This document shows positions 1 to 61,644 of a stretch of DNA of 61,644 bases, piece by piece. The translations under genes were made by a program, and so were the position numbers. This DNA comes from Klebsiella phage SopranoGao. Where the stretch lies: sequence record NC_054966.1, one strand, 5' to 3'. How positions within the stretch are numbered: the first letter of the stretch is position 1; the number at the start of each line of letters is the position of its first letter. The notes beneath the pieces were generated by a model that made no database searches, was not told where the DNA came from, and saw nothing but the letters and a program-made list of their open reading frames with translations.

Positions 1-214
1 TGGTTGGTGGAAGACCCCGCCAGGGCGAATAGACCAATCAAACGACTGTTATGGATACCGCGCCATAACGCAGGGCACCCTCCAGGCTGATTTAACGCCA
101 AAACCTCGCAGATTAAGGGGTTCCTGAAAGATGCCCTGCGTTATGCGTTGTGATGGGGGTTAAGGCACCCCGACCTTCATGTTTTATCCTGCGTCCAGGC
201 ATGACGCTCTACTA

Positions 215-912
215 CCCTGAGCTACACCACAACGATAATCGGAATCACCAGAGCGGAATATTTTTCAACCGGATGTGTACGTCAGGGAGCCTAATTCCGA
301 TTATCGTTGTGAGTTGTGGCGGTGGTGCCTCCACCTGCCGGAACGGCCAGACCCGGCGGCGTCACACTATTAAGAACGCATTCATTTTTAACGTTGAATG
401 GGTTGGCCTCGCCGCGTGCGCATAGCCGCAATTACCACAACGGTCAGGGCGCTGCCGTGCCAGGGACTTGTACCTGGACTAACCGGACGGCTTCACGCCT
501 CAACGCCCTTACCTGTTGTGTGCCGGGATTCCACCGGCTCCCATCTGTTTTTTAAGCCACTCAGATATCGTCTGGGCTTGTTGTGGTGGCCGGTGCTGAT
601 CTCCGGCTTGTATACAGGCACCTTGTTCTTCCGAAGCTCTCCTGCGCGCATCAGCCTGCGCATTCACCACAACGGAAAGAGCACTGGAACTTGGGCTGGG
701 TATTACCGCATGTCTTTCGACTTCGAACCAAGGCTGACATTACCCAATGCTCTTACCTGTTGTCCCCTGTCTGCTTCCAGGGTGCCACACCGTACCGCCA
801 CGATGGTGAATCGCTCGTTCGTGCCGGGTAAACACGCGGCTTGCACATTCCGGCTACCTGCTACGGGGATGATGGAAGCAAAGGCCCGTTCAGACCGCTA
901 ACGGCACATGTG
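215..912. repeat. three tandem divergent ~210-230 bp repeat units (starting ~222, ~431, ~662) in a non-coding flank; each opens with (C)ACCACAACG; units 2 and 3 share AACGCCCTTACCTGTTGT-like 18-mer (513-530, 747-764)
   Basis: direct reading of repeated motifs; no credible ORF on either strand. Confidence 0.5.
228..311. repeat. perfect 18-bp inverted repeat CACAACGATAATCGGAAT / ATTCCGATTATCGTTGTG (228-245 and 294-311) with 48-nt loop
   Basis: exact reverse-complement arms read from sequence. Confidence 0.7.
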
Positions 913-970
913 CCATGCACCGAGGATTTAAATATAGCAAACCGCAACGAGTTGTTGCAACTATAGAACG

Positions 971-995
971 AAAAAAAGCCCGCTGGAACGGCGGG
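971..995 (-). terminator. rho-independent terminator (GCCCGC-loop-GCGGGC followed by T7 on minus strand) ending the lysis/late transcript
   Basis: GC stem-loop plus U-run immediately 3' of Rz stop. Confidence 0.6.
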
Positions 996-1050
996 CATGG
1001 AAGTCGAGCAATGGGATGTTGTTCAGGCAAAGTAACTATAGCATCGCTGT

Positions 1051-1617
1051 TTACCGTTTGCACTGTTTCACTACATCATTGATGTAGCTCTGCAGGTACT
1101 CTATTTTTGTTTCCCGTCGCTGGATTCCGGCCCGGATATCGAGAACAACTGATCCAGCTTCGGCAGTAAGCTCGGCTCCGTCTCCATCGCCCACGCTGCT
1201 GGCGCTGGTACTTCCGCCTGCGGCGTGCTGACGGGCTGCAAGGTTGGCTGTGGCGAGGTTTGCTTCAAGGATCCGCACCCGCTTATTGCCAGTGGCAACA
1301 TCATAGCGCAGAGCAGCATTTTCACGTTCGGCATTTGCTAATTTCTCCTGGGCTTCTTTATCGGCAGCAGCGGCGGCGGCCTGGGCCTGTTTCTGGCGCT
1401 CCAGGGCTTCGGCAGTATCCTGCTGGGCTTTGGTGGTGATCGCTATCTTCTCGCGGTCCCACTTCGCTTTTTCATCAGCGTGTTCAGTTTTGAGGGTCGA
1501 TGTTTTGGCATCGATGCGCAATTCCTGCACATACCACACGGCGAGACACCCCAATAATGTGCAGATAATGCACATTGCGGAGGTTATTTTTGCGGAGATA
1601 AGAGGCGGGATAGTCAT
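1051..1617 (-). CDS. Rz: i-spanin (Rz-like), N-terminal TM plus periplasmic coiled coil
   Basis: TM segment MCIICTLLGCLAVWYV, Ala/Gln-rich coiled coil, GNKRVRI-type motif, embedded Rz1 ORF, last gene of lysis cassette. Confidence 0.7.
   Translation of the reverse strand: MTIPPLISAKITSAMCIICTLLGCLAVWYVQELRIDAKTSTLKTEHADEKAKWDREKIAITTKAQQDTAEALERQKQAQAAAAAADKEAQEKLANAERENAALRYDVATGNKRVRILEANLATANLAARQHAAGGSTSASSVGDGDGAELTAEAGSVVLDIRAGIQRRETKIEYLQSYINDVVKQCKR
1101..1334 (-). CDS. Rz1: o-spanin (Rz1-like) lipoprotein embedded in alternate frame of Rz
   Basis: lipobox LAISGC after signal sequence, Pro-rich mature part, fully nested in Rz. Confidence 0.6.
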   Translation of the reverse strand: MPNVKMLLCAMMLPLAISGCGSLKQTSPQPTLQPVSTPQAEVPAPAAWAMETEPSLLPKLDQLFSISGPESSDGKQK

Positions 1618-1943
1618 TTGATTTCGCCCTCTATGCGCTCTTCATCGGTGGCGACCTTCCCAGCTGCTTTCTTTGCTGCTTCTGCGGCATCTGCGGCCTT
1701 CGTAGCTGCCGCTGCAGCTTTTTGCGCTGCTTGCGGTGCGATGGTAAGGCACATATCAAGCGCAGCCTGTCTCGACTGGCGGGACTCTTCATAGGCTGTT
1801 CGTATGCTGGAAACCTCCGACGCGGCTCGCTTGGAAATAAGCAGGTGGCTCGCGGCAAAACCGGCGCAAGCACCGGCAATGCTGAACAGCGCAGCGATCC
1901 CCCACACAGCCCGGCTGTGACGGATTTTCTTTTCGTCTGTCAT
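1614..1943 (-). CDS. single-TM membrane protein of lysis cassette (holin/antiholin candidate)
   Basis: one hydrophobic segment WGIAALFSIAGACAGFAASHLLI, Ala/Lys-rich tail, overlaps neighbours by 4 nt. Confidence 0.4.
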   Translation of the reverse strand: MTDEKKIRHSRAVWGIAALFSIAGACAGFAASHLLISKRAASEVSSIRTAYEESRQSRQAALDMCLTIAPQAAQKAAAAATKAADAAEAAKKAAGKVATDEERIEGEIK

Positions 1944-2290
1944 GATGTTCTCTCCACGGCGGCCCGGAGTCTCTGGACCTCTTCAGACAATTGCTGATTT
2001 GTCGTCGTCAGCGTCTGAACCTTGTCCTGGATGATCTGGAGCTGAGCGGACAGGTCTGCAATCTGCTTAAACTGCTCGTTGCGCTCCTGCTCCACTGCGG
2101 TAAGGCGCTCCCGGAGGCGGGCGTTTTCCTCCTGAAGAACCTGAATCATGTTAACTTCTGCACGATCCCCAGCCACGTCCGCCGCCGTGCTGGCGAGGGT
2201 CTTTCGGAGCCAAAAAAATCCGCCGATAAAAGCGGTAATGGCTGCACCAATTGCGCCAAGAGTACCACCACCAGGGTTGAACTCGTCCAT
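1940..2290 (-). CDS. single-TM membrane protein with coiled-coil C-terminus (holin candidate)
   Basis: TM TLGAIGAAITAFIGGFFWL then heptad-rich region; directly downstream of endolysin. Confidence 0.4.
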   Translation of the reverse strand: MDEFNPGGGTLGAIGAAITAFIGGFFWLRKTLASTAADVAGDRAEVNMIQVLQEENARLRERLTAVEQERNEQFKQIADLSAQLQIIQDKVQTLTTTNQQLSEEVQRLRAAVERTS

Positions 2291-2862
2291 CAGACACCTC
2301 CGAACTGTTTGTAAGCGGAGGACATTTTCGTGTGGTACGAATTCTTAGCGAAATTTGGCCCATTGTAGATGCTGGCAAACGACGTCCAGTCTTTCGCTTT
2401 CAGCGCTTTTACCAGTCGCGGATCGGCCTTAATGAAGCGAACGAACGTATCGAGCTGACCTGCGGCCTTGTACTGGTCGTTAATGAACGCCTGCAGGGTC
2501 GGATAGCCGAGCGCTTTCCAGTGGTATCCCATGACCTGAAACGACCCCCAGGAGGCGGACTCCAGCGCGCAATCGCGGTCGTATTTGGCTGCGGTATCGA
2601 GACGTTCGTGCTCATCCGCTCCACCGAGATAGCCGCCGGGGGTTGAGCTACAGATACCGGAGGGGATCTTGCTGGTATCGATGCCTTTGGCGATGAGCCG
2701 TTTTTTGAAGATGTGACGTTCGAAAAGGATTTTCGGGCGGCCGTCTGCCAGGAAGCCGTTCCCCGAACTTTCGACGGAAGAAACCGCCTTCACTGCTGCA
2801 ACAGGAACACCGAGCTTACTGGCGGCGTCCTGATAGTCTTTTTCTGTAAGTGACTGCGACAT
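2290..2862 (-). CDS. endolysin, N-acetylmuramidase (Muramidase/DUF3380-type)
   Basis: motifs ILFERHIF, EHERL, SWGSFQVMGYHW; RBS AAGGAG 6 nt before ATG at 2862; 221-aa ORF N-extension rejected. Confidence 0.65.
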   Translation of the reverse strand: MSQSLTEKDYQDAASKLGVPVAAVKAVSSVESSGNGFLADGRPKILFERHIFKKRLIAKGIDTSKIPSGICSSTPGGYLGGADEHERLDTAAKYDRDCALESASWGSFQVMGYHWKALGYPTLQAFINDQYKAAGQLDTFVRFIKADPRLVKALKAKDWTSFASIYNGPNFAKNSYHTKMSSAYKQFGGV

Positions 2863-2950
2863 GCGCGACTCCTTGAAAGGTCGCCGCACGTCTTGCGCAG
2901 CTTGGTAGGTATATTTCGATTTTAGACCGAGCGTTGCCATAACCACAACA

Positions 2951-2987
2951 GACAAAAATAAAAAGCCCCCGGCTGAAACCAGGGGCT
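2951..2987 (-). terminator. rho-independent terminator between giant gene and lysis cassette
   Basis: stem AGCCCCCGG/CCAGGGGCT followed by T-rich run on minus strand. Confidence 0.5.
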
Positions 2988-3114
2988 AGTGGCGGTTCGC
3001 GATGATTACGTGCCGCCGTCACGCGCATACCCGCGCCGAAGCAGACGCGGGGAGGAAAGGCCCGAAAGCCCACACACCAAGCCGGATCACGCGCCAGCGT
3101 AGGTGTGTTCCGTC

Positions 3115-6100
3115 CTACCGATATACCTTACCAGGCTGCTCTTCCTGGAGTCGCGGTATCAGCTTCTGGTTATAGTTCATGCCACCCAGGGCTTGACCGC
3201 GATATTTCTCACGTCTTGAAAGCGAACTGCGGACAGCAGCACCATCGATGCGCATTTCCGGGTACTTTTCAGAGTATGCACGCATCTTATCAGTAATCTG
3301 GTCCACTTTCTTCTCATCACCAGCTTTCCAGGCCTTATAAAAATCGCCCAGCAGCTTACTGCGCTCCTCGGTGATCGCCTTCTGCTTGTTCATGTTGTAG
3401 CTGTTTAACTTGTACTGCTCAGTGACACGCGCTGGCGTGAAGCCCATCGCCTGCTTGAGAACGTCCCAGCCGCCTACCTCATCGACGATAGGATCACCAT
3501 TTTTGGTGGTGACGCCTTCGCTGTAGTAGCGGTAGGCCTTCATCGGGTCACGGATTGCCTTCGGCACCAGGTTTTCCATCCCGCGCCAGGTGTAGCCGTC
3601 CTGGATCTGGCTAATGCCGCGCACGGCAGTGTACGGAATGGATGATGCCGGGCCTAACAGTTGCTGCAGCCAGTACAGGTATGCGGAATCCCCTTCCCGG
3701 TCCATGTCATCGGAACGGAACCACAGATCCCCGAAGCCGATACGGCCCGACAGCTCGACGCCGAAGGCATAGCCAGGTACGCCGTCCATCATGATGCCGA
3801 CCATCGACGGCGGCAGGTACTGGAGAAGCGTCTTTTTCAGCTCCACTTCCGGATCCTCGCCATCGTCAGAGAACATACCGGCGATGACCATCAGCAGGCC
3901 GTATAGCGGCAGGCCGCGAATGCCGGTATTGAACGCCAGCGACCCCAGCAGGCCAATCATCTGTGTCCGCGCTTCGCGACGTTCCTGCGCGTTACGCGGG
4001 TTGATGATCTCGTATGTGGTGTAAGCCAGGTCCGAAATCATGTTCAGCGAGTAGTTGCGGAACACCAGCAGCGCTTTGCCGGTGTTGCTGTGCATGACCG
4101 CCGGGCGGCTGCTGTTCTGGTAGTCATAATGTGAGTCCCAGGTCAGCTCTGACGCCTTCCGGATCGCATTCTGGTGGTCCAGGCCACGCTTACGCGCAAT
4201 CCGGTACGCGGCGAGGAACGTCGCTTCGCGGTTGATGCGCTCAGTGTGGTGGAACATGAACGACATTGCCGCCATGATGCGGGCGCGCGTCGGGCGGTAC
4301 TTGATACCACTATCCGCAATGCCCGCCACATCATGAGACTGGGTACGGGTGATAAGCCCGATCCGGTATGCCTCACTGACGGCCGCTTTTTCCTGCGGGG
4401 TGACGCGGCGCGACTGCTCTGCGAAGGTGCGCCCGTTGGCAAGGTCAAACATCGCCTTATTGATTTGCCCCAGCGCTACCGCCATGCCCCGCGCGGTTCC
4501 CTTGTCGTAGAATGCAGCCAGTTTGGATGGTGCGACGATCACGGTCTGCCCCATGTTCACCAGCGCCGCCGCCGGGCTTTGTGCCAGGTACCACATAAAC
4601 GCACCCTGGGTGGCGACCTGCGCAATGCGGTTGCTGGTCGGGTTCATGACGTACTGGTGGTTCTTCTCGGCCTGCTCCAGCACCAGCCCGCTACGTGTCG
4701 GATTGCGGGTGTATTTGGTCTGGCGCTTCGCCTCGTCCAGCTGGTCCTGCAGATCCATCGCAAACTTCATGCGGGCGGTCTGGTGTGCGCCGTGGAACAT
4801 GTGAGACGCGAACGCACGCAGCGCATCCTCTTCAAAACCGGCGCGGCCTTTACGGTGGATGCGGTTTTTGCGCAGTGACATATCCGGCATACGCTCCAGG
4901 TAGAGCTGCCAGACCTGATCCTGCGTCTCTTTCGCCGCTGGCAGTCCCTTCAGAATGTCCTCGATGCGCGCAACGAACTCCGCCGGAACCTGCTTGCGCA
5001 GCTCTGCGGTTTTAGAAATCAGACCAGTTTCAACATCAAACCCCTGCTTACGCAGCTCCTTCGCTACGCGAGACTGCTGGAAAGGCGTCTCCTGGCGGGA
5101 GAATACCTCGATCTCATTGGTCTTTTTGTTGCGGGCGGTGACGAAGTAATCACCGAAGCGCGCCAGCGGGAAATAAGGCCCAGCCAGGCGGTTGCTTTCG
5201 AACTCCTGGCGCAGCTGGTTAACGCGGGCGCGTCGGTTCCATGCATCGCGACGGCGGGCGTTATCGAGTTTCTTCTTGGCGGCCGTAATGGCTTTTTCGC
5301 GATCCTCTCCCTTCAATCCCTCGTCGTTGATGGCCTGCATCTCGTCCTCAAAATCACGCTGGGCTTCCTTGATGCGGAACTCCATCGCTTTTTCCAGGTT
5401 GGCGACGATGATCGCCTCCTGGGTGTTGGCGAGCTTGCTGTACAGGTCGCGAACGTCGCGGTAGAGCGCCTGGCCTTCCGGAGACAGCTTCTGGAACTCG
5501 GCACTCAGCCTCGTCCATTCCTTCTCGCGGGCAGACTCATCCATCGCCTTTTTGTTGGCCTGCTGCCATTCATCGCTGCTGGTTTTCTTGTCACGGAGGA
5601 TCTTCAGGTCCGCACCATTCAGGCGGCTTTCGAACTTCTCGGACGGGTCAGCCTGCGCCAGCGTGGACTCATGCATGATTTGCATCAGCTGGCTGTTCTC
5701 GGCAGCGTTCTTGGCCCGGTACTTCTGCCAGCGCTGCGCCAGTTTATCGGTGAGCGCGTGCCATTCATCGCGGAACGTGTCCATCTTCAGCTTAATGTCG
5801 GCGTATTCGCCCAGCGCCGGGATATCCTTCGCCACGCGCTTCAGCAGGAAGCGGCCAGGCGTCCAGTGCAGCAGCGTCGGCATGGCAGCGGTAAGGGCGT
5901 CGCCGGTCAGATCGCGGGTTGCGTCAATCTTCTTGCCATAGAAGGCTTCCGCCTCTTTCTTGGCTTCGCCCGGCTTCATGCTGTAAGCCGTATCCGTGGC
6001 CCCTTTTACTGGGCTTTGGTTACGGACGGCACCGGCGGCCAGCGCGCGAAGCTGTGATGGAGTAACGTCGCCCAGCTGCACACTAAACCGCTGCTGTACC

Positions 6101-9100
6101 CAGTTTTTCACGGTACCGATCACGGTTTCGGCCCACTTCCGGATGCCAGGAGGCATCTGCTCGAAGTGCTCGACGGCATACGCGCCCAGCTCTTCAGCGC
6201 GGCGACTGCCTTCCTCGCTCTGCTCGATACGGGTATAGGCGCGATCCCATGCGGTTTCGCGGCCCTCGCGACGGCTGGCGGCCTCCACATACTCATTGAG
6301 GCGGGAGATCAGGTTATTCCAGCGCGGCGAACCGCTGATAGCGTTCATGCCAGAGTGGAACAGCTCATGCATCAACACCGATTGCGCCGTATCTGCTGTC
6401 AGGTTCGACAGCGCCAGGTGGATACTGCCGTCAGGATCTACCCAACCGGCAGCGTCAGCACGGCGGTTTTCCGGCGGTGTGTCGTGAATGACGATCCGCC
6501 CATCTTTCTGCAGTTTCGCCACCAGCGCACCGGCATCGCCGCGCGCCAGGGCACCACGAACAGCGCGGTTAGCCGCAACGGAGTATTGCGGTTTCGGCTC
6601 TTCCGTTGCCGGGGCAGCAACGTTTTCGGCAGGCTTTTCGGCCTTCTTCGGCTTCAGCTGGTCAACCACTTCGGCATGACGCTTACGGGTGTCCTTCAGC
6701 TCCTGCGCTTTCGGCCATTCCGCCAGCTGCTCCTGCAGTTTCGGGATCTCTGCCAGCACCTTCTCACGGCCCTGCTCCATGACGGTGATAGCGTCGCCCA
6801 AATCCTTCACTGCGTTGCTGATACGCATCGTCAGGCCCAGCGGGTCGGCACCGATACCGAAATTGACGGTATAGGAACCAGCGCCCTCCAGGTTGATGGT
6901 GAACTGCTCGGCGCTGGTGCGCTCCATGCTCATCGGGAAATCGCCATACTGGCCGATCTGGCGCTCATCGCTGTGGTTGTGCTCCATATCGGCAGCGATA
7001 GACAGTAACGCTTCGCCTGCGTCCTTACGCTTCTCCAGCTCCTGGCCGTTGATGGTCATAGCGAACTTGTCCGGCACCGACAGGTTTACGTCCTGGCGCA
7101 GCTCGTCCAGAGACTTCGCCATCCACTCGGCTTTGCGGCGCTGCTGCTGGATGGTATCGCGGATACGATACTGATCGCGGTCGAAACCGGCGCGCTCGTT
7201 CTCCAGGCGGCGCATTTTCTGGCGCAGGGTCATCTCTTCCAGGATAAGCGGGTTGCCGCTCGATGCCGCTTTCATTTCTGCTGCGTTTGCAGCCTCGCCG
7301 CCAATATCCTCAACTTCGCGCTGCGCGGTGTTACCCTTGCGAACCTGCTCGATAAAGCGGGCTTTCGCTTCCAGGGTCTGCCACATGCGGCTATCGAGGG
7401 TCTGTTTCGTCGCATAGCGGTAAACGCCGACTTCGAAGCCCTCCGGATCGCGGTCATAGAGCTTGTTACCCTGGCGGATAATGCGCCCTTCACGCTGTTC
7501 CAGGTCGGACGGACGCCACGGCGCGTCGAGGTGGTGAAGCGCAACCAGGCGATCCTGCACGTTCATACCAGCGCCCATCTTCGACGTTGACCCCAGCAGG
7601 ACGCGGACACGGCCAGAGCGCACCTTACCGAAAAGCTCTTCTTTCTGCAGCTCGGTTTTCGCGTCGTGAATGAAGGCGATCTCGTTTTCCGGGATGCCCA
7701 GCGCCACCAGCTTCTGTTTCAGGTCATCGTAGACGGAGAATTCGCCATCGAGCGCGGCCAGCTCGTCCGGACTGAGTTTGTCCAGCTGCTCGGCGGCGGC
7801 CTCGTCGCCTTGCTCGGCCTTCTCCACCAGGTCACGGATCCGGGCGGCCTCTGCTGCCTTGGCATTCTTCGGCGTCGAGAGATCGATAAACACCAGCTGT
7901 GCGCCACGGTCATCGGCCCACTTATCGTAGTCCTCTTTGATGCGGCGGGCGGCCTCATTGGTCTTGCTGCGCTCAAAGTCTGGCGCGCCTGGCTCGATGA
8001 GGCGCATATCCAGCGCCACCTTGCGGGCGTCACTCATGATTTTGAGCATGTTGTCCGCGCCCTTTTCTGCCTTCTTCGGCAGGTGCTCGGCGCGGTAGAC
8101 CAGCGATCCCTGCGGATACTGCTCGATGCCGTTGTTATCGGTGGTTGGCTCCCCGATATAGGTTGCCTGCATGCTGCTGCGCGGCACAACGATGTTGGTC
8201 GGCTTCCCGCCCTTCATCTTCGGCACCGGCAGCTTTTTGCCCTGGGCGGCCAGCTGGCGGTTAATATCGTCGCGGTTGATAACGTCCGCGAACGAGGTGT
8301 AACGCTGCATCAGCTCCGGCATGTTCACGAATTTCGCGAAACGCGCGGTCATCTTGTACTTGCCAGACGGCGAAAGTTCCCAGTCGGTGACAACCTCACC
8401 AAACATGCGCGCCCAGGCGTCGAAGTGGGAAAGCCCCTGCGCCTTCAGGTTGTCGTAGTCCATGTAGCGCTGCATGGTGTACATCTCAGCCATTGTGTTG
8501 CTGATCGGCGTGCCGGTCGCAAACACAACGTTGCGGCCGCCGGTAGCCTTCAGGACGTGGCGGACCTTCATGAACATGTCCATCGCGCGCTGACTGCCGG
8601 ACGCATCGCCCAGGCCTGCGACGTTACGCATGCTGGTGGAGTAAGCCAGGTTCTTAAATTCGTGCGCTTCATCGACAAACAGCGCATCGACGCCCAGCTC
8701 TGACCAGTACAGGGAATCATCCTTGTTTTCGCTGTCCACCAGCTTTTTCAGGCGCTCTTCCAGTGCATCACGGCGCTTTGCAGCATCCTTCACGTTGCGG
8801 CTGCTTTGGCCTTCAGCCTCCCGGATAGCTTCGATAGAGGATGTCAGATCGTCAATCTGCTCGCGGATAAACTCGGCTTCGTGCTCAGGATCTACCTGCA
8901 CCTTGCCAAACGACGAGTGAGCAACGATCACCGCGTCCCAGTCGCCGGTAGAGATACGGGCGAACAGCTTTTTACGGTTTTCCTTCTCAAAATCGCGCTT
9001 CGTGGCGGCCAGCACCTTCGCGCCGGGATACAGCTTCACAAAGTCAGTCGCCCACTGCCCTACCAGGTGGTTCGGCACCGCAAACAGCGGTTTCCGCGCC

Positions 9101-12100
9101 AGGCCCATGCGGCGCAACTCCATCGCTGCAGCGATCAGGGTGAAGGTCTTGCCCGCGCCGACTACGTGATCCGCCAGCGTCGTACCGCCCTGCACAATTC
9201 GCCAGACGGCGTTAGCCTGGTGCGGACGCAGACGGATAATGTCATCGGAGATTTTGCCGGGGAACGTCAGGTGAGAGCCGTCATATTCACGCGGCACATC
9301 GGTGTTGAACTGGTCGTTATAGATACGCGCCAGCGACTGGCGGCGGGCATCGTCAGACCAGATCCAGCGGCCAAATGCTTCCTTGACCGCGTTCACCTTG
9401 TCGTTGGCGAGTTGGGTTTCCGTCTCGTTCAGCGTGCGGGTGCCGTCGCGGTGGTTATCGAAAATCTGGATCGCCTTCTGCGACGCAGCTGCTTCGAGGA
9501 TTGTGCGAACGTCCGCTCGGTCGGTACCGTAGCGGGTTTGCGCTGCCGCCGACGACGCCAGGCCTGGGAATGACCATTTGGCGCTAACCGGGTTATAGAA
9601 TGCCTTCGCGCCGCTGGTTTCCGCAATCATGTCGGCAAACGCGCCCATCGTGTCAGCTGGTAGCCAGGTGGCCCCAGGCTTAACGTTGATGTCCACTGCC
9701 TCGATATCTTTCGGCTGTACAGCCTCCAGCGCTTCAACGTTGCGGTTGAACGCGGCATCGGTCTTCGCCCTCTCGCGGGCACGCGCCAGCTTCGTTTTCA
9801 CGTTGCCGGACAGGTACTCTTCGCGAGTTACCCAGCCTTTTTCCGGGTCGGAGTAAATCAGGTCATCCAGCTCGCGGATAATCTGGCTTTCTTCCTTGCC
9901 GTACAGGTCCGCCATCATCTCGATGTCAACGCGGCCTTTCTCGGCCAGCGATGCGACAAGAGCATCCTTCGCGGTCGCCGCGCTGGTGGGCGCGGTATAT
10001 GGTGACTGGGTGCGGCGACTGAAGATAGCGGCCTTCTTCGCACTCGGCTGGCGGGCTTCCTCGCCGGTTTTTTTGGCGACGGTAGCAGAAAGCCCCTTAT
10101 CGAAATCGTCTTCCAGCGCTGCCAGCTGCGGCCAGGTTGGATCGTCACGCAGTAAGCGCTTGTTCGCGTCCTGGTTAAGATAGCCGTGCTCTTTAACGAA
10201 AGCGTCATAGGCGCGGTTCAGACGCTTGCGGGCTGACTCGATAGCGGCATCGTCCGCCTTCGGATCCAGCTGCAGCTTGCGCAGCGCCGCCAGCTCGTCA
10301 CGAACGCCGATCATGCCGACGACGCGGGCTTTTGCCTTTTCGTTCGGAAAACTGACTGCTGTCGCGCGAGTTTCGCCCAGCTCGTCGCTGTCACGCATCA
10401 TGACGTTATCGCCATCGAGGAAGACGGATCCAACGCGGGCATTCTCCGCCACGACACTGGCCCGACTTTCTGGCTTCACGGTTTCTACCGGTTTAATGAC
10501 ATTTTCCGGCAGACGCTGAATAGCCTCGCCCAGCAGCTGAGAGGTATTTTGCCCCTCGCGCGCAATCAGGGCCGAGTCACCATCACGGTACATCGATCCG
10601 AAAGCGCCGAACTCGCCCAGCATGTTTTCAGGGTGCGTGACGAAATACTTGTTCAGCGGCACGACCTTGCCGTTTTTGTCGGTGAAATCGACGGTTTCCA
10701 GCCAGGAGCTGTTCATAGCGCTGGGCGTTTCATCCGGCTGACGCTTGCGCAGGAAGATAATATCGGTCGTCACCTGGGTACCGGCGTTTTTCGCAAAGGC
10801 GTCATTTGGCAGGCGGATAGCCCCCAGCAGGTCGGCACGGTCGGCAATGTACTGGCGCGCCTTATCGCTCGCCCCATCCATAAACCGGTTCGTCACAACC
10901 ATAGCCATGACGCCACCAGGGCGCAGGGCATCGACGGTACGGGCGAAGAAGTAGTTATGGATGCTGAAACCTGACAGGTCTTTGCGGCGGCCATCGTACA
11001 GCTTATCGGCACCGAACGGCGGATTGCCGATTGCGATGTCAAAATAGCCGTCCGGGATAACGTAGTCCTGATAACCCATGCGGGCGATCTTCGCCTCCGG
11101 GTAAAGCTGGGTAGCTATGCCACTGGTGATGCGGTCCAGCTCGACGCCGTGAAGCGCTGACGCAGCTCGCATATCGGAAGGCATCAAACCAAAGAAGTTA
11201 CCCACACCTACGGACGGCTCAAGGACGCGGCCACCGGTGAAGCCAAGGCGCTGCATTGCCTGCCACATGCCGGAAACGATCTCCGGGCTGGTGTAGTGCG
11301 CGTTCTTCGTGGAGGACGCGGCGGCCTGGTATTCTTCAGGCTGCAAGATATCGTCCAGCTCTGCGACTTCCCTTGCCCAGCCGCTGGTCGCGCTGCCATC
11401 GGTACGCTTGAACGCTTCCGGGATGCCGCCCCAGCCTACATACTTGGCGAGAATGGCCTGCTCTTCCTGCGTAGCCTGGCGGTTCATGCGCTCCAGGTCT
11501 TTCAGCAGAAGGATAGCCGCGACGTTATTGCGGTACTTCGTTTTCTTTCCGCCCTTGCCGATCTCGTCCGCGTCGATATTGAATGCGCGCGCCGGGCGGT
11601 CTTCCGCTACTGTGCCTGCGGTTGGTCGCTGTCCTCGTCCTGGCTGTTCACGATCCGCATTACTTCCTGCATCCTGGCTGCTGCCGGATTCGTCTCGTTG
11701 TCCTGTAGGCTCGCTTCTTCCGGCGGAAACAGGTACTTCTCCCGCGTCATCTCGAACGCTTCGTGCTCGCTGAATCCCTGAGCCTCCAGCTCGCTCACTT
11801 CCTGATACGTCTTCTCCGCTGCTTCGCGGAGAGCGTTGCCCAGCTGGTTCTTCGCTTTCAGCTGCGCGAATAGCGTCGGCTGGTGCTGTTTCCAGTGGTC
11901 TCGCGCCTGGCTCACCCAGTGGTTGAGATTCATTCGGTGTTACCTCACTGTCGAATTGAGCAACCATATCATCGAGAGCGCTGGTCTGCTTCGCTGCGGG
12001 CTGCTGCTGTTGTTCATTGGTATCGAGTTTAGCTAATTCGGTGCGGACAGTCTCTGGGCTGTCCATACCTTCGATAGAAATGCCGCTGTCTTCCATCATA

Positions 12101-15100
12101 TCGCGGCCGCCATTGTACCAGCTGCGCAGATACGGGCGAAGGCGGTTAATCGGAACATCGAGATCCGCCGCCATCGTGCGGGCGAAGTCTGCGAACTTGC
12201 GCACACCTGCTTCCAGGTGGAAAACAGCCAGCTCGGTACCGATAGCCAGGATTTCCGGATCCAGACCGCTGTTCAGCTGGCTGAATTTTGCTTTCAGCTT
12301 CTTACGCAGCTCGGCGGCGCGGTCCTGCGATACCAGTTTGTTGTTCGCGCCGTATTCAGTTTTTGGCGCGTTTTCTGCGGTTTTGGCCTGTTCTGATGCA
12401 CTTTCGGGCTGATTTGTTGCAGTTTCTGCCGGTTTTGGTTCAGCTTTCGCAGTTTCTGGTACGCGTTCGATTGTATCCTCAGCGTGAGAGCGAAGTTCTG
12501 CCAGCGCTTCGTCGCGGGTGCTACCGACTCCCTGTACCGGCAGATATTTTTCGCCGACCTTCACAAAGGCTCTCGCAACATGCGAACGATCCCCATCAGG
12601 ACCGGCACGGCGAGTAAAACTTGGCTCGGTGATTTCTGGTTGCTTTTCCTGTGCTGCTGGTGCTGGTTCAGCAACAGCCTCAACACGGTTAAAGCCCGAT
12701 CTGCGGGAATTGGCACGCTCCAGGTCTGCCAGGCTAACCGTAGTGCCGCCATTGGTTTCGAGGTTGGTCAGGTGAACAATGCCGTTCTTCTCGATCTGGT
12801 AAACGCGGTACTGCCTGCCAGCGGTGGTATAACCGATATCCTCCTGCGGAGTGACGATATCGCCCTCTTCAGCGCCCAGCAGCTTCTTCACACGGTTGTA
12901 GCGCGGCCCGTTCTTGCCTTTGGATGGAGCAGCTTTCTCGGTGGTACCCTCATTGGTGAGGGTACCATCCTGGCCTTTGGCGTGGATTTCGAAGCGACGA
13001 TCCACCAGACGGATTTCATGCGTGCCGGTGATGCCTTTTTTCTGCAGGTACTCGTTCGCCTTCCGCTCGGTACCGAACCATTTCTGGCTACCGTCTTTGT
13101 TAAGCGTTGGGTTCTGCTCTTCATTCGACGCCACCTGCTCCTGAGTTTTCCCACGCTGGGAAATACCCTGAATGGCATTTTTATCAATGACCGCATATTC
13201 GGTGCGTCCGCGCGGATCTGTACCGACGACAACGCCGTAACCTTTCGAAACCAGGTCGTTGATGGTGTTCTCGGAAAGGCGGGTAATGTCCCCTTCTTTC
13301 TGGAAAACCTTCGTGCCGGGCTTGATTTTCACGTCATAGACGGTCGGGGTACCCTCCATCATCCCGGCGTAGCCTTCAGCCTGCGCGGAATCCTTCTCGG
13401 AGGTGCCATAGAAACCGCCGTAAACCCGGCCTTTCTTGCCCTGTTTCTGACCATTGGCGCGAACAATCTGGATATCATCGAGCGTCAGGTTTCCATTTCC
13501 TGAACCGTGAACCAGCGTCATACCTTCAGCGCCAACGGTATTTTCACTGGTTGACTGTGGTACTTCTTCGGTCAGGGATGCACGCGACTTCTCATTAAGT
13601 CGGGTAGCCTCGGCGCTTTCCGCTTGCGTGCGCGAGTCCTTATTCAGCAACTCTTTCAGGCGGCGATTCTCAGATGGAGTAAGGCCGTTAGCCTGAACGG
13701 CTTCGGTATCTATTTCACCCTGCACAGGCGCGTTTTTCGCGTCAATTTCCTTCTCGACTTCACGGCGGGCTTTCGTCAGGCGCTCGTTCCAGCCGCCGGA
13801 TGATTTGGCTTGCTGGTGCAGATATTTCAGGCGGTCGCGCAACTCTGGCTCGGTCATTTCGCTGACGGCCTTCGGCTGGCGTGGCTGCTCTTCAGTTGCC
13901 TGCTCTACCTGCTGTGCTGGCTCATTCACCGCCTGCGCCGGTTGCTGCTGCACAACGTCGGCAGCGGCGTCCGGACGCACTACTTCATGCGGGCCAAACT
14001 CCAGGATTTCGCCGTTCTGGTCAGCAACGACAGCATTACCGTTACGGTATTCCTGAACGACGGCCGGGAATGCGGACTCCGGATCGTCGGATGGGATAAC
14101 CATCGTCTCCGCGCCCACCGGCCCCATGAACTCATCGGGGGTGTGGTTCTCGGCGGCAGCGGTATTCTGCTGTGCCTGGGCGGCCACATCCTCTGTGGTC
14201 TGCTGCACGCCAGCCTGAAGAGCGCGCCCCAGCGGCCCGGATGGTTTAACCTCCTGTGGCTGCTCGGTCGAAGACTGGCCGTTGCCCTCAGTAATCGTGA
14301 TGACTGGTCCTCCATCACGCCATTCACCGGTATAGCCCGGCGGCGGACCATTATCCTCGAACTTCACCGTTGGAATGGAGCTTCCGGAGTCTTCCTGGGT
14401 TTGATCGGCGGGATTGCTTTCGCTGACACGCGGCGCAGCAGCACCCATACCGGCACCCATGAGGCCACCCACGGCCAGACCGGCAGCGGCCTGGTTTGCC
14501 ACTCCCTTCATCAGCGGGGTGTTTGGATCTGCCTGCTGCATCGCATAGTTCTGGCTCATCTGCTGCGTGGCAGACTGCGGCATTTCCTCGAAAACGCCCT
14601 CACCAAGCGCCCCGGCGAGCGCCGCTTTAACGCGACCACCAGCGCGGTTAGTGATGATTTTTGCCAGCGCTCGATCACCCATGCCGCCGAAAATACCGGT
14701 GGAGATACCCGCCAGCATGAAGGCCTGGGAGGAAGCATTTTCCGCCAGCTGCGCGCGCGCCTGCTCGAAGGACAGGCCGCCGTCCATCAGCGACTTCATC
14801 GCATCGGAGTTAGCCAGCTGCTCTGGCTTCATCTTCAGGATATCTTCACGGACTTCACGGCTCGACTGGGCACCAGACAGGCCACCTTCCAGGATGCCAC
14901 CAGCGACTGTAGCAGTACGGGCAGCAGCTTTAGCGGCCACCTCGCGCGATGCACCGGATGCCAGGGCGCGGCGGTATGCCATCTGCGCCAGGCGGCCAGA
15001 TCCCCCCATCGTGAGCGCCATTTCCGGCAGGCTTTCCAGAATGCCGGACATATATGCGCGCGGATCGGACCAGGCCGGGCCAAAGTTATAGCCGGTGGAC

Positions 15101-16224
15101 TTCTTACCGTCGCCCAGGTCATCGCCCGGCTCGATAACGAAGGACTTCCGGCGCGCGGCCAGCATTTCAGGCGACAGGCGGCGCTCTACGCTCTCATCGT
15201 AGGCCTTAAACAGCTCCTGGGATGATCTTCCATTCGCCCAGCGGTCGAAGCGATCAGCAGCATCGACGATAGGCTTACCGATATACGGGATCTTGCCTAC
15301 CAGCTCCTGCACGTCCTTCGCTGCCGTGTTGAAACCAGAGTCGAGAAGCGCCAGCGCATCAGTAAACAGGTTGCCGTCTTTGTTGCCTTCCGGCTGCTTC
15401 TGCGGTTGCTGCGTGACAGATTGCTGCGCCGTCACCGCCTGGCCCGGCTGCACCAGGTCAGGAATATTGATTTCGATAGGCTTACCGCTCTGCATCGCCT
15501 GCTGCTGCATTTCCGGCGTGATGTGCTGCGACAGCTGCTGCATTTCCTCATCAGTGAGTGGGCGGTAGCGGCCTGGCTCTTCCTTGTTCATCTCATCGAG
15601 AAGCGCCTGGGTACGCTGGCGCGTCTGCTCCAGGTTCTCCATTGCGCTCTGCGCTGGCGGGTAATCCTGCGCGATCTGCTCCATGCGGGTTTGTGGCTGT
15701 TCCTGCTGCTGGGTTGGTTGACCGGCGGCAACGGACTGACCACCGCCCAGGAACTTCTCTGCGCGGCCTAAAACGTCTTTGCCGTACTGCGCTGTTTTCG
15801 GCCCCCACTGTTTGCGGTCATCACCACCAAAGTGCGCCTGCACTGCCTCCTGCATCGAGTAGCCTTTATCCAGGCGCTCACGCAGCTGGCGAGCAGCGGC
15901 ATCGATGGACTGCACAGGGTCGTAAGGGTTAATGCCCATACTTGAGGCGGTGCTATCGATGTACTGCATCAGGCCTTTAGCGCGGCCATATTTGGTAGGT
16001 ACGCCGATGGCGGTGGGGTTGAAAGAAGACTCCTGCTCTGCCAGACCCATCAGGACGTTAAACGGCACGCCGTATTTTTGGGATGCAGAGAGGAATTCAG
16101 CCTGGAACGGCACCGCGCCGCCGGTGTTGACGGTTTGCGCCTGCGGGCGCTGCGCCCAGTCAGGCAGGCCATAAGACGGCTGCTGGACAAGATCCAGCTC
16201 AGACGGCAAAGAGTTTTTAGCCAC
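3115..16224 (-). CDS. giant 4369-aa multidomain virion/ejection protein: N-terminal lytic transglycosylase, DarB-like N6-adenine methyltransferase plus SF2 helicase, HExxH motif, C-terminal hydrophobic region
   Basis: uninterrupted ORF with RBS GAGGA; domain motifs listed in sub-features. Confidence 0.85.
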   Translation of the reverse strand: MAKNSLPSELDLVQQPSYGLPDWAQRPQAQTVNTGGAVPFQAEFLSASQKYGVPFNVLMGLAEQESSFNPTAIGVPTKYGRAKGLMQYIDSTASSMGINPYDPVQSIDAAARQLRERLDKGYSMQEAVQAHFGGDDRKQWGPKTAQYGKDVLGRAEKFLGGGQSVAAGQPTQQQEQPQTRMEQIAQDYPPAQSAMENLEQTRQRTQALLDEMNKEEPGRYRPLTDEEMQQLSQHITPEMQQQAMQSGKPIEINIPDLVQPGQAVTAQQSVTQQPQKQPEGNKDGNLFTDALALLDSGFNTAAKDVQELVGKIPYIGKPIVDAADRFDRWANGRSSQELFKAYDESVERRLSPEMLAARRKSFVIEPGDDLGDGKKSTGYNFGPAWSDPRAYMSGILESLPEMALTMGGSGRLAQMAYRRALASGASREVAAKAAARTATVAGGILEGGLSGAQSSREVREDILKMKPEQLANSDAMKSLMDGGLSFEQARAQLAENASSQAFMLAGISTGIFGGMGDRALAKIITNRAGGRVKAALAGALGEGVFEEMPQSATQQMSQNYAMQQADPNTPLMKGVANQAAAGLAVGGLMGAGMGAAAPRVSESNPADQTQEDSGSSIPTVKFEDNGPPPGYTGEWRDGGPVITITEGNGQSSTEQPQEVKPSGPLGRALQAGVQQTTEDVAAQAQQNTAAAENHTPDEFMGPVGAETMVIPSDDPESAFPAVVQEYRNGNAVVADQNGEILEFGPHEVVRPDAAADVVQQQPAQAVNEPAQQVEQATEEQPRQPKAVSEMTEPELRDRLKYLHQQAKSSGGWNERLTKARREVEKEIDAKNAPVQGEIDTEAVQANGLTPSENRRLKELLNKDSRTQAESAEATRLNEKSRASLTEEVPQSTSENTVGAEGMTLVHGSGNGNLTLDDIQIVRANGQKQGKKGRVYGGFYGTSEKDSAQAEGYAGMMEGTPTVYDVKIKPGTKVFQKEGDITRLSENTINDLVSKGYGVVVGTDPRGRTEYAVIDKNAIQGISQRGKTQEQVASNEEQNPTLNKDGSQKWFGTERKANEYLQKKGITGTHEIRLVDRRFEIHAKGQDGTLTNEGTTEKAAPSKGKNGPRYNRVKKLLGAEEGDIVTPQEDIGYTTAGRQYRVYQIEKNGIVHLTNLETNGGTTVSLADLERANSRRSGFNRVEAVAEPAPAAQEKQPEITEPSFTRRAGPDGDRSHVARAFVKVGEKYLPVQGVGSTRDEALAELRSHAEDTIERVPETAKAEPKPAETATNQPESASEQAKTAENAPKTEYGANNKLVSQDRAAELRKKLKAKFSQLNSGLDPEILAIGTELAVFHLEAGVRKFADFARTMAADLDVPINRLRPYLRSWYNGGRDMMEDSGISIEGMDSPETVRTELAKLDTNEQQQQPAAKQTSALDDMVAQFDSEVTPNESQPLGEPGARPLETAPADAIRAAESEEPAGQRSPRSSGEDVSGSERAGGSGIQRARSVRDDAGEVPVSAGRSEPTGQRDESGSSQDAGSNADREQPGRGQRPTAGTVAEDRPARAFNIDADEIGKGGKKTKYRNNVAAILLLKDLERMNRQATQEEQAILAKYVGWGGIPEAFKRTDGSATSGWAREVAELDDILQPEEYQAAASSTKNAHYTSPEIVSGMWQAMQRLGFTGGRVLEPSVGVGNFFGLMPSDMRAASALHGVELDRITSGIATQLYPEAKIARMGYQDYVIPDGYFDIAIGNPPFGADKLYDGRRKDLSGFSIHNYFFARTVDALRPGGVMAMVVTNRFMDGASDKARQYIADRADLLGAIRLPNDAFAKNAGTQVTTDIIFLRKRQPDETPSAMNSSWLETVDFTDKNGKVVPLNKYFVTHPENMLGEFGAFGSMYRDGDSALIAREGQNTSQLLGEAIQRLPENVIKPVETVKPESRASVVAENARVGSVFLDGDNVMMRDSDELGETRATAVSFPNEKAKARVVGMIGVRDELAALRKLQLDPKADDAAIESARKRLNRAYDAFVKEHGYLNQDANKRLLRDDPTWPQLAALEDDFDKGLSATVAKKTGEEARQPSAKKAAIFSRRTQSPYTAPTSAATAKDALVASLAEKGRVDIEMMADLYGKEESQIIRELDDLIYSDPEKGWVTREEYLSGNVKTKLARARERAKTDAAFNRNVEALEAVQPKDIEAVDINVKPGATWLPADTMGAFADMIAETSGAKAFYNPVSAKWSFPGLASSAAAQTRYGTDRADVRTILEAAASQKAIQIFDNHRDGTRTLNETETQLANDKVNAVKEAFGRWIWSDDARRQSLARIYNDQFNTDVPREYDGSHLTFPGKISDDIIRLRPHQANAVWRIVQGGTTLADHVVGAGKTFTLIAAAMELRRMGLARKPLFAVPNHLVGQWATDFVKLYPGAKVLAATKRDFEKENRKKLFARISTGDWDAVIVAHSSFGKVQVDPEHEAEFIREQIDDLTSSIEAIREAEGQSSRNVKDAAKRRDALEERLKKLVDSENKDDSLYWSELGVDALFVDEAHEFKNLAYSTSMRNVAGLGDASGSQRAMDMFMKVRHVLKATGGRNVVFATGTPISNTMAEMYTMQRYMDYDNLKAQGLSHFDAWARMFGEVVTDWELSPSGKYKMTARFAKFVNMPELMQRYTSFADVINRDDINRQLAAQGKKLPVPKMKGGKPTNIVVPRSSMQATYIGEPTTDNNGIEQYPQGSLVYRAEHLPKKAEKGADNMLKIMSDARKVALDMRLIEPGAPDFERSKTNEAARRIKEDYDKWADDRGAQLVFIDLSTPKNAKAAEAARIRDLVEKAEQGDEAAAEQLDKLSPDELAALDGEFSVYDDLKQKLVALGIPENEIAFIHDAKTELQKEELFGKVRSGRVRVLLGSTSKMGAGMNVQDRLVALHHLDAPWRPSDLEQREGRIIRQGNKLYDRDPEGFEVGVYRYATKQTLDSRMWQTLEAKARFIEQVRKGNTAQREVEDIGGEAANAAEMKAASSGNPLILEEMTLRQKMRRLENERAGFDRDQYRIRDTIQQQRRKAEWMAKSLDELRQDVNLSVPDKFAMTINGQELEKRKDAGEALLSIAADMEHNHSDERQIGQYGDFPMSMERTSAEQFTINLEGAGSYTVNFGIGADPLGLTMRISNAVKDLGDAITVMEQGREKVLAEIPKLQEQLAEWPKAQELKDTRKRHAEVVDQLKPKKAEKPAENVAAPATEEPKPQYSVAANRAVRGALARGDAGALVAKLQKDGRIVIHDTPPENRRADAAGWVDPDGSIHLALSNLTADTAQSVLMHELFHSGMNAISGSPRWNNLISRLNEYVEAASRREGRETAWDRAYTRIEQSEEGSRRAEELGAYAVEHFEQMPPGIRKWAETVIGTVKNWVQQRFSVQLGDVTPSQLRALAAGAVRNQSPVKGATDTAYSMKPGEAKKEAEAFYGKKIDATRDLTGDALTAAMPTLLHWTPGRFLLKRVAKDIPALGEYADIKLKMDTFRDEWHALTDKLAQRWQKYRAKNAAENSQLMQIMHESTLAQADPSEKFESRLNGADLKILRDKKTSSDEWQQANKKAMDESAREKEWTRLSAEFQKLSPEGQALYRDVRDLYSKLANTQEAIIVANLEKAMEFRIKEAQRDFEDEMQAINDEGLKGEDREKAITAAKKKLDNARRRDAWNRRARVNQLRQEFESNRLAGPYFPLARFGDYFVTARNKKTNEIEVFSRQETPFQQSRVAKELRKQGFDVETGLISKTAELRKQVPAEFVARIEDILKGLPAAKETQDQVWQLYLERMPDMSLRKNRIHRKGRAGFEEDALRAFASHMFHGAHQTARMKFAMDLQDQLDEAKRQTKYTRNPTRSGLVLEQAEKNHQYVMNPTSNRIAQVATQGAFMWYLAQSPAAALVNMGQTVIVAPSKLAAFYDKGTARGMAVALGQINKAMFDLANGRTFAEQSRRVTPQEKAAVSEAYRIGLITRTQSHDVAGIADSGIKYRPTRARIMAAMSFMFHHTERINREATFLAAYRIARKRGLDHQNAIRKASELTWDSHYDYQNSSRPAVMHSNTGKALLVFRNYSLNMISDLAYTTYEIINPRNAQERREARTQMIGLLGSLAFNTGIRGLPLYGLLMVIAGMFSDDGEDPEVELKKTLLQYLPPSMVGIMMDGVPGYAFGVELSGRIGFGDLWFRSDDMDREGDSAYLYWLQQLLGPASSIPYTAVRGISQIQDGYTWRGMENLVPKAIRDPMKAYRYYSEGVTTKNGDPIVDEVGGWDVLKQAMGFTPARVTEQYKLNSYNMNKQKAITEERSKLLGDFYKAWKAGDEKKVDQITDKMRAYSEKYPEMRIDGAAVRSSLSRREKYRGQALGGMNYNQKLIPRLQEEQPGKVYR
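6355..6369 (-). other. HExxH (HELFH) zincin-like motif in C-terminal third of giant protein (aa ~3286-3290)
   Basis: VLMHELFHSG with Glu ~20 aa downstream. Confidence 0.35.
7450..9237 (-). other. SF2 (DEAH) helicase domain of giant protein (aa ~2330-2925)
   Basis: Walker A GAGKT, motif II DEAH (LFVDEAHEF), motif VI QREGRIIRQG. Confidence 0.7.
10735..11487 (-). other. N6-adenine DNA methyltransferase domain of giant protein (aa ~1580-1830)
   Basis: SAM motif LEPSVGVGNFFG and catalytic NPPFG (about 11011-11025). Confidence 0.7.
15805..16092 (-). other. soluble lytic transglycosylase (SLT) domain of giant protein (aa ~45-140)
   Basis: LAEQESSFNP catalytic Glu-Ser motif, GLMQYIDSTA, YDP. Confidence 0.7.
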
Positions 16225-16248
16225 TATATTTCCTCGGAGAATTGGCCG

Positions 16249-17430
16249 TCACTTGACGGGGATCATTACCGGTTTGCCGGTTTTGGTGTCGTAGCCCAGC
16301 GCCATACGCGGCTGCGCACCCTGCGTTTGCTGGCTGGACGGTGGTGTCAGTCCCGCCCCCTGGCCGCCATAGTAGCCACTGGCCGCCTCATCACGCGCCT
16401 TCAGCTCTTTTACTGCGCGCTCGGTTTTCTCGGAAGCGCTCAGCTTCTGCCAGTCCTTATCGAGAATGTCTTTATCCTTCTCGGTGACGTAGGTATCGAT
16501 GCGCTTCGTGATGGGAACGCCCTGATTTTCCAGCCCGACCATCTGAGGAGCAAGAGATTTAATACGATCCTCTGGCACGCCGCGAGAGCGCAGGTACTCT
16601 TCCTTCGCTTTTGCATCGCGCACGACATTACTTCCGCCGCCATTACGCTGCTTCTCAGCCTCTTCAGCGCGGCGCAGCTGCGACTGGTTCGCCTGTGCCT
16701 CCAGCGTGTTACCCTGCTGGGCCTGTAGCTTCACCATATCTCGCTGGAATCCTCGTTCCTCTTTCTGCATCTCAGCTTTGGCTTTCGTACTGGCGGCGAT
16801 CTGCTGGGTCGCGTAATCAAAGACGTTTTTCGGGTCAGTAAACGGCATTACCGTGCGATAAGCGTCCTCCAGCGTCTTGAAGGTATGCGTCGTGGTTTCG
16901 CCGGTCGCGTCGTTTTTCAGGGTGATATCCATCCCTGCGGCGTTGCCGTCTTTGTCGCGGGTGAGCTTCGCATTCACCGCCGACCAGCCGTTTTCGAAGT
17001 AGCCCGGCTGATTGAACAGCTTCACCATGCTGCCCATCGCCCCTTCAGCGTCACCAAGCTGAACGGCACGCATGAAGGATGATCCGTACTTTAGCCCCTG
17101 CTGAACATTTTCGTTCTGCATGTAGGTGCGGAAAGCGTTGGCCTTCTCCACATCTCCATTTTGCAGGTACTGCTGGTAATACTTCGGCACAAACTGCTCG
17201 TTGTATACCTTCGCCATGCTCTCGATTGTGCCGTCAGTACCGGCCATCGCCTTCCCGGCATCTACACCGATCTGGCGTATAGCCTGCTGGTCCTGCTGCT
17301 GCTGCTCCAGGTTCGTGATCTGCATATCCTGCAGCTTTTGCCGCGATTTTGCGTTCTGGATATTCGCATAGGTTTCTGCGCCCTGGCCTAAACCTTGCAT
17401 AAATGAGCCTAACCCTCCACCGAATGCCAT
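16249..17430 (-). CDS. internal virion / ejection protein candidate (393 aa, Gln/Lys-rich)
   Basis: position immediately upstream of giant gene, low-complexity coiled-coil composition. Confidence 0.4.
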   Translation of the reverse strand: MAFGGGLGSFMQGLGQGAETYANIQNAKSRQKLQDMQITNLEQQQQDQQAIRQIGVDAGKAMAGTDGTIESMAKVYNEQFVPKYYQQYLQNGDVEKANAFRTYMQNENVQQGLKYGSSFMRAVQLGDAEGAMGSMVKLFNQPGYFENGWSAVNAKLTRDKDGNAAGMDITLKNDATGETTTHTFKTLEDAYRTVMPFTDPKNVFDYATQQIAASTKAKAEMQKEERGFQRDMVKLQAQQGNTLEAQANQSQLRRAEEAEKQRNGGGSNVVRDAKAKEEYLRSRGVPEDRIKSLAPQMVGLENQGVPITKRIDTYVTEKDKDILDKDWQKLSASEKTERAVKELKARDEAASGYYGGQGAGLTPPSSQQTQGAQPRMALGYDTKTGKPVMIPVK

Positions 17431-17717
17431 TAGCTGTTACCCCCAAACAAAGATTTGACGAACGCCCAGGAGTTGTCTACCTGCGGCTGAGCGGGCTGCT
17501 GCGGAGATAATCCCGCTCCCTGCTGAGGTGCCTGCGCCCCCTGTTGCGGAGTCTGCCCCGGTTGCTGGATAGGAATGCCTCCGCCCTGCTGCTGTGTCCC
17601 TGGCTGCTGCGTGGCAATCTTGTCCATCATGTCGTTCTGTTTTTGCTGGGTTTCCATCTTTTTAGCGCTGGCCATGCCACCAGCAGCACCCTGAAGAAAC
17701 GCTCCTAATCCAGCCAT
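17430..17717 (-). CDS. small Gln/Gly/Pro-rich protein (95 aa)
   Basis: ATGA-type overlap with both neighbours; compositionally biased. Confidence 0.4.
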   Translation of the reverse strand: MAGLGAFLQGAAGGMASAKKMETQQKQNDMMDKIATQQPGTQQQGGGIPIQQPGQTPQQGAQAPQQGAGLSPQQPAQPQVDNSWAFVKSLFGGNS

Positions 17718-18967
17718 TACGCGGCCTCCTTCTTACGTTGTGGAAGCCCACGGCCTTTCGCCAGCGCATCGACTTTCTTATCGAGCTGCTGCACCGCGCC
17801 CATAGTGACGCCGACCGCATCCATGAGGTTGATCATCTTGCCGTTGCCTTTGCCGGTCGCGGCCTGGAAATCCTCGGCGTATGGCCCGATGTGCTCACCA
17901 CCGTCCGCGATGCCGTCTTTGTACTTCCATTCGCCAACCGGCATGCGGCGCACTGCTTCAAGCGATCCCGTAGCCGGGCGCTTGTCCTCTTTGAATTCCT
18001 TCGAAGAAAACGCCATGAGGCCCATTCCAGCCAGCGAACCCAGGCCGCCCCACAAGCTATTAGATTGCTGCTGGTTAGCCTGCCAGGCGTTGAGCTGGTT
18101 CTGGTACTGCTGGTTCAGGGTATTGGCCTGGTTGCCGTATCCGGTCATCGCGGCCTGATAGCCCTGGCCCATGATGCTGGACAGGCCAGCGGCCTGCGCA
18201 TTGTTACCGGCGGTGGTCTGCATCGCGGCGGATCCTGCGCTGGTGGACAGCCCCAGCGACGACGCCGGGTTAACTGCCAGACCTTTACCCATGTTGACGG
18301 CATCGGCCTGCAGTGACAGCGCCTGATTGCGCACCGTGTTACGGGCGTTGTTTTCGGCACCGGCAGCGGCCAGCGCGGTAGCATTCTCGCCGGAACGCTC
18401 AACACCGGCATAGCGGCCGCTGGTAGGGTCAACACCCATCGACGCCATATTACGCTCGGTAGCCTGGCGCTGCTGAGAGGCATTATTCAGCACATCGGCT
18501 TTTGCTTCTGCCGCCTGCTGCGCCTGCCGTTCTGCGCTATCCCAGTTTTGCGCCTTATCGATGAACTGATCTTCGAGCGGCTTGAACGTGTTGTTGTAGC
18601 GGTCGCGGTCTTCCGTCGCCCACTGCTGCGCCTGCTTACTGGCATCGAGCTGCTGCTGCGTTACCTGGTTCGCGAGTACGTCCTGCTCTTTCTGGCGCTC
18701 GTTCGATACAGCAAACTGATCCTTAGCAAAGCTAAGCCATTCCTCACCAAGCTCGGCCTGCTTCATTGCAGCTTTGCCGATATTTGGGTCTGGAGACGGT
18801 GAGCTGCTGCCACCCTTTTTGAACATCAGCAGCTTTTCCCATGGCTTCTCTTCCGGCTTCTTCTCCAGCTCCTGGTCGCCAGGAGAGATAAACGCATAGG
18901 CCAGCTGCGGCTGCATAAACATAGCGACAGCAATCAGCAGGGTCAGGATATAATGGATCTCGTTCAT
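17717..18967 (-). CDS. 416-aa protein with N-terminal signal/TM, Q/N-rich middle and C-terminal S74 intramolecular-chaperone domain
   Basis: N-term MNEIHYILTLLIAVAMFMQPQLAYA; C-term SSKEFKEDKRP...WKYKD...HIGPYAEDF matches Peptidase_S74 pattern. Confidence 0.55.
   Translation of the reverse strand: MNEIHYILTLLIAVAMFMQPQLAYAFISPGDQELEKKPEEKPWEKLLMFKKGGSSSPSPDPNIGKAAMKQAELGEEWLSFAKDQFAVSNERQKEQDVLANQVTQQQLDASKQAQQWATEDRDRYNNTFKPLEDQFIDKAQNWDSAERQAQQAAEAKADVLNNASQQRQATERNMASMGVDPTSGRYAGVERSGENATALAAAGAENNARNTVRNQALSLQADAVNMGKGLAVNPASSLGLSTSAGSAAMQTTAGNNAQAAGLSSIMGQGYQAAMTGYGNQANTLNQQYQNQLNAWQANQQQSNSLWGGLGSLAGMGLMAFSSKEFKEDKRPATGSLEAVRRMPVGEWKYKDGIADGGEHIGPYAEDFQAATGKGNGKMINLMDAVGVTMGAVQQLDKKVDALAKGRGLPQRKKEAA
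17756..18007 (-). other. Peptidase S74 / intramolecular chaperone autoprocessing domain (aa ~321-404 of 416-aa protein)
   Basis: S-x-K-E-F-K-E-D, LEAVRRMPVGEWKYKD, IGPYAEDF motifs. Confidence 0.55.
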
Positions 18968-18970
18968 GGT

Positions 18971-19396
18971 TCATTTCCTGTACATTTCCGGTATGAAACG
19001 GCAGTTTTCCCGCAGCATGCCCAGTACGATAAGGTCGTCATCGGGCAGTGCATGGCGGATAAAGCCTTCACGCTCAAAGCCCAGGTGCAGATCGAAGCGG
19101 AGAGCGGCGGCGTTCTTTGCGGGCACCAGGCCAGTTACCCGGCGCATGCCCCACTGTACGAAAGGGTGTGAAAAGCTCGCGCAGAGGAAAGCGCGTGAAA
19201 GCCAGTTTGGCCCGCCATCACTGGCGATATGCATGTTGCAGTCACACTCTGAAAAGCCGTCATAGAGGGTGACAGCGCGCAATTTGCCGTCAGTTTCCCA
19301 GCCGATAGCCTTCACATCGGTACGCGGCTGGAAGTGGATTATCTCGCTGGCCCAGCTGACCAGCTCGGCATCCCGGCCATAGATGATGTTTGCCAT
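18971..19396 (-). CDS. GNAT-like acetyltransferase candidate (141 aa)
   Basis: RFDLHLGFEREGF-type motif; start at MANIIYG; weak assignment. Confidence 0.3.
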   Translation of the reverse strand: MANIIYGRDAELVSWASEIIHFQPRTDVKAIGWETDGKLRAVTLYDGFSECDCNMHIASDGGPNWLSRAFLCASFSHPFVQWGMRRVTGLVPAKNAAALRFDLHLGFEREGFIRHALPDDDLIVLGMLRENCRFIPEMYRK

Positions 19397-19407
19397 ACGT
19401 TTGCCCC

Positions 19408-19444
19408 GTTGCCCTTTTAGCAACATGATAGACAAAAGGGCAAC
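19408..19444. promoter_or_regulatory. palindrome GTTGCCCTTTT-N15-AAAAGGGCAAC (GTTGC-N27-GCAAC class) upstream of 18971-19396 gene
   Basis: perfect 11-bp inverted arms. Confidence 0.5.
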
Positions 19445-19462
19445 GCACGACCATTACCAAGT

Positions 19463-19642
19463 TTACGGATTCTGCGCCGCGAGTAACGATTTTACCTGTT
19501 TTTCCAGCTGATCGATGCGACGCAGGGCGGCGTCCAGCTCCTCCGCGCGGACGGCGCGCTTCGGCCTGGCCTTGTCTCCACGCGAGCCGTCGAGCACTTC
19601 AACCTTTTCTTTGACCTTTTGCCATTCGCTATCGCTAACCAT
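19463..19642 (-). CDS. 59-aa coiled-coil protein, start overlapping stop of upstream gene (TAATG)
   Basis: ORF below track cutoff found by manual translation MVSDSEWQKVKEKVEVLDG... Confidence 0.35.
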   Translation of the reverse strand: MVSDSEWQKVKEKVEVLDGSRGDKARPKRAVRAEELDAALRRIDQLEKQVKSLLAAQNP

Positions 19643-21390
19643 TATGCGCCTCCCGCGATATCTTCAGGTGTGGCCGCCACAGTGACGGCGGTAATCCTCT
19701 GGTTGCCGCGCACTTCCAGCTCCAGGGTGGTGTACATCCGTTTACCGGGCAGGCGTTCAATCTCGTTGATGCGGTAGATGGTGGCGATCAGCTCACCATC
19801 GCCATAGACCGCGCAGGAGAATGACGGATCCGCGTCTTCCAGTGGCTCCAGCAGACTACCGGCGAAGGTCACAACACCCAGGGCGGCATCGGCCAGCGCG
19901 CCATCAGAGTTATCGGCATTCATCCGGACGCGGTTGCGCGCCCGAACGGCGGCATTCTTCGCCAGGCGCTCCTTGATCTGCTCGTCGCTCGATGCGTCTT
20001 CCCCTTCCACCAGGATAGCGCCCCAGTTGTAGTAGCTGGGCGAAACGAACCGCTTAGAGCGCCAGTACATTTCCGCGTATGGCTCGGATATCGCGTCCCA
20101 CTCGAAAATCTCCCGGCCGCCGCGCAGCAGGTACAGCACGCCGGTGCCAATTTCGAAGAACATGGCGCTGGCGTAGTCGGCGTATCTCTCCAGGAATGGC
20201 TGGGATCCGGACAGGTCGATGCTGATAATGCCGCGCCGCTCGATGTTGTCGCTATCCAGGTACGCGTAAGACGCAAGGTAGCGCCCGGCGAACTGCCCGG
20301 CGATAAAGCTCTCTGGCTGCATCTGCCGCCACTGGTCGCGGGTCATCAGGCTGGCGGTGGCGACGGCCGCGCCGTTCTGCGAGATCGTGACCAGCCCCTG
20401 CGGCGACGCGTAGGCAACGGAATAGCCCAGGTCAACGATGCTCGATGCCGCGATGCATGGATAGTTCACCCGGATCCGGTCCATCGTCATGTTTTCCGGG
20501 GCGGTGCCCTGGGCGACATACGGCGATCCCTTCGTCATGATGGCAACGGACGTGCCAAACACGCCCAGGCCGACGATCTCATAGTCGCAGGTCAGGATGT
20601 ACTTTTCCGGCCACGCGTGCGGGCGGTATGGCTCACTGAAATACAGCTTCTTCCCGACGAAAGCGGCCATCATGCCGTTTGGCAGGGAGGTAAGCCCCTG
20701 CAGGCCATCCGGCGGCGCGTTGTAGTCGGTGCTGGGCAGCACTTCGTTGATCGGGTTATCCGCCACCACATCCACGAAATCGGCGGCCGTCGCCTCCCGC
20801 TCTTTGATGAAATAGAGGGTGGTGACGCCGCTGCTGCTGGTCTGTGACCGGTAGATGCGCATGCGGTTGATACCGCGCCCGGCCGGCGGAGCCTGGAAGC
20901 CAGACAGGCGAACATCAAGGCCAGGACTCCACAAAAGCCCGGCTGACAATGGCGCTGGCTCTGATTCCTCGTCCAGCTCCGTTACCCAGGTGTAAGTCCA
21001 GATAACGGTGGAAGACAGATCGTCGTCAACGTCGCCAGAAACGATAGCGGTTGTCAGCGCTACAGACGGGAACGGCACCGCCAGCGGCCAGGTCTTGCCG
21101 TTGGCGATAACCTTCGGAACGCCGTCTCCGGTCACATAGAGACGATCTTCCGCCACCGGGCCAGGGGCGACGCGAACCACGCCGGGCCAGCCCAGCCACT
21201 CCCCATCGGTGGTTTTGTAGAAGGTTTTGCAGTCGAAACCGAACCGGTTGACGTAGCGCGCCCTGCGGATCGGCAGCAGCGAGCCGTCTTCCAGTTTGGT
21301 GTTCTGCGACACCTGCGCATAGTTGTTGTCCAGCAACCGGGGAATAACGCGCGGTATCTCCCCGGAAAACGCCGCTATGCGAACGCTCAT
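19642..21390 (-). CDS. 582-aa virion structural protein candidate (unknown)
   Basis: position in tail/ejection module; no recognisable motif. Confidence 0.4.
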   Translation of the reverse strand: MSVRIAAFSGEIPRVIPRLLDNNYAQVSQNTKLEDGSLLPIRRARYVNRFGFDCKTFYKTTDGEWLGWPGVVRVAPGPVAEDRLYVTGDGVPKVIANGKTWPLAVPFPSVALTTAIVSGDVDDDLSSTVIWTYTWVTELDEESEPAPLSAGLLWSPGLDVRLSGFQAPPAGRGINRMRIYRSQTSSSGVTTLYFIKEREATAADFVDVVADNPINEVLPSTDYNAPPDGLQGLTSLPNGMMAAFVGKKLYFSEPYRPHAWPEKYILTCDYEIVGLGVFGTSVAIMTKGSPYVAQGTAPENMTMDRIRVNYPCIAASSIVDLGYSVAYASPQGLVTISQNGAAVATASLMTRDQWRQMQPESFIAGQFAGRYLASYAYLDSDNIERRGIISIDLSGSQPFLERYADYASAMFFEIGTGVLYLLRGGREIFEWDAISEPYAEMYWRSKRFVSPSYYNWGAILVEGEDASSDEQIKERLAKNAAVRARNRVRMNADNSDGALADAALGVVTFAGSLLEPLEDADPSFSCAVYGDGELIATIYRINEIERLPGKRMYTTLELEVRGNQRITAVTVAATPEDIAGGA

Positions 21391-21752
21391 GAGGAGATCG
21401 CCGCGTCACTGATTACAGCAGTCACCACTGAGGGACTTGGCGTCCCGTTCTGCAGCTCGTCCATTGCGCCAGCGGTTAAACGCAGCTCGCAGAGGTCGCC
21501 AGCACTGAATTCCCGACGCTGGGAACCTTCAGCCCCACGCTGCACTGTGATGCTATCCCCTTCCCTGGCCGTCGCGCGCAGGTACTCGATGTTGCCGGAA
21601 TCATCCTCCAGCGCCAGCGGGAACCAGTCGCCGGTATTGGTCAGCACCGGGAATTTTACGCCGTGGCCTACTTTCACGCGGATCACCGTCTCGGAGTCGC
21701 TGATTGATACAGCCAGGATGCTACGGGCATTGTTGGTGAGTTTCAGGCTCAT
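21387..21752 (-). CDS. 121-aa protein (unknown, tail module)
   Basis: 4-nt overlap coupling with neighbours. Confidence 0.4.
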   Translation of the reverse strand: MSLKLTNNARSILAVSISDSETVIRVKVGHGVKFPVLTNTGDWFPLALEDDSGNIEYLRATAREGDSITVQRGAEGSQRREFSAGDLCELRLTAGAMDELQNGTPSPSVVTAVISDAAISS

Positions 21753-21754
21753 TG

Positions 21755-24634
21755 TTACCTCACGTTGTCTTCAAGCCAGCCCTGGGTTTGCACCAGGCGC
21801 TCTCTCATGGTTGTTGTGCTGATATTGCCGGGGATGCCAGCCGGGTATTTCAGCAGGTAGGCAATCGTCGCGATGATCTCGAACTGCCAGAAGCCGAACC
21901 ATTCCTGGTTGTCGTTCGCCCAGGTATGGCGCATTGCATCGGTCTGCCCTGTGCGCCAGCGGCTCTCGATGTACGTCCAGCAGCGCTCGCCAACAGCTTC
22001 CACGTTCGCCAGCTGCCCGGATGACAGCAGGCCGGACAATTTCAGCCAGAGGCAGGCGCGCAGGATAAGCGCTGGCGCGTGCGGCTCCTCATAGAGCTTC
22101 TGCGGCGCTCCTTTGCGGGGATCGTCCCAGTCAGTCGGCATACCGGCGATAGTGCCGTTCAGGTTCGGCCAGACGACGTTAATCCGCTCGATCCAGCTCA
22201 TCGCCATATCCAGCGCCAGGCCGCGAGCCGTTCCCCATGATGGCGTGCTGCGGGACAGCCAGCAGAGCTTCGCCAGGCTCTCGACTACTCGCGTCTGATA
22301 CCCCACCCAGCGGGTGTTCGGGTCATCGTTAGTGTACACCCATGTGTGCGGCGTCGGACTGCCGATGCTGATGCGTGCCGGGGTGTTCATCACGAAAGTA
22401 TGCGCGAATGGCCCGGCCGCGCCGCCGTCTGAGATCCACTTATCGCGTGCATGCTTCAGGAATAGCAGCTGTTGCTCGGCCAGCAATGCATTTTTCGTTT
22501 TGGCAACACCATTGGCACTAAAAGAAATCGGGTAGGTGATCGCTCCCGTCGCCTGGTCCGGCACCGGCATATTGACGGCCGGATTAAGGTCCGGGTGGAC
22601 TGCATCGGCATCGGCACCCAGGAACCACCACAGATCCGGCAGCTGGTAGCCGTGGAAAGGTGAGCCGTTCCAGCCGACAAACTGCTGCTTCACGGTGTCG
22701 GCGTTGATGGCAAACGGCATCGCACCGGGGAAAAATGGCATCGGGGAGCCGTGGACCGCTTTTGACAGGTTATCCCTCACCCATTGCTCACTCGCGCCGC
22801 TAACCGGGCGAAGCGCCACGATCTGAAGGCGGTACGCATCGCGCATTTCCATCGATATGCCGAAGTTCTCGAACCGCTGACCCGCCGGGAGTACGCTGTT
22901 ATCGCCGTCTTTGCGCCGGAATGACGTGCGGGGGATCAGGATATAGCTCGGCTTGTCCGGGCTGGTGGACGGTATCAGCGCCGCGTCCTGCCCAATATCA
23001 GCATACCAGCGCGTCGAGGCGTCATAATATTTGGTCGAGGACATGAAAACGTAGCAGCGCTCGCCCAGCGCCAGGTTCGGCCGCCGGGAGAGTGAAAGCG
23101 CCACGAACATAAACTGATCGGCTTCCTGGTAATCGGTCGCCTGCCGCCAGCTGTCATTGATGCCGCGCCCGATTTGCACCTGGCACACCGTGGCGGCCGC
23201 CGGAACGTCAGCGCGGATCGCCCCGTTGAAGAAGTTTCGACCGTTGGCCGCTTCTCCCATGTTCGCCGGGGTCCAGGTAAATTCGCCAGGCTTCACGGTT
23301 CCGCCGGAACCGCCTACGCGGGACCAGAAATTATAGCCGATCCAGCCAGCGTTTGCCCCAGCGCCAATAGCTCCAGGACCTGGCGGCGTCGCCTGGGGAT
23401 GGTTTGAATAGCAGAACATGCCGGACGGCTCACCCTTCGCCGGGATGGCGTCAAACTGCGGCATCGGCTTGATGATCTCGCGCAGGTCGCTGATAGCCTG
23501 CCCTTTCACCACCGTGCGCCGCATCGCGTCGCGCAGCTTCTGCCAGCGCGCCTGCATGCCGGTCCTGGTATCGACTTCCATCGCCAGAGACATCGCGTAC
23601 TCGAACCAGCGGAACGTGTCAGGCGCACAGGCTGAATAGCCTGGGTCGATTTTTGTCCAGCACGGATAGGCCTCTTCTGCCTCTCCCTGGCGGATTGTGC
23701 CCGCATTGTTGTAGCCATAGACGATGCACCAGTCGGAGACACCAGACGGCGCGCCAGCCGGGATCGTGATGACCACCGTGCTTCCGTCAAGGATCCAGTC
23801 GTCATCGGTAAGCGTGACGCTGGTATCTGCCACCGGGTGAGCGGAGTCATATGACGGGCTATATGGCGACTGGTACAGCAGATAGCTGCTGGCCGGGTAG
23901 ATCTGCCAGATACGGTAAACGTCAGCCGCACCTTTATGCCCAGGCACGTTGGCCGGGATATATAGCTTGTTGCCGTTCCTTGTGGCGCGGAAGGAGTAGT
24001 TGATGGCCTGTGACGGGATATCGCCGCGCGCGGCGAACAGCCAGTGCAGCAGCGTGATGGTGTTCTTGTCGTCGGGGATCTGCTGGCGCAGCATCGGCCC
24101 GGTTAGCGAACCGTTGCCCATCGCGTCGAGCATATTTTGGCCGTTGGCCTTATACCACTCAGCTGCGGCTTTTTCTTCGGCGTTGCCAGTCGCCAGCACT
24201 TGGCTTGCCAGCAGCGATCCCTCGATGCCGATTGACTGGCCTTCGCTGGTGCCGGAATTGTGGTGGAAATAGCCGCCGCGTCCCTCAACATTGTGGAATG
24301 CGTTAGTCATCAGACCACGCAGGATAAGCGGCCCGCCCAGTCCGTCAGTCGAACCTGCAGGAATGAGGGCTATGCCGTCAGAGTCAACGATGGTGCAATT
24401 CTGCGCCCGGTAAAGGGTGGTCATGAAGCGCTGCGCCTGTTCGCCAGGTCGCTCATCACGCACATCGACGGTGATTTGCTTCTCAACCTCTCCCGGAAGG
24501 AAAGTCAGCGTCCCACGCTGCGCGGTATAGTCATCTGGTGCCGTCGCCGTTATGTCAACGGTCACATAGTCGATCTGCACCTGCTGTGTGCTGGCCTGAG
24601 AAAGCCGCACGGTAAACACTGCTTTTCTGGTCAT
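21755..24634 (-). CDS. 959-aa receptor-binding/depolymerase candidate: N-terminal Calx-beta-like domain, C-terminal alpha-helical (alpha/alpha-barrel-like) domain
   Basis: N-term IDYVTVDITATAPDDYTAQRGTLTFLPGEVEKQITVDV Calx-beta pattern; size and location beside tailspikes. Confidence 0.45.
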   Translation of the reverse strand: MTRKAVFTVRLSQASTQQVQIDYVTVDITATAPDDYTAQRGTLTFLPGEVEKQITVDVRDERPGEQAQRFMTTLYRAQNCTIVDSDGIALIPAGSTDGLGGPLILRGLMTNAFHNVEGRGGYFHHNSGTSEGQSIGIEGSLLASQVLATGNAEEKAAAEWYKANGQNMLDAMGNGSLTGPMLRQQIPDDKNTITLLHWLFAARGDIPSQAINYSFRATRNGNKLYIPANVPGHKGAADVYRIWQIYPASSYLLYQSPYSPSYDSAHPVADTSVTLTDDDWILDGSTVVITIPAGAPSGVSDWCIVYGYNNAGTIRQGEAEEAYPCWTKIDPGYSACAPDTFRWFEYAMSLAMEVDTRTGMQARWQKLRDAMRRTVVKGQAISDLREIIKPMPQFDAIPAKGEPSGMFCYSNHPQATPPGPGAIGAGANAGWIGYNFWSRVGGSGGTVKPGEFTWTPANMGEAANGRNFFNGAIRADVPAAATVCQVQIGRGINDSWRQATDYQEADQFMFVALSLSRRPNLALGERCYVFMSSTKYYDASTRWYADIGQDAALIPSTSPDKPSYILIPRTSFRRKDGDNSVLPAGQRFENFGISMEMRDAYRLQIVALRPVSGASEQWVRDNLSKAVHGSPMPFFPGAMPFAINADTVKQQFVGWNGSPFHGYQLPDLWWFLGADADAVHPDLNPAVNMPVPDQATGAITYPISFSANGVAKTKNALLAEQQLLFLKHARDKWISDGGAAGPFAHTFVMNTPARISIGSPTPHTWVYTNDDPNTRWVGYQTRVVESLAKLCWLSRSTPSWGTARGLALDMAMSWIERINVVWPNLNGTIAGMPTDWDDPRKGAPQKLYEEPHAPALILRACLWLKLSGLLSSGQLANVEAVGERCWTYIESRWRTGQTDAMRHTWANDNQEWFGFWQFEIIATIAYLLKYPAGIPGNISTTTMRERLVQTQGWLEDNVR
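24350..24622 (-). other. Calx-beta-like domain (aa ~5-95 of 959-aa protein)
   Basis: same pattern as in 762-aa protein. Confidence 0.45.
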
Positions 24635-24653
24635 AGTCCCCGCTCCGCATACG

Positions 24654-24673
24654 AAAAAGCCCCTTTCGGGGCT
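24654..24673 (-). terminator. stem-loop AGCCCC-GAAA-GGGGCT plus T-run on minus strand between 87-aa gene and 959-aa gene
   Basis: read directly. Confidence 0.45.
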
Positions 24674-24695
24674 TTAGAGTAACATCCTTTTCAAA

Positions 24696-24959
24696 TCAGG
24701 ACGCAGGAACAGTATAGCCAATCTCATCAGCCATAGCGCGCAGATGGTATTCCACGAAACCGACCTTATCGGTAGCCCAGCCAATCGATCCTTCAAGACT
24801 GTCGGCTTTGTTCTGCGCCTGGGTCGCTTTGTATTCAGCGGACCCTGCGGCACTTGCTGCATACTGAGCTTTGCCATAGATGGCACCCAGGGTGTTCTGC
24901 AGGTTGTCCAGCGGCAGATCATCAATCGGGTCTACGGTTACTGCGGTTGCTGCTACCAT
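24696..24959 (-). CDS. 87-aa protein flanked by AT-rich promoter region and terminator
   Basis: RBS AAAGAGG 6 nt from ATG. Confidence 0.45.
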   Translation of the reverse strand: MVAATAVTVDPIDDLPLDNLQNTLGAIYGKAQYAASAAGSAEYKATQAQNKADSLEGSIGWATDKVGFVEYHLRAMADEIGYTVPAS

Positions 24960-24974
24960 ATAAAACCTCTTTAT

Positions 24975-25040
24975 GTCTATTGGTTAAGAACAATTATAAT
25001 ATACCGTAATTGAATATTTTTCCCATCAAAAACAATGACA
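24975..25040 (-). promoter_or_regulatory. AT-rich promoter-like region (TTGATG ... TATATTATAAT) driving 87-aa gene
   Basis: sigma70-like hexamers in a 430-bp low-GC island. Confidence 0.3.
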
Positions 25041-25160
25041 TTTTGCATTGAATCAATCACACACTGATGCAACTGCATTAGTCTAACTGGGAACTGCGAA
25101 TTATTTACAAATTGTGCTCATCCAGATGCCTGTAACTGCAATAATCTGCGGATAGCAGGA

Positions 25161-25319
25161 TTACTCTTTCCGAAAGGTGATCGCCAGGAGGAAGGCAGCT
25201 ACCAACATAGCAATCCAGTCGCTCTCCCCAAACAGCATTCTAAATAACTTCCCCCATACAAAAATAATAAGCACAGTACTGAATTTCCTGAGACTCCAGC
25301 CAATCAGCCATGTCTTCAT
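25161..25319 (-). CDS. 52-aa two-TM small membrane protein inside AT-rich island (moron candidate)
   Basis: MKTWLIGWSL...WIAMLVAAFLLAITF hydrophobic helices; RBS TGGGGA; overlaps 3' end of 98-aa track ORF. Confidence 0.35.
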   Translation of the reverse strand: MKTWLIGWSLRKFSTVLIIFVWGKLFRMLFGESDWIAMLVAAFLLAITFRKE

Positions 25320-25389
25320 ATTCATCCCCATGCAGCCTGACATCCTGCCATCCGTGGACGAAAATATGTCATTCAAACAGTTAGATAAC

Positions 25390-27678
25390 TTAATCAATAG
25401 CTTCAATCTCAATCGAAACCGGATACTCGTCATTAACGACGTTAGGCTGCGTACCATCTAGGTGAATATCAAAACCTTGTCTGTTCGTGACACTATACGC
25501 GTTATCAACCAGACTGCCCGCATTAGAAATGTAAATAGGCTCAAAGTTCTTATTCTTAGCCATTGAGGTTGATGTACTTGTTGCGGTGGTGCCACTTATT
25601 GTGGTGTTAGTGTTGGTAGTTACAGCTGGAACCGAATCAGTACGGGTGGTGATGCCGCCGTTATTGTCACTCGGTACATTAACAATGTACTGCTGTTGGG
25701 CGGTGCTTGATAAGTTACAACGAGTAGTTACCTTGTACCGGTGGAACGGCGGCAACCCAACGACAGAAACAACCGAGTTCTGGCCTTTAAACAACTTCCC
25801 GACCAACTTGCATTTCATTCCTGGTACATTGACTATGCTTTCGCCAGGGAGAGTTGGATGTGGAGTTGCCACACCAGCTATTATTTCAGCAATAGCTAAC
25901 CACGGACGAATTTTTAACTCGGTAACTCCAGCAGTTAATTCAAGGCTGGCTTGATGCTTATAGTTTTTACAGTTGAGCTTAACATAACCGGTCGTACCAG
26001 CCTTCTTCACAAGACGGAAAGGCTGAGTCCCCGATGTAATCGCACTTGCAGCAAAACCGTCGTATCGGAAGTTGGCTGCACCATCGACACGCGCTTTATT
26101 GGCTACGTAAATCGCTGTGCTATCGCCGCCGCCTTCCGCCCACCCCATCATGTCGATGTCGCAGTTATATAAGTTATCTGCACGCGTACCATCGCCTACA
26201 TAGATTCCGGATGAGGCTCCGACGATACCATGCTGGAAGGCGAAGTTGGAAACACGGGCGCCGTAAAAAGACAGGGTTTGATCATCAGTGGATTCGGGGT
26301 TTGAGTGGAACCAGATTCCTTTCTGTGACGTCCTTACTATGACATTGTCCACCCTGATAACTTCAGTCCAGCCTTTGTTGTTGTAAACATCTATACCCGT
26401 TCCGATGGTGTAATCCCGAATCATGGCGTCGAATACCGACCCGCCATAAAAATCTGAGAACCTGACAAACGCAGTAGCAAGCGCATTCCCAACTGCGGTG
26501 AAATTCTTAAGAATAACCGGATTAAACAGACTTTGTGCCTGCGAGTTACGTTTGAATGTAATCCCAATATTTGCCCCAGTGTGGGTTATTACCGGGCTGA
26601 CTCCTTTGGTGGCCATTCCCGGGCCTTCGATCACGAGTCCGTTAGTTCCATTGACGAACTCAAGTCCGCCAGCAAGTGTATATCCTGATGGTCCAAGCGC
26701 TGGAATCGAAAGATATCCCAGTGAGTTTTTAATACAGTACCCAACGGCCCTAGTTAAGATGTCGTCCAACCCAGCTCCGTCATACAACCCAAACTCCGTC
26801 GCACATACCTTACCGGGTTTTTTTGGGATGCGTTGCCAGTAATACTCTGTCTGACCTGTAGGCACACAAATATAACCGCCGTCATCTACAGCCGCGCCTT
26901 TTCTGGCAATAAATTCTCCGCCACCAACGGGACCGTGAGACATTGCAGCCCAACCGACAGGATGGGCGCGCAATAAAATACTTTGACCTTCATATGAAGG
27001 AACAACAGAGCGCAGAGCAGTAAATGAGTCTACCTGACCAACCTGGCTAAACCCTTTTGGTTTCGCCAGTTCAATTAATACATCTGCAGCTGAACCTGAT
27101 TCCGGAAATAACAACAGAGGATTTCCATTGTTATCAAATGCAAGAATCCGGTTCTTTCTATTTTCTGCACTAGGAAGCATCGGAATACTTGATTCAGAAA
27201 CTCTGAGCGTTTTTTGAAGCATCGCGGCCGATGGGTTTTGGCTTTCAAGCCATTCTTCCAGCGTTCCTTCGTAACCCTGCAACTTTGCCAAGGCATAGGC
27301 ACTCAGTCCTGGATCGCCTTTCAATCCTCGCGGGCCAGTTGCGACCACCAGCGACGTAACAGCCACGCCATCGCTATCAGTAACCTGAATTTCTACATCG
27401 GTGAGCGTCTGGTCGAGAATTGCGTTTTCTGGCGGATAAAGAAGGATGCTGAATTTGCGAGTGGCGGTATCCCCAGTCTCACGCCCATAGACAGTAACCT
27501 GAATTTGCTTCTGCGTATCGCCAGCTTCGAAGGTCACAGATCCGCTTGCAGCCTCGTAATCTGTTCCTGCTTTAGCGGTGCCATCTTTCGTTTCCCAAGC
27601 GACATTAACAGGCACTTCCAGTGCAGATGAAAGGCTAATGATAAACACAGCGGTAGTAGCGCCGGATAAGTTGGTCAT
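25390..27678 (-). CDS. tailspike/depolymerase: N-terminal Calx-beta-like domain plus right-handed parallel beta-helix (pectate-lyase-like)
   Basis: VNVAWETKDGTAKAGTDYEAASGSVTFEAGDTQKQIQV; beta-helix repeats NLYNCDIDMMGW..., 762 aa. Confidence 0.65.
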   Translation of the reverse strand: MTNLSGATTAVFIISLSSALEVPVNVAWETKDGTAKAGTDYEAASGSVTFEAGDTQKQIQVTVYGRETGDTATRKFSILLYPPENAILDQTLTDVEIQVTDSDGVAVTSLVVATGPRGLKGDPGLSAYALAKLQGYEGTLEEWLESQNPSAAMLQKTLRVSESSIPMLPSAENRKNRILAFDNNGNPLLLFPESGSAADVLIELAKPKGFSQVGQVDSFTALRSVVPSYEGQSILLRAHPVGWAAMSHGPVGGGEFIARKGAAVDDGGYICVPTGQTEYYWQRIPKKPGKVCATEFGLYDGAGLDDILTRAVGYCIKNSLGYLSIPALGPSGYTLAGGLEFVNGTNGLVIEGPGMATKGVSPVITHTGANIGITFKRNSQAQSLFNPVILKNFTAVGNALATAFVRFSDFYGGSVFDAMIRDYTIGTGIDVYNNKGWTEVIRVDNVIVRTSQKGIWFHSNPESTDDQTLSFYGARVSNFAFQHGIVGASSGIYVGDGTRADNLYNCDIDMMGWAEGGGDSTAIYVANKARVDGAANFRYDGFAASAITSGTQPFRLVKKAGTTGYVKLNCKNYKHQASLELTAGVTELKIRPWLAIAEIIAGVATPHPTLPGESIVNVPGMKCKLVGKLFKGQNSVVSVVGLPPFHRYKVTTRCNLSSTAQQQYIVNVPSDNNGGITTRTDSVPAVTTNTNTTISGTTATSTSTSMAKNKNFEPIYISNAGSLVDNAYSVTNRQGFDIHLDGTQPNVVNDEYPVSIEIEAID
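27379..27651 (-). other. Calx-beta-like domain (aa ~10-100 of 762-aa tailspike)
   Basis: dGtA.aG.DY...G.v.F..G...k.i.v pattern. Confidence 0.5.
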
Positions 27679-27693
27679 AATTCAAATTTCCTT

Positions 27694-30174
27694 TTAAGAA
27701 AGGCGATACCAGGCGGCCAGAACTACGTAGGCGTTCTTCACGCCCAGGGACTGACCGCTACCTAAATTCTCTGTCTGACCAGTGACTGCGTGGTCATGCG
27801 CACCAATATCGACGGTGTGGTCATGCGCGCCAGCTGCCGACGTTGTGCCAAATCCGCCTTCTGCTGAACCGGCAACAGGGTTATCGCTGCCACCCTGCTT
27901 CTGTACGCCTGTACCCCAGGTGTGGTTATGCTGGCCGTTGTTCGAGGTGGTTTTCGTACCCAGGTCTTTGTTCTGCGCGGTACCGCTGATCGATACCTGT
28001 GTTGCCGGGAGGTTCGCGCGGGCGATGGTTACGCTGTCAGCACCGCCGGTCTGCAGCAGGTCGCTGCCGTCCGCTTTCGCCAGGCGGACCGTCTTCTCCA
28101 GTCCCGGAACCAGGATCCAGGTCTGCCCGCTGTATTTGGCGTTCGGGTTGACGTTGGTTGCGAACCAGTGAACCACGCCAGGTTCAAAGGTCTTGTTGCG
28201 TGTGAGGGCCATAAGCTCGCTGACGCGCAGGCTGTAGTCAGTGCCGTTGTGGTTGACCAGCAGCAGATCAGCATCGGCAACTTCCGACGCTGAAATCGGG
28301 TTGAGCGAAGTCAGATAGTCGAGGGATACACCAGCCATAATAGGATCCAGTAGTCTGAGTTTGAAAGCCTGTGCGGTAGCCCAGTCATCCTGGACTATGC
28401 CGCCTGTGTCGCCGCTGTTCGGGTTGAATGCCCAGTAACAGAAGCTGATACCTTCGCTGCCAGCGGGCAGATCGATATCGCCGTCGCCGTCGAAGTCGCC
28501 GTTCATGTACAGCTCAAGGTGATAAAGCCACTGGCACTCGTATTCCGCGTGCGGGGCGATCCCCAGCTCTCCAGCACCATTGGTGCCGAACTTACCGCCG
28601 AACTCGCCAATCCATACAGGCGCGACGCCGTTCTCTACGATAAAGCCCCAGTGCGAGCGCCATACCTCATAGAGATTCATGGGCCAGTTAGCCGGTAGTG
28701 TTTGCCCGTCATAGGCAAGCCAGGATTGCTGGCCTACCGACTGACCGTATTCGTGAGGTGAGTAGACGACGCGGTTCGCCTGGTTCAGCTTAACCGGTCG
28801 AGACGCCACGCCAGCGAGCTGGCCTCCCCACCAGTAACTTTCGCCATTAAACGAACCGACACCTTCAACGAAAATCAGCCAGTGAGGCGCGACATGGTGG
28901 ATAGCATTGCCGCATTGCTCGGCATAATCAGCCCATACCGGCCAGGATAGCGAATAAGGCTCATTATGCAGGTCAGCACCCAGTACATATTCGTTTTCAC
29001 CGAACTGCTGCGCCAGCGCCTTCCAGTTGGCGATCCACGCTGTCAGTGGGTACGTGTCGCTAACCGGTGAACCATCAGCGCCACTACCGGCTGTGCGGCG
29101 GTGGTGGTCAAGGATAACGTAAATTTCTTTCTCTGCGCAGTACGTGATGATGGCGGCCAGAACTTCAAAAGCCGTCTTGCCTACCAGCGTCGGGTTCAGG
29201 TCGTAATTGATGACCCCAGCGGACACGCCTCGCCCGGCGGTCAGCAGATCGCCACTGAAAGGCAGGCGGACAGAGTTGAATCCCATCGCCTTAATCTGGT
29301 CGATGATGGCCTTATAGCCGCGCGCCCAAAGCCCATGCGGCACGTAAACATCAGTTTCTGCACCAAACCAGTTGATCGAACGCAGGCGGAAGTTTTCGCC
29401 AGCGCCGGTAATCAGCTGGTTCCCTCTGGTAGTGATGCGTGTGCCGATTTCTGCGGTGCCGGTGAGCGTCGCGTACTGCTTGCCGCCGTCGTTGATATCG
29501 ATGGAGATCGAACCAGCAAAATCACCTGCAGCCTTCGGCGCGAATGTCACTGACAAGGGATATGAATCACCCGGCTGCAGAATTTCTTCGCTTCCGTTCT
29601 TCTGCAGGAAAGCTCCAGCGACGTTGATAGCGCGCAGAAATACCGGGACTTCGCCCGTATTCGTCATGGTCAGCACCTGGGGCGCTGAAACCTGGTTCAC
29701 GCCGGTGAGCGGGAATGCCAGAGAAGACGGAGTGACGGTGATTTCAGGCAGCTGAACAGGTTCAGGCTGCTTGTCTGGATGAGTGAAGCCTACCAGGACG
29801 ACCGGCGACCCCAGCAGCTCGACGCGCACTATCATCGGCGCGGAACCGAACGTGTAGCATGCGAACTGATACTGTAATCGACGCCCTTTGCTCGTAAGGA
29901 ATTCGACCTTCACAATCTGACGAACGTCATCACCGCCACCGGCCAGCCAAATAACAATCGCTGAATCGGTGAACTGCAAGTTTGTGATCGTCAGCAGGCC
30001 GTTTTCCGTCCTCGCAGCGCAGGCCGCAATGCGCTCACTCGGCTCAATCCAGTGACATGCGTCGAAAGACCAGGCGTGCGTATTCTCCGCCCGCTTGATC
30101 TGACGCTCCATGATGCCGTTACCGATATGCAGGACGGCATCATACTGAGATACGGGGAGATAGCCCGACTGCAT
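27694..30174 (-). CDS. 826-aa receptor-binding protein: N-terminal anchor, Ig-like domain, GH5 (cellulase-family) glycoside hydrolase, C-terminal tail-fibre tip with HxH repeats
   Basis: GH5 motifs LHNEPY (acid/base) and WIGEFG (nucleophile); C-term GAHDHTVDIGAHDHAVTG and Gly-rich repeats; start moved to MQSGY with RBS AGGGA (track ORF N-extension rejected). Confidence 0.65.
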   Translation of the reverse strand: MQSGYLPVSQYDAVLHIGNGIMERQIKRAENTHAWSFDACHWIEPSERIAACAARTENGLLTITNLQFTDSAIVIWLAGGGDDVRQIVKVEFLTSKGRRLQYQFACYTFGSAPMIVRVELLGSPVVLVGFTHPDKQPEPVQLPEITVTPSSLAFPLTGVNQVSAPQVLTMTNTGEVPVFLRAINVAGAFLQKNGSEEILQPGDSYPLSVTFAPKAAGDFAGSISIDINDGGKQYATLTGTAEIGTRITTRGNQLITGAGENFRLRSINWFGAETDVYVPHGLWARGYKAIIDQIKAMGFNSVRLPFSGDLLTAGRGVSAGVINYDLNPTLVGKTAFEVLAAIITYCAEKEIYVILDHHRRTAGSGADGSPVSDTYPLTAWIANWKALAQQFGENEYVLGADLHNEPYSLSWPVWADYAEQCGNAIHHVAPHWLIFVEGVGSFNGESYWWGGQLAGVASRPVKLNQANRVVYSPHEYGQSVGQQSWLAYDGQTLPANWPMNLYEVWRSHWGFIVENGVAPVWIGEFGGKFGTNGAGELGIAPHAEYECQWLYHLELYMNGDFDGDGDIDLPAGSEGISFCYWAFNPNSGDTGGIVQDDWATAQAFKLRLLDPIMAGVSLDYLTSLNPISASEVADADLLLVNHNGTDYSLRVSELMALTRNKTFEPGVVHWFATNVNPNAKYSGQTWILVPGLEKTVRLAKADGSDLLQTGGADSVTIARANLPATQVSISGTAQNKDLGTKTTSNNGQHNHTWGTGVQKQGGSDNPVAGSAEGGFGTTSAAGAHDHTVDIGAHDHAVTGQTENLGSGQSLGVKNAYVVLAAWYRLS
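28405..29397 (-). other. GH5 catalytic domain (aa ~260-590)
   Basis: NEP and GEFG catalytic signatures. Confidence 0.6.
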
Positions 30175-30190
30175 CGGGCGTCCCTGGTAC

Positions 30191-30808
30191 TCAGAAAAAG
30201 CTGGCTTTGGTGCGCTTTCTGGCACGCTGCTGCCCTCGCATGTTGTAGGCAAAATTCCGGTCAAGCATTGCGGTGAACCTGGAATCGAACACCGCCGCCA
30301 TCTGCGGGTTAGTGAATGGCTGGTTCGGGATAAGCAGGAGTGTGGACAGGGCACCATCCGCCAGCGCCTGCGCGAACTGCTCAAAAAAGAACTGCGGCAG
30401 CTCGTCAGCAGTCTGCGACGGTTTCAGCCACATCGATAGGCGAACCGTTCCAGGACTGCCTGCAGGCATCAGCAGAAGGGTATCCGGCAGCTGCTGCGAG
30501 AACCGGCGTGGATAGCCGTTGTCGTGAAACAGCATATCTTCTGCGTAGCCAGTCGGCTCCAGCTCCTGCTCTTCGAACCAGGCCTTTTCGATCTCATGAA
30601 GTGCTGTGCCCGGCACGATGGCCGGGATAACGACACGGCTTTCGCCGTCTGTCTCGAATTCGTCCACGTCGCGCCAGCAGCGCGTGCGCTCACATAACGT
30701 GATTGCGGCGTCGCGAAGGTGATCGACGGCCAGCGGCTCCGGGCAACCCGGCGCGTACATGAGGACTTTTGGATACAGGTCTTCAATCGGTCTGTTGGTA
30801 GGCATCAT
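30191..30808 (-). CDS. 205-aa tail/adaptor protein (unknown)
   Basis: 4-nt overlap with upstream gene; module context. Confidence 0.4.
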   Translation of the reverse strand: MMPTNRPIEDLYPKVLMYAPGCPEPLAVDHLRDAAITLCERTRCWRDVDEFETDGESRVVIPAIVPGTALHEIEKAWFEEQELEPTGYAEDMLFHDNGYPRRFSQQLPDTLLLMPAGSPGTVRLSMWLKPSQTADELPQFFFEQFAQALADGALSTLLLIPNQPFTNPQMAAVFDSRFTAMLDRNFAYNMRGQQRARKRTKASFF

Positions 30809-31533
30809 TGCTGCGTTACCCCCACAGCACCGCGACCAACGCCGGATTTGACGTTAGGCGACATGTTGGTTTCGACCGTTACCTGAATACCCAGCTCGTT
30901 GGCGTACTGCTGATACCATGCTGCGGCGCGTGCTGCGGCACCAGCTACCTGGGCGTCCTTCGCGTAAGCGCGGTGGAGAACGAAATACAGCAGCGCGTTC
31001 GAGTAAATTTCATTGACGGTGAGCGGCAGGTCGTAGCTTTCGAGGCTGTGAGCGTCAGCGCCATCAGCCAGGACGACAGCCTGCGGGATCTCCGACAATA
31101 CCGCCTCGATGTAGCCGGTGCCGTCGTTGCCGGGATAGACATAGAATGCGCGCGGGTTAGCCTCATCGAAAACGATGTGTTTGGCCTGCTGGCGGTACCG
31201 CACGGAATCAGGGTCATGCCAGGACGGATTGACGGCATCGAGCGCATCGACGCCGACCACAGAGACGATCTTACGCGGCATCCGGTCCGACTTATCGCCG
31301 CGCATATTCCGCACCACGCGCAGAATGCCGTTATATTTCGTCGGGATGCTCTGATAGGTGCCTTCGGCCAGCGGCAGCGTGACAGTTACCGCCGTCGCGC
31401 TGGGCTTCTGCGTCACAATAGCCAGCAGGCCATCATTCAGCCACTTCAGCAGCTCCGGAAGATCCCAGCGAACGTAGCCTTCATCGAGCAGGAGAATTCC
31501 CGCCCGGTCCAGAAGCTCTTTCGCGGTCTTCAT
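30805..31533 (-). CDS. 242-aa structural protein (unknown)
   Basis: module context. Confidence 0.4.
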   Translation of the reverse strand: MKTAKELLDRAGILLLDEGYVRWDLPELLKWLNDGLLAIVTQKPSATAVTVTLPLAEGTYQSIPTKYNGILRVVRNMRGDKSDRMPRKIVSVVGVDALDAVNPSWHDPDSVRYRQQAKHIVFDEANPRAFYVYPGNDGTGYIEAVLSEIPQAVVLADGADAHSLESYDLPLTVNEIYSNALLYFVLHRAYAKDAQVAGAAARAAAWYQQYANELGIQVTVETNMSPNVKSGVGRGAVGVTQQ

Positions 31534-32183
31534 CAGGAGATCCCCAGCAGGGTTTTAGCTGCAGCCTGGTCAGCGGCCTGCAGCAGCTGCCGACCGAAAG
31601 CGCCAGCATCTGAGATATTGGCCGCCGTGGGCTGGTAGTTACCTGCCTTCGCCTGGGTGGCGGTGGTACCGATCACCAGGTTCGAGTTACCAATACCTGC
31701 GCCAATAGCCGAACGTGCTGCAGCGGCATCAGCAGCCGTCAGGACGTTTGCGCCTACGGTACTAGCCCCCAGTGCTGTGCGTGCTGCTGCGGCATCGGCT
31801 GCGGTGAGCAGGTTTTTACCAATGGTGGAAGCGTCAGTAATATCTGCGCTGGTTATATCGCTGGCACCGCCGCCGGTATCGCCACCTTTCGCCAGCACCA
31901 TGAAAAACGTGTTGTTTGGACCGACTTCTGCCCGGACCACCGGGTAAAAATCGTCGATCACGGCATCGGCAAGCGCCTGGTTGAAACGCACCAGGCCCAC
32001 AGCCTTAATGACTTTGCAGGCATCGACCGGCGTGCCGGTATCAACCATGACGATGCTCACATCGCCGTTGGAGATCGGGATTATCGAGCCATGCGGAGAA
32101 AAGCCGTCAGTGACAGCAGCAGCGATAAGGCCGTTCAGACGGTCCAGGCCGTCAGCGGAGATAACTTTGCAAGCATCGATCAT
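31533..32183 (-). CDS. 216-aa protein with three tandem Ala-rich tail-fibre-like repeats (LLTAADAAAARTALGAS x3) and internal N-terminal duplication
   Basis: repeats read in translation. Confidence 0.45.
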   Translation of the reverse strand: MIDACKVISADGLDRLNGLIAAAVTDGFSPHGSIIPISNGDVSIVMVDTGTPVDACKVIKAVGLVRFNQALADAVIDDFYPVVRAEVGPNNTFFMVLAKGGDTGGGASDITSADITDASTIGKNLLTAADAAAARTALGASTVGANVLTAADAAAARSAIGAGIGNSNLVIGTTATQAKAGNYQPTAANISDAGAFGRQLLQAADQAAAKTLLGIS

Positions 32184-32192
32184 GGTTTCCCC

Positions 32193-32846
32193 TTACGCTT
32201 CGCTGATTGCGCGCTTCAGGTTGGCGGCGGTCATGCTCTTGGCCGGGTTACGCTTGAACACTTTCTTGTATTCAGCGCGCAGGGTTTCCAGCTCATCTTC
32301 GGTGTCGATCTGGTCCGGGCCGTTAGAGGACTGCTCACCGGCATTGCCGCCGTTCTGACCTGCGTCGGCAGCATCATCGGTGCTGTCTTCGTCTTCGCCG
32401 TCTTCAGCAGCGGCAGGAGTGCCAGCAACAACCGCCGGGGCGGTCGGGACAGTGGCCTGCAGCTCCAGCAGCACCTGGTCGATCCACTCGGTACGGTCTT
32501 CATCGTCCAGCTCGTTCCACTCGTCCGGGGTCTTGCCGGAATCCTTCTGTGCCATTTCCACAACGTCAGCCAGCTCAATGGTGCCGCCGGGGATATTGTA
32601 GACAGGGCTATGGAGTGCGCTGGTTTTCAGGTCGATTTTAACGCGCGGCTTCTCTTCTTCCTGTTCGCCTTCGGCGGAGCGATAGCCCTCAGTGATGCGC
32701 AGCAGCGTGGAGATATGAGAGGCTTCGGCCACTTCAGCGATATGGCGGGGATCGGCCTCGCTCGGCTTGAAATGGTACTCAACGCGCGGGGCTTCGAGCT
32801 GTACGCGGGAACCGCCAGGGCGATGGAGGATGCATTCAATTTTCAT
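32193..32846 (-). CDS. 217-aa acidic protein (unknown, head module)
   Basis: Asp/Glu-rich C-terminal half. Confidence 0.4.
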   Translation of the reverse strand: MKIECILHRPGGSRVQLEAPRVEYHFKPSEADPRHIAEVAEASHISTLLRITEGYRSAEGEQEEEKPRVKIDLKTSALHSPVYNIPGGTIELADVVEMAQKDSGKTPDEWNELDDEDRTEWIDQVLLELQATVPTAPAVVAGTPAAAEDGEDEDSTDDAADAGQNGGNAGEQSSNGPDQIDTEDELETLRAEYKKVFKRNPAKSMTAANLKRAISEA

Positions 32847-32897
32847 GGATATTCCTCGGAACGATGAAAAGACAGGGGCTTTCGCCCCTGCTGGTGA

Positions 32898-33362
32898 TTA
32901 CTGCTGGTACTGCGCGATGGAGAGCAGCAGACCGATCTTCTTGCCTGCACCGGCGGTGACAGCTGCGGAGAACTTCACGCCAATGGAGCGGTCTTTCTGC
33001 GTCGGACTGACCAGCAGGGCGGCCGACTTCGCCAGCTGGGTAACTTCAGCGGTCAGCGCAGCAGCTGCGAACAGCTCGGTACCAACGGTACGGGCGGAAC
33101 CGTCTTCGTTGGTCGGCTCACCGGTGAGGCCGGACATAAGGCCAACATCAACGGTCGCCGCGCCCAGGCTTCCCACCGTGATCAGCTTCGCATCAACGAT
33201 GCGGGCATACGGAGGGAGTACAGCCAGCTCAATGATATCGCCGCCAGCGATGCCCGCCGCCGGTACATCCATGATGTATAGCAGGTCATGCGCCGAAAAT
33301 GCGGTTTGCGGGCGCGGGGGATTCAGCATCCCTACTGCCCACGGAGATTGAATCAGTGCCAT
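32898..33362 (-). CDS. 154-aa head-associated protein (unknown)
   Basis: immediately downstream of capsid gene. Confidence 0.4.
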   Translation of the reverse strand: MALIQSPWAVGMLNPPRPQTAFSAHDLLYIMDVPAAGIAGGDIIELAVLPPYARIVDAKLITVGSLGAATVDVGLMSGLTGEPTNEDGSARTVGTELFAAAALTAEVTQLAKSAALLVSPTQKDRSIGVKFSAAVTAGAGKKIGLLLSIAQYQQ

Positions 33363-33374
33363 GTGGTGATCCCC

Positions 33375-34478
33375 TTATGCTGCGTTCGGGTCTTTCGCTG
33401 CGGTGTCGATTGCCACCACGCCGAAATCGCGCTTGTTGAAACGGGTCTTGCTGATGCCGATGATGGTACCGGCGGCAACAGACGGCTCGTTGTCGTAGTC
33501 AGCCAGCTTCTCTTTCCAGGTGAAGTTCAGGCCTTTGGTGGTGCCATAAGCAACCACACCAGCCTGGCGACCCAGGAAGAGCGCGCGGGCGGCTTTGACG
33601 TTGGACGCTGCGCCGTAGTCGCTGAAGCGGATAACGTCGCGGTGCTTGTGCAGCACAATGTCATCGATCATGCCCAGGCCACCTTTGAAGATGACGTTGG
33701 CTTTACCTTCAGCAGCAGCGGCGGCTTTCTGGATATCCAGCCAGCCCGCACCGGCTTCGGTACGCAGGTCAAACGCCTGGGTCGGGTTCATCACCAGCAC
33801 GTAGTGGTCGCTGCCGCCGATAGGGATCGGGAGCAGGTTGGCGCTACGCGGGTCGAGCGCACGCATCATCGCTGCCTTATGGCTCGCCTTCTCAATCAGC
33901 AGGCGGGTCATTTTGTCGTCAGCGGTCAGGGTGGCTTTGCTGGTGGCGGAACCACCGAACAGCAGATGCTGGCCGTCCGGGGTGCGGATCGGGTTGCCTG
34001 CGTGCCCGGCGTAGTCGGACGGGAACGATTCATAGTTCTCGTTCATGCCGCGAGCGCCCGACAGGTAGATGAAGAACATCTGATCGATGTACTGGCCCCA
34101 CCATTCGGACAGGCGTTTTTTCGCAACGTCACGCAGATCGTGAGCGGTACGCTTGCGGGTCATCTTGCCGCCGCAGGAAACAGACTTACGCAGCTGGTCA
34201 ATGATGATTTCGTCGGAGAAGAACTTCAGCTGTTCTTCGTTGCCTTCCATACGCTGGTCGCCGGAAACCGGGCCGCCGCGTAACTGGACGGAGAGATCGA
34301 AGCTAATGCGGTCGCCCACATCAGCATCGAGTTCGGTCTTGCGCTGGATTACTGCGTCATCACCTTTACCGATGAATTTTTCCCAGTAGCTCTTCCCCAG
34401 CGTTTCCGCGTAGAGACGCGCCGACCATTTTTTCTGCGCCTGGACATCATTGCCCCAGGTGATAGTGGTTTGGCTCAT
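33375..34478 (-). CDS. major capsid protein candidate (367 aa)
   Basis: position after scaffold; size; abundant-protein codon usage and strong RBS. Confidence 0.55.
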   Translation of the reverse strand: MSQTTITWGNDVQAQKKWSARLYAETLGKSYWEKFIGKGDDAVIQRKTELDADVGDRISFDLSVQLRGGPVSGDQRMEGNEEQLKFFSDEIIIDQLRKSVSCGGKMTRKRTAHDLRDVAKKRLSEWWGQYIDQMFFIYLSGARGMNENYESFPSDYAGHAGNPIRTPDGQHLLFGGSATSKATLTADDKMTRLLIEKASHKAAMMRALDPRSANLLPIPIGGSDHYVLVMNPTQAFDLRTEAGAGWLDIQKAAAAAEGKANVIFKGGLGMIDDIVLHKHRDVIRFSDYGAASNVKAARALFLGRQAGVVAYGTTKGLNFTWKEKLADYDNEPSVAAGTIIGISKTRFNKRDFGVVAIDTAAKDPNAA

Positions 34479-34556
34479 AATGTGCCCTCAAGAACGTGCG
34501 GTGTGTCGGGATCGCCGCACGTCTTGCGCAGCATTACGTTTCGATTATCGAATGCC

Positions 34557-34573
34557 TGTTGCTGAAATGCAAA
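34557..34573. promoter_or_regulatory. imperfect operator-like palindrome GTTGC-TGAAATG-CAAAC upstream of capsid gene
   Basis: member of GTTGC/GCAAC motif family; shares 16-mer GAAATGCAAACACTCA with 41347-41362. Confidence 0.4.
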
Positions 34574-34576
34574 CAC

Positions 34577-34786
34577 TCATGTCATGCCAATGGCGTTTTT
34601 GCTTTGAATGTCAACCTCCTGTTGCCCTTCTTTTGCGTCGGGGCGCTTATCGCAGTGAATAATAACCTCATCCGGCGCGTCGATGACCAAACCGCACCGC
34701 CTGCCAGCTTTGTACACCAGGCGAACGGTGGCATCGCCAATTTTGAGAACGTCACCATCACGCAAATCGAATTTAAGTGCCCCCAC
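34577..34786 (-). CDS. CsrA/RsmA-family RNA-binding protein homologue (69 aa)
   Basis: LKFDLRDGDVLKIGDATVRLVYKAGRRCGLVIDAPDEVIIH aligns with CsrA [42 protein letters not shown]. Confidence 0.6.
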   Translation of the reverse strand: MGALKFDLRDGDVLKIGDATVRLVYKAGRRCGLVIDAPDEVIIHCDKRPDAKEGQQEVDIQSKNAIGMT

Positions 34787-34797
34787 GCTGCTTCTCC

Positions 34798-35718
34798 TTA
34801 TCGACGGGTGTAAGCGTCGTATTCTTCGGCGCTCATGCGGGCGATAGTCTCCTGGTACTTCTGAGGATCGCTATCAGCCATGCGGTCGAGCGCTGCGAAC
34901 TTGCCATCGTCGGTATCTTCCGGCGCGGCAGCGGGCACCTTCGCCAGTGTCGGGGGGATATCCAGCGCCTTTTGCTGCTGCTTCGGCTGCTGCTGGGCCG
35001 CCTGCTCCTGCTTCGGATTTTCGCTCGCCGGTTTCGGCGGTGCAATTCCGCGCTCATCGGCCCAAATGCGATACGCCCGCTCAAGGTCAGCCTCACCATA
35101 GCGCAGACCCTGCTCTGCCTTCGCTTTCGTGATGCTCTGCACCAGAATATCGAGGGCTTTAAAGTCCTCCTCGCTGGCGTAAATTTCAGGGTGACGCTCA
35201 GCAAACGCCTTCACATCGGCCTGCCACTGGCGCTCGATCTGCTGTTCGACGCTTTCGCGGTTCAGCTCGTCTTTACGCTGCTGCCAGTCCAGATCCCCGC
35301 GCTCTTTGTTCAGCTCGCGCAGCTGGGCATTATATTCGCGGGTGGTAAGCTCGCCCTCTTCGAACTTCTCGATCAGCTCTTCTTCGCGCTTATCGATATC
35401 GTCATACTTAGCCTTCAGTTCTTCGGTTGCCACCGGCTTAAATACCGGCTGTGGCACCGGCGCTTCAGGCTGCTGGGCTTTCTGCTGCTCCTGTTGGTCC
35501 TGCTGCTCTTCCTGCTGCTGTTCTTCCGGCTTCCCATCTTTCTCAGGGTCTGGCTTTTTGTCCGGATCGGTGTCCTGCTCTTCTTCCTGCTGTTGCTGCT
35601 GGGCGGCAACCTGATCCAAATCTACCTCCTGGTGCTCGGAATCACTATCCGGCGCTTCCAGGGCGGCGCGCTCTTCTTCGGTCAGGTTAGCCAGAATGCT
35701 TTCATCGATATCAGCCAT
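34798..35718 (-). CDS. scaffolding protein candidate (306 aa, acidic, coiled coil)
   Basis: Glu/Gln/Asp-rich, between portal and capsid. Confidence 0.5.
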   Translation of the reverse strand: MADIDESILANLTEEERAALEAPDSDSEHQEVDLDQVAAQQQQQEEEQDTDPDKKPDPEKDGKPEEQQQEEQQDQQEQQKAQQPEAPVPQPVFKPVATEELKAKYDDIDKREEELIEKFEEGELTTREYNAQLRELNKERGDLDWQQRKDELNRESVEQQIERQWQADVKAFAERHPEIYASEEDFKALDILVQSITKAKAEQGLRYGEADLERAYRIWADERGIAPPKPASENPKQEQAAQQQPKQQQKALDIPPTLAKVPAAAPEDTDDGKFAALDRMADSDPQKYQETIARMSAEEYDAYTRR

Positions 35719-35725
35719 AAGTTCC

Positions 35726-38068
35726 TCACTGCTGTGGTTGTGGTTGAGGCAGGCCAGCGGGCTGCTGTTCCTGCTGTTGCTGCTGGGCGGCCTGTTCCTG
35801 CTGGGCCTGTTGCTCCTGCATAGCCTGCTGCTCGGCAGCGGCTTGCTGTTGCTGCTCGGCCTGCATCACTGCAGCCTGGCGGGCTTCTTCCTCACCTTCT
35901 GTTCGCGAGAGGAAGCTGGATTCATGGAGAATGTTGTCTGCTACCGGAACGGCGGCGGGTTGTGACAGCGCCATAAGTGCGGCTTCCAGCGCCGCTTTTT
36001 GGGTATTGACGTTCTGACCGGCCATAGACGCGAGGATCTGCTGAGCCTGGGCTTGTTCTTTGCCAGCTGATGCGGCGTTTTTCTGCGCATTGCTCTGTTT
36101 GAGCGCTGCTTCTGCCTCGTCTTTGGCGATTGCGGCCAGCTGTGCCCGTTGCTGCAGCTCTGCCTGCGCCTGCTTGGCCTTCTCGGCTGCAATCTCTTCC
36201 GGTGTTGGCTCCTCGGCGTCCGGGTCGCGCATGCCAGTGACCTGGCGGATACGCTTAACCAGCTCTTCACGGCTGGTGATATCCATCCCTTCGACCAGGA
36301 TATCCATCATGACCAGTGCCAGCTGCGGCGCTACTGGTGCCAGCTGCTGCAGCAGGCCAAAAAGCTCTTCGGTCTGCGCCTGGCGGATGGTATTACGCCA
36401 GTCTTCTTCGCCTATGACGAAATCAGCCTTTGAGCGAATGATATCATTGTCCGGATCCCCATCGTTGATGGTGATGTATTCCGGGGTATTGCGCATGTTC
36501 GTGATGCGGAACTGCTTTTCTTCGCTGTAGAACTGCTCGATGGCAGATAGCAGCTTCTCACCATGCACCTGGACGGCATAACGCAGGTTGTCGAAGATAA
36601 GCGCCGTAGCCAGACCGCCCTGCTCCTGTCTGGCGGTGATCGCCTTGCCGCTCGATGCGTTCGTTTGGCGGCCCAGGTTCTCATCGGTGACGCCGGAAAC
36701 CTGCTGAATCATGCCGATAGCTTGGCTCATCATTTGCAGGTGAGAGGCCGCAAGCTCACGGTCAGCGTTGATGATTAGCTCTTTGCCTTGTTTCTTGACG
36801 ATAACGGCATCCGGCCTGGCAACCTCTTCCCTGAACTCGTCCAGATCGTCTACGGCACCCTCGTCCATGATGGTTTTGTTCGTGGATATGATATGCAGCG
36901 CCTTACTGGCACGCTTATTGATATCCTCCTGCATGTCGCGCAGGTTACGGATCACGCCATACGGCAGCTTGTCGCGACCACGGCGATAGCACCAGATAGG
37001 CGTGAATGGGTATGAGTTGTGCCGGTACGGGCTTGGTCCATCCCATAGCATGCCACCGACGCAGAAAATCGAGACGCGCATACGCATGGCGCGGGGAATA
37101 GTGACCGGATATCCTCGCTGTGCCTCAATATCAGCCTGGTGGCCGGGTGCCGGGTCATCCGGATCGTATATCTCACCGTTGAAGTCACCGCCGCGCATTT
37201 TCTCCACTTCTTCGGTGACTTTATGCCAGGCCTCGATAATGCGGACACGCTCACGTTTGAAGGTGGTGACGGCATTGCGGTAGTGCGATGTCTCGTTAAG
37301 GCGTTCCTGGCTGTCGGACGCGTCATCGCCGTAGTCATCGATCTCCCAGTCATTGGCAGCGCGCGCACACATGCGCAGCAGTCCAGCACGGTCAGGGAAC
37401 ATCGCTTCAGCTACATCGAGATCCACCCACTTAAAGCGGAACACATAGCGGGCGTCTGACAGGTCCGGCTCTGTGCAGGCGCTATCCCACAGGATGTTTC
37501 GCCAGCTCTCGTAGCGGTCATAGACCGGTTCGCCGTCTTCAGGCTGCTGCAGGCCTTCTTCCATCCAGCCTACTCCTACCTTCGTGCAATCCTCGAAAGC
37601 CCGGCTGCGGTGGAATGGTGAGCGGTTGATGTCGCTCAGATACTTCATGAGCTGGGTCTTGCGCTCTGCGGCCCTACCGGCATCTTTCCGGCGTGGCAGG
37701 ATTTTCCAGTCCGTGCGTCCGCGCTTTTCGGTGCCGATGATCCAGTTGATGCTGGTGGCAATGACGTTATAGACCAGCGGCACCTGCCCGCGCTCTCTCA
37801 GCGCTGCTGCGTCCTGCTCACGCCACTGGATGCCATCATAGAAATCTTCGTCCCTGGCCTGCTGCTGGCGGTTATCTGCCTGGCGGGCCAGCTCATCCTG
37901 GAATATGCCCAGGAGGCGGGCATAGCGAGCGACCATATCGGGATTGTCTAATGCATGGTCGGGTTTCCCGCGCTCTTCCTCGCTGGCGTATGCTGCGTCC
38001 GGTAAGTCATCGAGCGGCACATGTCTGGCGTCGCGCAGGTCAAAGCCCGTATCTGGTTTATCAAACAC
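35726..38068 (-). CDS. portal protein candidate (780 aa) with Gln-rich C-terminal tail
   Basis: position downstream of terL; size. Confidence 0.55.
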   Translation of the reverse strand: MFDKPDTGFDLRDARHVPLDDLPDAAYASEEERGKPDHALDNPDMVARYARLLGIFQDELARQADNRQQQARDEDFYDGIQWREQDAAALRERGQVPLVYNVIATSINWIIGTEKRGRTDWKILPRRKDAGRAAERKTQLMKYLSDINRSPFHRSRAFEDCTKVGVGWMEEGLQQPEDGEPVYDRYESWRNILWDSACTEPDLSDARYVFRFKWVDLDVAEAMFPDRAGLLRMCARAANDWEIDDYGDDASDSQERLNETSHYRNAVTTFKRERVRIIEAWHKVTEEVEKMRGGDFNGEIYDPDDPAPGHQADIEAQRGYPVTIPRAMRMRVSIFCVGGMLWDGPSPYRHNSYPFTPIWCYRRGRDKLPYGVIRNLRDMQEDINKRASKALHIISTNKTIMDEGAVDDLDEFREEVARPDAVIVKKQGKELIINADRELAASHLQMMSQAIGMIQQVSGVTDENLGRQTNASSGKAITARQEQGGLATALIFDNLRYAVQVHGEKLLSAIEQFYSEEKQFRITNMRNTPEYITINDGDPDNDIIRSKADFVIGEEDWRNTIRQAQTEELFGLLQQLAPVAPQLALVMMDILVEGMDITSREELVKRIRQVTGMRDPDAEEPTPEEIAAEKAKQAQAELQQRAQLAAIAKDEAEAALKQSNAQKNAASAGKEQAQAQQILASMAGQNVNTQKAALEAALMALSQPAAVPVADNILHESSFLSRTEGEEEARQAAVMQAEQQQQAAAEQQAMQEQQAQQEQAAQQQQQEQQPAGLPQPQPQQ

Positions 38069-38492
38069 GTTCGATTACCTCAGAGTGATGGGTTTTCCCT
38101 GTGTCGTGGTCGGTGCGGAATGCATCTGCGACGACGACGCCGGTTGTCGGCTTGGGAGGGATAGCGATCAGGTCGCCCAGGTGGTCGTGAATGAGGGTCA
38201 CTATCTTCATGGCGGCGAACACGTTGCCGGTGTCCATGTTGTTCATATCGAGGAAGGCCATGCACATGACGCGGTTAAGTTGCGGCATCGACTGGGGGTC
38301 TTCCGGGTTCCACTGCCATGCGTCATCGAGGTCGATAATCAGCGGGCGGCAGCGGTTAGCGCCGATGCGATATGTGGGAACAACAACGAGGCACGGCTGA
38401 TGCTCGACCCCGTACCATGTACCGTAAATGGTCAGATCCCCCCGCGTATGCACGAAATGGTACTGAGTCAGGTCTAAAACGTGCTCTGCCAT
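38061..38492 (-). CDS. 143-aa protein inserted between terL and portal (unknown)
   Basis: own upstream palindrome 38524-38540. Confidence 0.4.
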   Translation of the reverse strand: MAEHVLDLTQYHFVHTRGDLTIYGTWYGVEHQPCLVVVPTYRIGANRCRPLIIDLDDAWQWNPEDPQSMPQLNRVMCMAFLDMNNMDTGNVFAAMKIVTLIHDHLGDLIAIPPKPTTGVVVADAFRTDHDTGKTHHSEVIERV

Positions 38493-38523
38493 GATTACCC
38501 TCTGTTGCGTTTATGTCTTATGC

Positions 38524-38540
38524 GTTGCCAGTATAGCAAC
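38524..38540. promoter_or_regulatory. palindrome GTTGC-CAGTATA-GCAAC
   Basis: perfect 5-bp arms, N7 spacer. Confidence 0.5.
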
Positions 38541-38545
38541 ACTTA

Positions 38546-40165
38546 TCACACAGCCATACCCGAAGTATTTCGTCTCGGTTTCGCCTTTGTGCGGCGGCGG
38601 CCAGCGTTCGGGTCCGATCCGTACACCTGCGCCCACTGACGTAATGCGTCGGCGGCCTCACTGTGCCCGTCGTCTTTCTCTGGCTGGTCGGTGAATGTCT
38701 GCATCCGGTTATTGTATTTTTTCCGGTAGCTATCCAGGTGAGCGATGCCCTCTTTACAGGCGTCCTTGTCGATCCAGGCTGTTGCCAGCATGTTCCTGGT
38801 TATCTGGATGCCGTGCTGCAGCTCGGAGACGCGCTCAACGATCTCGATCCGGCGGCGACCCTCTTTCTCCAGCATTTCTTTCGGTGTCAGGTTGGCATTC
38901 TGCCCCTGCCGTACATGGTTGCCGTCGTGAGGCAGGTAGTCAGTGCCCCAAACATACCCCAGCTTGTCCAGCTCCCGGACGTAATAGCCGTATGGTTCGT
39001 CCCAGCCCTCAATGAAGCCGATGAAGCGATGCTCCTGCCCGATATGCTGGTGCAGCCAGATAGCCGTTCCGTCGCCGCTGCCGATGTCCCAAAACGTGTT
39101 GACTGGATATCCTGGCGTATACGGCACGGTGGTAATGCGCTTCTCCTTGCGCATCTTGACCATCTGTTTGGTGTAGTAGCAGCCCTCTGTCGATTTCTGG
39201 AAAGCCTCTTCCGGCGAACTGGGGTATTCCTGCCACATCTTCTCGTCCTGGCCGGAATAGACGTTATCACGCGTGCTCACCCACCATGCCCGCTGCTCGA
39301 TATCGATCATGGTGTCCATTTTGGCTTCTATCTCGTCAAAATATTCGTGCTCTGTCTTCGAGATATCAACCAGCTCCGGATCCATGCGGTACTGCATGTC
39401 CTCCCACCAGGGATAGAAGTGGAAGGCGAATTCCTTGTTCGTGAGCCTGCGCCCCAGGGCGGCAATCTTCTGCGCCCGCTGGCACATCATGAAGAATTCA
39501 CCTTCCCGGCCTTCAGCGGTGGACTCGATGAAAATCATGCCCATTTCGGCCGCCGGGATGGAGCCGGTCACTACCTCATTGGCGCGGTCAGGGAACTTGG
39601 CGCAGATTTTACCGAACTCGGAAATGTGCAGGTGGGTCAGCGTGCCGCCACGGAATGAGGTGGCAACGCTCACCTTGCTGCCGTTGTGGGCGAATTCCAG
39701 CGCGTCGGCGCGGTCGCGTACCAGCGGCATCACCGCACGCAGAACATCCGGCAGGTTGTCATAGCCGAACTTCACCTTGTCCCTGAATATCTCCTCAGCC
39801 ATGTCCTGGTTATGCGCCACGATAGCCGCTGTCGTCGGGTTATTGGCTGGGGCGAACAAAGCACAGTCGAGAAACAGGATAGCGATGAACGTCGTGAAGC
39901 CCAGCTGGCGCGCCTTTAAGATGATATTGCGCTTATGCAGCCTCTTCAGCAGCTTCCGCTGCGCCCGGTTCGGCTTGAATGGCACAATACGGACTTCGCT
40001 TTCATCCTCTTCCCCAAACTCATCGCGCGGCTTGGTCTTGATTTTGTACAGCTGCCCTGAGCACAGTCGCCAGTATGGGTCACTGAGACACTGGAACAGC
40101 TCATCATCGTTCGATGGCACGAAATCGAGCGGCACTGAGCCGGGTTTAGCCGCCTGCAAACTCAT
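38546..40165 (-). CDS. terL: terminase large subunit
   Basis: Walker A region KARQLGFTT, nuclease motifs WDIGSGDGTAIW and HDG; start at MSLQAAKPG with RBS. Confidence 0.8.
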   Translation of the reverse strand: MSLQAAKPGSVPLDFVPSNDDELFQCLSDPYWRLCSGQLYKIKTKPRDEFGEEDESEVRIVPFKPNRAQRKLLKRLHKRNIILKARQLGFTTFIAILFLDCALFAPANNPTTAAIVAHNQDMAEEIFRDKVKFGYDNLPDVLRAVMPLVRDRADALEFAHNGSKVSVATSFRGGTLTHLHISEFGKICAKFPDRANEVVTGSIPAAEMGMIFIESTAEGREGEFFMMCQRAQKIAALGRRLTNKEFAFHFYPWWEDMQYRMDPELVDISKTEHEYFDEIEAKMDTMIDIEQRAWWVSTRDNVYSGQDEKMWQEYPSSPEEAFQKSTEGCYYTKQMVKMRKEKRITTVPYTPGYPVNTFWDIGSGDGTAIWLHQHIGQEHRFIGFIEGWDEPYGYYVRELDKLGYVWGTDYLPHDGNHVRQGQNANLTPKEMLEKEGRRRIEIVERVSELQHGIQITRNMLATAWIDKDACKEGIAHLDSYRKKYNNRMQTFTDQPEKDDGHSEAADALRQWAQVYGSDPNAGRRRTKAKPRRNTSGMAV

Positions 40166-40209
40166 CGCGCCCCCTCGAAAAACAACGATGTGAAGATATT
40201 GCACAGAAA

Positions 40210-40225
40210 ACCGCTATAATGCGGT
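40210..40225. promoter_or_regulatory. palindrome ACCGC-TATAAT-GCGGT (-10-like hexamer inside inverted repeat) upstream of XRE gene
   Basis: read directly. Confidence 0.4.
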
Positions 40226-40263
40226 GAGGCATGTGCATTTATTTCACTTTGAGGATATCGAAT

Positions 40264-40482
40264 ATGGGCGGATTTGAACTGAAACTCTGGCGTAATGGCC
40301 TGGGATGGTCGCAGGAACGGGCAGCTGAAGAGCTGGGAGTGAGCAGACGGACTTACCTTACGTGGGAACAGAAAGGCACCTCCCGCGTGGTTGAGCTTGC
40401 CACGCAGGCGCTGTCCATCAAAGCCGAATGGCCTGAAACCGCCAAAAAGCTGAATAGGCTGTCCACTCTCGCGAAGCACTAA
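40264..40482 (+). CDS. XRE-family HTH regulator (72 aa) encoded antisense between terS and terL
   Basis: HTH WSQERAAEELGVSRRTYLTWEQ; RBS GAGGA; 3' end overlaps terS stop by 4 nt. Confidence 0.6.
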   Translation: MGGFELKLWRNGLGWSQERAAEELGVSRRTYLTWEQKGTSRVVELATQALSIKAEWPETAKKLNRLSTLAKH

Positions 40483-41261
40483 GTATCCTCTTTGTCCTGC
40501 TTAACTGGGGTGATAAGCGCGCCGGGCAGCTGCTGGAGCAGAACTTGCAATGGGTTCTGCTCATCCCCTTTAAGTGTCAGCTTATCATTGAACATGCCCA
40601 AGTGCCTCGCAATCTGGTCGAGCGCTGCTTTCTGGTCATGCATTTTTACTTCCAGCCCCTCTTTCGACTGCTTCACGCCTGCGAACAGGGCCAGCGCTGC
40701 CGGTGAAAGGTTGCGGGTGTCCTGAAAGTAGGTGCTCAGGTGTCCGTCGCCGTGACACTCCGGGCATTTGGCGTGCGGAGAGAGAGAGCTATCAAAGCCA
40801 TAGCCGCCATCATCGGTGATATCGCGTGGCGGTCTGTCTTCCTGTTGGGCCGCCATAGCCTCGCGCGCTTTAGCGTTCTCGAACTCGGCCTCATCCTTCC
40901 ACTGGAATGCATGGTCAATGCCATAGCAGTGACGGCAGCACGTCCGGCGCAGCTGTGTCAGCTCGTTCGGGTTGGCGGTGGCTATCATCCAGTACCGCTG
41001 TAACACCATGTCCTGGGTGATTTTGGTGCGCTCTGAGCGCTTCTCCATGCCAGCCAGGATCGCAGCGTAGACCAGCGGCTTCACCTTACCATTGCTGACC
41101 CACATGTAGGCTTTCGTTCGGGCAACGGTGGCGCTATAACCGGCCGCAAGTGCAGCCCGTTCCGGTGACAAATCGATTAGATATTCGTCCACAAAGCGTT
41201 TATCGCGTGCTGATAGCTTTGTGGCCTTTGCTGTAGGCGTCTTGGTTTGTTTCCTGTTCAT
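40479..41261 (-). CDS. terS: terminase small subunit (Terminase_2 family) with C-terminal Cys4 cluster
   Basis: N-term KLSARDKRFVDEYLIDLSPERAALAAGY; RBS AAGGA. Confidence 0.7.
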   Translation of the reverse strand: MNRKQTKTPTAKATKLSARDKRFVDEYLIDLSPERAALAAGYSATVARTKAYMWVSNGKVKPLVYAAILAGMEKRSERTKITQDMVLQRYWMIATANPNELTQLRRTCCRHCYGIDHAFQWKDEAEFENAKAREAMAAQQEDRPPRDITDDGGYGFDSSLSPHAKCPECHGDGHLSTYFQDTRNLSPAALALFAGVKQSKEGLEVKMHDQKAALDQIARHLGMFNDKLTLKGDEQNPLQVLLQQLPGALITPVKQDKEDT

Positions 41262-41349
41262 AACGTGTCCTTGCGGGTTGACATATCCGCATGCATCGGG
41301 AATCGCTCCCGGATCGCTTTGTTGCGATTGTAGAAACAGGGGTTACGAA

Positions 41350-41616
41350 ATGCAAACACTCAAGCCGATAGATGGGCGGTGGCTTTACTGGCAACAGGTA
41401 GATCTGGCAAACGGTGTTTTCCGCGTGCAGGGCGCTGAATGGCGCACGGAATGTCCAGACTTAACCGAATGGGTTGACTGGACCGGTTCGGCGCAGCTGG
41501 AAGAAGAGATCGGCCTGGCTCTCGATATGCTTGGCGCGTACATGCTTGGTAAATGGGTTGGCTTCGGACGGACGATAGACGGCATCTGTCATGGTATAGC
41601 CTGGATGGTGTCCTGA
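41350..41616 (+). CDS. 88-aa protein (unknown), first gene of plus-strand island
   Basis: RBS; start overlaps GTTAC-GAAATG-CAAAC motif. Confidence 0.45.
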   Translation: MQTLKPIDGRWLYWQQVDLANGVFRVQGAEWRTECPDLTEWVDWTGSAQLEEEIGLALDMLGAYMLGKWVGFGRTIDGICHGIAWMVS

Positions 41617-41782
41617 TGCGTGACCACTATTGTCCGTGGATAGGCAACACTTGCTAAGCGCTTTGTTGCCATATCGCACTATCTGATTGCATATTTACAA
41701 TACTTTTCTGGCGTTACCGCTAACGCTATATTATGATTACCTTGTACCGCGCAATATGCGCCAATAACAACGAGGTAACACC

Positions 41783-42107
41783 CATGACTACCGAATGCAC
41801 CGCTCTGCGTACTGATGGCTTTATAACCAATATCAAATCACGCAATCCATTCGATGTTATCCGCGCCGATGTAGTGCTGAAACGGCTGGAGAAACATGCC
41901 AGCCAGGGCTGTGGCCTGTACTATGAGATTTATGAGGCCCGGCTGTTAGGTATGGCCATCGCCCATCTTGAATTACTGCCTCCGAAAGACCGTCAGACGT
42001 TCATCGCTGCCGCTGAAAAGAGAGGATTGACGCTGAACGAGGAAGAGCTGGAACGCGCTGAAGAAGCGCGTGCCGATGTTATGAGAGAAATTCGGGCTGA
42101 TTACTGA
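41783..42107 (+). CDS. 108-aa protein (unknown)
   Basis: RBS ACGAGG; upstream GGCAACAC...TGTTGCC inverted repeat 41643-41671. Confidence 0.45.
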
Positions 42108-42119
42108 GCAGGTGCCAAC

Positions 42120-42284
42120 ATGCCAAAATTACCAAGCGTTTTCCCGATTGTTCATGACCACGGCACCGATGCTAAAGGCGCGGAGCGTCACTGCCTGTCC
42201 CTGGTGAAAGGCGGCTGGTCTGCAAAACTTGTGCGCCCTGCCGGTCGCGGCTGGCGCGTCGTTATCTCCGGATATCGCGGATAA
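42120..42284 (+). CDS. 54-aa protein (unknown, below track cutoff)
   Basis: manual translation MPKLPSVFPIVHDHG... Confidence 0.3.
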   Translation: MPKLPSVFPIVHDHGTDAKGAERHCLSLVKGGWSAKLVRPAGRGWRVVISGYRG

Positions 42285-42318
42285 AACCTCTTACAGCCCA
42301 TAGGGCTAAGGAACATAT

Positions 42319-42585
42319 GTGAACAGCACTACACCGCGCACCCAGCGCAGACGCCAGCCACCGCTGGAAGTAAACCAGAGCCTGATTGAAAAGCTGAATG
42401 GATTTGTCGAAAGCGCCCGCAAGGGCGAGCAGGATGCCGATTATGAATACGCGATCCGCATGTGGCGCTTCGCCATCCAGATCGTGGAGCAGTTGAGCCA
42501 CCGGGAAGCCGAGAAGCGCGTGCCGTATTACCTGAACCGCATCGACTTCTGCGAAAAAATGGTGAAGCGGGGTAAGCGGTCATGA
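42319..42585 (+). CDS. 88-aa protein (unknown; GTG start)
   Basis: track ORF; 4-nt overlap with next gene. Confidence 0.4.
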   Translation: MNSTTPRTQRRRQPPLEVNQSLIEKLNGFVESARKGEQDADYEYAIRMWRFAIQIVEQLSHREAEKRVPYYLNRIDFCEKMVKRGKRS

Positions 42586-42824
42586 TTACGATCCCCGTCA
42601 CCGGCTACGCAATCGTCCTGGCATGCTCGATTAACGCTGGCACGCCGGATTGCATCGAGCAGCTGGCTACCGGCTATGTGTGGGCCAATGCCCAGCGCTG
42701 CCAGGAAGAGCTGGACCACGCGAAAATACCCGGCGCGCAGTGTGAGAGCCTTTCCGGCATCACCGTTTCTGATGAAGGCACCGGACCGGCACTGGCACGC
42801 ATGATCGACGTGGAGGGTATGTGA
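42582..42824 (+). CDS. 80-aa protein with N-terminal hydrophobic signal (possible lipoprotein, VLAC)
   Basis: MITIPVTGYAIVLACS; 4-nt overlaps. Confidence 0.4.
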   Translation: MITIPVTGYAIVLACSINAGTPDCIEQLATGYVWANAQRCQEELDHAKIPGAQCESLSGITVSDEGTGPALARMIDVEGM

Positions 42825-43036
42825 TTAAACCAAATCCCGGCGCGCTGCGGGCGCGGAGCTACAACAAACGCCGCCAGGAACAGGGCGACATTAAAACCAC
42901 CGTCTGGCTGAAAGGCAGCACCAATGCGGCGCTTCAGATACTGGCGAAGGAGGAAGGGATCACGCGCGATGAGCTGATAGAACGCCTCTGCCGCACGCAC
43001 GTTGCAGAGAAAGGCCGGTTACTCGAACAAGGGTAG
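42821..43036 (+). CDS. 71-aa ribbon-helix-helix-like DNA-binding protein
   Basis: TTVWLKGSTNAALQILAKEEGITRDELIERL resembles RHH fold. Confidence 0.4.
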   Translation: MIKPNPGALRARSYNKRRQEQGDIKTTVWLKGSTNAALQILAKEEGITRDELIERLCRTHVAEKGRLLEQG

Positions 43037-43040
43037 CACT

Positions 43041-43080
43041 AAAAGAAAGGAGCGCTCATAGGCGCTCCTGTTTCGTTTTA
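43041..43080. terminator. bidirectional rho-independent terminator between convergent operons
   Basis: GGAGCGC-TCATA-GGCGCTCC flanked by T-runs on both strands. Confidence 0.55.
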
Positions 43081-43830
43081 TGGGGTGTCCTCCCGTTTTC
43101 TCTCTTCGTCCATCGCCAGCGCCTGGGCAACCACTTCATCGCGGTGCGCTTCAAACTTCTGCCGCGCCTCCTGGCGCTGCCTGGCCTGTTCTGCGTCGGC
43201 ATCGGCTTCCGCCTGGCGCATCGATTCACGCCAGGTGCGCATTAGCTCCGCCATGCGGGCGCGATTGTCCTTCACCTGTTCAGGGCTTAGGTTCGGCAGT
43301 GCCAGCGCCTCCTCTTTGCGCGGCGGAGGCAAAAGCCCACGGTTAACAGCCTGATCGATGGCGACAACACGCAGCTGCTTATCCCAGCCCTCGGAAACCT
43401 CGACGCTCGGAGCGCCACCAGCAGCCTTTGAGATTGATACACTGCGCTCGTAGGCAGCGATGAAGGCCATGCGCGCCCCGATCTTGTCTCCCTCCTCCAG
43501 CAGCGGCAGCGCGATATTGAAAGCGTCCCGCGCCTCCCTGGTCCACACCACCGTGTTGCGCTCGTCAGCGGCTGGCAGCGCCAGTGACCAGGCCTCATTA
43601 GCGGACAGCCAGTCCCTGCCCGGTGACAACATGTCGATGATCGCCTTCAGCGTCAGCTTGCCGGTCGCCTCCTTCCTGACGCGGTTCAGTGCGGTCATCA
43701 CTTCGTGGAAAGGGTATTCGTCCAGATCCTGCGCCATCACCAGCGCGGTGGTGGGCTTCATTTCACCCCCCATCACTTCGGCGGTCGCCACCAGCGTGCG
43801 CAGGACTTGTTCTTTCTCTTCGAGCGTCAT
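43078..43830 (-). CDS. replication-associated protein (P-like partner of O-like initiator; helicase-loader candidate)
   Basis: downstream of O-like gene with 4-nt overlap; Arg/Glu-rich C-term. Confidence 0.4.
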   Translation of the reverse strand: MTLEEKEQVLRTLVATAEVMGGEMKPTTALVMAQDLDEYPFHEVMTALNRVRKEATGKLTLKAIIDMLSPGRDWLSANEAWSLALPAADERNTVVWTREARDAFNIALPLLEEGDKIGARMAFIAAYERSVSISKAAGGAPSVEVSEGWDKQLRVVAIDQAVNRGLLPPPRKEEALALPNLSPEQVKDNRARMAELMRTWRESMRQAEADADAEQARQRQEARQKFEAHRDEVVAQALAMDEERKREDTP

Positions 43831-44765
43831 TCTCTGCCCTCCCGCTCCCTCAGCATGCGGATAGCTTCATCGGCGGCGTTCGCGTTTGCCTGTGTCTGGT
43901 CGAGCTGTCTGGCGCGGGTATTTGTCATTGCCCGGCCATTCATCCACTGCGTGCGGTATCCCTCTGCGTTGAGCAGCAGGAAGTCGAGCGTATGGCTCGC
44001 CATCAGCACGCGCGGCTCGGTGACGTTCTCGACGTAGAAGCGGGCCACGCCAGGCGCTTCCCTGCCCAGCCGCTGGATGAGCTGCTTCACCTGCGCGTTG
44101 GTTTTCGCATTGCGCGGGATCGTCGTGTGATAGCGCTGCTCATAGGCTTTATCGAACCACTCCCAAAAGACTTCCCGGATCCGTTCGTAGCTGGGGCCGT
44201 TGTTCCTTTCGTCGTGTTGTTGCTGCTCTGACAACACTGCAGGCAAGCCACCAGCGGCCGGTGGCGATTTTTCGCCGCCGGTAAGATTCTCTGAGGTAGT
44301 CTCTGTAGTAGTCTCTGTATGAAGATCGGTGCATTTTGCCCCGTTGGGTCGGGGCTTTTTGCCCTTAACGGATGGGGCATTTTGCTCTGATGGGTTGGCG
44401 CAGTCTGCCCCATTCGATTGGTGCAAATTGCCCTGATCGGAGAGAAGCGCGTGCCGGTACTCAATTGTGTAAAAATTGGTGTGGTCGTGCTTCGATTTTC
44501 GCAGCTGCTTAACGTCCACCAGCCCCAGCTTTTTGAGCTTCGTCAGCGTCCGCTTGATGGTGTCCACGGACCAGAACGGGAAGTTGTCGCGCTGCCATTC
44601 CTCGAACGTGTTGTAGACCCATTTGCGGCCGTCGTGGACCTCGCCAGCGGTCGAGTCCTGGATCCAGTAGTTCAGTTGCTGCAGCACGATGGCTTCGTTC
44701 AGGCCGATACGGTCGGCCAGCTCCGCGTTTATGACGATGGGCTTGCGATTGAACAGGAGGCTCAT
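43827..44765 (-). CDS. replication initiator, phage O-like N-terminal domain
   Basis: N-term IVLQQLNYW...WVYNTFEEW...FWSVDTIKRTLTKLKKLGLV pattern; internal iterons. Confidence 0.6.
   Translation of the reverse strand: MSLLFNRKPIVINAELADRIGLNEAIVLQQLNYWIQDSTAGEVHDGRKWVYNTFEEWQRDNFPFWSVDTIKRTLTKLKKLGLVDVKQLRKSKHDHTNFYTIEYRHALLSDQGNLHQSNGADCANPSEQNAPSVKGKKPRPNGAKCTDLHTETTTETTSENLTGGEKSPPAAGGLPAVLSEQQQHDERNNGPSYERIREVFWEWFDKAYEQRYHTTIPRNAKTNAQVKQLIQRLGREAPGVARFYVENVTEPRVLMASHTLDFLLLNAEGYRTQWMNGRAMTNTRARQLDQTQANANAADEAIRMLREREGRE
44296..44319. repeat. two perfect tandem 12-bp iterons GTAGTCTCTGTA inside O-like gene, next to GC hairpin (44336-44360)
   Basis: read directly; lambda ori lies inside O. 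Confidence 0.5.
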
Positions 44766-44970
44766 TGCAGTGCCCCCCTGCGTGGATACATGACGAACTG
44801 CGCGCGGTAGTTGCGTGGGCCAGGTGCTGACGCTGTTGCCACGCGCAGAGAGGGGTTCTTACCGCTTGCGATAATGCGCATGATGGCCCGATATTCGCAT
44901 GGGTTTTCCGCCCGGATGTAGGCATATGGGCGGAGCCTGCCAGCCATTCGATGACAAAAACGCCAGACCT

Positions 44971-45186
44971 TCATGCGGCACCGCCTTCTTTCGTCAAAGG
45001 CTCGCCGCACTCCCGGCAGAATTTATCCCACGCATCCGCCTTGCGGTGCTGGCATTTGGCCGTGTCCCAGCCGCAGATACTGCAAATCCCGTTGCTCTTT
45101 CCGTCATAGACGCGCCCGCCATCGTGCTTGCAGTAGCGCTGAAAGCGGCGCTCCAGCTCCTCGTAACTCGGTTTTTCAATCGTCAT
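44971..45186 (-). CDS. 71-aa Zn-ribbon protein (CxxC...CxxC)
   Basis: Cys pairs ICSICGW and FCRECGE. Confidence 0.45.
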   Translation of the reverse strand: MTIEKPSYEELERRFQRYCKHDGGRVYDGKSNGICSICGWDTAKCQHRKADAWDKFCRECGEPLTKEGGAA

Positions 45187-45232
45187 GCTTTTGCCTTAGC
45201 CGCTCTACGGCGGCGATCCATTGCTGTTTTGA

Positions 45233-46222
45233 TTATTCAGTTGCTGAAATGGCAACACTCTTCCCGCACTTAGGGCAGAACTTCACGCCGTTCTCTTCCG
45301 GGCCGCCGTCAGGGAAAATCCATTCAACGCCGCATGTGCCAGACCAGTGGTCATCGTAATTGCTGAATGTCCAGGTGCAGCTTTCAGGAATAATTTCAGG
45401 AATATTTTGTGGTGCGTTTTGTTGTCCGCCAGCCTTAACAGCAGGGGCGTATACCGGCCCCGCGAGCGTCATGCCAGGTACGGGCACGTCGCTAATGGAA
45501 AATGCAGTGCCACCTTCGGCTGTGATAAACATGTAACCGATTTTCAGCATACCATCCGGAATTACCGGAGAGTTGCCAGGATGCACCGGACACGGCCAGC
45601 GAAGCGAGCCATCACCGCTGGGGCAGGTGCAAACAGGAGATACCGGCGCTGGCTGCGCGTTAGCCGCCGAGCGAAGCCGGAATGGCAAGTCGAACCACAC
45701 ACCTGCACCTGTCCTGTCTTTAGTGGTAAGCAGGTCTTCAATTGCTGATGCCGCCGTATGAAGCAGGTCTGCGCTGACTACCGGCGCTGGCGGCGCTGGC
45801 GGATAATTTGCCAGCATCCAACTAATGACGTAGTCGGCCTTGAACCGCTCAACCGGAAATCCTTCATTCCAGTCACGGAAGTGATAGATAACTTTTGCCA
45901 GCTCGGGCTGAAGCGCCACCGGCTCGCTGTCCATTGCGGCCAGGCGCTCTCGCATGTTGTCGATGCACTGAACCAGCGAGCCGCCTGGAGGAACGTCGAG
46001 TTCTTCCACCAGCTGGAAATAAATATCAGCGGCGGCTTTCGTGTTGGTGCCGATCCCTTCTTCACGCAGGGCGTCACGCTCTGCTGTCAGCTGCTCAATA
46101 CGGCGGTCTTTATCCAAAGACTCGCGCATATACTCCAGATAAAACTGCTCTTTAAGCGATATCTCGCCAGCCGATTCCAGGGCCGCGATACGCTCTTTCA
46201 CTGCTTCTGGTGTGATTTTCAT
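45233..46222 (-). CDS. 329-aa protein with N-terminal coiled coil and C-terminal Zn ribbon (unknown)
   Basis: FCPKCGKS C-terminus. Confidence 0.4.
   Translation of the reverse strand: MKITPEAVKERIAALESAGEISLKEQFYLEYMRESLDKDRRIEQLTAERDALREEGIGTNTKAAADIYFQLVEELDVPPGGSLVQCIDNMRERLAAMDSEPVALQPELAKVIYHFRDWNEGFPVERFKADYVISWMLANYPPAPPAPVVSADLLHTAASAIEDLLTTKDRTGAGVWFDLPFRLRSAANAQPAPVSPVCTCPSGDGSLRWPCPVHPGNSPVIPDGMLKIGYMFITAEGGTAFSISDVPVPGMTLAGPVYAPAVKAGGQQNAPQNIPEIIPESCTWTFSNYDDHWSGTCGVEWIFPDGGPEENGVKFCPKCGKSVAISATE
45240..45256. promoter_or_regulatory. palindrome GTTGC-TGAAATG-GCAAC
   Basis: perfect arms N7. Confidence 0.5.
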
Positions 46223-46539
46223 TGGTTCTCTCCCGCAGCCTGCTGAAGCCTAAAAATCTCGTTAGATATCTCAATCTGCCCGGCGGTTTCCGGCAGTCCA
46301 AGGTCAGCCTTCACGCTTTGCCACAACGCTTCCAGGCAGCGTTCACGCACGTTGTCGGCCTTCATTCCAGCCATAAACATGCGGCGGCACAGCTCGAAAT
46401 TGTCGTTCGTGTGCTGGTATTTATAAGGGCGCTCCAGCGTGCCGTGCTTCGCCAGCTCACACGGTGCAACAATCGACGGATTCAGGGCCGGATATTCGCG
46501 CTCAAACGTCTCGCGAGCCTGCTCGTAAGATGTTTTCAT
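46219..46539 (-). CDS. 106-aa protein (unknown)
   Basis: ATGA overlaps. Confidence 0.4.
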   Translation of the reverse strand: MKTSYEQARETFEREYPALNPSIVAPCELAKHGTLERPYKYQHTNDNFELCRRMFMAGMKADNVRERCLEALWQSVKADLGLPETAGQIEISNEIFRLQQAAGENQ

Positions 46540-46688
46540 GGCTTCACCTGATTAATAAGCTCGATAACCTTCATGGTCAGGATGGCGCCAGGGATCCAGG
46601 CACCCAGCACGCAGACCACAATCGCGATAACCAGAGAGCGCCACATACGTGCGTTTTCTGCTTTAAATTGCTCGATTTCGTTGTTCAT
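46536..46688 (-). CDS. 50-aa small membrane protein (below track cutoff), ATGA-coupled to Dam stop
   Basis: manual translation MNNEIEQFKAENARMWRSLVIAIVVCVLGAWIPGAIL... Confidence 0.35.
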   Translation of the reverse strand: MNNEIEQFKAENARMWRSLVIAIVVCVLGAWIPGAILTMKVIELINQVKP

Positions 46689-47389
46689 CATGCCTCCCGT
46701 TTGAGGGGGTTGTTGTCGTTGGCCCAGTCAATGCCCAGGTCGATTTCCTGCCGGTGCTTCTGTGCATAGCCAGGGATAAGATCGATATCGTTGCGGGGGT
46801 TCTCATTGCCCCAGTGATGCCAGCCTGGCGCGTCGCCGCGACTGAACAGCTCGATGCGCGGCACGTCGCCGTAAAGCAGCTCCAGCCGGTGGCGAACCTC
46901 CCAGGGTTTTTCGCTGTGCTCGCCCAGGCAGCTGTAGACCACCTGTTTGATGTTCCGCGCCTGGCGCTCCAGACCGGCACCGCGAACCGCGAAAAGCACA
47001 TCCTCAGTGTTGGCGCGCGTGTAATTGCCGCCGTTCATGCGAGATTGCTTATTCAGCATGTCCAGCAGGTCGTAGAAGTCCTGGATCTGGCCTTCGCGCA
47101 GCGCCTTATTGAAATGCTCGTCGGCCAGCTCGTTGAACTTCACCCAGGTAAAGCCCTTGATGGTGCGCACGTCGAAGCCCCAGGCCTTCGCCAGCTGGTG
47201 GGCCTCCTCGATGTGCGTGCTGGTGTACCACATAGCCAGTACGGCATCGTCGGCGGCCAGCTCCCACACCGGCAGGCGCTTGATGTCCTCGATCTTCATG
47301 GTGTCGTAGTGGTCGCTGGCTGCGCCGTTGCTGGTCTTGTTCTGGTAGTTCCACGGCGGATCGGCATAAATCAGGGAGTAGCGCTTCAT
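46688..47389 (-). CDS. MT-A70-family (Dam-like) DNA N6-adenine methyltransferase
   Basis: N-terminal DPPW motif (LIYADPPWNY). Confidence 0.7.
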   Translation of the reverse strand: MKRYSLIYADPPWNYQNKTSNGAASDHYDTMKIEDIKRLPVWELAADDAVLAMWYTSTHIEEAHQLAKAWGFDVRTIKGFTWVKFNELADEHFNKALREGQIQDFYDLLDMLNKQSRMNGGNYTRANTEDVLFAVRGAGLERQARNIKQVVYSCLGEHSEKPWEVRHRLELLYGDVPRIELFSRGDAPGWHHWGNENPRNDIDLIPGYAQKHRQEIDLGIDWANDNNPLKREA

Positions 47390-47730
47390 TCAGCCTCCCC
47401 CTCTTCCGGGCGGCGCTCTTCCTCGATGTACACCAGCGAGTGGTCGTAAAGCTCTTCCAGGGGGAAGCCGCGCAGGGTCTTTGTGTCCGGCATGCCATAC
47501 GGGCGCTTCAGCTTGTAGCCGTGTTTCTTGATGACGTCGCCCACCAGCACCGGGCCGCCCTGCTCCACCAGCCACTGGTGAATGTCGCGGGCCTGCTGGC
47601 TCAGATCCAGCGGGTAGGTACCCACGGCAACGGCCACGACGTGTTTGCCGACCTGAATGACCTTCACACCGCCAGGCTCATGATTCAGGGCTGGCTTGAA
47701 CGTCGAAAGGTAGTTTGGTTGCATGAACAT
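47386..47730 (-). CDS. 114-aa protein (unknown)
   Basis: upstream palindrome 47777-47793. Confidence 0.4.
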   Translation of the reverse strand: MFMQPNYLSTFKPALNHEPGGVKVIQVGKHVVAVAVGTYPLDLSQQARDIHQWLVEQGGPVLVGDVIKKHGYKLKRPYGMPDTKTLRGFPLEELYDHSLVYIEEERRPEEGEAE

Positions 47731-47776
47731 TCCCTATCGCCATATGGCGAATCGTAATTGCTAATCTGCACTGTGC

Positions 47777-47793
47777 GTTGCCAAAACAGCAAC
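47777..47793. promoter_or_regulatory. palindrome GTTGC-CAAAACA-GCAAC
   Basis: perfect arms N7. Confidence 0.5.
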
Positions 47794-47809
47794 ACCCGGC
47801 GCGTGGAAA

Positions 47810-48574
47810 TTATCGTTTTTCAGCCAGAATCATCGCCAGCAGCTCATCGGCGCGCGAGTCAAAGAAATGCGGCTGTGTCTCACGTGGGTTGCCGGGTGAT
47901 GTCATATTTTTGCCGAACAGCAGGCCGCTGGCGGTGATCGACCAGAACTGCTTTTCAGTGCCGCGAGACGACGGGCGGCTCATCCGCTTGACGATGCCAA
48001 GCTCCTGCAGGCGCTGATAGGCATACTGGACCTTCACCGGGAAATCGCGCTGCTGCAGGATAGTGCGCAGAGCGGAAGTGGTGCGACTGGATCCGTCGGC
48101 AGCATCGGACGGCGCGTCGATGGCGTAGGCCGGGGTAAGGCTAGGAAGAGCGAAATGGCTTTCGATTTTGCGATATGCGCCCAGGGTGGAGCTGTTGGAC
48201 AGGTTCAATGTCCGCTTCATTGACTCCACCAGCATAAGGCTGGCCTGAACACCATCACTCAGGTTTGCGGGAGGGGTTGCGGCAATCTTGCTCTCCAGCT
48301 CCTGCCAGCGATCCACCAGCCTGGCAGTAAATTGCGGAGACAGCTGTGCAACAACGATAATGCTGTCGCGCTTTCCTCTCTCACCTGAAAAAACGAAATA
48401 AGTGACGGGACGCCCGGCGGTGGGCTTTTCCTCAGTCTGAGGAAAAGTAATTACGCCGCTCTCTGCCAGTGTTTCAATTGTTCGCTTAACGTTGTCGTGA
48501 CGCGACCCCACCAGCTCGGAAATTTCCATGCTGGTCATCGTCGGGTTGTTTACTGCAATGTCTTGTCCTTTCAT
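47810..48574 (-). CDS. Rha-family phage regulatory protein (antirepressor-like)
   Basis: N-term MTSMEISELVGSRHDNVKRTIETL Rha pattern. Confidence 0.55.
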   Translation of the reverse strand: MKGQDIAVNNPTMTSMEISELVGSRHDNVKRTIETLAESGVITFPQTEEKPTAGRPVTYFVFSGERGKRDSIIVVAQLSPQFTARLVDRWQELESKIAATPPANLSDGVQASLMLVESMKRTLNLSNSSTLGAYRKIESHFALPSLTPAYAIDAPSDAADGSSRTTSALRTILQQRDFPVKVQYAYQRLQELGIVKRMSRPSSRGTEKQFWSITASGLLFGKNMTSPGNPRETQPHFFDSRADELLAMILAEKR

Positions 48575-48588
48575 AAATCCGCCTGATA

Positions 48589-48783
48589 TCAGTCATTCGT
48601 AGTTTTTGCTCGACCCTTCAGAGAACTCCAGAGCTTGCCCTGAAATACAATCCACTCGCCGTTAAGCATCTTGTTGACGTGCTGGCGGGTGGTGCCAATG
48701 CTTCTGGCAAACGCCGCGCGATTACCGGCGAAATTCAGGTCAATGTATTCTTTCAGGGGGAGAGCTTTATCGCACGGTGTCAT
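48589..48783 (-). CDS. YdaS/Cro-like small HTH protein (64 aa)
   Basis: FAGNRAAFARSIGTTRQHVNKML. Confidence 0.5.
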   Translation of the reverse strand: MTPCDKALPLKEYIDLNFAGNRAAFARSIGTTRQHVNKMLNGEWIVFQGKLWSSLKGRAKTTND

Positions 48784-48794
48784 GCTTACCTCTG

Positions 48795-48823
48795 ATTGTA
48801 GTTATCGGTGTATTACATTACAA
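48795..48823 (-). promoter_or_regulatory. strong sigma70-type promoter TTGTAA-N17-TACAAT for YdaS-like/Rha module
   Basis: consensus-like hexamers with 17-nt spacer; RBS GAGGT follows. Confidence 0.5.
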
Positions 48824-49258
48824 CTAAATTTCTTCGATTATCCAGCCGCCGCCATCTTTCTTCTGGCGCGGGAAGGCGTACCGAAACACAAAGGGGAACT
48901 GCTCGGCCGCCACCTTCATCTTAACCTTCGCGTCTTCCTCGATGATGGCCTTCGCCCCCTTCACGTCGATCATCACCAGCAGGCCATCGGCGTACATGAC
49001 GTTGAAATCGACGTTCAGCGTCGTGTTGTCGGCCAGCTGCAGCTTAATGCCCTCATGCCTCCACCAGAGAATTTCACCGGTGATCTCCAGCCCGCGCAGG
49101 TAGTTCGCGAACTTCGCTTCGGTGGCATTCATTTCGCCTTTCTTTTTGCGGCCCAGCGCGTGCAGCTTCGCCTTGCTGGTGGACTGCTTCGGTGCCGGGC
49201 TTTTGCTCTTCGCCTGGCGGGCCTGCAGCTGGTTGAATTCCTCTTCGGTAAATCTCAT
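48824..49258 (-). CDS. DUF1064-like protein (PD-(D/E)xK nuclease-like candidate)
   Basis: MIDVKGAKAIIEEDAKVKMK D..E.K arrangement. Confidence 0.4.
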   Translation of the reverse strand: MRFTEEEFNQLQARQAKSKSPAPKQSTSKAKLHALGRKKKGEMNATEAKFANYLRGLEITGEILWWRHEGIKLQLADNTTLNVDFNVMYADGLLVMIDVKGAKAIIEEDAKVKMKVAAEQFPFVFRYAFPRQKKDGGGWIIEEI

Positions 49259-49260
49259 CG

Positions 49261-49992
49261 TTAAATGCCTTCAGGGCGTGATTCCACCACGGCAAAGCAC
49301 TTCGCAGAGTGATACTTCGCCAGCACAATGCCGCCCGGCTTGCCGTCGAAATAAACATAGTTCTCACGGCCAATGCGCTGATCGTGGAACCTGATGCGGT
49401 ACTTCTTCCCTTCCGGCCATTCGTCGGTAGCGGTGAAGGTTTCTTCCGGTTTCTCTTTGTTCCAGCCCGGCACGTAGTCGGCGGTGATCGTCGTCCAGTT
49501 ACCGTTCACCCACTGGTTTACGTGGACGTAGTGAGTGCGGGCCTGGAAGTGGCGGAACTGGTGATCAAACTCTTCCTGTGTCGGCGGGCGGCTGAAGTTT
49601 TCCACCCAGCTGTTGCGATGGTTTTTATTGCGGTCGGAAACCATTATGCGCCAGTCATAACCGTCTTCATGGGCGAAGCTATCGGACTCGAAGGAGTCGG
49701 GAACCTCGACCACACCGCCGATGGGGCGGTTGTTTTTAGCGGCTTCCTTCTCTCTGAGCACTCTGTTGAGGTCCAGGGGCGTACCGTCAGCATGGAAAAG
49801 ACCGTCAATCCCCTTGCATTCTGGAATAAACGGCATGCGGTCTACGCTGATTGCTGCCTCAGTGGTTAGCATCGTGCGTACTGACCGCTTAACCAGCGCC
49901 TCCATCCAGGGGAAGTTAACCCACTCGCCGCTTTCGATCTTGGTCAGTACCGCTTTCTGTGCCGCTTCGTTAAATTGCTTCGCAAATTCCAT
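49261..49992 (-). CDS. 243-aa protein (unknown)
   Basis: track ORF in early operon. Confidence 0.4.
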   Translation of the reverse strand: MEFAKQFNEAAQKAVLTKIESGEWVNFPWMEALVKRSVRTMLTTEAAISVDRMPFIPECKGIDGLFHADGTPLDLNRVLREKEAAKNNRPIGGVVEVPDSFESDSFAHEDGYDWRIMVSDRNKNHRNSWVENFSRPPTQEEFDHQFRHFQARTHYVHVNQWVNGNWTTITADYVPGWNKEKPEETFTATDEWPEGKKYRIRFHDQRIGRENYVYFDGKPGGIVLAKYHSAKCFAVVESRPEGI

Positions 49993-50005
49993 AACCTTTC
50001 CTCGG

Positions 50006-50317
50006 TTAGTCAGTTAATCCCAGCTCTTGCCGGGTACGTTCATACAGCTCTTCTTCGGTGCCGAACTGCTCGATGAAGGCGCGTTTCGCCATGTGGATGC
50101 TGGCAATGTCCGGGTGATGCGTGCCGCGATGGTGCGCCGGGCAAAGCGCCAGACTTTTCTGGTGATCACTCCGCTGCCCGCGCCCCTGGCCCGCGCGAAT
50201 ATGATGGATCTCGGCTGGCGTTCCCGGCGTCCCTTGCACCAGGCAGGCGATACAGCCCAGCTCGGTGATAGCCGCCATCCACTCGTTATCTGATTTGGTA
50301 CGGTGTTTCGTTGCCAC
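50006..50317 (-). CDS. HNH/Zn-binding small nuclease-like protein (Ref-like candidate)
   Basis: CIAC...LCPAHHRGTHH. Confidence 0.4.
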   Translation of the reverse strand: MATKHRTKSDNEWMAAITELGCIACLVQGTPGTPAEIHHIRAGQGRGQRSDHQKSLALCPAHHRGTHHPDIASIHMAKRAFIEQFGTEEELYERTRQELGLTD

Positions 50318-50326
50318 GGTTCCGCC

Positions 50327-50467
50327 TTAGCCTTTACGGCTGCAGTTTTTCACGATAGCGCGCCGAATTTCAGCATCGCGCTCGTCAGAACGCCCACTGC
50401 AGTAGCCGATAAAGAAAAATACGGCCGCCACAGTCATGCACAGGGCAAATATGCTATCTCCGCTCAT
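50327..50467 (-). CDS. 46-aa small membrane protein, ATGA-coupled to Cro-like stop
   Basis: manual translation MSGDSIFALCMTVAAVFFFIGYCSGR... Confidence 0.35.
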   Translation of the reverse strand: MSGDSIFALCMTVAAVFFFIGYCSGRSDERDAEIRRAIVKNCSRKG

Positions 50468-50745
50468 TTCTTCACCTCATTAACTTCTGGTGTGCCAGGA
50501 GAAAGAAGCGCTACAGCCTCAGCAAGTAATTTCCTTGCCTTAGTCACGGCATCATCTTTCTCCCCGTAAGTTTCAAGAACCAGAAGACGCAGCGAATCCG
50601 TCAGTATCTTCTGCCCGCTTTCAATCCGGCATCCCGTACCTTTCGATACGTGGATGGCCTCCCAAAAATCACGCTGAGAAATCCCCTTCTCTTTGCGGTA
50701 CTGCCGCAGCGTGATCGGGGTGATGTCGTTAATCGATTTAAAAGT
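50464..50745 (-). CDS. Cro/CII-like XRE HTH protein (93 aa), first gene of leftward early operon
   Basis: ITLRQYRKEKGISQRDFWEAIHVSKGTGCRIESGQK; divergent from CI-like gene. Confidence 0.55.
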   Translation of the reverse strand, partial: TFKSINDITPITLRQYRKEKGISQRDFWEAIHVSKGTGCRIESGQKILTDSLRLLVLETYGEKDDAVTKARKLLAEAVALLSPGTPEVNEVKK

Positions 50746-50761
50746 CATGTTGCCTCGCCGT

Positions 50762-50836
50762 GTTGTCCTCATAGCAACTATGTTGGCAAAAAATAATGCT
50801 AAAAGCAAACGCATGATTGCAATTTAGCAACGCAAC
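50762..50836. promoter_or_regulatory. operator region between divergent Cro-like and CI-like genes: GTTGT-N7-GCAAC (50762-50778), ATTGC-N6-GCAACGCAAC (50816-50836)
   Basis: half-sites read directly. Confidence 0.5.
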
Positions 50837-50877
50837 GGGTAGGAACGTGATCCATAGTGAAGTACCGGGAGGCGCGT

Positions 50878-51474
50878 ATGCCTGTGAACAAAAAATATTT
50901 TGACGACCTGATGAAAGACCGCCGGATCTCCCTTCGGGCTATCGCCAGGGAAATGAACTGCTCACCTTCCCAGCTCTCCAGAACGTTCGGCGGGTACCGG
51001 CGCATGCAGCTGGCAGAAGCCGCAACCATCGCCAGAATGCTCGGCGTACCGGTGGTTGAGGTCATGGTGAATGCCGGTATCGAGGAAGTGCGGGATGAGC
51101 GGAAGTACGCCAAAGTGATCGGCTTCCTGAAAGGGGATTTGACCGTCTCCCCTGTCCCCGATGACGTCCGGGAACGGGTGCCACTTCCGATAGCAGACCT
51201 GCCGCCGGATACCGTCGCCATCCAGGCCCGCACTGCGAATACGCCGTTCTCCTTCCTGGATGGATGGGTTTTTTTTGCTGGCCCCAGGGTGGACGCCAGC
51301 GACGAGATCGGCAGCTACTGCGTGGCGCACATCGAGGGCGGCGACAAGATAATCGGCACGCTTTCGAAGGGCTATCAGCGCGGGACTTACAACGTCACCG
51401 GCGCGGCGGGCATCGCCAGGCAGAGCATGAAAGTCGATTGGGTTCGTAGGATTTATTTCACGCAACACGCCTAA
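50878..51474 (+). CDS. CI-like repressor candidate (N-terminal HTH, unassigned C-terminal domain)
   Basis: ISLRAIAREMNCSPSQLSRTF HTH; RBS GGGAGG; divergent arrangement with cro-like gene. Confidence 0.5.
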   Translation: MPVNKKYFDDLMKDRRISLRAIAREMNCSPSQLSRTFGGYRRMQLAEAATIARMLGVPVVEVMVNAGIEEVRDERKYAKVIGFLKGDLTVSPVPDDVRERVPLPIADLPPDTVAIQARTANTPFSFLDGWVFFAGPRVDASDEIGSYCVAHIEGGDKIIGTLSKGYQRGTYNVTGAAGIARQSMKVDWVRRIYFTQHA

Positions 51475-51476
51475 AA

Positions 51477-51517
51477 GTGTTGCTGTTCTCAAATATATTG
51501 TTCTAATATAGCAACAC
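51477..51517. promoter_or_regulatory. OL-like palindrome GTGTTGC-N27-GCAACAC with internal TGTTCT direct repeats, between cI-like gene and first gene of rightward operon
   Basis: read directly; same N27 spacing as 19408-19444. Confidence 0.5.
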
Positions 51518-51574
51518 AGGATTGCAGCGGTTAAATGATGACCGCTCACATAATCACCGTCAAAAGGGGGATTT

Positions 51575-51922
51575 ATGCCGCAAGGTGCGCGGCGCTGGAC
51601 CGATGAGGAGAAGGCGTACCTGTCCTTGAATGCGAAGCGGTTCTCTGCCGAATACATTGGGTTGCGCCTAAAGCGCAGCGAAAGCTCGGTTCGTACAATG
51701 GCCTATCTAATGGGCGTAAGCCTTGGCGGATGGACCGATGAAGAGAAGCAGTTTTTGCGCGATAACGCCTGGTGCATGACTGCAAAGCAGATTGGCGTCG
51801 CTCTCGATAGAGAAGAAGAGCAGGTTAAAAAGAAAGCACAAACACTGGGGGTCAGGTTCGGCCCCAAACGTAATAATTTCACCGCCCGGCAAGGCAGGGC
51901 TAAGGAAAGGTATGAACGTTAA
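51575..51922 (+). CDS. 115-aa protein with two ~45-aa repeats each containing WTDEEK..L (Myb/SANT-like HTH repeats)
   Basis: RRWTDEEKAYL and GGWTDEEKQFL. Confidence 0.45.
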   Translation: MPQGARRWTDEEKAYLSLNAKRFSAEYIGLRLKRSESSVRTMAYLMGVSLGGWTDEEKQFLRDNAWCMTAKQIGVALDREEEQVKKKAQTLGVRFGPKRNNFTARQGRAKERYER

Positions 51923-52508
51923 TGAACTTCCGCAGTACAAATGCCATAAGGTAGTTCGCGCTGGCAAGATTCTTGCGACCGCCCGCAACCCCAATGAAGA
52001 TGCCGTTTTTCTTGATGTTGATGGGGTGGTTAATAAATGGCTTTTTGCGCCAACTGGGTGGCTTAACAAACATAACCCGGATATTGGCGGCTATCTCGTC
52101 GCCTATGAGGACGGATATCTGTCCTACTCACCGGCGGCGGCCTTTGAGGCTGGCTATTCGATCATCATTGACAAAGATAGCAATGGAACCGTGCTCGCGC
52201 AGAAAGCGGACGGAACGGAAACTCTCCACTTCCAGGGCAGCACCCCGGCATCGACTGAGATCGACCTGGATGCCGCCGACTTCTCCGACGCCCTGATGTG
52301 GCTGAAAGAGGGTAAGCGCGTGCAGCGCGCCGGGTGGAACGGCAAAGGGCAGTACGTCCAGCTCTGGCAGCTTCCACCAGACATCACATTCGACGGCGCG
52401 GAGCTTCGTCCCTGTTTCATCCTGAAAAACGCGCAGGGTGTCGCCCAGGCCGGTTGGGTTCCGTCTATGGGCGACCTCCTGGCCACCGACTGGCAGGTTG
52501 TTGCCTGA
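51912..52508 (+). CDS. 199-aa protein with C-terminal DUF2829-like domain
   Basis: DALMWLKEGKRVQRAGWNGKGQYVQL ... DLLATDWQVV. Confidence 0.45.
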   Translation: MNVNELPQYKCHKVVRAGKILATARNPNEDAVFLDVDGVVNKWLFAPTGWLNKHNPDIGGYLVAYEDGYLSYSPAAAFEAGYSIIIDKDSNGTVLAQKADGTETLHFQGSTPASTEIDLDAADFSDALMWLKEGKRVQRAGWNGKGQYVQLWQLPPDITFDGAELRPCFILKNAQGVAQAGWVPSMGDLLATDWQVVA

Positions 52509-52747
52509 TGAAAATTGAAGTGGGCAGAGCCGCTGTATGGCAGCACGCAGAAGAAGCCGACCTGCAGGACATGATCCGCAAGGTGGCCGCCCACTTCGAA
52601 ATAGCTGACATAGCGATTTTTACGCCGGGCAAGCTCACCTATGTGAACGAGCCTCCCCGTAAATATAACCGTATCCGGCCATTCGAGAGCGATCACCGCT
52701 TCGATACCGCAACCGGAAAATTAGTAAGGAAAGGCAATGGGAAATGA
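52508..52747 (+). CDS. 79-aa protein (unknown)
   Basis: ATGA overlap with upstream stop. Confidence 0.4.
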   Translation: MKIEVGRAAVWQHAEEADLQDMIRKVAAHFEIADIAIFTPGKLTYVNEPPRKYNRIRPFESDHRFDTATGKLVRKGNGK

Positions 52748-52946
52748 AATAGCGGTCTATCACTACTCCGCATGGTTCAACAACGCACGCGGCCCCGTCC
52801 ATCATGACGGCGTTCTGCTGCTGCCGGTTATCAGCAATACCGAAAGCTATTTCGCGGCCCGCCAGGCTATCGCGAACGACCTGGGGATCCGCGTCGAAGT
52901 GCTCAACGTGAATTCTTTCGCCTACATCGGCCCGGCTTCTGTCTGA
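52737..52946 (+). CDS. 69-aa protein (unknown), overlaps previous gene by 11 nt
   Basis: track ORF. Confidence 0.35.
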   Translation: MGNEIAVYHYSAWFNNARGPVHHDGVLLLPVISNTESYFAARQAIANDLGIRVEVLNVNSFAYIGPASV

Positions 52947-52955
52947 GGAAAGGAT

Positions 52956-53762
52956 ATGTCTACCGAAAACAATATTTCTACCAGCCTGGCGAATGCCATC
53001 AATGAGCACTGCCGCCAGTTTGAAGCGTCACCTGAATTCAATGAAATGGTCGCGGCACACGTGCGCAAGCTGTACGACGATGCGATCAAGGATGTTTTCC
53101 GCTGGGGGAAATTCCCCGATGCAGTGAAGGAAGCGCTGAAAGAGGCATTACCGGCCAACATCACTGCCGTGTGTGATCTTCCTCGATATAACCTCCTGCT
53201 GGCGCGCACGCTCGATGAGCAGTGGAAGGCCAACGCCGTCAGCGAGAACCTGGTAACGCAGATGCAGGAGCTGGTGAAGGGCTTCATTGAGCAGGATCAG
53301 ACGCCGAAATTCATCAAAGCGTCTGACCTGTGGGCGGCGTACATTGAAGATAACCAGGAAGAGGCGGCACACGAAGGGTGGGAAGCTCCGCAGGTAGTTA
53401 TCAATGATGATGACCGCGACGGATTTTTCTACATCGGTTTCGAAAAAGAACCAGCATCTGAAAGCTCCTATGGTTTCCTGCGAAAAGAACGGAAAGAGAA
53501 GGCGCATTCTTGCGAGGTCTATTTAGGCTTCCATCAAAAGACCATTAGAGAGGAGCGTACTGACAAGCCTGTTATGCAGGATGGACACCCTGTCTACTCG
53601 CTTTTCAGCGGTCAGCTTGAGTATGGCGACGCACTGGGGAAAAAGCCGGTTCAATTCCGCGGCAAGTTCGAAAAGCTGGTGGGGGCGCTCTACTACGGCG
53701 ATAGCCTGCTGGTCCTCGATGCGCGCGATGCAGACGATATTTATTACCCGTCGGTGGACTGA
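52956..53762 (+). CDS. 268-aa protein (unknown)
   Basis: track ORF with RBS GAGGAAAGG. Confidence 0.45.
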   Translation: MSTENNISTSLANAINEHCRQFEASPEFNEMVAAHVRKLYDDAIKDVFRWGKFPDAVKEALKEALPANITAVCDLPRYNLLLARTLDEQWKANAVSENLVTQMQELVKGFIEQDQTPKFIKASDLWAAYIEDNQEEAAHEGWEAPQVVINDDDRDGFFYIGFEKEPASESSYGFLRKERKEKAHSCEVYLGFHQKTIREERTDKPVMQDGHPVYSLFSGQLEYGDALGKKPVQFRGKFEKLVGALYYGDSLLVLDARDADDIYYPSVD

Positions 53763-54175
53763 TGAAGCGGGTAGCCTTTTACCGCCGCGCTGGGGATCAG
53801 ACCACCAGCCTGGCGGGTACGAAAGAGCGGGTAGCATGGCGCTTATCCAAAGGCCCAGCCACCGGCACCGAGCTGGCGGAAATTTTCGGTATCACCAGAG
53901 TGCAGATGAACCACATCGCCTCGAAGTGGAAACCTGATGAAGCCACCAGCTCGATCAAAGCGTCTGAGTGGTTCCAGCTGCCGGACGGCGGCAGAGACAG
54001 GACTTACAGCCTGGAGCGTAAGCCGAAGCGGGTAACACCGAGCGGCGAAACGCCTCGATACACGCGAAAGACCTTCCTCACCGCCAGTAAGGAAACCAAG
54101 CGCCTCAACACTGAGCGCGCAAAACGCCGGGCGAGGCTTATCGCTGCCGGGCTTTATATTGACGAATTTAATTGA
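53762..54175 (+). CDS. 137-aa basic protein with HTH-like segment
   Basis: TGTELAEIFGITRVQMNHIAS. Confidence 0.4.
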   Translation: MKRVAFYRRAGDQTTSLAGTKERVAWRLSKGPATGTELAEIFGITRVQMNHIASKWKPDEATSSIKASEWFQLPDGGRDRTYSLERKPKRVTPSGETPRYTRKTFLTASKETKRLNTERAKRRARLIAAGLYIDEFN

Positions 54176-54354
54176 GGTCTATTGTGGAAAAATTGCCAGA
54201 GCTGCACTGCCAGTGCGGCGCTACGCCAAAAATGAACATCACCAGCGAAGGTGGTAAGACAAAGTATTACGTCAGCTGCTCCGCTTGTGGGCGTTCCTGT
54301 CCAATCAGTAAGCAGCCAGCGCGCGCCGCTGAGCGCTGGAATGAGAAGGGCTGA
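54172..54354 (+). CDS. Lar-like restriction-alleviation Zn-ribbon protein (60 aa)
   Basis: CQCG ... CSACG ... AAERWNEKG. Confidence 0.45.
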   Translation: MRSIVEKLPELHCQCGATPKMNITSEGGKTKYYVSCSACGRSCPISKQPARAAERWNEKG

Positions 54355-54359
54355 AGAAA

Positions 54360-54491
54360 ATGAATAATCGTCAGCTCATGATCGATGCATCCCGCTTTCG
54401 CGATGCAAAAGAGCGCCGCACTTTCTGGAGTGATCTGGCTATCACCATCGTGTGCGGCTCGGTGGCCGCCGTCCTTTTTACTCTCATTTAA
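54360..54491 (+). CDS. 43-aa small membrane protein (below track cutoff)
   Basis: manual translation ...LAITIVCGSVAAVLFTLI. Confidence 0.3.
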   Translation: MNNRQLMIDASRFRDAKERRTFWSDLAITIVCGSVAAVLFTLI

Positions 54492-54501
54492 CGGGAGGGG
54501 T

Positions 54502-54747
54502 ATGCTCAAGAAACGACACCTGGGCGCACCGGCCCAGCCGAAACATCACATCGGCGCAAAGGTGAACTACCGCGACCATCGCGGCAAAGAAGTACGGGGG
54601 ACCATCGTATCAGCTACCGCTAACTGGTTCGGCTATCACGATGGGGAAGCATTCACGCTGACGTATGCGCTGACGCATCCGACATCGAGCCGCCACGAGC
54701 ACCACGGCGACGACGACATTATCGGTGAAGTCACGGAGGGGAAATGA
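54502..54747 (+). CDS. 81-aa protein (unknown)
   Basis: RBS GGGAGGGG. Confidence 0.4.
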   Translation: MLKKRHLGAPAQPKHHIGAKVNYRDHRGKEVRGTIVSATANWFGYHDGEAFTLTYALTHPTSSRHEHHGDDDIIGEVTEGK

Positions 54748-55280
54748 GCTACTGGAAATTTACCAGCGCTGAGTCCCTGGCCGCCTGGGATGAAATGGTG
54801 CGCCAGGAAGAAGAGCTGAAGAAGCAGGGATCGACGTTTGCGGCCCTGTTCGACGGTAAGCCGGTCTATCAAAAGACCATGTGCGACTGGCGTTTCTATG
54901 GCGTTCGCTTCGACGGTCATGTGTACGTTGCCGCTGACCTGTGGACGAAGCCCACCAGCAAGAACGGCTACGCGCAGCAGCCGCGCGTTAAGGTGCCTGC
55001 AGCACTGAAACGTGAATCAGAGGCGCTGTGGCAGCTGTGGAATGACCAGCGTCCGCATATCACCGCCGACCGTGAAGCATTCTATGAGTCTGTCGGTCTG
55101 GACTGGGGGAACCTGATTTTTTCCGGCTTCGCCTCGTTCCGTTATGGCGACGTGATCTACTTTGAAACTGGGGCCACGCCGAAGCCCGAAGCCGGTGGCG
55201 TGGAAATTCTCGGAAGTGAATACGCCGCAGCCCAGCGCGCGGCTAAGGCTGGTGACAATGTGCCAGGCGCTAATTCTTAA
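54744..55280 (+). CDS. 178-aa protein (unknown)
   Basis: ATGA overlap. Confidence 0.4.
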   Translation: MSYWKFTSAESLAAWDEMVRQEEELKKQGSTFAALFDGKPVYQKTMCDWRFYGVRFDGHVYVAADLWTKPTSKNGYAQQPRVKVPAALKRESEALWQLWNDQRPHITADREAFYESVGLDWGNLIFSGFASFRYGDVIYFETGATPKPEAGGVEILGSEYAAAQRAAKAGDNVPGANS

Positions 55281-55587
55281 ATATAGTGGTCAGCCGGACC
55301 CTGAGCAGATGCTGGGGGTATGCACCACTGAGGAGATTATCGAAGTCCTCAAAGACCACGTTCGCAGCGAAGTACGTGACGAGGTGCGCGCTGACTACGA
55401 AAACCAGATATCCCAGCTTGAAAATGAACTGGAGGAGGAAGGCGACTGGAAGAGTACCGCAGAAAGCTGGGAGTGTGACGCAATAGGACTTTACCGGGCA
55501 ATAGAGAAAGCAATCGAATTGCCCTGGACGGAGGCGCTGCCGATATTGCGGCAGGCGATGGAAGACCACGGCAGCGAGATCGACTAA
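55258..55587 (+). CDS. 109-aa acidic protein (unknown); start uncertain
   Basis: overlaps previous gene by 23 nt in another frame. Confidence 0.3.
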   Translation: MCQALILKYSGQPDPEQMLGVCTTEEIIEVLKDHVRSEVRDEVRADYENQISQLENELEEEGDWKSTAESWECDAIGLYRAIEKAIELPWTEALPILRQAMEDHGSEID

Positions 55588-55721
55588 CTGGAGGTGCCCA
55601 TGCGGGAAGAAGAGATACAGCGTCTCGCTCCCCTTAACCGCATAGGTTGACGGGGCCAGGCATCCGTTACCACCTGAAACACTTTTATCAACCACCGCCC
55701 CCAAGGGCTAAAGAGAAAGGC

Positions 55722-56711
55722 ATGACTACCGAAAATATTGTTCAAGACACTGAAGAAAGCCGTATCGCACAGCAAAAGCGCGAGACGCTTCACTCACTGC
55801 TTTACATCATGGCTGAGTGTGCGCCTTCGGCAGAAAAATTCATGGGCATCGACGTGAAGGCGCTGGCCCGGAAGGTGAACGAAGCCTACGACCAGTTAGG
55901 CAACAACTATACCGTTGAAGCGTATCCAGCAGCCAATCCGCTTGCCGGTCTGGTGGTTCCCGGCAATAACGTCCTGGCTATGCATGCTGGCTCTACCGGC
56001 GAAAGAACCGTGTGCGCAGAAGAGGTAAAACTGGGTTCATCGTTCAAAGCCAGCAAAAAAGAGCACGCCAAATTCCATTCGCATCTGAGCAGCATTTCCT
56101 TTGGCGAGATCCAGGATATTGACGGCCAGCTGAGAATGGGGGCACGGATTTACTGGGATGATGGTTCTAAGACCGAAAAATCTGTGTGGTGCGGAAGCCT
56201 CGGCACGCCGAAAGACGAAGCTGAGCGCATCGCTCGAAATCGTATTTGGCTGTATGCCTCCACAAAAGACGAACGCGATTTGGAAGAGTGCGCGAGTGCC
56301 GAAGAAACGAAAAAAGGCACCCCTACCGTTCTGATCGCACTGCCTGCAGGTGCAGGTATGTCACTCACCCCGGAACAGGCCAGCTTCAATCTTCCGGAGG
56401 GGATCTCCACCGGCCAAATCTCGGACGGCTATCACACGTTCGATGAGCTGTACGCGCACCGCGTTCGCCTGTTCTCTGCCCTAATGCGCGCTCACCCGGA
56501 TAAATCATGGTGGAGCTTCAAACACCATGACGGCAGCGTGTGGGATGGCTGGATTATCGCTGGCATCGATACACCTGCAGGCCCGGCGACATATCACCTA
56601 CCGGTGTCAGAGATCGAATTCTTCAACGAAGGTGTTCGCCAGCTGCGCAGGGGTAAGGAGTGGGACGGTCACACCTCCGATGACGTGCTGGAGCGCCTGA
56701 AGTCTCTCTAA
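55722..56711 (+). CDS. 329-aa protein (unknown) with Trp-rich C-terminal domain
   Basis: RBS AAAGAGAAAGG; preceded by 134-bp non-coding gap. Confidence 0.45.
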   Translation: MTTENIVQDTEESRIAQQKRETLHSLLYIMAECAPSAEKFMGIDVKALARKVNEAYDQLGNNYTVEAYPAANPLAGLVVPGNNVLAMHAGSTGERTVCAEEVKLGSSFKASKKEHAKFHSHLSSISFGEIQDIDGQLRMGARIYWDDGSKTEKSVWCGSLGTPKDEAERIARNRIWLYASTKDERDLEECASAEETKKGTPTVLIALPAGAGMSLTPEQASFNLPEGISTGQISDGYHTFDELYAHRVRLFSALMRAHPDKSWWSFKHHDGSVWDGWIIAGIDTPAGPATYHLPVSEIEFFNEGVRQLRRGKEWDGHTSDDVLERLKSL

Positions 56712-56751
56712 TGCCGGATACCGGCCAATAACAACCCACAAAGGGGGAAGC

Positions 56752-57273
56752 ATGCAAAAGATTCAACCGATGGAGCCGCAGCGCAATAGCGAAGGCTACT
56801 GGTGCCACCCGGATATGCCGGACATTGAAACCAGCGAGCAGTTTGATAGCTGGATTTCTTCGCAGGGGCTTCAATACGCCCTCCACTGTCTCGATGGTGA
56901 CGACGGGATCGGTGCTGAAGATGCGCAGGCCCGCTACGAGGAAGGCGACACCGACATTCTGGCTTGGCAACCTTCACAGCCTGAAGGTGAAGGCTGGTTT
57001 ATCGCCTCGATCCACGACACTGAAGATGGCCCGGTTTGCCTGTGGATCCGTCACCCGACCGAAGAGCAGCTGCGCGAAGCGGAAGAGCGGAAGAAATTGC
57101 AGGCGCTGAAGGAGGATTTCCTGGCGAAGCACCGCGCCTGCGTGGCGGCCGCCTATGCGTATTTCTCGGCCTGCACGGAAGGTGAGGACCGCATTTTTGC
57201 CAGCGAGGTGTATCAGCGCATTCGCCTGGCGACGGCGAAGCGTAACCCGGTGGAAACTCAGATCGTCAAGTAG
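56752..57273 (+). CDS. 173-aa acidic protein (unknown)
   Basis: track ORF. Confidence 0.4.
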   Translation: MQKIQPMEPQRNSEGYWCHPDMPDIETSEQFDSWISSQGLQYALHCLDGDDGIGAEDAQARYEEGDTDILAWQPSQPEGEGWFIASIHDTEDGPVCLWIRHPTEEQLREAEERKKLQALKEDFLAKHRACVAAAYAYFSACTEGEDRIFASEVYQRIRLATAKRNPVETQIVK

Positions 57274-57329
57274 GATGGTGGGGAAGTTCACGCTTCCCCC
57301 TTTTCAGACTGTTTCGCCCTTGTTAATAG

Positions 57330-57346
57330 CGTTGCTGAAACAGCAA
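57330..57346. promoter_or_regulatory. palindrome GTTGC-TGAAACA-GCAAC upstream of xis-like gene
   Basis: perfect arms N7. Confidence 0.5.
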
Positions 57347-57361
57347 CAGGAGCGAATCAGG

Positions 57362-57568
57362 ATGAGCAAGAAAAGGTATCTCACGCAGGACGAAGTAGCA
57401 GACCGGTACCGGGGGCTTATTTCAGTCAGAACGCTTTGCAATTGGAGATCGCTTCGCATTGGACCCCCTTATTGCAAAATCGGAAAGACGGTCCTCTACG
57501 ACGAAGCAGAGCTGGACGCGTGGGATCAACGTAATACCGTTAAATGCGCACCATCGGTGCGGGAGTAA
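57362..57568 (+). CDS. AlpA/excisionase-family HTH protein (68 aa)
   Basis: LTQDEVADRYRGLISVRTLCNWRS ... EAELDAWD. Confidence 0.5.
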   Translation: MSKKRYLTQDEVADRYRGLISVRTLCNWRSLRIGPPYCKIGKTVLYDEAELDAWDQRNTVKCAPSVRE

Positions 57569-57570
57569 GA

Positions 57571-57807
57571 ATGAAAACAGCCTCCACCAGAGAGCGCATC
57601 GCCTACTGGCTCCTGCTCCTGAAGCCAGGCCAGTGCATGGAGTTCTCCCCGGATGACTACGGGATCAGCCCGAAAACGCTTCTGGCCTATCTGGAAGCGA
57701 TAAGCGACGCCTCTATCGACCGCCGGTACAAGATGTGCAGCGCCGGGTTCCGCAAAATCGGCGTGCGGCGGCTGCGGGACTGGCCGTTCAGCGGCAAGGT
57801 GGCGTGA
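57571..57807 (+). CDS. 78-aa protein (unknown)
   Basis: RBS GGGAG. Confidence 0.35.
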   Translation: MKTASTRERIAYWLLLLKPGQCMEFSPDDYGISPKTLLAYLEAISDASIDRRYKMCSAGFRKIGVRRLRDWPFSGKVA

Positions 57808-57880
57808 TGGATGAGCTGGACAACAGCCTTCCGTATTTTTGTGACAACCGCTGCCCCGGATGCCGGGGTGAGGAAAAATA

Positions 57881-58138
57881 ATGAGCAATGAAGCAAGGCT
57901 ACAACTGGGGTTCTCCCCCCTTTCTAAAACTATCATGCTGGCAAAAATGAAGGATATCGAAGGCGGCCGCCTGCGCGTCGGTAACGATCCTGGTCGTGAT
58001 GTGACGAATGAAGCGGCACAGCTTGTCTGGCAGCTCGTTATGGCTGAAGGCGGTCAAATCGGCTGGCAGCTCGATGACGGTAGCAAAATGGTGCTCAAAG
58101 CTGAAAAGGTCGCGCCAGGCGACAAGGCGGCAGAATGA
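57881..58138 (+). CDS. 85-aa protein (unknown)
   Basis: RBS GAGGAAAAATAATG. Confidence 0.4.
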   Translation: MSNEARLQLGFSPLSKTIMLAKMKDIEGGRLRVGNDPGRDVTNEAAQLVWQLVMAEGGQIGWQLDDGSKMVLKAEKVAPGDKAAE

Positions 58139-58326
58139 GCAAACTTAAAATGTGCATGGTGGCAGTGCTGGGCCTGGTTGGTTCAGCGATTCAGTGCCGA
58201 CCATCGATAGATACCGTGTCACTCCAGGAGCCTACCGGCGGCTATCCGGTCACTGATCGCCATACCGGAAAGGCCAAAGAACGCCGTGAAGCAAAGCGCC
58301 GTCGCCGCGCTAAGGGGAGAAAGTGA
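58135..58326 (+). CDS. 63-aa protein with N-terminal signal sequence and Arg/Lys-rich tail
   Basis: MCMVAVLGLVGSAIQC. Confidence 0.35.
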   Translation: MSKLKMCMVAVLGLVGSAIQCRPSIDTVSLQEPTGGYPVTDRHTGKAKERREAKRRRRAKGRK

Positions 58327-58733
58327 GCAAAGACATTCTGGATATGAAGCGCCTCCCTATCGACAGGGTAGCGGCGCGGGTTGTTGGAAAAGGGGTCCAC
58401 TGGACGCCCAACAAGAAAGTTCAGACCGCCGACAGTGAAACTCCGCTACCCATCGTTGATGAGCGGACGCTAAACCCGCAAGCGAGAAGAATTTCGCAAC
58501 AGGTCATCGGGAAACGATGCGGCCGCCTTACCACCCTGGGGCTATCGGCTGAAAAGAGAGGCCGCTGGGTAGTCCGGTGTCAGTGTGGGATGTTCACGCT
58601 TCGCACATTCAAAGCGCTGACGAACCCTAAAAATAATACGGACTGCTGCGAGCAGTGCCGCCATCTTCTGCACCTGAAACGTTCGGAGATTCACCGCCGG
58701 ACAGGAAAAGATGTCAACTGGGAGGATTTATAA
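58323..58733 (+). CDS. 136-aa Cys-rich (Zn-binding) protein
   Basis: CQCG...CCEQC. Confidence 0.4.
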   Translation: MSKDILDMKRLPIDRVAARVVGKGVHWTPNKKVQTADSETPLPIVDERTLNPQARRISQQVIGKRCGRLTTLGLSAEKRGRWVVRCQCGMFTLRTFKALTNPKNNTDCCEQCRHLLHLKRSEIHRRTGKDVNWEDL

Positions 58734-58978
58734 TGAGTAAACGAGATATCAAAGAGAAGCGCTGGGGTCGCAAATCAGCGAAACGTCAGATGGCAGTCGA
58801 GCCGGTAATTGTTGACGGGTTTCCGAGAGGTCCGCAGCTGCGTTTTCTGACGCAGTACCGGAAGTTTGGCGACGGAAGGGAGCAGCTGCGCGACGGCGTT
58901 CCTGATTTTCGCGGTGGCTCAGCGGTGATGTGGGGGGATTGGTTCGATGTGCGAGGTGGTGAGCGTGTCCAGGGTTAA
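58733..58978 (+). CDS. 81-aa protein, paralogue of 59250-59435 (both start MSKRDIKxKRW)
   Basis: shared N-terminus and GDGR.Q.RD motif. Confidence 0.4.
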   Translation: MSKRDIKEKRWGRKSAKRQMAVEPVIVDGFPRGPQLRFLTQYRKFGDGREQLRDGVPDFRGGSAVMWGDWFDVRGGERVQG

Positions 58979-59249
58979 CGGGCGCAGGCCGCCCACGTTA
59001 TCCCCTCTCCCGCAGCCGGTAGAGCCAAAGAAGATCGGCTGCGGAAAAAGCCTCGGTGGTTACATGGATCAGAGCGTGCCTGACAGATGCGGTGCGGTGG
59101 GCCTGGATGGACTACATCTGTGCAGCGAGTGCTATCAAACCGTACAGGATATTGCAGGTGGTGCGCATGGTCACAGGTAGCGATCTGCTGGACCTGATTA
59201 TTTCCGGCCTGCTGCTGGTTATCTTCATAGCTGTGGTGAGGGAAATTTG

Positions 59250-59435
59250 ATGAGCAAACGAGATATCAAAGCGAAGCGCTGGGCGCGGCGTCAGCCACCA
59301 GAACCCTATGATGGCGTGACAATCTGGTTTCACGAACAGATCCGCATCATGGGTGACGGCCGGAGGCAATTCCGCGACCGACTGGCTGGCATCAGGGTGG
59401 AGCGCCAGCCGTGGTCCGAGTGGCGCGACTGTTAA
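59250..59435 (+). CDS. 61-aa protein, paralogue of 58733-58978
   Basis: MSKRDIKAKRWARR. Confidence 0.4.
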   Translation: MSKRDIKAKRWARRQPPEPYDGVTIWFHEQIRIMGDGRRQFRDRLAGIRVERQPWSEWRDC

Positions 59436-59439
59436 CGCT

Positions 59440-59774
59440 GGTGATGGTCTGGTGTCGAGCGTGAATATGCGAGAGGTCAAAACGAAACCAGCACCAGACC
59501 GCTACACCAGTTAAGCAGCGGAAGCGGCTAAAGGGTTTGAAAACACAGCGGAATTTCAAACTGGTAAGCGTGGTCCACAATCACCCTACTGCCAGTTTTT
59601 AGTTCACGCTGGTTCACGTTCAAACCCTTTGATTACCGGACTTTTTTTAAGATATTGACTGGTAGCGGCTCCCGATCAATAAACGGAGTGCGTCGGGCAA
59701 ACCGACACCAACTACAGCACCAGCTACCACCTACAAACAGCACCACCAAACCGCCTTCGGGCTAAGAGGAAAGG
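59440..59774 (+). other. 335-bp structured non-coding region: hairpin GGTCTGGTG/CACCAGACC, 12-bp inverted repeat AAGGGTTTGAA/TTCAAACCCTT ~85 bp apart, T-run, then promoter-like TTGACT-N17-AATAAA
   Basis: no ORF; inverted repeats read directly. Confidence 0.4.
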
Positions 59775-59978
59775 ATGGAAAAGTTACTCCATATCGTGAT
59801 GATTTTGGGCTTCATTTATGCCGCCTGGTCGGCCTTTGGATGGATCATGGGTTGCTGGCACTACACCAAAGCAACCACCTGCCTGGAGCAGGAGGCGCTA
59901 ACGCACTACGGTACGATCTATCTGCGCCGGGCCATTCTGAGCCTCGTTATCTCGCTGACAATCTATTTCGTGGCCTGA
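59775..59978 (+). CDS. 67-aa two-TM small membrane protein
   Basis: RBS AAGAGGAAAGG; hydrophobic helices. Confidence 0.45.
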   Translation: MEKLLHIVMILGFIYAAWSAFGWIMGCWHYTKATTCLEQEALTHYGTIYLRRAILSLVISLTIYFVA

Positions 59979-60004
59979 CGCCCGGCAGGGCTAATGAGGA
60001 AGGT

Positions 60005-60319
60005 ATGAGCAAAATTTCCCTGCCCAAGCTGCGCGAGATCTCGCAATCAGCGAAGGAAGTGATTGACGCCCAGGCGGGCAAAAACGAGTACGTCAGCCAG
60101 AACGACAGCGGCAAGATGGTACAGCTTTACGACCATCTGAACGACGTCGCCGCGCCGCCTGCGGTGGTCAAGGCTATGGCCGACGAACTTATCAACCTGC
60201 GAGAAATAAACCTGCGCCTACGTCAGCAGCAGATTGCTGATCGTCGTCGCTTTTGTAACCCCGCACCTGAGAGCCTTCTTCGTCTCATCAGGATCGATTC
60301 AGAAGACAAACAGCAGTAG
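60005..60319 (+). CDS. 104-aa protein (unknown) immediately upstream of int
   Basis: RBS GAGGAAGG. Confidence 0.4.
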   Translation: MSKISLPKLREISQSAKEVIDAQAGKNEYVSQNDSGKMVQLYDHLNDVAAPPAVVKAMADELINLREINLRLRQQQIADRRRFCNPAPESLLRLIRIDSEDKQQ

Positions 60320-60334
60320 ACAGGAGACGACCCG

Positions 60335-61600
60335 ATGCCGAGCCTTACAGACGGACAAATCAAGAACGCGCTGAAGCGCGTCGCCAAAGCGCAGAAACCT
60401 GAAACGCTGGTGGACGGCGAAGGGCGCGGCACCGGGCGTCTCATTCTGGTTATCAAACCCCAGCCGACCCGCGTAACGTCGGTGTTCTATGCTCAGCAGT
60501 GGCGCGACGGGAAGCGCAAGCTGAAGAAGCTGGGCGAGTACCCGCACATGAGCCTGGCAGACGCCCGCGAGGTGTTCACCCGCGACTTTTCCGCCACCAT
60601 CAATAAGGGGGCATCGATCAAGGTCCAGGGCGACACCCGGCCCGGCACCGTGGGCGACCTGTTCGAAGGTTACGCGGACTGGCTGCGGGACAGCGGAAAA
60701 ATGAGCCACAAGGAGGCCCGGAAAGGCCTGAACAAGATTGCCGATGAGCTGGGCCGGAACCGGCTGGCGCGCGACATCGAGCCGGTTGACGTGCTGAACG
60801 TCCTGCGCCCCATCTATGAGCGCGGGAAGAAGGCTATGGCCGACCATGTGCGCAGCTACGTCAGAAGCGCCTACAGCTGGGGTATGAAGAGTGAAAACGA
60901 CTATCGATCCACCAGCCCCCGGCGGTTCAATCTGGTGAGCAACCCAGCGGCGGGTATCCCCACCGAACCGAAGAAGCCGGGCGAGCGCTGGCTGCGTGAA
61001 GATGAGTGGGTGAAGATGTGGCGCTGGCTGCAGAATCCCGACTCTCTCACCCATGAATCCTATCCGCTGGCGATCATGCTGCTAATGCTCACCGGTCAGC
61101 GCGTACAGGAGATTTGTACCCTGCATAAAGACCAGTACGACGCCGAAGAGGGCATTATCGACTGGCACAAAACCAAGAACGGCCGCCCCCACGCCATCCC
61201 GCTGCCGTCGCTGGCGAAGGAGCTACTGGACAGCATCACGCCGAATGAGCATGGCTGGTATTTTCCCGGACAAAAGGATCCGTCAACGTCTGTGCAGCAC
61301 CAGACACTCTATAGCTTCCTGTGGCGTCAGCGCGACCGTGGCGTTATTCCGCACGTCACCAACAGAGATCTAAGACGCACATTCAAGACCCTGGCGGGGA
61401 AAGCCGGTCTGACGCAGGAAATCCGCGACCGGCTGCAGAACCACGCCCGCTTTGACGTCAGCTCACGCCATTATGACCGGTATAGCTATATGGATGAGAA
61501 GCGCGAGGCGATGGATATTTGGGATAAGTTCGTGCGGGACATGATCCGGGATAAGACACCGCCCAGGCTGACGGTCATCGCCGGTACTGAAGCGGCCTAA
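60335..61600 (+). CDS. int: tyrosine site-specific integrase (P4-type phage integrase family)
   Basis: N-terminal SAM-like arm-binding region (TDGQIKNALKRV...GRLILVIKPQ), C-terminal catalytic region with R...HxxR...Y (RRTFKTL, HARF, Y near end). Confidence 0.8.
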   Translation: MPSLTDGQIKNALKRVAKAQKPETLVDGEGRGTGRLILVIKPQPTRVTSVFYAQQWRDGKRKLKKLGEYPHMSLADAREVFTRDFSATINKGASIKVQGDTRPGTVGDLFEGYADWLRDSGKMSHKEARKGLNKIADELGRNRLARDIEPVDVLNVLRPIYERGKKAMADHVRSYVRSAYSWGMKSENDYRSTSPRRFNLVSNPAAGIPTEPKKPGERWLREDEWVKMWRWLQNPDSLTHESYPLAIMLLMLTGQRVQEICTLHKDQYDAEEGIIDWHKTKNGRPHAIPLPSLAKELLDSITPNEHGWYFPGQKDPSTSVQHQTLYSFLWRQRDRGVIPHVTNRDLRRTFKTLAGKAGLTQEIRDRLQNHARFDVSSRHYDRYSYMDEKREAMDIWDKFVRDMIRDKTPPRLTVIAGTEAA

Positions 61601-61644
61601 AAAGCGTCCCTGGCGGTCAGAACATTTATCCTCTTCCTCCTGTG

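Follow-up and report, generated by a model that had tools for sequence, protein, structure and literature searches.

The genome of Klebsiella phage SopranoGao carries a dispersed family of 37-nt elements that are probably pairs of adjacent CI/Cro-type operators built into promoter cores, and candidate binding sites of the phage CI repressor. The analyzed stretch (NC_054966.1; 61,644 nt, called the window below) is a complete temperate Lastavirus-like genome with a lambda-like layout in mirror image. It is 94% identical to Klebsiella phages LASTA, SJM3 and ZX1, and a more distant relative, L014, is 70% identical. The putative operator family was previously unreported; control by scattered repressor operators is of a known kind.

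The repeat family

The exact palindrome GTTGC-N7-GCAAC occurs six times in a whole-window scan (starting at 6605, 19408, 38524, 45240, 47777 and 57331) against 0.07 expected, and none of 100 shuffled sequences reached six, which confirms the excess supposed in the initial annotation. Its list of copies was right at 38524, 45240 and 47777, one base off at 57330-57346 (correctly 57331-57347), and lacked 6605-6621, inside the giant gene. An imperfect copy before the capsid gene does exist, although it is better placed at 34558-34574 (GTTGC-N7-CAAAC) than at 34557-34573. The degenerate form GTTKB-N7-VMAAC has 12 matches against 1.58 expected. When GTTGC...GCAAC spacings from 0 to 60 are plotted as a histogram, only N7 (6 pairs) and N27 (5 pairs, at 12639, 19408, 22471, 38504 and 51479) are enriched; over the same range neither the opposite arrangement nor direct repeats of the half-sites have an enriched spacing.

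The two spacings are the inner and outer distances of one tripartite 37-nt element, [G/A]TTGC-N15-GTTGC-N7-GCAAC. There are two perfect copies against 0.005 expected and six one-mismatch copies against 0.01 (expectations from 200 third-order Markov simulations), that is, eight copies with no or one mismatch against 0.015, and about 13 when weaker copies are included (Table 1). The conserved AC noted earlier after the palindrome is real. Judged from its sequence, the element is most likely two adjacent 17-bp CI/Cro-type operators with centers 20 bp, or about two helical turns, apart. One operator of the pair is most likely the full palindrome, and the other is usually reduced to its distal half-site, 20 bp from the full operator, so that the half-site spacings read as N7 and N27. 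The 20-bp offset and the same-face geometry first described thus stand, but these are not two types of site.

The arms at 41643-41671, formerly counted in the family, have the opposite arrangement (GCAAC-N16-GTTGC), and the site is therefore not a copy of the element. Its right arm is the -35 of a predicted rightward promoter, TTGCCA-18-CATATT.

Table 1. Copies of the 37-nt element and features of the immunity region in the window
Feature	Coordinates	Strand	Context and sequence
Lysis-cassette element	2913..2949	+	upstream of cassette; ATTTC-N15-GTTGC-N7-aCAAC
Giant-gene element 1	6585..6621	+	intragenic, DarB-like giant gene; ATTGC-N15-GTTGC-N7-GCAAC
Giant-gene element 2	12639..12675	+	intragenic; GTTGC-N15-GgTGC-N7-GCAAC
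Acetyltransferase element	19408..19444	-	perfect GTTGC-N15-GTTGC-N7-GCAAC; outer arms extended to 11 bp
Tail-gene element	22471..22507	-	intragenic, tail gene 21755..24634 (-); GTTGC-N15-aTTGC-N7-GCAAC
Capsid promoter element	34538..34574	+	between CsrA-like gene and capsid gene
Methyltransferase element	38504..38540	+	perfect copy between terL and small methyltransferase gene
terS promoter element	41321..41357	+	minus strand GTGTTTG-N7-tAACc-N8-TACAAT-C-GCAAC
O-gene element	44199..44235	+	inside O-like replication initiator gene; GTTGT-N15-GTTGC-N7-aCAAC-AC
Early-operon element e2	45220..45256	+	straddles stop codon of gene 45233..46222; ATTGC-N15-GTTGC-N7-GCAAC-AC
Early-operon element e1	47757..47793	+	between rha-like gene and next gene; ATTGC-N15-GTTGC-N7-GCAAC-AC
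Cro-like HTH gene	50464..50748	-	94 aa; alternative or second candidate binder; Pfam RsaL-like HTH_92
OR-like region	50749..50836		between cro-like gene and cI
CI-like repressor gene	50878..51474	+	198 aa; proposed binder; Pfam HTH_31, HTH_26
PL-like element	51479..51515	+	5 nt 3' of cI stop; GTTGC-N15-tGTTc-N7-GCAAC-AC
xis-like element	57311..57347	+	GTTTC-N15-GTTGC-N7-GCAAC, then AGGAG, then ATG at 57362

Placement and conservation

Eight of the 13 elements are intergenic in a genome with 6.8% non-coding sequence (p = 4e-7) and four lie inside genes, in agreement with the earlier description of a dispersed, mostly intergenic, non-random family. Nine of the 13 are oriented along transcription. 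Among the window, LASTA, ZX1 and contig 149159, variable columns number 2 of 195 in the half-sites and 23 of 286 in the spacers (Fisher p = 5e-4); this avoidance of the half-sites by substitutions suggests selection. The methyltransferase element, which stands 5' of the methyltransferase-portal genes, does not differ among these four sequences. The N7 spacer of e2 varies in close relatives (TGAAATG, TGGAATA, TGTAATA) while the half-sites are fixed. The first giant-gene element differs from that of LASTA at three spacer positions and at no half-site position, and has no match in ZX1; the second is kept in both phages, with changes confined to the spacers.

Serratia phage Parlo, Erwinia phage PEp14 and metagenomic relatives have the element at the same places. 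Both Parlo and PEp14 carry it 5' of the xis-like gene, within the early operon and in or beside the immunity region, as well as at the promoters of the capsid gene, terS and the lysis cassette. Orthologs of the acetyltransferase gene are preceded by it in Parlo (GTTTC..GTTTG-N7-CAAAC) and in two metagenomic relatives. An ortholog of e1 is present in all 10 relatives whose region was retrieved, its palindrome half-site following the class of the CI recognition helix. The xis-like element is preceded by a rho-independent terminator and followed by the Shine-Dalgarno sequence of a xis-like HTH_17 gene, an order that recurs in Parlo, PEp14, L038, L040, L031 and L029. The O-gene element, found at the same place in L038, L043, L044, L042 and L014, may have an origin-related role.

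Coding sequence may account for part of this conservation. The Parlo giant gene has a similar element at a comparable place (52605) and the Parlo tail gene also carries its element, with GTTGC-type half-sites. Coding constraint may thus contribute to the second giant-gene element and is a possible cause of the tail-gene element, whose function is uncertain. For the giant-gene and tail-gene copies, some such constraint would count against the operator reading.

Overlap with predicted promoters

At five sites (terS, capsid, methyltransferase, lysis and PL-like), the palindrome occupies about -37 to -21 of a predicted sigma-70-type promoter and overlaps the -35. A half-site provides TTGC as the -35 element, the spacer is 18 bp, and the third half-site falls at about -5 to -1. 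The -10-like hexamers have a fixed position and the direction of the downstream genes, and are good at four of the five sites, the methyltransferase site being weaker (CATAAA). On the minus strand, the lysis element reads GTTGT-N7-GCAAC-N8-TAAAAT-C-GAAAT (TAAAAT at 2919-2924), between the terminator 3' of the giant gene and the endolysin start at 2862. The capsid element reads GTGTTTG-N7-GCAAC-N8-GATAAT-C-GAAAC (GATAAT at 34544-34549), and the methyltransferase element GTGTTGC-N7-GCAAC-N8-CATAAA-C-GCAAC, followed by AGAGGG and ATG. At terS, where a consensus promoter scan gives TTTGCA-18-TACAAT on the minus strand, the complete operator is the second one, GTTTC-N7-GCAAC over the -10, and 41321-41337 is among the degenerate-form matches. 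The PL-like element, read rightward, is TTGCTG-18-TAATAT-A-GCAAC and faces the rightward operon. By itself, a scan with the promoter template shows no more than a modest excess (5 against 2.2).

Parlo and PEp14 share the lysis, capsid and terS promoters with the window: the lysis orthologs have TATAAT in both phages, the capsid architecture is common to them, and the terS element is nearly identical. The methyltransferase-gene and PL-like promoters are present in PEp14, and the methyltransferase architecture also in L014; Parlo has no clear equivalent of either promoter. Element e1 has a weak -10-like CAGATT on the minus strand, and a cAnnaT-like hexamer is found there in 8 of 11 genomes, the window included. 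No convincing -10 was found in either direction at the xis and acetyltransferase sites, which counts against operators built into promoter cores.

It is possible, though rather unlikely, that the element is mainly a phage-specific promoter consensus, with a -35 of GTGTTGC or GTGTTTGCA, an 18-bp spacer, a -10 and C-GCAAC at the start, and that a repressor binds only in the immunity region. Host RNA polymerase would then read the element, possibly with a conserved phage activator or co-factor. The directional hexamers at the lysis, capsid, terS, methyltransferase, PL-like and e1 sites fit this, and the 18-bp spacer with a three-of-six match to the -35 consensus suggests promoters that need help. 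Furthermore, in phages of all CI classes the PL-like and late promoters have much the same half-site on the -35 side (GTGTTTGCA), and the start-proximal half-site (GCAAC or GAAAC) is likewise much alike, so part of the element may belong to the promoter, or be bound by a second, conserved factor, instead of being contacted by CI. However, GCAAC is not a known requirement of sigma-70, whether at -5 to -1 or within the spacer, and at least six copies (xis, acetyltransferase, O-gene, both giant-gene and tail-gene) lack a -10-like hexamer in either direction. A promoter consensus also leaves the dyad symmetry and the class-specific variants unexplained, and the palindrome center, at about -29, is the position of a repressor and not that of a class I or class II activator.

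The immunity region and the candidate binder

The operator reading is tied to the immunity region by related palindromes between cro and cI and by a full element right after cI; the latter is also present in L028, L030, L031, L033, L040, L044 and PEp14. The OR-like region contains GTTGC (50749), the 17-bp palindrome GTTGT-N7-GCAAC (50762-50778), ATTGC-N6-GCAAC (50816-50831) and GCAAC (50832-50836). The N6 spacing of the cI-proximal operator, in place of N7, counts against this reading. Lambda CI activates PRM from a position about 40 bp upstream of the start site, and the center of the cI-proximal operator is about 40 bp 5' of the putative cI start site; by analogy, it is a possible PRM analogue. 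The best palindrome of this region in Parlo, L029 and L041 is of their own class, TGTTTGC-N5-GCAAACA.

The AlphaFold model of the CI-like protein (pLDDT 89.9) has its best PDB matches in the lambda and 186 repressors and the lambda CI C-terminal domain, and predicts a two-domain, lambda-repressor-like protein; an S24 peptidase domain was not detected by Pfam. The protein is 45% identical to the repressor-like gp16 of Parlo. The Cro-like gene is divergent from cI.

The palindrome half-sites differ between relatives (GTTGC, GTTTG, GTTGT) and track the class of the CI recognition helix. GTTGC palindromes accompany the helix SPSQLSRT (window, L038, L039), and GTTTG/CAAAC accompanies LPSQLSLT (Parlo, L041, L029). 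At the orthologous early site, phages with WPAALSRS have GTTGT/ACAAC; L043 and L030 match it exactly, and PEp14, L042 and L033 match with one mismatch. L040 and L031 are exceptions, having the SPSQLSRT helix with mixed half-sites and no perfect GTTGC palindrome. This covariation, together with the modeled fold, points to a dimeric CI/Cro-type HTH protein as the most plausible binder, in line with the first proposal. CI and Cro are not cleanly separable by it, since the immunity module is inherited as a block. In LASTA, only the last 47 codons of cI remain and the DNA-binding domain is gone, while all sites are kept and the Cro-like gene is 100% identical; as the deletion looks recent, the sites retained in LASTA are weak counter-evidence.

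Binding by another phage protein, namely the Cro-like protein alone, the xis-like HTH_17 protein or a small XRE protein encoded antisense between terS and terL, appears improbable. Cro normally uses CI operators, yet the Cro-like helix varies inside operator classes and differs within one CI class. In three genera the xis-like gene directly follows an element, an arrangement compatible with autoregulation, and P2 Cox and 186 Apl are excisionases that double as transcriptional repressors. Excisionase-type proteins, however, usually take direct repeats rather than 17-bp dyads, and the xis-like protein is nearly invariant (79% identity between the window and Parlo) while the half-site differs between these phages. 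The XRE gene has conserved counterparts in Parlo and L014, but nothing links its protein to the sites; the antisense XRE at 40264, named in the initial annotation as a possible binder, has no special support.

That the palindromes are RNA hairpins (for termination, processing or translational control) or recombination or module-boundary sequences is very improbable: three sites do abut a Shine-Dalgarno sequence 11-14 nt 5' of a start codon, the genes flanking e2 and the gene content between e1 and e2 do differ between the window and LASTA, and the acetyltransferase site, whose 11-bp arms are real and lie 11 nt 5' of the start codon at 19396, folds strongly (-21.3 kcal/mol, z = -3.9) and has compensatory long-arm changes in one metagenomic relative, but folding is not consistently above that of shuffled sequence (z = -0.3 for e1, +1.1 for e2), there is no Rfam match, the stems have no following T-run, the half-site sequence is conserved and not just its complementarity, orientation relative to transcription is not uniform, and elements also occur in the immunity control region, where operators are expected.

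Comparison with known systems

As in the lambdoid CI/Cro operators (lambda OR1-3 and OL1-3; P22; 434), the sites are 17-bp dyads located between divergent cI and cro, and again beyond cI beside the operon leading to xis and int. As in lambda, adjacent operators about two helical turns apart, suiting cooperative dimers, overlap the -35 and -10, and the repressor has two domains with a lambda-CI-like C-terminal domain. Lambda, however, confines its operators to OR and OL and controls its late genes by Q antitermination, whereas SopranoGao has about ten extra copies, placed at late, lysis and accessory positions and at internal ones. In most pairs the second operator is down to one half-site, and CI lacks a Pfam-detected S24 peptidase domain.

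The C1 repressor of P1, which is not a lambda-type HTH protein, binds as a monomer to more than a dozen asymmetric 17-bp operators over the genome, and the late operons of P1 are controlled indirectly through the activator Lpa. The likeness would lie in one immunity repressor with many dispersed operators on separate operon promoters and direct genome-wide repression; the SopranoGao sites differ in being tandem-pair dyads, apparently directly on late and lysis promoters.

The analogy first drawn was to the stoperators of mycobacteriophage L5 (cluster A), which would have in common with these elements many repressor sites in transcribed regions, concentrated in short intergenic gaps, and genome-wide silencing in the lysogen. 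Stoperators, however, are asymmetric 13-bp sites of fixed orientation relative to transcription that block elongation, whereas the SopranoGao core is palindromic, orientation is mixed, and five or more copies form part of promoter cores; this last feature argues for repression of initiation. Closer parallels are dispersed operators of the P1 type and the tandem operators of lambda. The activator sites of lambda CII and P22 C1 (TTGC-N6-TTGC) likewise have a TTGC core overlapping a poor -35, but they are direct repeats 10 bp apart, whereas here the N7 repeats are inverted and the direct repeats are 20 bp apart.

Proposed mechanism

Dimers of the lambda-like CI would occupy the dispersed sites, possibly cooperatively through the C-terminal domain, and so, probably, would the Cro-like protein. 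With the palindrome at about -37 to -21, TTGC as the -35 and the third half-site at about -5 to -1, the core promoter would lie entirely under bound repressor, which would prevent initiation. As the core promoters at dispersed sites would be covered in this way, one protein would directly shut early, late, lysis and accessory transcription units in the lysogen. If binding holds, the lambda-like repressor of one temperate phage would silence many transcription units by means of one 37-nt element.

Occurrence and conservation of the element

The palindrome GTTGC-N7-GCAAC belongs to a real, conserved and, in the literature searched, undescribed element that is probably regulatory. The initial annotation had claimed the palindrome as recurrent, and six exact copies are indeed present against 0.07 expected from dinucleotide shuffles. 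A copy at 6605 had been overlooked, and the coordinate 57330 was off by one base. Among all GTTGC...GCAAC spacings from 0 to 60, only N7 (six pairs) and N27 (five pairs) are enriched, and the same histogram gave no enrichment of the reverse arrangement or of direct repeats. Listing the N27 pairs and aligning all sites places both spacings in one 37-nt element, [G/A]TTGC-N15-GTTGC-N7-GCAAC, usually with AC directly on its 3' side. With zero or one mismatch this tripartite pattern occurs eight times (0.015 expected, 200 third-order Markov simulations), and the degenerate palindrome GTTKB-N7-VMAAC occurs 12 times (1.58 expected). When weaker copies are counted there are 13 elements, in addition to which the cro-cI region holds related palindromes. 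The core is a perfect 5+7+5 palindrome of 17 bp, and the flanking third half-site, [G/A]TTGC, is its sole asymmetry.

The window (61.6 kb) spans the whole genome of a Lastavirus-like podophage. Over the 20-kb stretch compared (30000-50000), its identity to the Klebsiella phages LASTA, SJM3 and ZX1 is 94%. The phage belongs to the Bcep22-like group, whose phages have a giant DarB-like virion protein. Mapping of the LASTA annotation, together with family scans, gives a mirrored lambda-like layout. The early genes of the leftward operon, a Rha-like gene and an O-like replication initiator among them, are followed by a small rightward gene island, then by terS, terL, a small methyltransferase, portal, capsid and tail genes, and finally by the acetyltransferase gene, a 4369-aa giant gene and the lysis cassette. 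A gene for an XRE-type HTH protein of 72 aa (40264-40482, +) lies antisense within the late operon, between terS and terL. Its homolog in Serratia phage Parlo (58% identity) is unannotated on that strand, and that in the relative L014 is 75% identical.

Elements, candidate promoters and genes of the regulatory layout (window positions)
Feature	Position	Strand or direction	Description
37-nt elements	starts 2913, 6585, 12639, 19408, 22471, 34538, 38504, 41321, 44199, 45220, 47757, 51479, 57311		13, weaker copies counted
Lysis element		as downstream genes	hexamer TAAAAT
Capsid element		as downstream genes	hexamer GATAAT
terS element		as downstream genes	hexamer TACAAT
Methyltransferase element		as downstream genes	hexamer CATAAA
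Early-operon element e1	47757	as downstream genes	hexamer CAGATT
PL-like element, after cI	51479	rightward, towards rightward operon	same template, TTGCTG-18-TAATAT-A-GCAAC
CsrA-like protein gene	34577..34786	-	
Cro-like HTH gene	50464..50748	-	first gene of leftward operon
CI-like HTH repressor gene (cI)	50878..51474	+	first gene of rightward operon
HTH_17 xis-like gene	57362..57568		in rightward operon
Tyrosine integrase	60335..61600		rightward operon extends to here

Placement and conservation point to functional sites. Non-coding sequence makes up 6.8% of the genome; eight of the 13 elements are fully intergenic (binomial p = 4e-7), and a ninth crosses a stop codon. The curated LASTA annotation was used for this test, greedy longest-ORF calls being misleading because of over-extended ORF starts. 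Orientation relative to local transcription is alike in nine elements and opposite at 19408, 22471, 51479 and 57311. When the window is aligned with LASTA, ZX1 and a closely related metagenomic sequence, variable columns amount to 2/195 in the half-sites versus 23/286 in the spacers (Fisher p = 5e-4), the N7 spacers of the early-operon elements e1 and e2 (45220) being especially variable. In a 70%-identical relative the element is still present in the gap that separates terL from the next gene, with spacers that differ throughout. A motif scan of viral contigs returned mostly chance single matches, plus LASTA, one close relative and one 70%-identical relative. Coding constraint is suggested for some intragenic copies, since Parlo has them too, with half-sites of the GTTGC type.

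The stretch between e2 and e1 (window 45220-47793, LASTA 43150-47040) differs in gene content, with HindIII-type and C5 methyltransferases in LASTA and other small genes in the window, and both flanking elements are conserved. The two elements may be module boundaries for recombination.

Relation of the element to promoters

Read on the strand that begins with the palindrome, most elements fit GTGTTGC-N7-GCAAC-N8-hexamer-N1-GCAAC. The Parlo and Erwinia phage PEp14 orthologs have TATAAT, GATAAT and TACAAT at the same position, and the Parlo early site has TATGAT; the hexamer of the e1 ortholog is cAnnaT-like in 8 of 11 genomes (10 retrieved relatives and the window). These are consensus-level -35/-10 matches at fixed positions, conserved over three genera, and a template scan gave just 5 matches vs 2.2 expected.

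In such a promoter the palindrome would span about -37 to -21, its TTGC serving as the -35 with a spacer of 18 bp, and the third half-site would lie at about -5 to -1. A protein bound to the palindrome would occlude the promoter. The centre near -29 is the position of a repressor, not that of a class I or class II activator. At terS, the complete operator of the putative pair is the second, GTTTC-N7-GCAAC, which lies over the -10.

A -10-like hexamer is absent at the xis, acetyltransferase, O-gene, giant-gene and tail-gene copies. These copies look like promoterless operators, or may have another role. At the xis and acetyltransferase genes, the copy has a terminator or another gene on its upstream side and, on its other side, the Shine-Dalgarno sequence of the gene that follows; three genera share the orientation of these copies. 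A -10 read in reverse, inside N7 or at the 3' end of N15, was rejected as inconsistent over the sites, the exceptions being the PL-like site and a conserved TATCAT before the acetyltransferase gene.

Two exact copies of GCGCAAGACGTGCGG lie at 2884-2898 (-) and 34515-34529 (-), about 15-20 nt downstream of the predicted lysis and capsid starts, and the block is found at orthologous places as GCGCAAGACGTGCGG (Parlo capsid), GCGCTGGACGTGCGG (Parlo lysis) and GCGCATGACGTGC (PEp14); in late transcripts it may form a hairpin of the leader RNA or serve as a site for a regulator. A tGATTCGnC block downstream of e1 (47731-47756 (-) and orthologs) is present in most retrieved relatives of any CI class, and may be part of the leader of an internal early transcript. 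The annotated ATG (41350) of the LASTA gp27 homolog (41350-41616, +) falls inside the terS promoter element (GAAATGCAAAC). This protein is conserved in Parlo (49%) and L014 (60%), which makes divergent transcription from the terS promoter region likely.

At the acetyltransferase site (19408-19444) the outer arms lengthen to 11 bp and form a perfect inverted repeat, with an RNA fold of -21.3 kcal/mol (z = -3.9). The metagenomic relative IMGVR 3300018411_000001 retains 10 of the 11 arm pairs via two compensatory changes, and the N15, TTTTnTCTATCAT, is conserved across genera. The LASTA-annotated start of the gene (18971-19435, -) is an ATG within the element, at 19426. As the equivalent upstream ATG of Parlo is out of frame, the true start is probably the downstream ATG, at 19396, with GGGG as its Shine-Dalgarno sequence.

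Immunity region and the candidate repressor

Palindromes at 50762-50778 and 50816-50831 are situated between the divergent cro-like gene and cI, the cI-proximal one with N6 rather than N7 spacing. The element 51479-51515 starts 5 nt past the cI stop codon; its outer two half-sites are perfect and the inner ones degenerate. Sites between the cro-like gene and cI and beside cI are also seen in Parlo, PEp14 and metagenomic relatives.

CI (198 aa) belongs to the XRE-type HTH proteins, and its C-terminal domain is lambda-like. In its AlphaFold model (pLDDT 89.9) five helices make up an N-terminal HTH domain, and the C-terminal domain is rich in beta structure. Among PDB entries, the model best matches a lambda-186 hybrid repressor and fragments of the C-terminal domain of lambda CI (E = 1e-7 to 3e-4). 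A sequence search against solved structures gave nothing significant, and Pfam detected no S24 peptidase domain. In the linker, Ala66 is found in at least 90% of aligned homologs and Gly67 is invariant. Lambda CI dimerises through its C-terminal domain, which also lets it bind cooperatively to operators about two turns apart. The present element would have this same geometry if it consists of two 17-bp operators with centres 20 bp apart.

LASTA is lytic and ZX1 temperate (PMC10052179, PMC9505181), a difference explained by the state of LASTA cI, of which only the last 47 codons are left (LASTA locus L002:64-204). LASTA is thus a repressor-deletion derivative of a temperate lineage, and it has kept every operator-like element examined.

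Covariation of half-sites and the CI recognition helix

Parlo has its own over-represented palindrome, TGTTTGC-N5-GCAAACA (that is, GTTTG-N7-CAAAC), accompanied by a third half-site at a distance of 15 nt. The Parlo palindrome is found at four syntenic positions, namely ahead of the xis-like gene, in the early operon, in the gap separating the repressor gene from the cro-like gene, and 11 nt upstream of the acetyltransferase start. In PEp14 the element architecture precedes the methyltransferase, capsid, lysis, terS and xis-like genes, and is also found beside the repressor gene.

A database search identified a family of CI homologs of 191-206 aa, many on contigs of ~60 kb, whose recognition helices fall into discrete classes. 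Orthologous sites were compared after retrieving 20 kb around nine of these homologs. Phages with the helix SPSQLSRT (the window, L038, L039) have GTTGC/GCAAC palindromes, and those with LPSQLSLT (Parlo, L041, L029) have GTTTG/CAAAC. With WPAALSRS, the orthologous early site is GTTGT/ACAAC, exact in L043 and L030 and with one mismatch in PEp14, L042 and L033. The exceptions are L040 and L031, which have the SPSQLSRT helix yet mixed half-sites. These observations suggest a small code, in which three CI recognition-helix classes correspond to three half-site variants.

The Cro-like helix is variable inside each CI class. CI and Cro are inseparable by covariation alone because the immunity genes are co-inherited, and it is possible that the binder is another HTH protein, namely the xis-like protein, the XRE protein or Cro alone. 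From the tracking of helix class by half-site and the resemblance of the modelled fold to lambda repressor, we infer that CI is the probable binder of the sites.

Nature of the element

The element is most likely a tandem immunity operator built into many promoters of a temperate podophage. It would comprise two adjacent 17-bp operators, one of which is usually cut down to its distal half-site.

Some parts of the element do not depend on the CI class. These are the third half-site and, at the PL-like and late promoters, the -35-side half-site GTGTTTGCA, which vary little between classes; they may belong to the promoter as such, or a second conserved factor may bind there. A pure promoter consensus accounts for these parts, but it leaves the dyad, the class-specific variants and the promoterless copies unexplained. 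An RNA hairpin or terminator is unlikely: the palindrome would form a 5-bp stem with a 7-nt loop and has no T-run, no Rfam family matched, and the fold z-scores are inconsistent, with some sites, but neither e1 nor e2, folding better than shuffled sequence. A terminator scan of 38001-58000, which covers seven elements, placed one weak stem on the first half-site of 45220 and none on the other six.

By inspection, the spacing and sequence misfit a sigma-54, ECF or phage RNA-polymerase promoter, and neither inspection nor the Pfam and PHROG results for the proteins scanned revealed a phage polymerase or sigma gene. A host transcription factor was rejected, as the palindrome half-site differs among phages of related hosts. 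A motif scan of bacterial genomes gave, among the matches listed, only scattered, chance-like single matches in unrelated phyla, and we know of no enterobacterial factor with this consensus.

Comparison with known regulatory systems

The putative tandem operator resembles lambdoid CI/Cro operators in being a dyad of the 14-18 bp class, with sites in the cro-cI region and beside cI. The earlier analogy to stoperators fails on two features that define the L5 type, asymmetry and single orientation: the L5-type site is asymmetric, about 13 bp long and in one orientation, whereas the present one is palindromic and in mixed orientation. Furthermore, five copies fall on predicted promoter cores, and this favours control of initiation over a block of elongation; the intragenic copies could still act as roadblocks.

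The closest functional analogue is the dispersed operator network of P1 C1. The copies of the present element are dispersed and promoter-associated, and a single repressor for them is putative. The site type and repressor family differ, the P1 operator being an asymmetric 17-bp sequence bound by a monomeric C1-family protein, whereas dyads and an XRE-type HTH repressor are found here. A lambda CII-type site, in which TTGC direct repeats 6 bp apart flank the -35, was rejected on repeat geometry; the direct repeats here have a start-to-start distance of 20 bp, and direct repeats at N6 are not enriched.

A bolder proposal, which we regard as improbable, is that this phage group lacks a separate late switch. 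One lambda-type repressor would gate all units directly through tandem operators in the core of every promoter (early, PL-like, terS, portal, capsid, lysis and accessory genes), and GTGTTTGCA at the -35 together with GCAAC at the start site would serve a second conserved phage factor. Each promoter would then obey two conditions, absence of the repressor and presence of the factor, a design unlike those of lambda (Q antitermination), P2 (Ogr activator) and P1 (Lpa).

Implications for Bcep22-like phages

Bcep22-like podophages (Lastavirus, Parlovirus, Pavtokvirus and Burkholderia/Ralstonia relatives) are common, and some have been proposed for therapy. The papers searched describe no regulatory circuit for them, and the motif is in no paper within the literature searched. 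The paper on LASTA gives no operators or promoters ("motif" there denotes a coding repeat), and none are reported in that on the Bcep22-like phage JC1. The element provides a concrete map of likely promoters and repressor sites for the whole group, and suggests an unusually direct silencing of the late and lysis genes.

Of the "lytic" therapy candidates, LASTA is a CI-deletion derivative of a temperate lineage, and SJM3, reported as near-identical, is probably another. Given this derivation and the operator copies kept in LASTA, both phages should be sensitive to the repressor of a related prophage, such as that of ZX1 or of the window phage.

Follow-up and report, generated by a model that had tools for sequence, protein, structure and literature searches.

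Klebsiella phage SopranoGao carries, within its head-gene module, a gene for a 69-aa protein that is a genuine but very diverged homologue of CsrA with the CsrA beta-sandwich core, and this protein belongs to a distinct phage-specific branch of the family, the head-module CsrA-like group (PHROG 8397). A conserved stem-loop, GCGC-A-N-G-A-(N)-GUGC, lies close to the promoter in the leaders of both the major capsid protein (MCP) gene and the endolysin gene, and represents a new observation. On comparative sequence evidence, the protein and the leaders may together form a phage-internal switch for late translation, with the stem-loop as candidate binding site, a reading that we favour tentatively and at somewhat less than even confidence.

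The gene occupies positions 34577..34786 (minus strand, stop codon included) of the window, that is, the whole stretch of 61,644 nt analysed here, and begins with GTG. The open reading frame is real, and its product, MGALKFDLRDGDVLKIGDATVRLVYKAGRRCGLVIDAPDEVIIHCDKRPDAKEGQQEVDIQSKNAIGMT, contains all the protein segments quoted in the initial annotation; its designation as CsrA-like is based on PHROG, hhalign and an AF2 model. A Shine-Dalgarno (SD) sequence, AAGGAG (34794..34799, minus strand), can be read directly ahead of it and overlaps the TAA stop codon (34800..34798) of the upstream gene (34798..35718, minus strand), whose 306-aa product is acidic, Gln-rich and of unknown function (phrog_8246). 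This upstream gene is scaffold-like by position only, with the portal gene (35726..38068, minus strand) beyond it. On the other side, a gap of 98 nt separates the CsrA-like gene from the MCP gene (33375..34478, minus strand), the putative regulated target, which is identified by PF13252 (E 9e-69) and phrog_334. The location between scaffold and major capsid genes had thus been correctly recognised.

The resemblance to CsrA was already known, since the gene is annotated as "CsrA-like regulator" (PHROG 8397) in ZX1, LASTA and SJM3. SopranoGao is a Lastavirus-type podophage, 94% identical to these three phages, and its 69-aa protein is 93-99% identical to their annotated proteins. Searched alone, the protein reaches 14.4 bits (E 0.037) against the Pfam CsrA family PF02599, below the cut-off of 27, and E values of 0.17-0.3 against PDB CsrA chains by phmmer; these single-sequence results are not significant and were set aside as insufficient for a CsrA assignment, for which the family profile is required. 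PHROG 8397 matches the protein with an E value of 2.7e-12. A family profile of 190 members aligns with the CsrA profile (hhalign 96.7%, E 3.9e-10) and retrieves RsmE 2jpp from the PDB (E 2.8e-8), and 75 of 79 family members match PF02599 at E <= 0.01. Judged by these comparisons, the resemblance is beyond chance at the family level only, and the identity between the 69-aa protein and E. coli CsrA is 23%. The profile match proposed in the initial annotation therefore holds for the family and falls short for the single sequence, and the homology that it claimed is supported by the profile alignment, the RsmE match and the structural model described below. The protein combines the PHROG 8397 profile match with a position after the portal and scaffold-like genes, the two features of the head-module group.

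The AF2 model has a mean pLDDT of 75.6, with values of 80-92 across residues 1-50, which correspond to the five-stranded CsrA beta core in both the model and the alignment. Foldseek ranks 1-14 in the PDB are all CsrA, RsmA or RsmE (TM (target) 0.55-0.82, rmsd 0.7-1.5 A, 37-46 columns), and the overlay on CsrA/RsmE is about 1 A over 45 residues. Strands beta1 and beta5 are unassigned in the monomer model, as expected if each pairs with a second chain. The C-terminal alpha-helix that follows beta5 in CsrA (EEIYxRIQ) is absent from the AF2 model, where residues 51-69 have pLDDT below 55; in the family alignment EEIY is replaced by a variable non-helical tail, and in this protein residues 51-69 form a disordered tail that ends in the hydrophobic SKNAIGMT. 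A hydrophobic C-terminal tail is conserved in the family.

Alanine scanning has shown that Leu2, Leu4, Arg6, Arg7, Val40, Val42 and Arg44 are critical for RNA contact by CsrA. Their equivalents here are L4, F6, L8, R9, V41, I43 and C45, so that the RNA-contacting Arg44, whose conservation the initial annotation had asked to have checked, is not kept in this protein, in which Cys45 stands in its place and Leu8 in that of Arg6. At the Arg6 position none of 121 family members has Arg, the residue being always Leu, Ile or Val, and at the Arg44 position Arg is found in 74 of 121, with Cys occurring only in Lastavirus-type proteins. Arg7 is kept in 111 of 121 members and Val40 and Val42 are kept family-wide, whereas Thr5 of CsrA is replaced by Asp or Glu, Ile3 mostly by Lys, and position 25 is an invariant Lys that is new with respect to CsrA. 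The family therefore shares with CsrA/RsmA/RsmE its size (57-70 aa), its beta-sandwich core and equivalents of Leu2, hydrophobic Leu4, Arg7, Gly9, Gly27, Ala36, Val40 and Val42, and differs from them in the loss of Arg6, the acidic residue at Thr5, Lys25, the variable Arg44 and the missing helix. Arg44 contacts RNA in CsrA/RsmE (PMC4005645). The RNA-binding face has been remodelled; from the alignment, the RNA-contact set appears partly retained (Arg7 and the hydrophobic positions), with both hallmark arginines missing in this protein. The initial annotation had named two possible grounds for refutation, lack of a significant profile match or, alternatively, lack of the key Arg/Leu contact positions along with failed csrA complementation; the two arginines are indeed gone, as is the helix, but the match is present at the family level.

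At the genomic level, the order portal, scaffold-like gene, CsrA-like gene, gap of about 100 nt and MCP gene is common to Lastavirus, Parlovirus, Ittyvirus, Lessievirus and Pavtokvirus, and a CsrA-like ORF lies directly upstream of the MCP gene at 56 of 72 IMG/VR loci found by anchoring on the MCP. The PHROG 8397 branch occurs throughout the Bcep22/Lastavirus podophage supergroup, and whether the host is a gamma-, beta- or alpha-proteobacterium, the position after the portal and scaffold-like genes is kept. Relocation of the MCP gene does not part the CsrA-like gene from the scaffold-like gene, as seen in the complete genomes of Atu_ph08 and PBC5, where the CsrA-like and MCP genes are 27-30 kb apart; searching with Atu gp17 retrieved contigs other than the rearranged ones of IMG/VR. 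The outgroups 933W, Vibrio D53 and Rhizobium Y1_10 (about 31% MCP identity) have neither a CsrA-like gene beside the MCP gene nor the leader motif, although the joint gain of gene and motif counts phylogenetically as one event only.

The gap ahead of the MCP gene contains a sigma-70-like promoter, TTTGCA-N18-GATAAT (34544..34573, minus strand), predicted by a consensus scan and conserved upstream of MCP in five genera. It is followed by the leader stem-loop GCUGCGC[AAGAC]GUGCGGC (34514..34532, minus strand), the candidate binding site of the CsrA-like protein, with the invariant core GCGCA-N-GA-N-GUGC at 34529..34517. The promoter and the invariant GCGCA-N-GA-(N)-GUGC are found together in the gap in 55 distinct leaders. 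The RNAalifold register common to all clades has the stem GCUGCGC/GUGCGGY and the loop A-N-G-A-Y, and because it fits all of them another register (stem CGCA/UGCG, loop AGACG) was dropped. AGGAU, AGGAC, AGGAA or AGGAG loops, closed by a C-G pair, are seen in Bcep22 and the beta clade, while in the SopranoGao clade the loop is AAGAC and not AGGAX. CsrB repeats have the consensus CAGGA(U/A/C)G. The beta-clade candidate site has the features of a canonical CsrA/RsmA/RsmE site, with an AGGAX loop, a C-G closing pair and a place in the 5' leader near the SD, whereas the AAGAC of SopranoGao departs from it. Hairpins of the A(N)GGAX class are RsmE targets, and GGA-to-AGA mutations serve to abolish RsmE binding (PMC4005645). 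If the SopranoGao protein does bind, the AAGAC loop and the replacement of Arg44 by Cys imply that its specificity has drifted from canonical GGA. Across taxa, Arg occupies the R44 position in 14 of 19 with GGA loops versus 4 of 44 with NGA loops, an association that is only suggestive because it reflects about 4 and 7 independent changes on the MCP tree.

A second exact copy of the motif, GCGCAAGACGUGC (2886..2898, minus strand), occurs in the lysis-cassette leader within 21 identical nucleotides, GCTGCGCAAGACGTGCGGCGA. Upstream of it are a terminator-like hairpin with a T-run (about 2987..2953, minus strand) and a -10-like TAAAAT (2924..2919, minus strand); downstream come the SD AAGGAG (2874..2869, minus strand) and the endolysin gene (2290..2862, minus strand), the first of the cassette and the second putative target. 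The window holds exactly these two strict copies, both in leaders, for about 0.1 expected by chance. Atu_ph08 has four exact copies, every one in late leaders, and PBC5 has three, also in late leaders; in alpha-proteobacterial relatives the motif also precedes DarB-like and virion-protein operons. This dispersal, together with the 27-30 kb between the CsrA-like and MCP genes in Atu_ph08 and PBC5, is the pattern of a trans-acting factor with a dispersed regulon. In IMG/VR, the exact 16-mer matches that fall in leader context stand ahead of MCP genes and of endolysins of three different sequence types, and of no other genes. Bcep22 has the motif in its MCP leader only, two further strict matches in this GC-rich genome having been dismissed as intragenic.

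Conservation of the local hairpin involves one-sided changes only, with 0 compensatory pairs, and could therefore reflect another factor or a role at the DNA level, where the motif is also an imperfect inverted repeat. A DNA operator or promoter element is nevertheless less likely, given that the motif is always in sense orientation and is duplicated for divergent genes, that its distance to the -10 is variable (8-20 nt) while that to the AUG is narrow (39-63 nt), and that it covaries with the translation initiation region. This covariation concerns the alternative pairing of the leader. In the 3' part of the MCP leader (34476..34501, minus strand), which pairs with the motif and its 5' flank, the 3' half of the motif has CCGCACGUUCUU (34501..34490) as its partner, next comes the SD GAGGG (34489..34485, minus strand), and GCACAUUAUG pairs with the 5' flank, burying the MCP AUG (34478..34476). 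Likewise, the endolysin AUG is paired with the motif 3' half in the minimum-energy fold. Cognate leader duplexes are more stable than non-cognate ones (-11.3 versus -9.0 kcal/mol; observed mean attained in 0 of 2000 permutations), and the same is true of the gamma-clade P1 helix (-7.2 versus -5.0 kcal/mol; 1 of 5000 permutations). That the variable positions of the motif covary with the translation initiation region speaks for a role at the RNA level. Leader folding z-scores are -3.15 and -3.24, and the AUG is already buried by the leader itself, at -25 to -29 kcal/mol. The local hairpin and this occluding fold are mutually exclusive and 8-14 kcal/mol apart, and the minimum-energy fold pairs the motif instead of presenting it in a loop. 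No Rfam family matches the motif at E <= 10 across the leader region.

These features suggest that the CsrA-like protein could be a phage-internal post-transcriptional regulator rather than a mimic of a host regulator, with a stem GCGC/GUGC and a loop A-N-G-A-(N) near the 5' end of late-unit leaders as its target. Once the whole leader had been transcribed, the motif or its 5' flank would pair with the SD-AUG region and close the translation initiation region, and a protein capturing the early-formed stem-loop would keep this region open. Phage Mu offers a precedent for such logic, since its Com protein, a zinc-finger protein unrelated to CsrA, activates translation of mom mRNA through a leader hairpin by preventing a fold that buries the start. 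In both cases a small phage protein would act on the leader hairpin of a late gene, the SopranoGao hairpin being a candidate only. CsrA itself can activate translation through RNA remodelling (PMC13443453). Among the functions suggested initially, control of phage late mRNAs is the one favoured by the evidence, with the MCP and endolysin leaders as candidate targets.

Activation is the favoured direction of this switch; the opposite one, in which a dimer of the CsrA-like protein would span stem-loop and SD region of the leader and repress MCP and endolysin translation, is rather doubtful. Such repression would provide feedback or timing, as CsrA does on B. subtilis flagellin, and would agree with canonical CsrA, which mostly represses by occupying two sites, the SD being one of them (PMC4005645, PMC13443453). 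The leader fold brings together the stem-loop and the SD, which are separated by about 35-45 nt, and the endolysin SD, CAAGGAG, qualifies as ANGGAX and lies in a hairpin loop. However, the MCP SD is GAGGG and not GGA, and for the phage protein with the highest expression a further repressor would seem superfluous, as its leader buries the AUG unaided. The B. subtilis CsrA-FliW-Hag system likewise places a CsrA-type gene in the cluster of a self-assembling structure, where it controls translation of the most abundant subunit via two leader sites, as would be the case here (PMC13443453), but differs in its antagonist, no FliW- or CesT-like gene being present among the neighbouring genes scanned.

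A host-directed role, in which the protein would be a CsrA mimic (a "moron") binding GGA sites in host mRNAs or competing with or soaking up CsrB/CsrC, is unlikely. Its consequences would be a rewiring of carbon storage, motility and biofilm, or repression of CRISPR-Cas as proposed for phage RsmA homologues. Klebsiella does possess a Csr system, and the protein is a true CsrA-fold homologue. Furthermore, RsmA represses CRISPR-Cas in Serratia, the LASTA protein has been aligned with CsrA as a phage RsmA homologue (Campa et al. 2021, PMC8450108), and the gene is treated as a moron in the JC1 paper (PMC9144972). On the other hand, the substitutions at Arg44 (Cys), Arg6 (Leu) and Thr5 (acidic), the missing C-terminal helix and the low identity to E. 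coli CsrA all weigh against such mimicry, and so does a head-module position that is fixed across phages of alpha-, beta- and gamma-proteobacteria. Phages whose hosts reportedly have no Csr, namely those of Burkholderia and Sinorhizobium, also keep this position, chromosomal csrA having been reported absent from Burkholderia and S. meliloti (PMC7366521). CsrA genes are known from other mobile elements, including RsmM-type genes of F116-like Pseudomonas phages, Vibrio phage CsrA, plasmid RsmQ and Legionella CsrT, and in no case has a phage function been tested (PMC7366521, PMC8450108, PMC9928087). The host-like genes of phages, plasmids and ICEs are likewise CsrA-family members, but the phage ones form a separate class, 55-89% identical to RsmA, of full RsmA length, and located elsewhere in the genome, distant from the capsid gene; Epa33, for example, carries csrA near 15.5 kb on one strand and the MCP gene near 28 kb on the other. 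Unlike them, members of the present family belong to an old branch that is specific to phages and has a fixed synteny, and the reprogramming of host carbon storage, motility and biofilm put forward in the initial annotation finds no support. Nor does titration of CsrB/C, as no Rfam family, and hence no CsrB/RsmZ-type antagonist RNA, reaches its gathering score anywhere in the window.

It is similarly improbable that RNA regulation has been lost and that the protein serves in head assembly or in the virion, as a scaffold accessory or an ejected protein, the motif being then an unrelated element, such as an autonomous RNA fold or a site for some different factor, for instance the conserved small HTH regulator encoded between the terminase genes. 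CsCl-purified JC1 virions yielded one CsrA peptide, which is weak evidence, as the JC1 authors say (PMC9144972). Consistent with a virion role, the gene always follows the scaffold-like gene and not the MCP gene, the conserved hydrophobic C-terminal tail resembles a docking peptide, the key Arg residues are gone, and the motif is also an imperfect inverted repeat in DNA. Nevertheless, core CsrA features are kept family-wide (Arg7, Val40, Val42 and the new Lys 25), and the motif is strand-specific, sense-only and duplicated for divergent genes, with the spacing and covariation described above pointing to RNA. The conserved tail and the JC1 peptide also lead to the speculation that the CsrA-like protein is coupled to assembly. 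An extended version of the phage-internal switch would make it a self-contained viral regulon covering capsid, lysis and some DarB-like or tail operons, with the availability of the protein coupled through its tail to procapsid assembly, as in a viral equivalent of the CsrA-FliW-flagellin homeostasis circuit, and an RNA specificity that moved, through co-evolution, from GGA in the presence of Arg44 to NGA in its absence; we consider this whole scheme a long shot.

Phage-borne CsrA homologues have so far been catalogued without an assigned function and are usually presumed to manipulate the host. If the phage-internal switch is true, it would constitute a new mode of late timing for phages, exerted at the mRNA level downstream of ordinary sigma-70-type promoters, and CsrA-type regulation would operate in hosts that lack a Csr system. 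The family would then provide a natural protein/RNA series, from AGGAX with Arg to AAGAC with Cys or Gly, for the evolution of CsrA specificity. Therapy-oriented annotation of Klebsiella, Burkholderia and Ralstonia phages is also affected, because the gene is now read there as a possible moron that modulates host fitness or virulence.

The CsrA-like gene of SopranoGao lies, as the initial annotation had it, at 34577..34786 (-), a 69-aa ORF with a GTG start whose translation contains every segment that had been quoted from it. Its strong ribosome-binding site (AAGGAG, 34799..34794, -) shares bases with the stop codon (TAA) of the gene before it. The neighbours also agree with the earlier description: upstream are the portal gene (35726..38068, -; phrog_156) and the gene of a 306-aa acidic, Gln-rich protein (34798..35718, -; phrog_8246), called scaffold by position only because phrog_8246 has no assigned function, and downstream, across a 98-nt gap, is the major capsid protein (MCP) gene (33375..34478, -; PF13252, E 9e-69). 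Taken alone, the CsrA-like protein scores below the Pfam CsrA cut-off of 27 (14.4 bits, E 0.037) and reaches CsrA chains of the PDB at E 0.17-0.3, whereas the family-level match is clear, with PF02599 found at E <= 0.01 in 75 of 79 aligned members. The protein matches PHROG 8397 'CsrA-like regulator' (E 2.7e-12); a profile search gathered 192 proteins of 57-70 aa, mostly on ~60 kb contigs, and 1750 cluster representatives passed E <= 0.001 in an exhaustive search. In hhalign, a CsrA profile is matched by the family profile (probability 96.7%, E 3.9e-10), which also retrieves RsmE (2jpp, E 2.8e-8). In the AlphaFold2 model (mean pLDDT 75.6; residues 1-50 at 80-92), the top 14 Foldseek matches in the PDB are all CsrA, RsmA or RsmE (0.7-1.5 Å rmsd over 37-46 columns). 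Since the profiles, PHROG and model are clear at the family level, homology to CsrA and the core fold are established. PF07378 is weakly matched by 9/79 members (best E 0.001); this family, FlbT, is a flagellin translational regulator of alpha-proteobacteria.

The resemblance to CsrA, although correctly noticed, had been annotated previously. The label 'CsrA-like regulator' is present in ZX1, LASTA and SJM3, and also in Parlo, Itty13, Bcep22, BcepIL02, BcepMigl and PEp14. The LASTA protein was aligned with CsrA by Campa et al. 2021 (PMC8450108), and Sobrero and Valverde listed csrA-positive phages, reporting that chromosomal csrA is absent from Burkholderia hosts (PMC7366521). The gene is merely listed in a 2026 Lastavirus paper (PMC12989515), and no functional study of it was found in the searchable literature.

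Membership of the CsrA family holds at the family level, but the GGA-binding residues are kept only in part, and the CsrA fold carries here an altered RNA face. The differences are systematic across the family: Arg6 of CsrA is replaced by Leu, Ile or Val (Arg in 0/121 members), Thr5 by Asp or Glu and Ile3 mostly by Lys; Lys is also invariant at position 25; and in place of the C-terminal helix there is a disordered tail whose end is hydrophobic. Shared with CsrA are Arg7, Val40, Val42 and the hydrophobic residues of beta1. Arg44 is kept in 74/121 members and is Cys in SopranoGao and its closest relatives, a residue found at this position in only 4/121. Cys31, His44 and Cys45 (RRCG...IIHCD) are restricted to Lastavirus-type proteins, where a metal site or a cross-dimer disulfide is conceivable. 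The tail (residues 51-69; 34577..34636, -) is disordered with a conserved hydrophobic patch at its end, which reads SKNAIGMT in SopranoGao and AKNGIGAMP, MAVAMP, LALQA or VVVAPA in relatives (family alignment) and resembles a short motif for docking to a partner protein.

All operon junctions are tight except that between the CsrA-like and MCP genes, whose 95-112 nt are conserved in sequence across five genera. This gap contains a sigma-70-like promoter (TTTGCA-N18-GATAAT, 34573..34544, -), an invariant GCGCA-N-GA-(N)-GUGC motif (34529..34517, -) and the Shine-Dalgarno sequence (SD) and AUG of MCP. A terminator-like hairpin, GCAGGGGCGAAAGCCCCTGT plus a T-run (32872..32891, -), directly follows the gene of a 154-aa virion protein (32898..33362), at a place where Bcep22 has an annotated terminator; together with the promoter it would bound a short MCP transcription unit of two genes and high expression.

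The motif on late genes is both strand-specific and leader-specific. Exactly two strict copies are present in the window, against ~0.1 expected by chance, the second (2898..2886, -) being in the endolysin leader within 21 nt identical to the MCP-leader copy, preceded by a terminator-like hairpin and by a -10-like element. Endolysin (2290..2862, -) is the first gene of the lysis cassette, followed by holin-like 1940..2290, ORF 1614..1943 and spanin 1051..1617; the cassette is served by a terminator, a promoter and a leader of its own (2855..2990, -), the leader with the 21-nt exact repeat GCTGCGCAAGACGTGCGGCGA. In an MCP-anchored IMG/VR scan (80 loci, 72 with enough flank), a CsrA-like ORF lies immediately upstream of MCP in 56 of the 72 and is displaced or divergent in 3 more; almost all MCP leaders carry the motif, in 55 distinct leader sequences and 39-63 nt ahead of the AUG. 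Leader-context matches to the exact 16-mer in IMG/VR precede only MCP genes and endolysins (three sequence types), the others being intragenic and due to chance. One locus (L008; IMGVR_UViG_2671180917_000004, 1865..3001) has a ~200-aa extra gene between the CsrA-like gene (1865..2119), whose product has Ser at the Arg44 position, and an MCP leader in which the promoter is still present and the loop is a canonical AGGAC. Two other IMG/VR loci (L027, L069) have the CsrA-like gene without a recognisable motif; their MCP leaders share AAGCACAUGGC(C/U)AUGAC, which may be a diverged form of the element.

The association extends to rearranged genomes. In Atu_ph08 and PBC5, two phages of alpha-proteobacteria, 27-30 kb separate the MCP gene from the CsrA-like gene (gp17 and gp26, respectively), which still follows portal and scaffold-like genes, and GCGCAUGAGUGC heads the MCP, endolysin and DarB-like leaders of both, as well as a virion-protein operon leader in Atu_ph08. 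All four Atu_ph08 copies are in late leaders, as are three in PBC5, where a fourth, GCGCATGAGTGC (NC_003324.1, 961..972), overlaps the integrase start (CDS from 965) and may reflect chance or a link of the late-leader motif to integrase translation. The annotated MCP start of Atu_ph08 (NC_070876.1, CDS 39240..40370) is probably wrong because that CDS would take in part of the leader motif; the ATG aligning with all other MCPs is at 40337, 33 nt downstream (40337..40370). In the window, a 4369-aa giant ORF (3115..16224, -), annotated as DarB-like antirestriction at the matching position in Bcep22-like relatives, has no motif copy upstream, unlike the DarB-like leader of the alpha-type phages. 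The outgroups 933W, Vibrio D53 and Rhizobium Y1_10 (~31% MCP identity) have neither the motif nor an MCP-adjacent CsrA-like gene, and in 933W and D53 only 23-24 nt separate the scaffold and MCP genes. No description of the leader element was found in Rfam or the searchable literature.

At the RNA level, a covarying fold that closes off the translation initiation region is in competition with a stem-loop of CsrA type. RNAalifold predicts a local hairpin, GCUGCGC[A-N-G-A-Y]GUGCGGY, in 14 gamma-clade leaders, and the motif can be read in every clade as a GCGC/GUGC stem with an A-N-G-A-(X) loop. The loops of Bcep22 and the beta clade (AGGAU, AGGAC, AGGAA or AGGAG, closing pair C-G) belong to the A(N)GGAX class of stem-loops solved in RsmE complexes (PMC4005645). 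The SopranoGao loop is AAGAC, and GGA-to-AGA changes abolish RsmE binding (PMC4005645). The local hairpin is consistent with the data but unproven, since its changes are one-sided only. In the minimum free energy (MFE) folds of complete leaders, the start codon is buried because the SD-to-AUG stretch is paired with the motif or with the 5' flank of the motif (in the endolysin leader, the AUG pairs with the motif). These folds reach -27.7 kcal/mol for the SopranoGao MCP leader (-18.0 with the local hairpin enforced; z -3.15), -24.9 for its endolysin leader (-16.2; z -3.24) and -29.3 for the Bcep22 MCP leader (-15.4). The long-range pairing covaries between clades, as GGAGCUGC/GCAGCUCC, GGAGUGUC/GACACUCC, GGAAGUGC/GCACUUCC, GGAUGUGC/GCACAUCC and GACGUGC/GCACGUC. 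Cognate duplexes average -11.3 versus -9.0 kcal/mol for non-cognate ones (observed mean reached in 0/2000 permutations), and the gamma-clade helix between 5' flank and pre-AUG stretch gives -7.2 versus -5.0 kcal/mol (1/5000), tests that sequence relatedness inflates and of which the explicit compensatory variants are independent.

The invariance of the motif sequence calls for a trans-acting reader. It is a tentative but serious possibility that the CsrA-like protein acts on MCP/endolysin-type leaders: the stem-loop, transcribed 30-45 nt ahead of its competitor, would be bound by the protein, and its capture would decide whether the initiation region closes. Activation is favoured as the direction because the leader is inhibitory even on its own and MCP has to be made in larger amounts than any other product. 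The same logic applies to Mu Com on mom mRNA, and the proposed activation can be likened to translational activation by CsrA through RNA remodelling (PMC13443453). Arg occupies the Arg44 position in 14/19 taxa with GGA loops versus 4/44 with NGA loops, a hint rather than proof of co-evolution because only ~4 and ~7 state changes lie beneath. The alternative direction is repression, with the protein bridging the stem-loop and SD.

That the protein acts only in structure or assembly, the leader motif being unrelated, appears unlikely; such a role would fit the tail of the protein and the single peptide of the product detected in virions of JC1, whose authors called the gene a moron (PMC9144972). 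Equally improbable is the reprogramming of host regulation initially preferred, a mimicry that would include CRISPR repression: the arginines are lost, the helix is missing, identity to E. coli CsrA is 23%, and the head-module synteny is fixed even in hosts reported to lack Csr. Host-like phage CsrAs (55-89% identity to RsmA) also form a class apart, whose genes have other genomic locations. A DNA-level action of the motif is disfavoured by its orientation, spacing and covariation. Control of phage late mRNAs, a minor suggestion at the outset, is the best-supported reading, and it now has defined candidate targets at 34532..34514 and 2898..2886.
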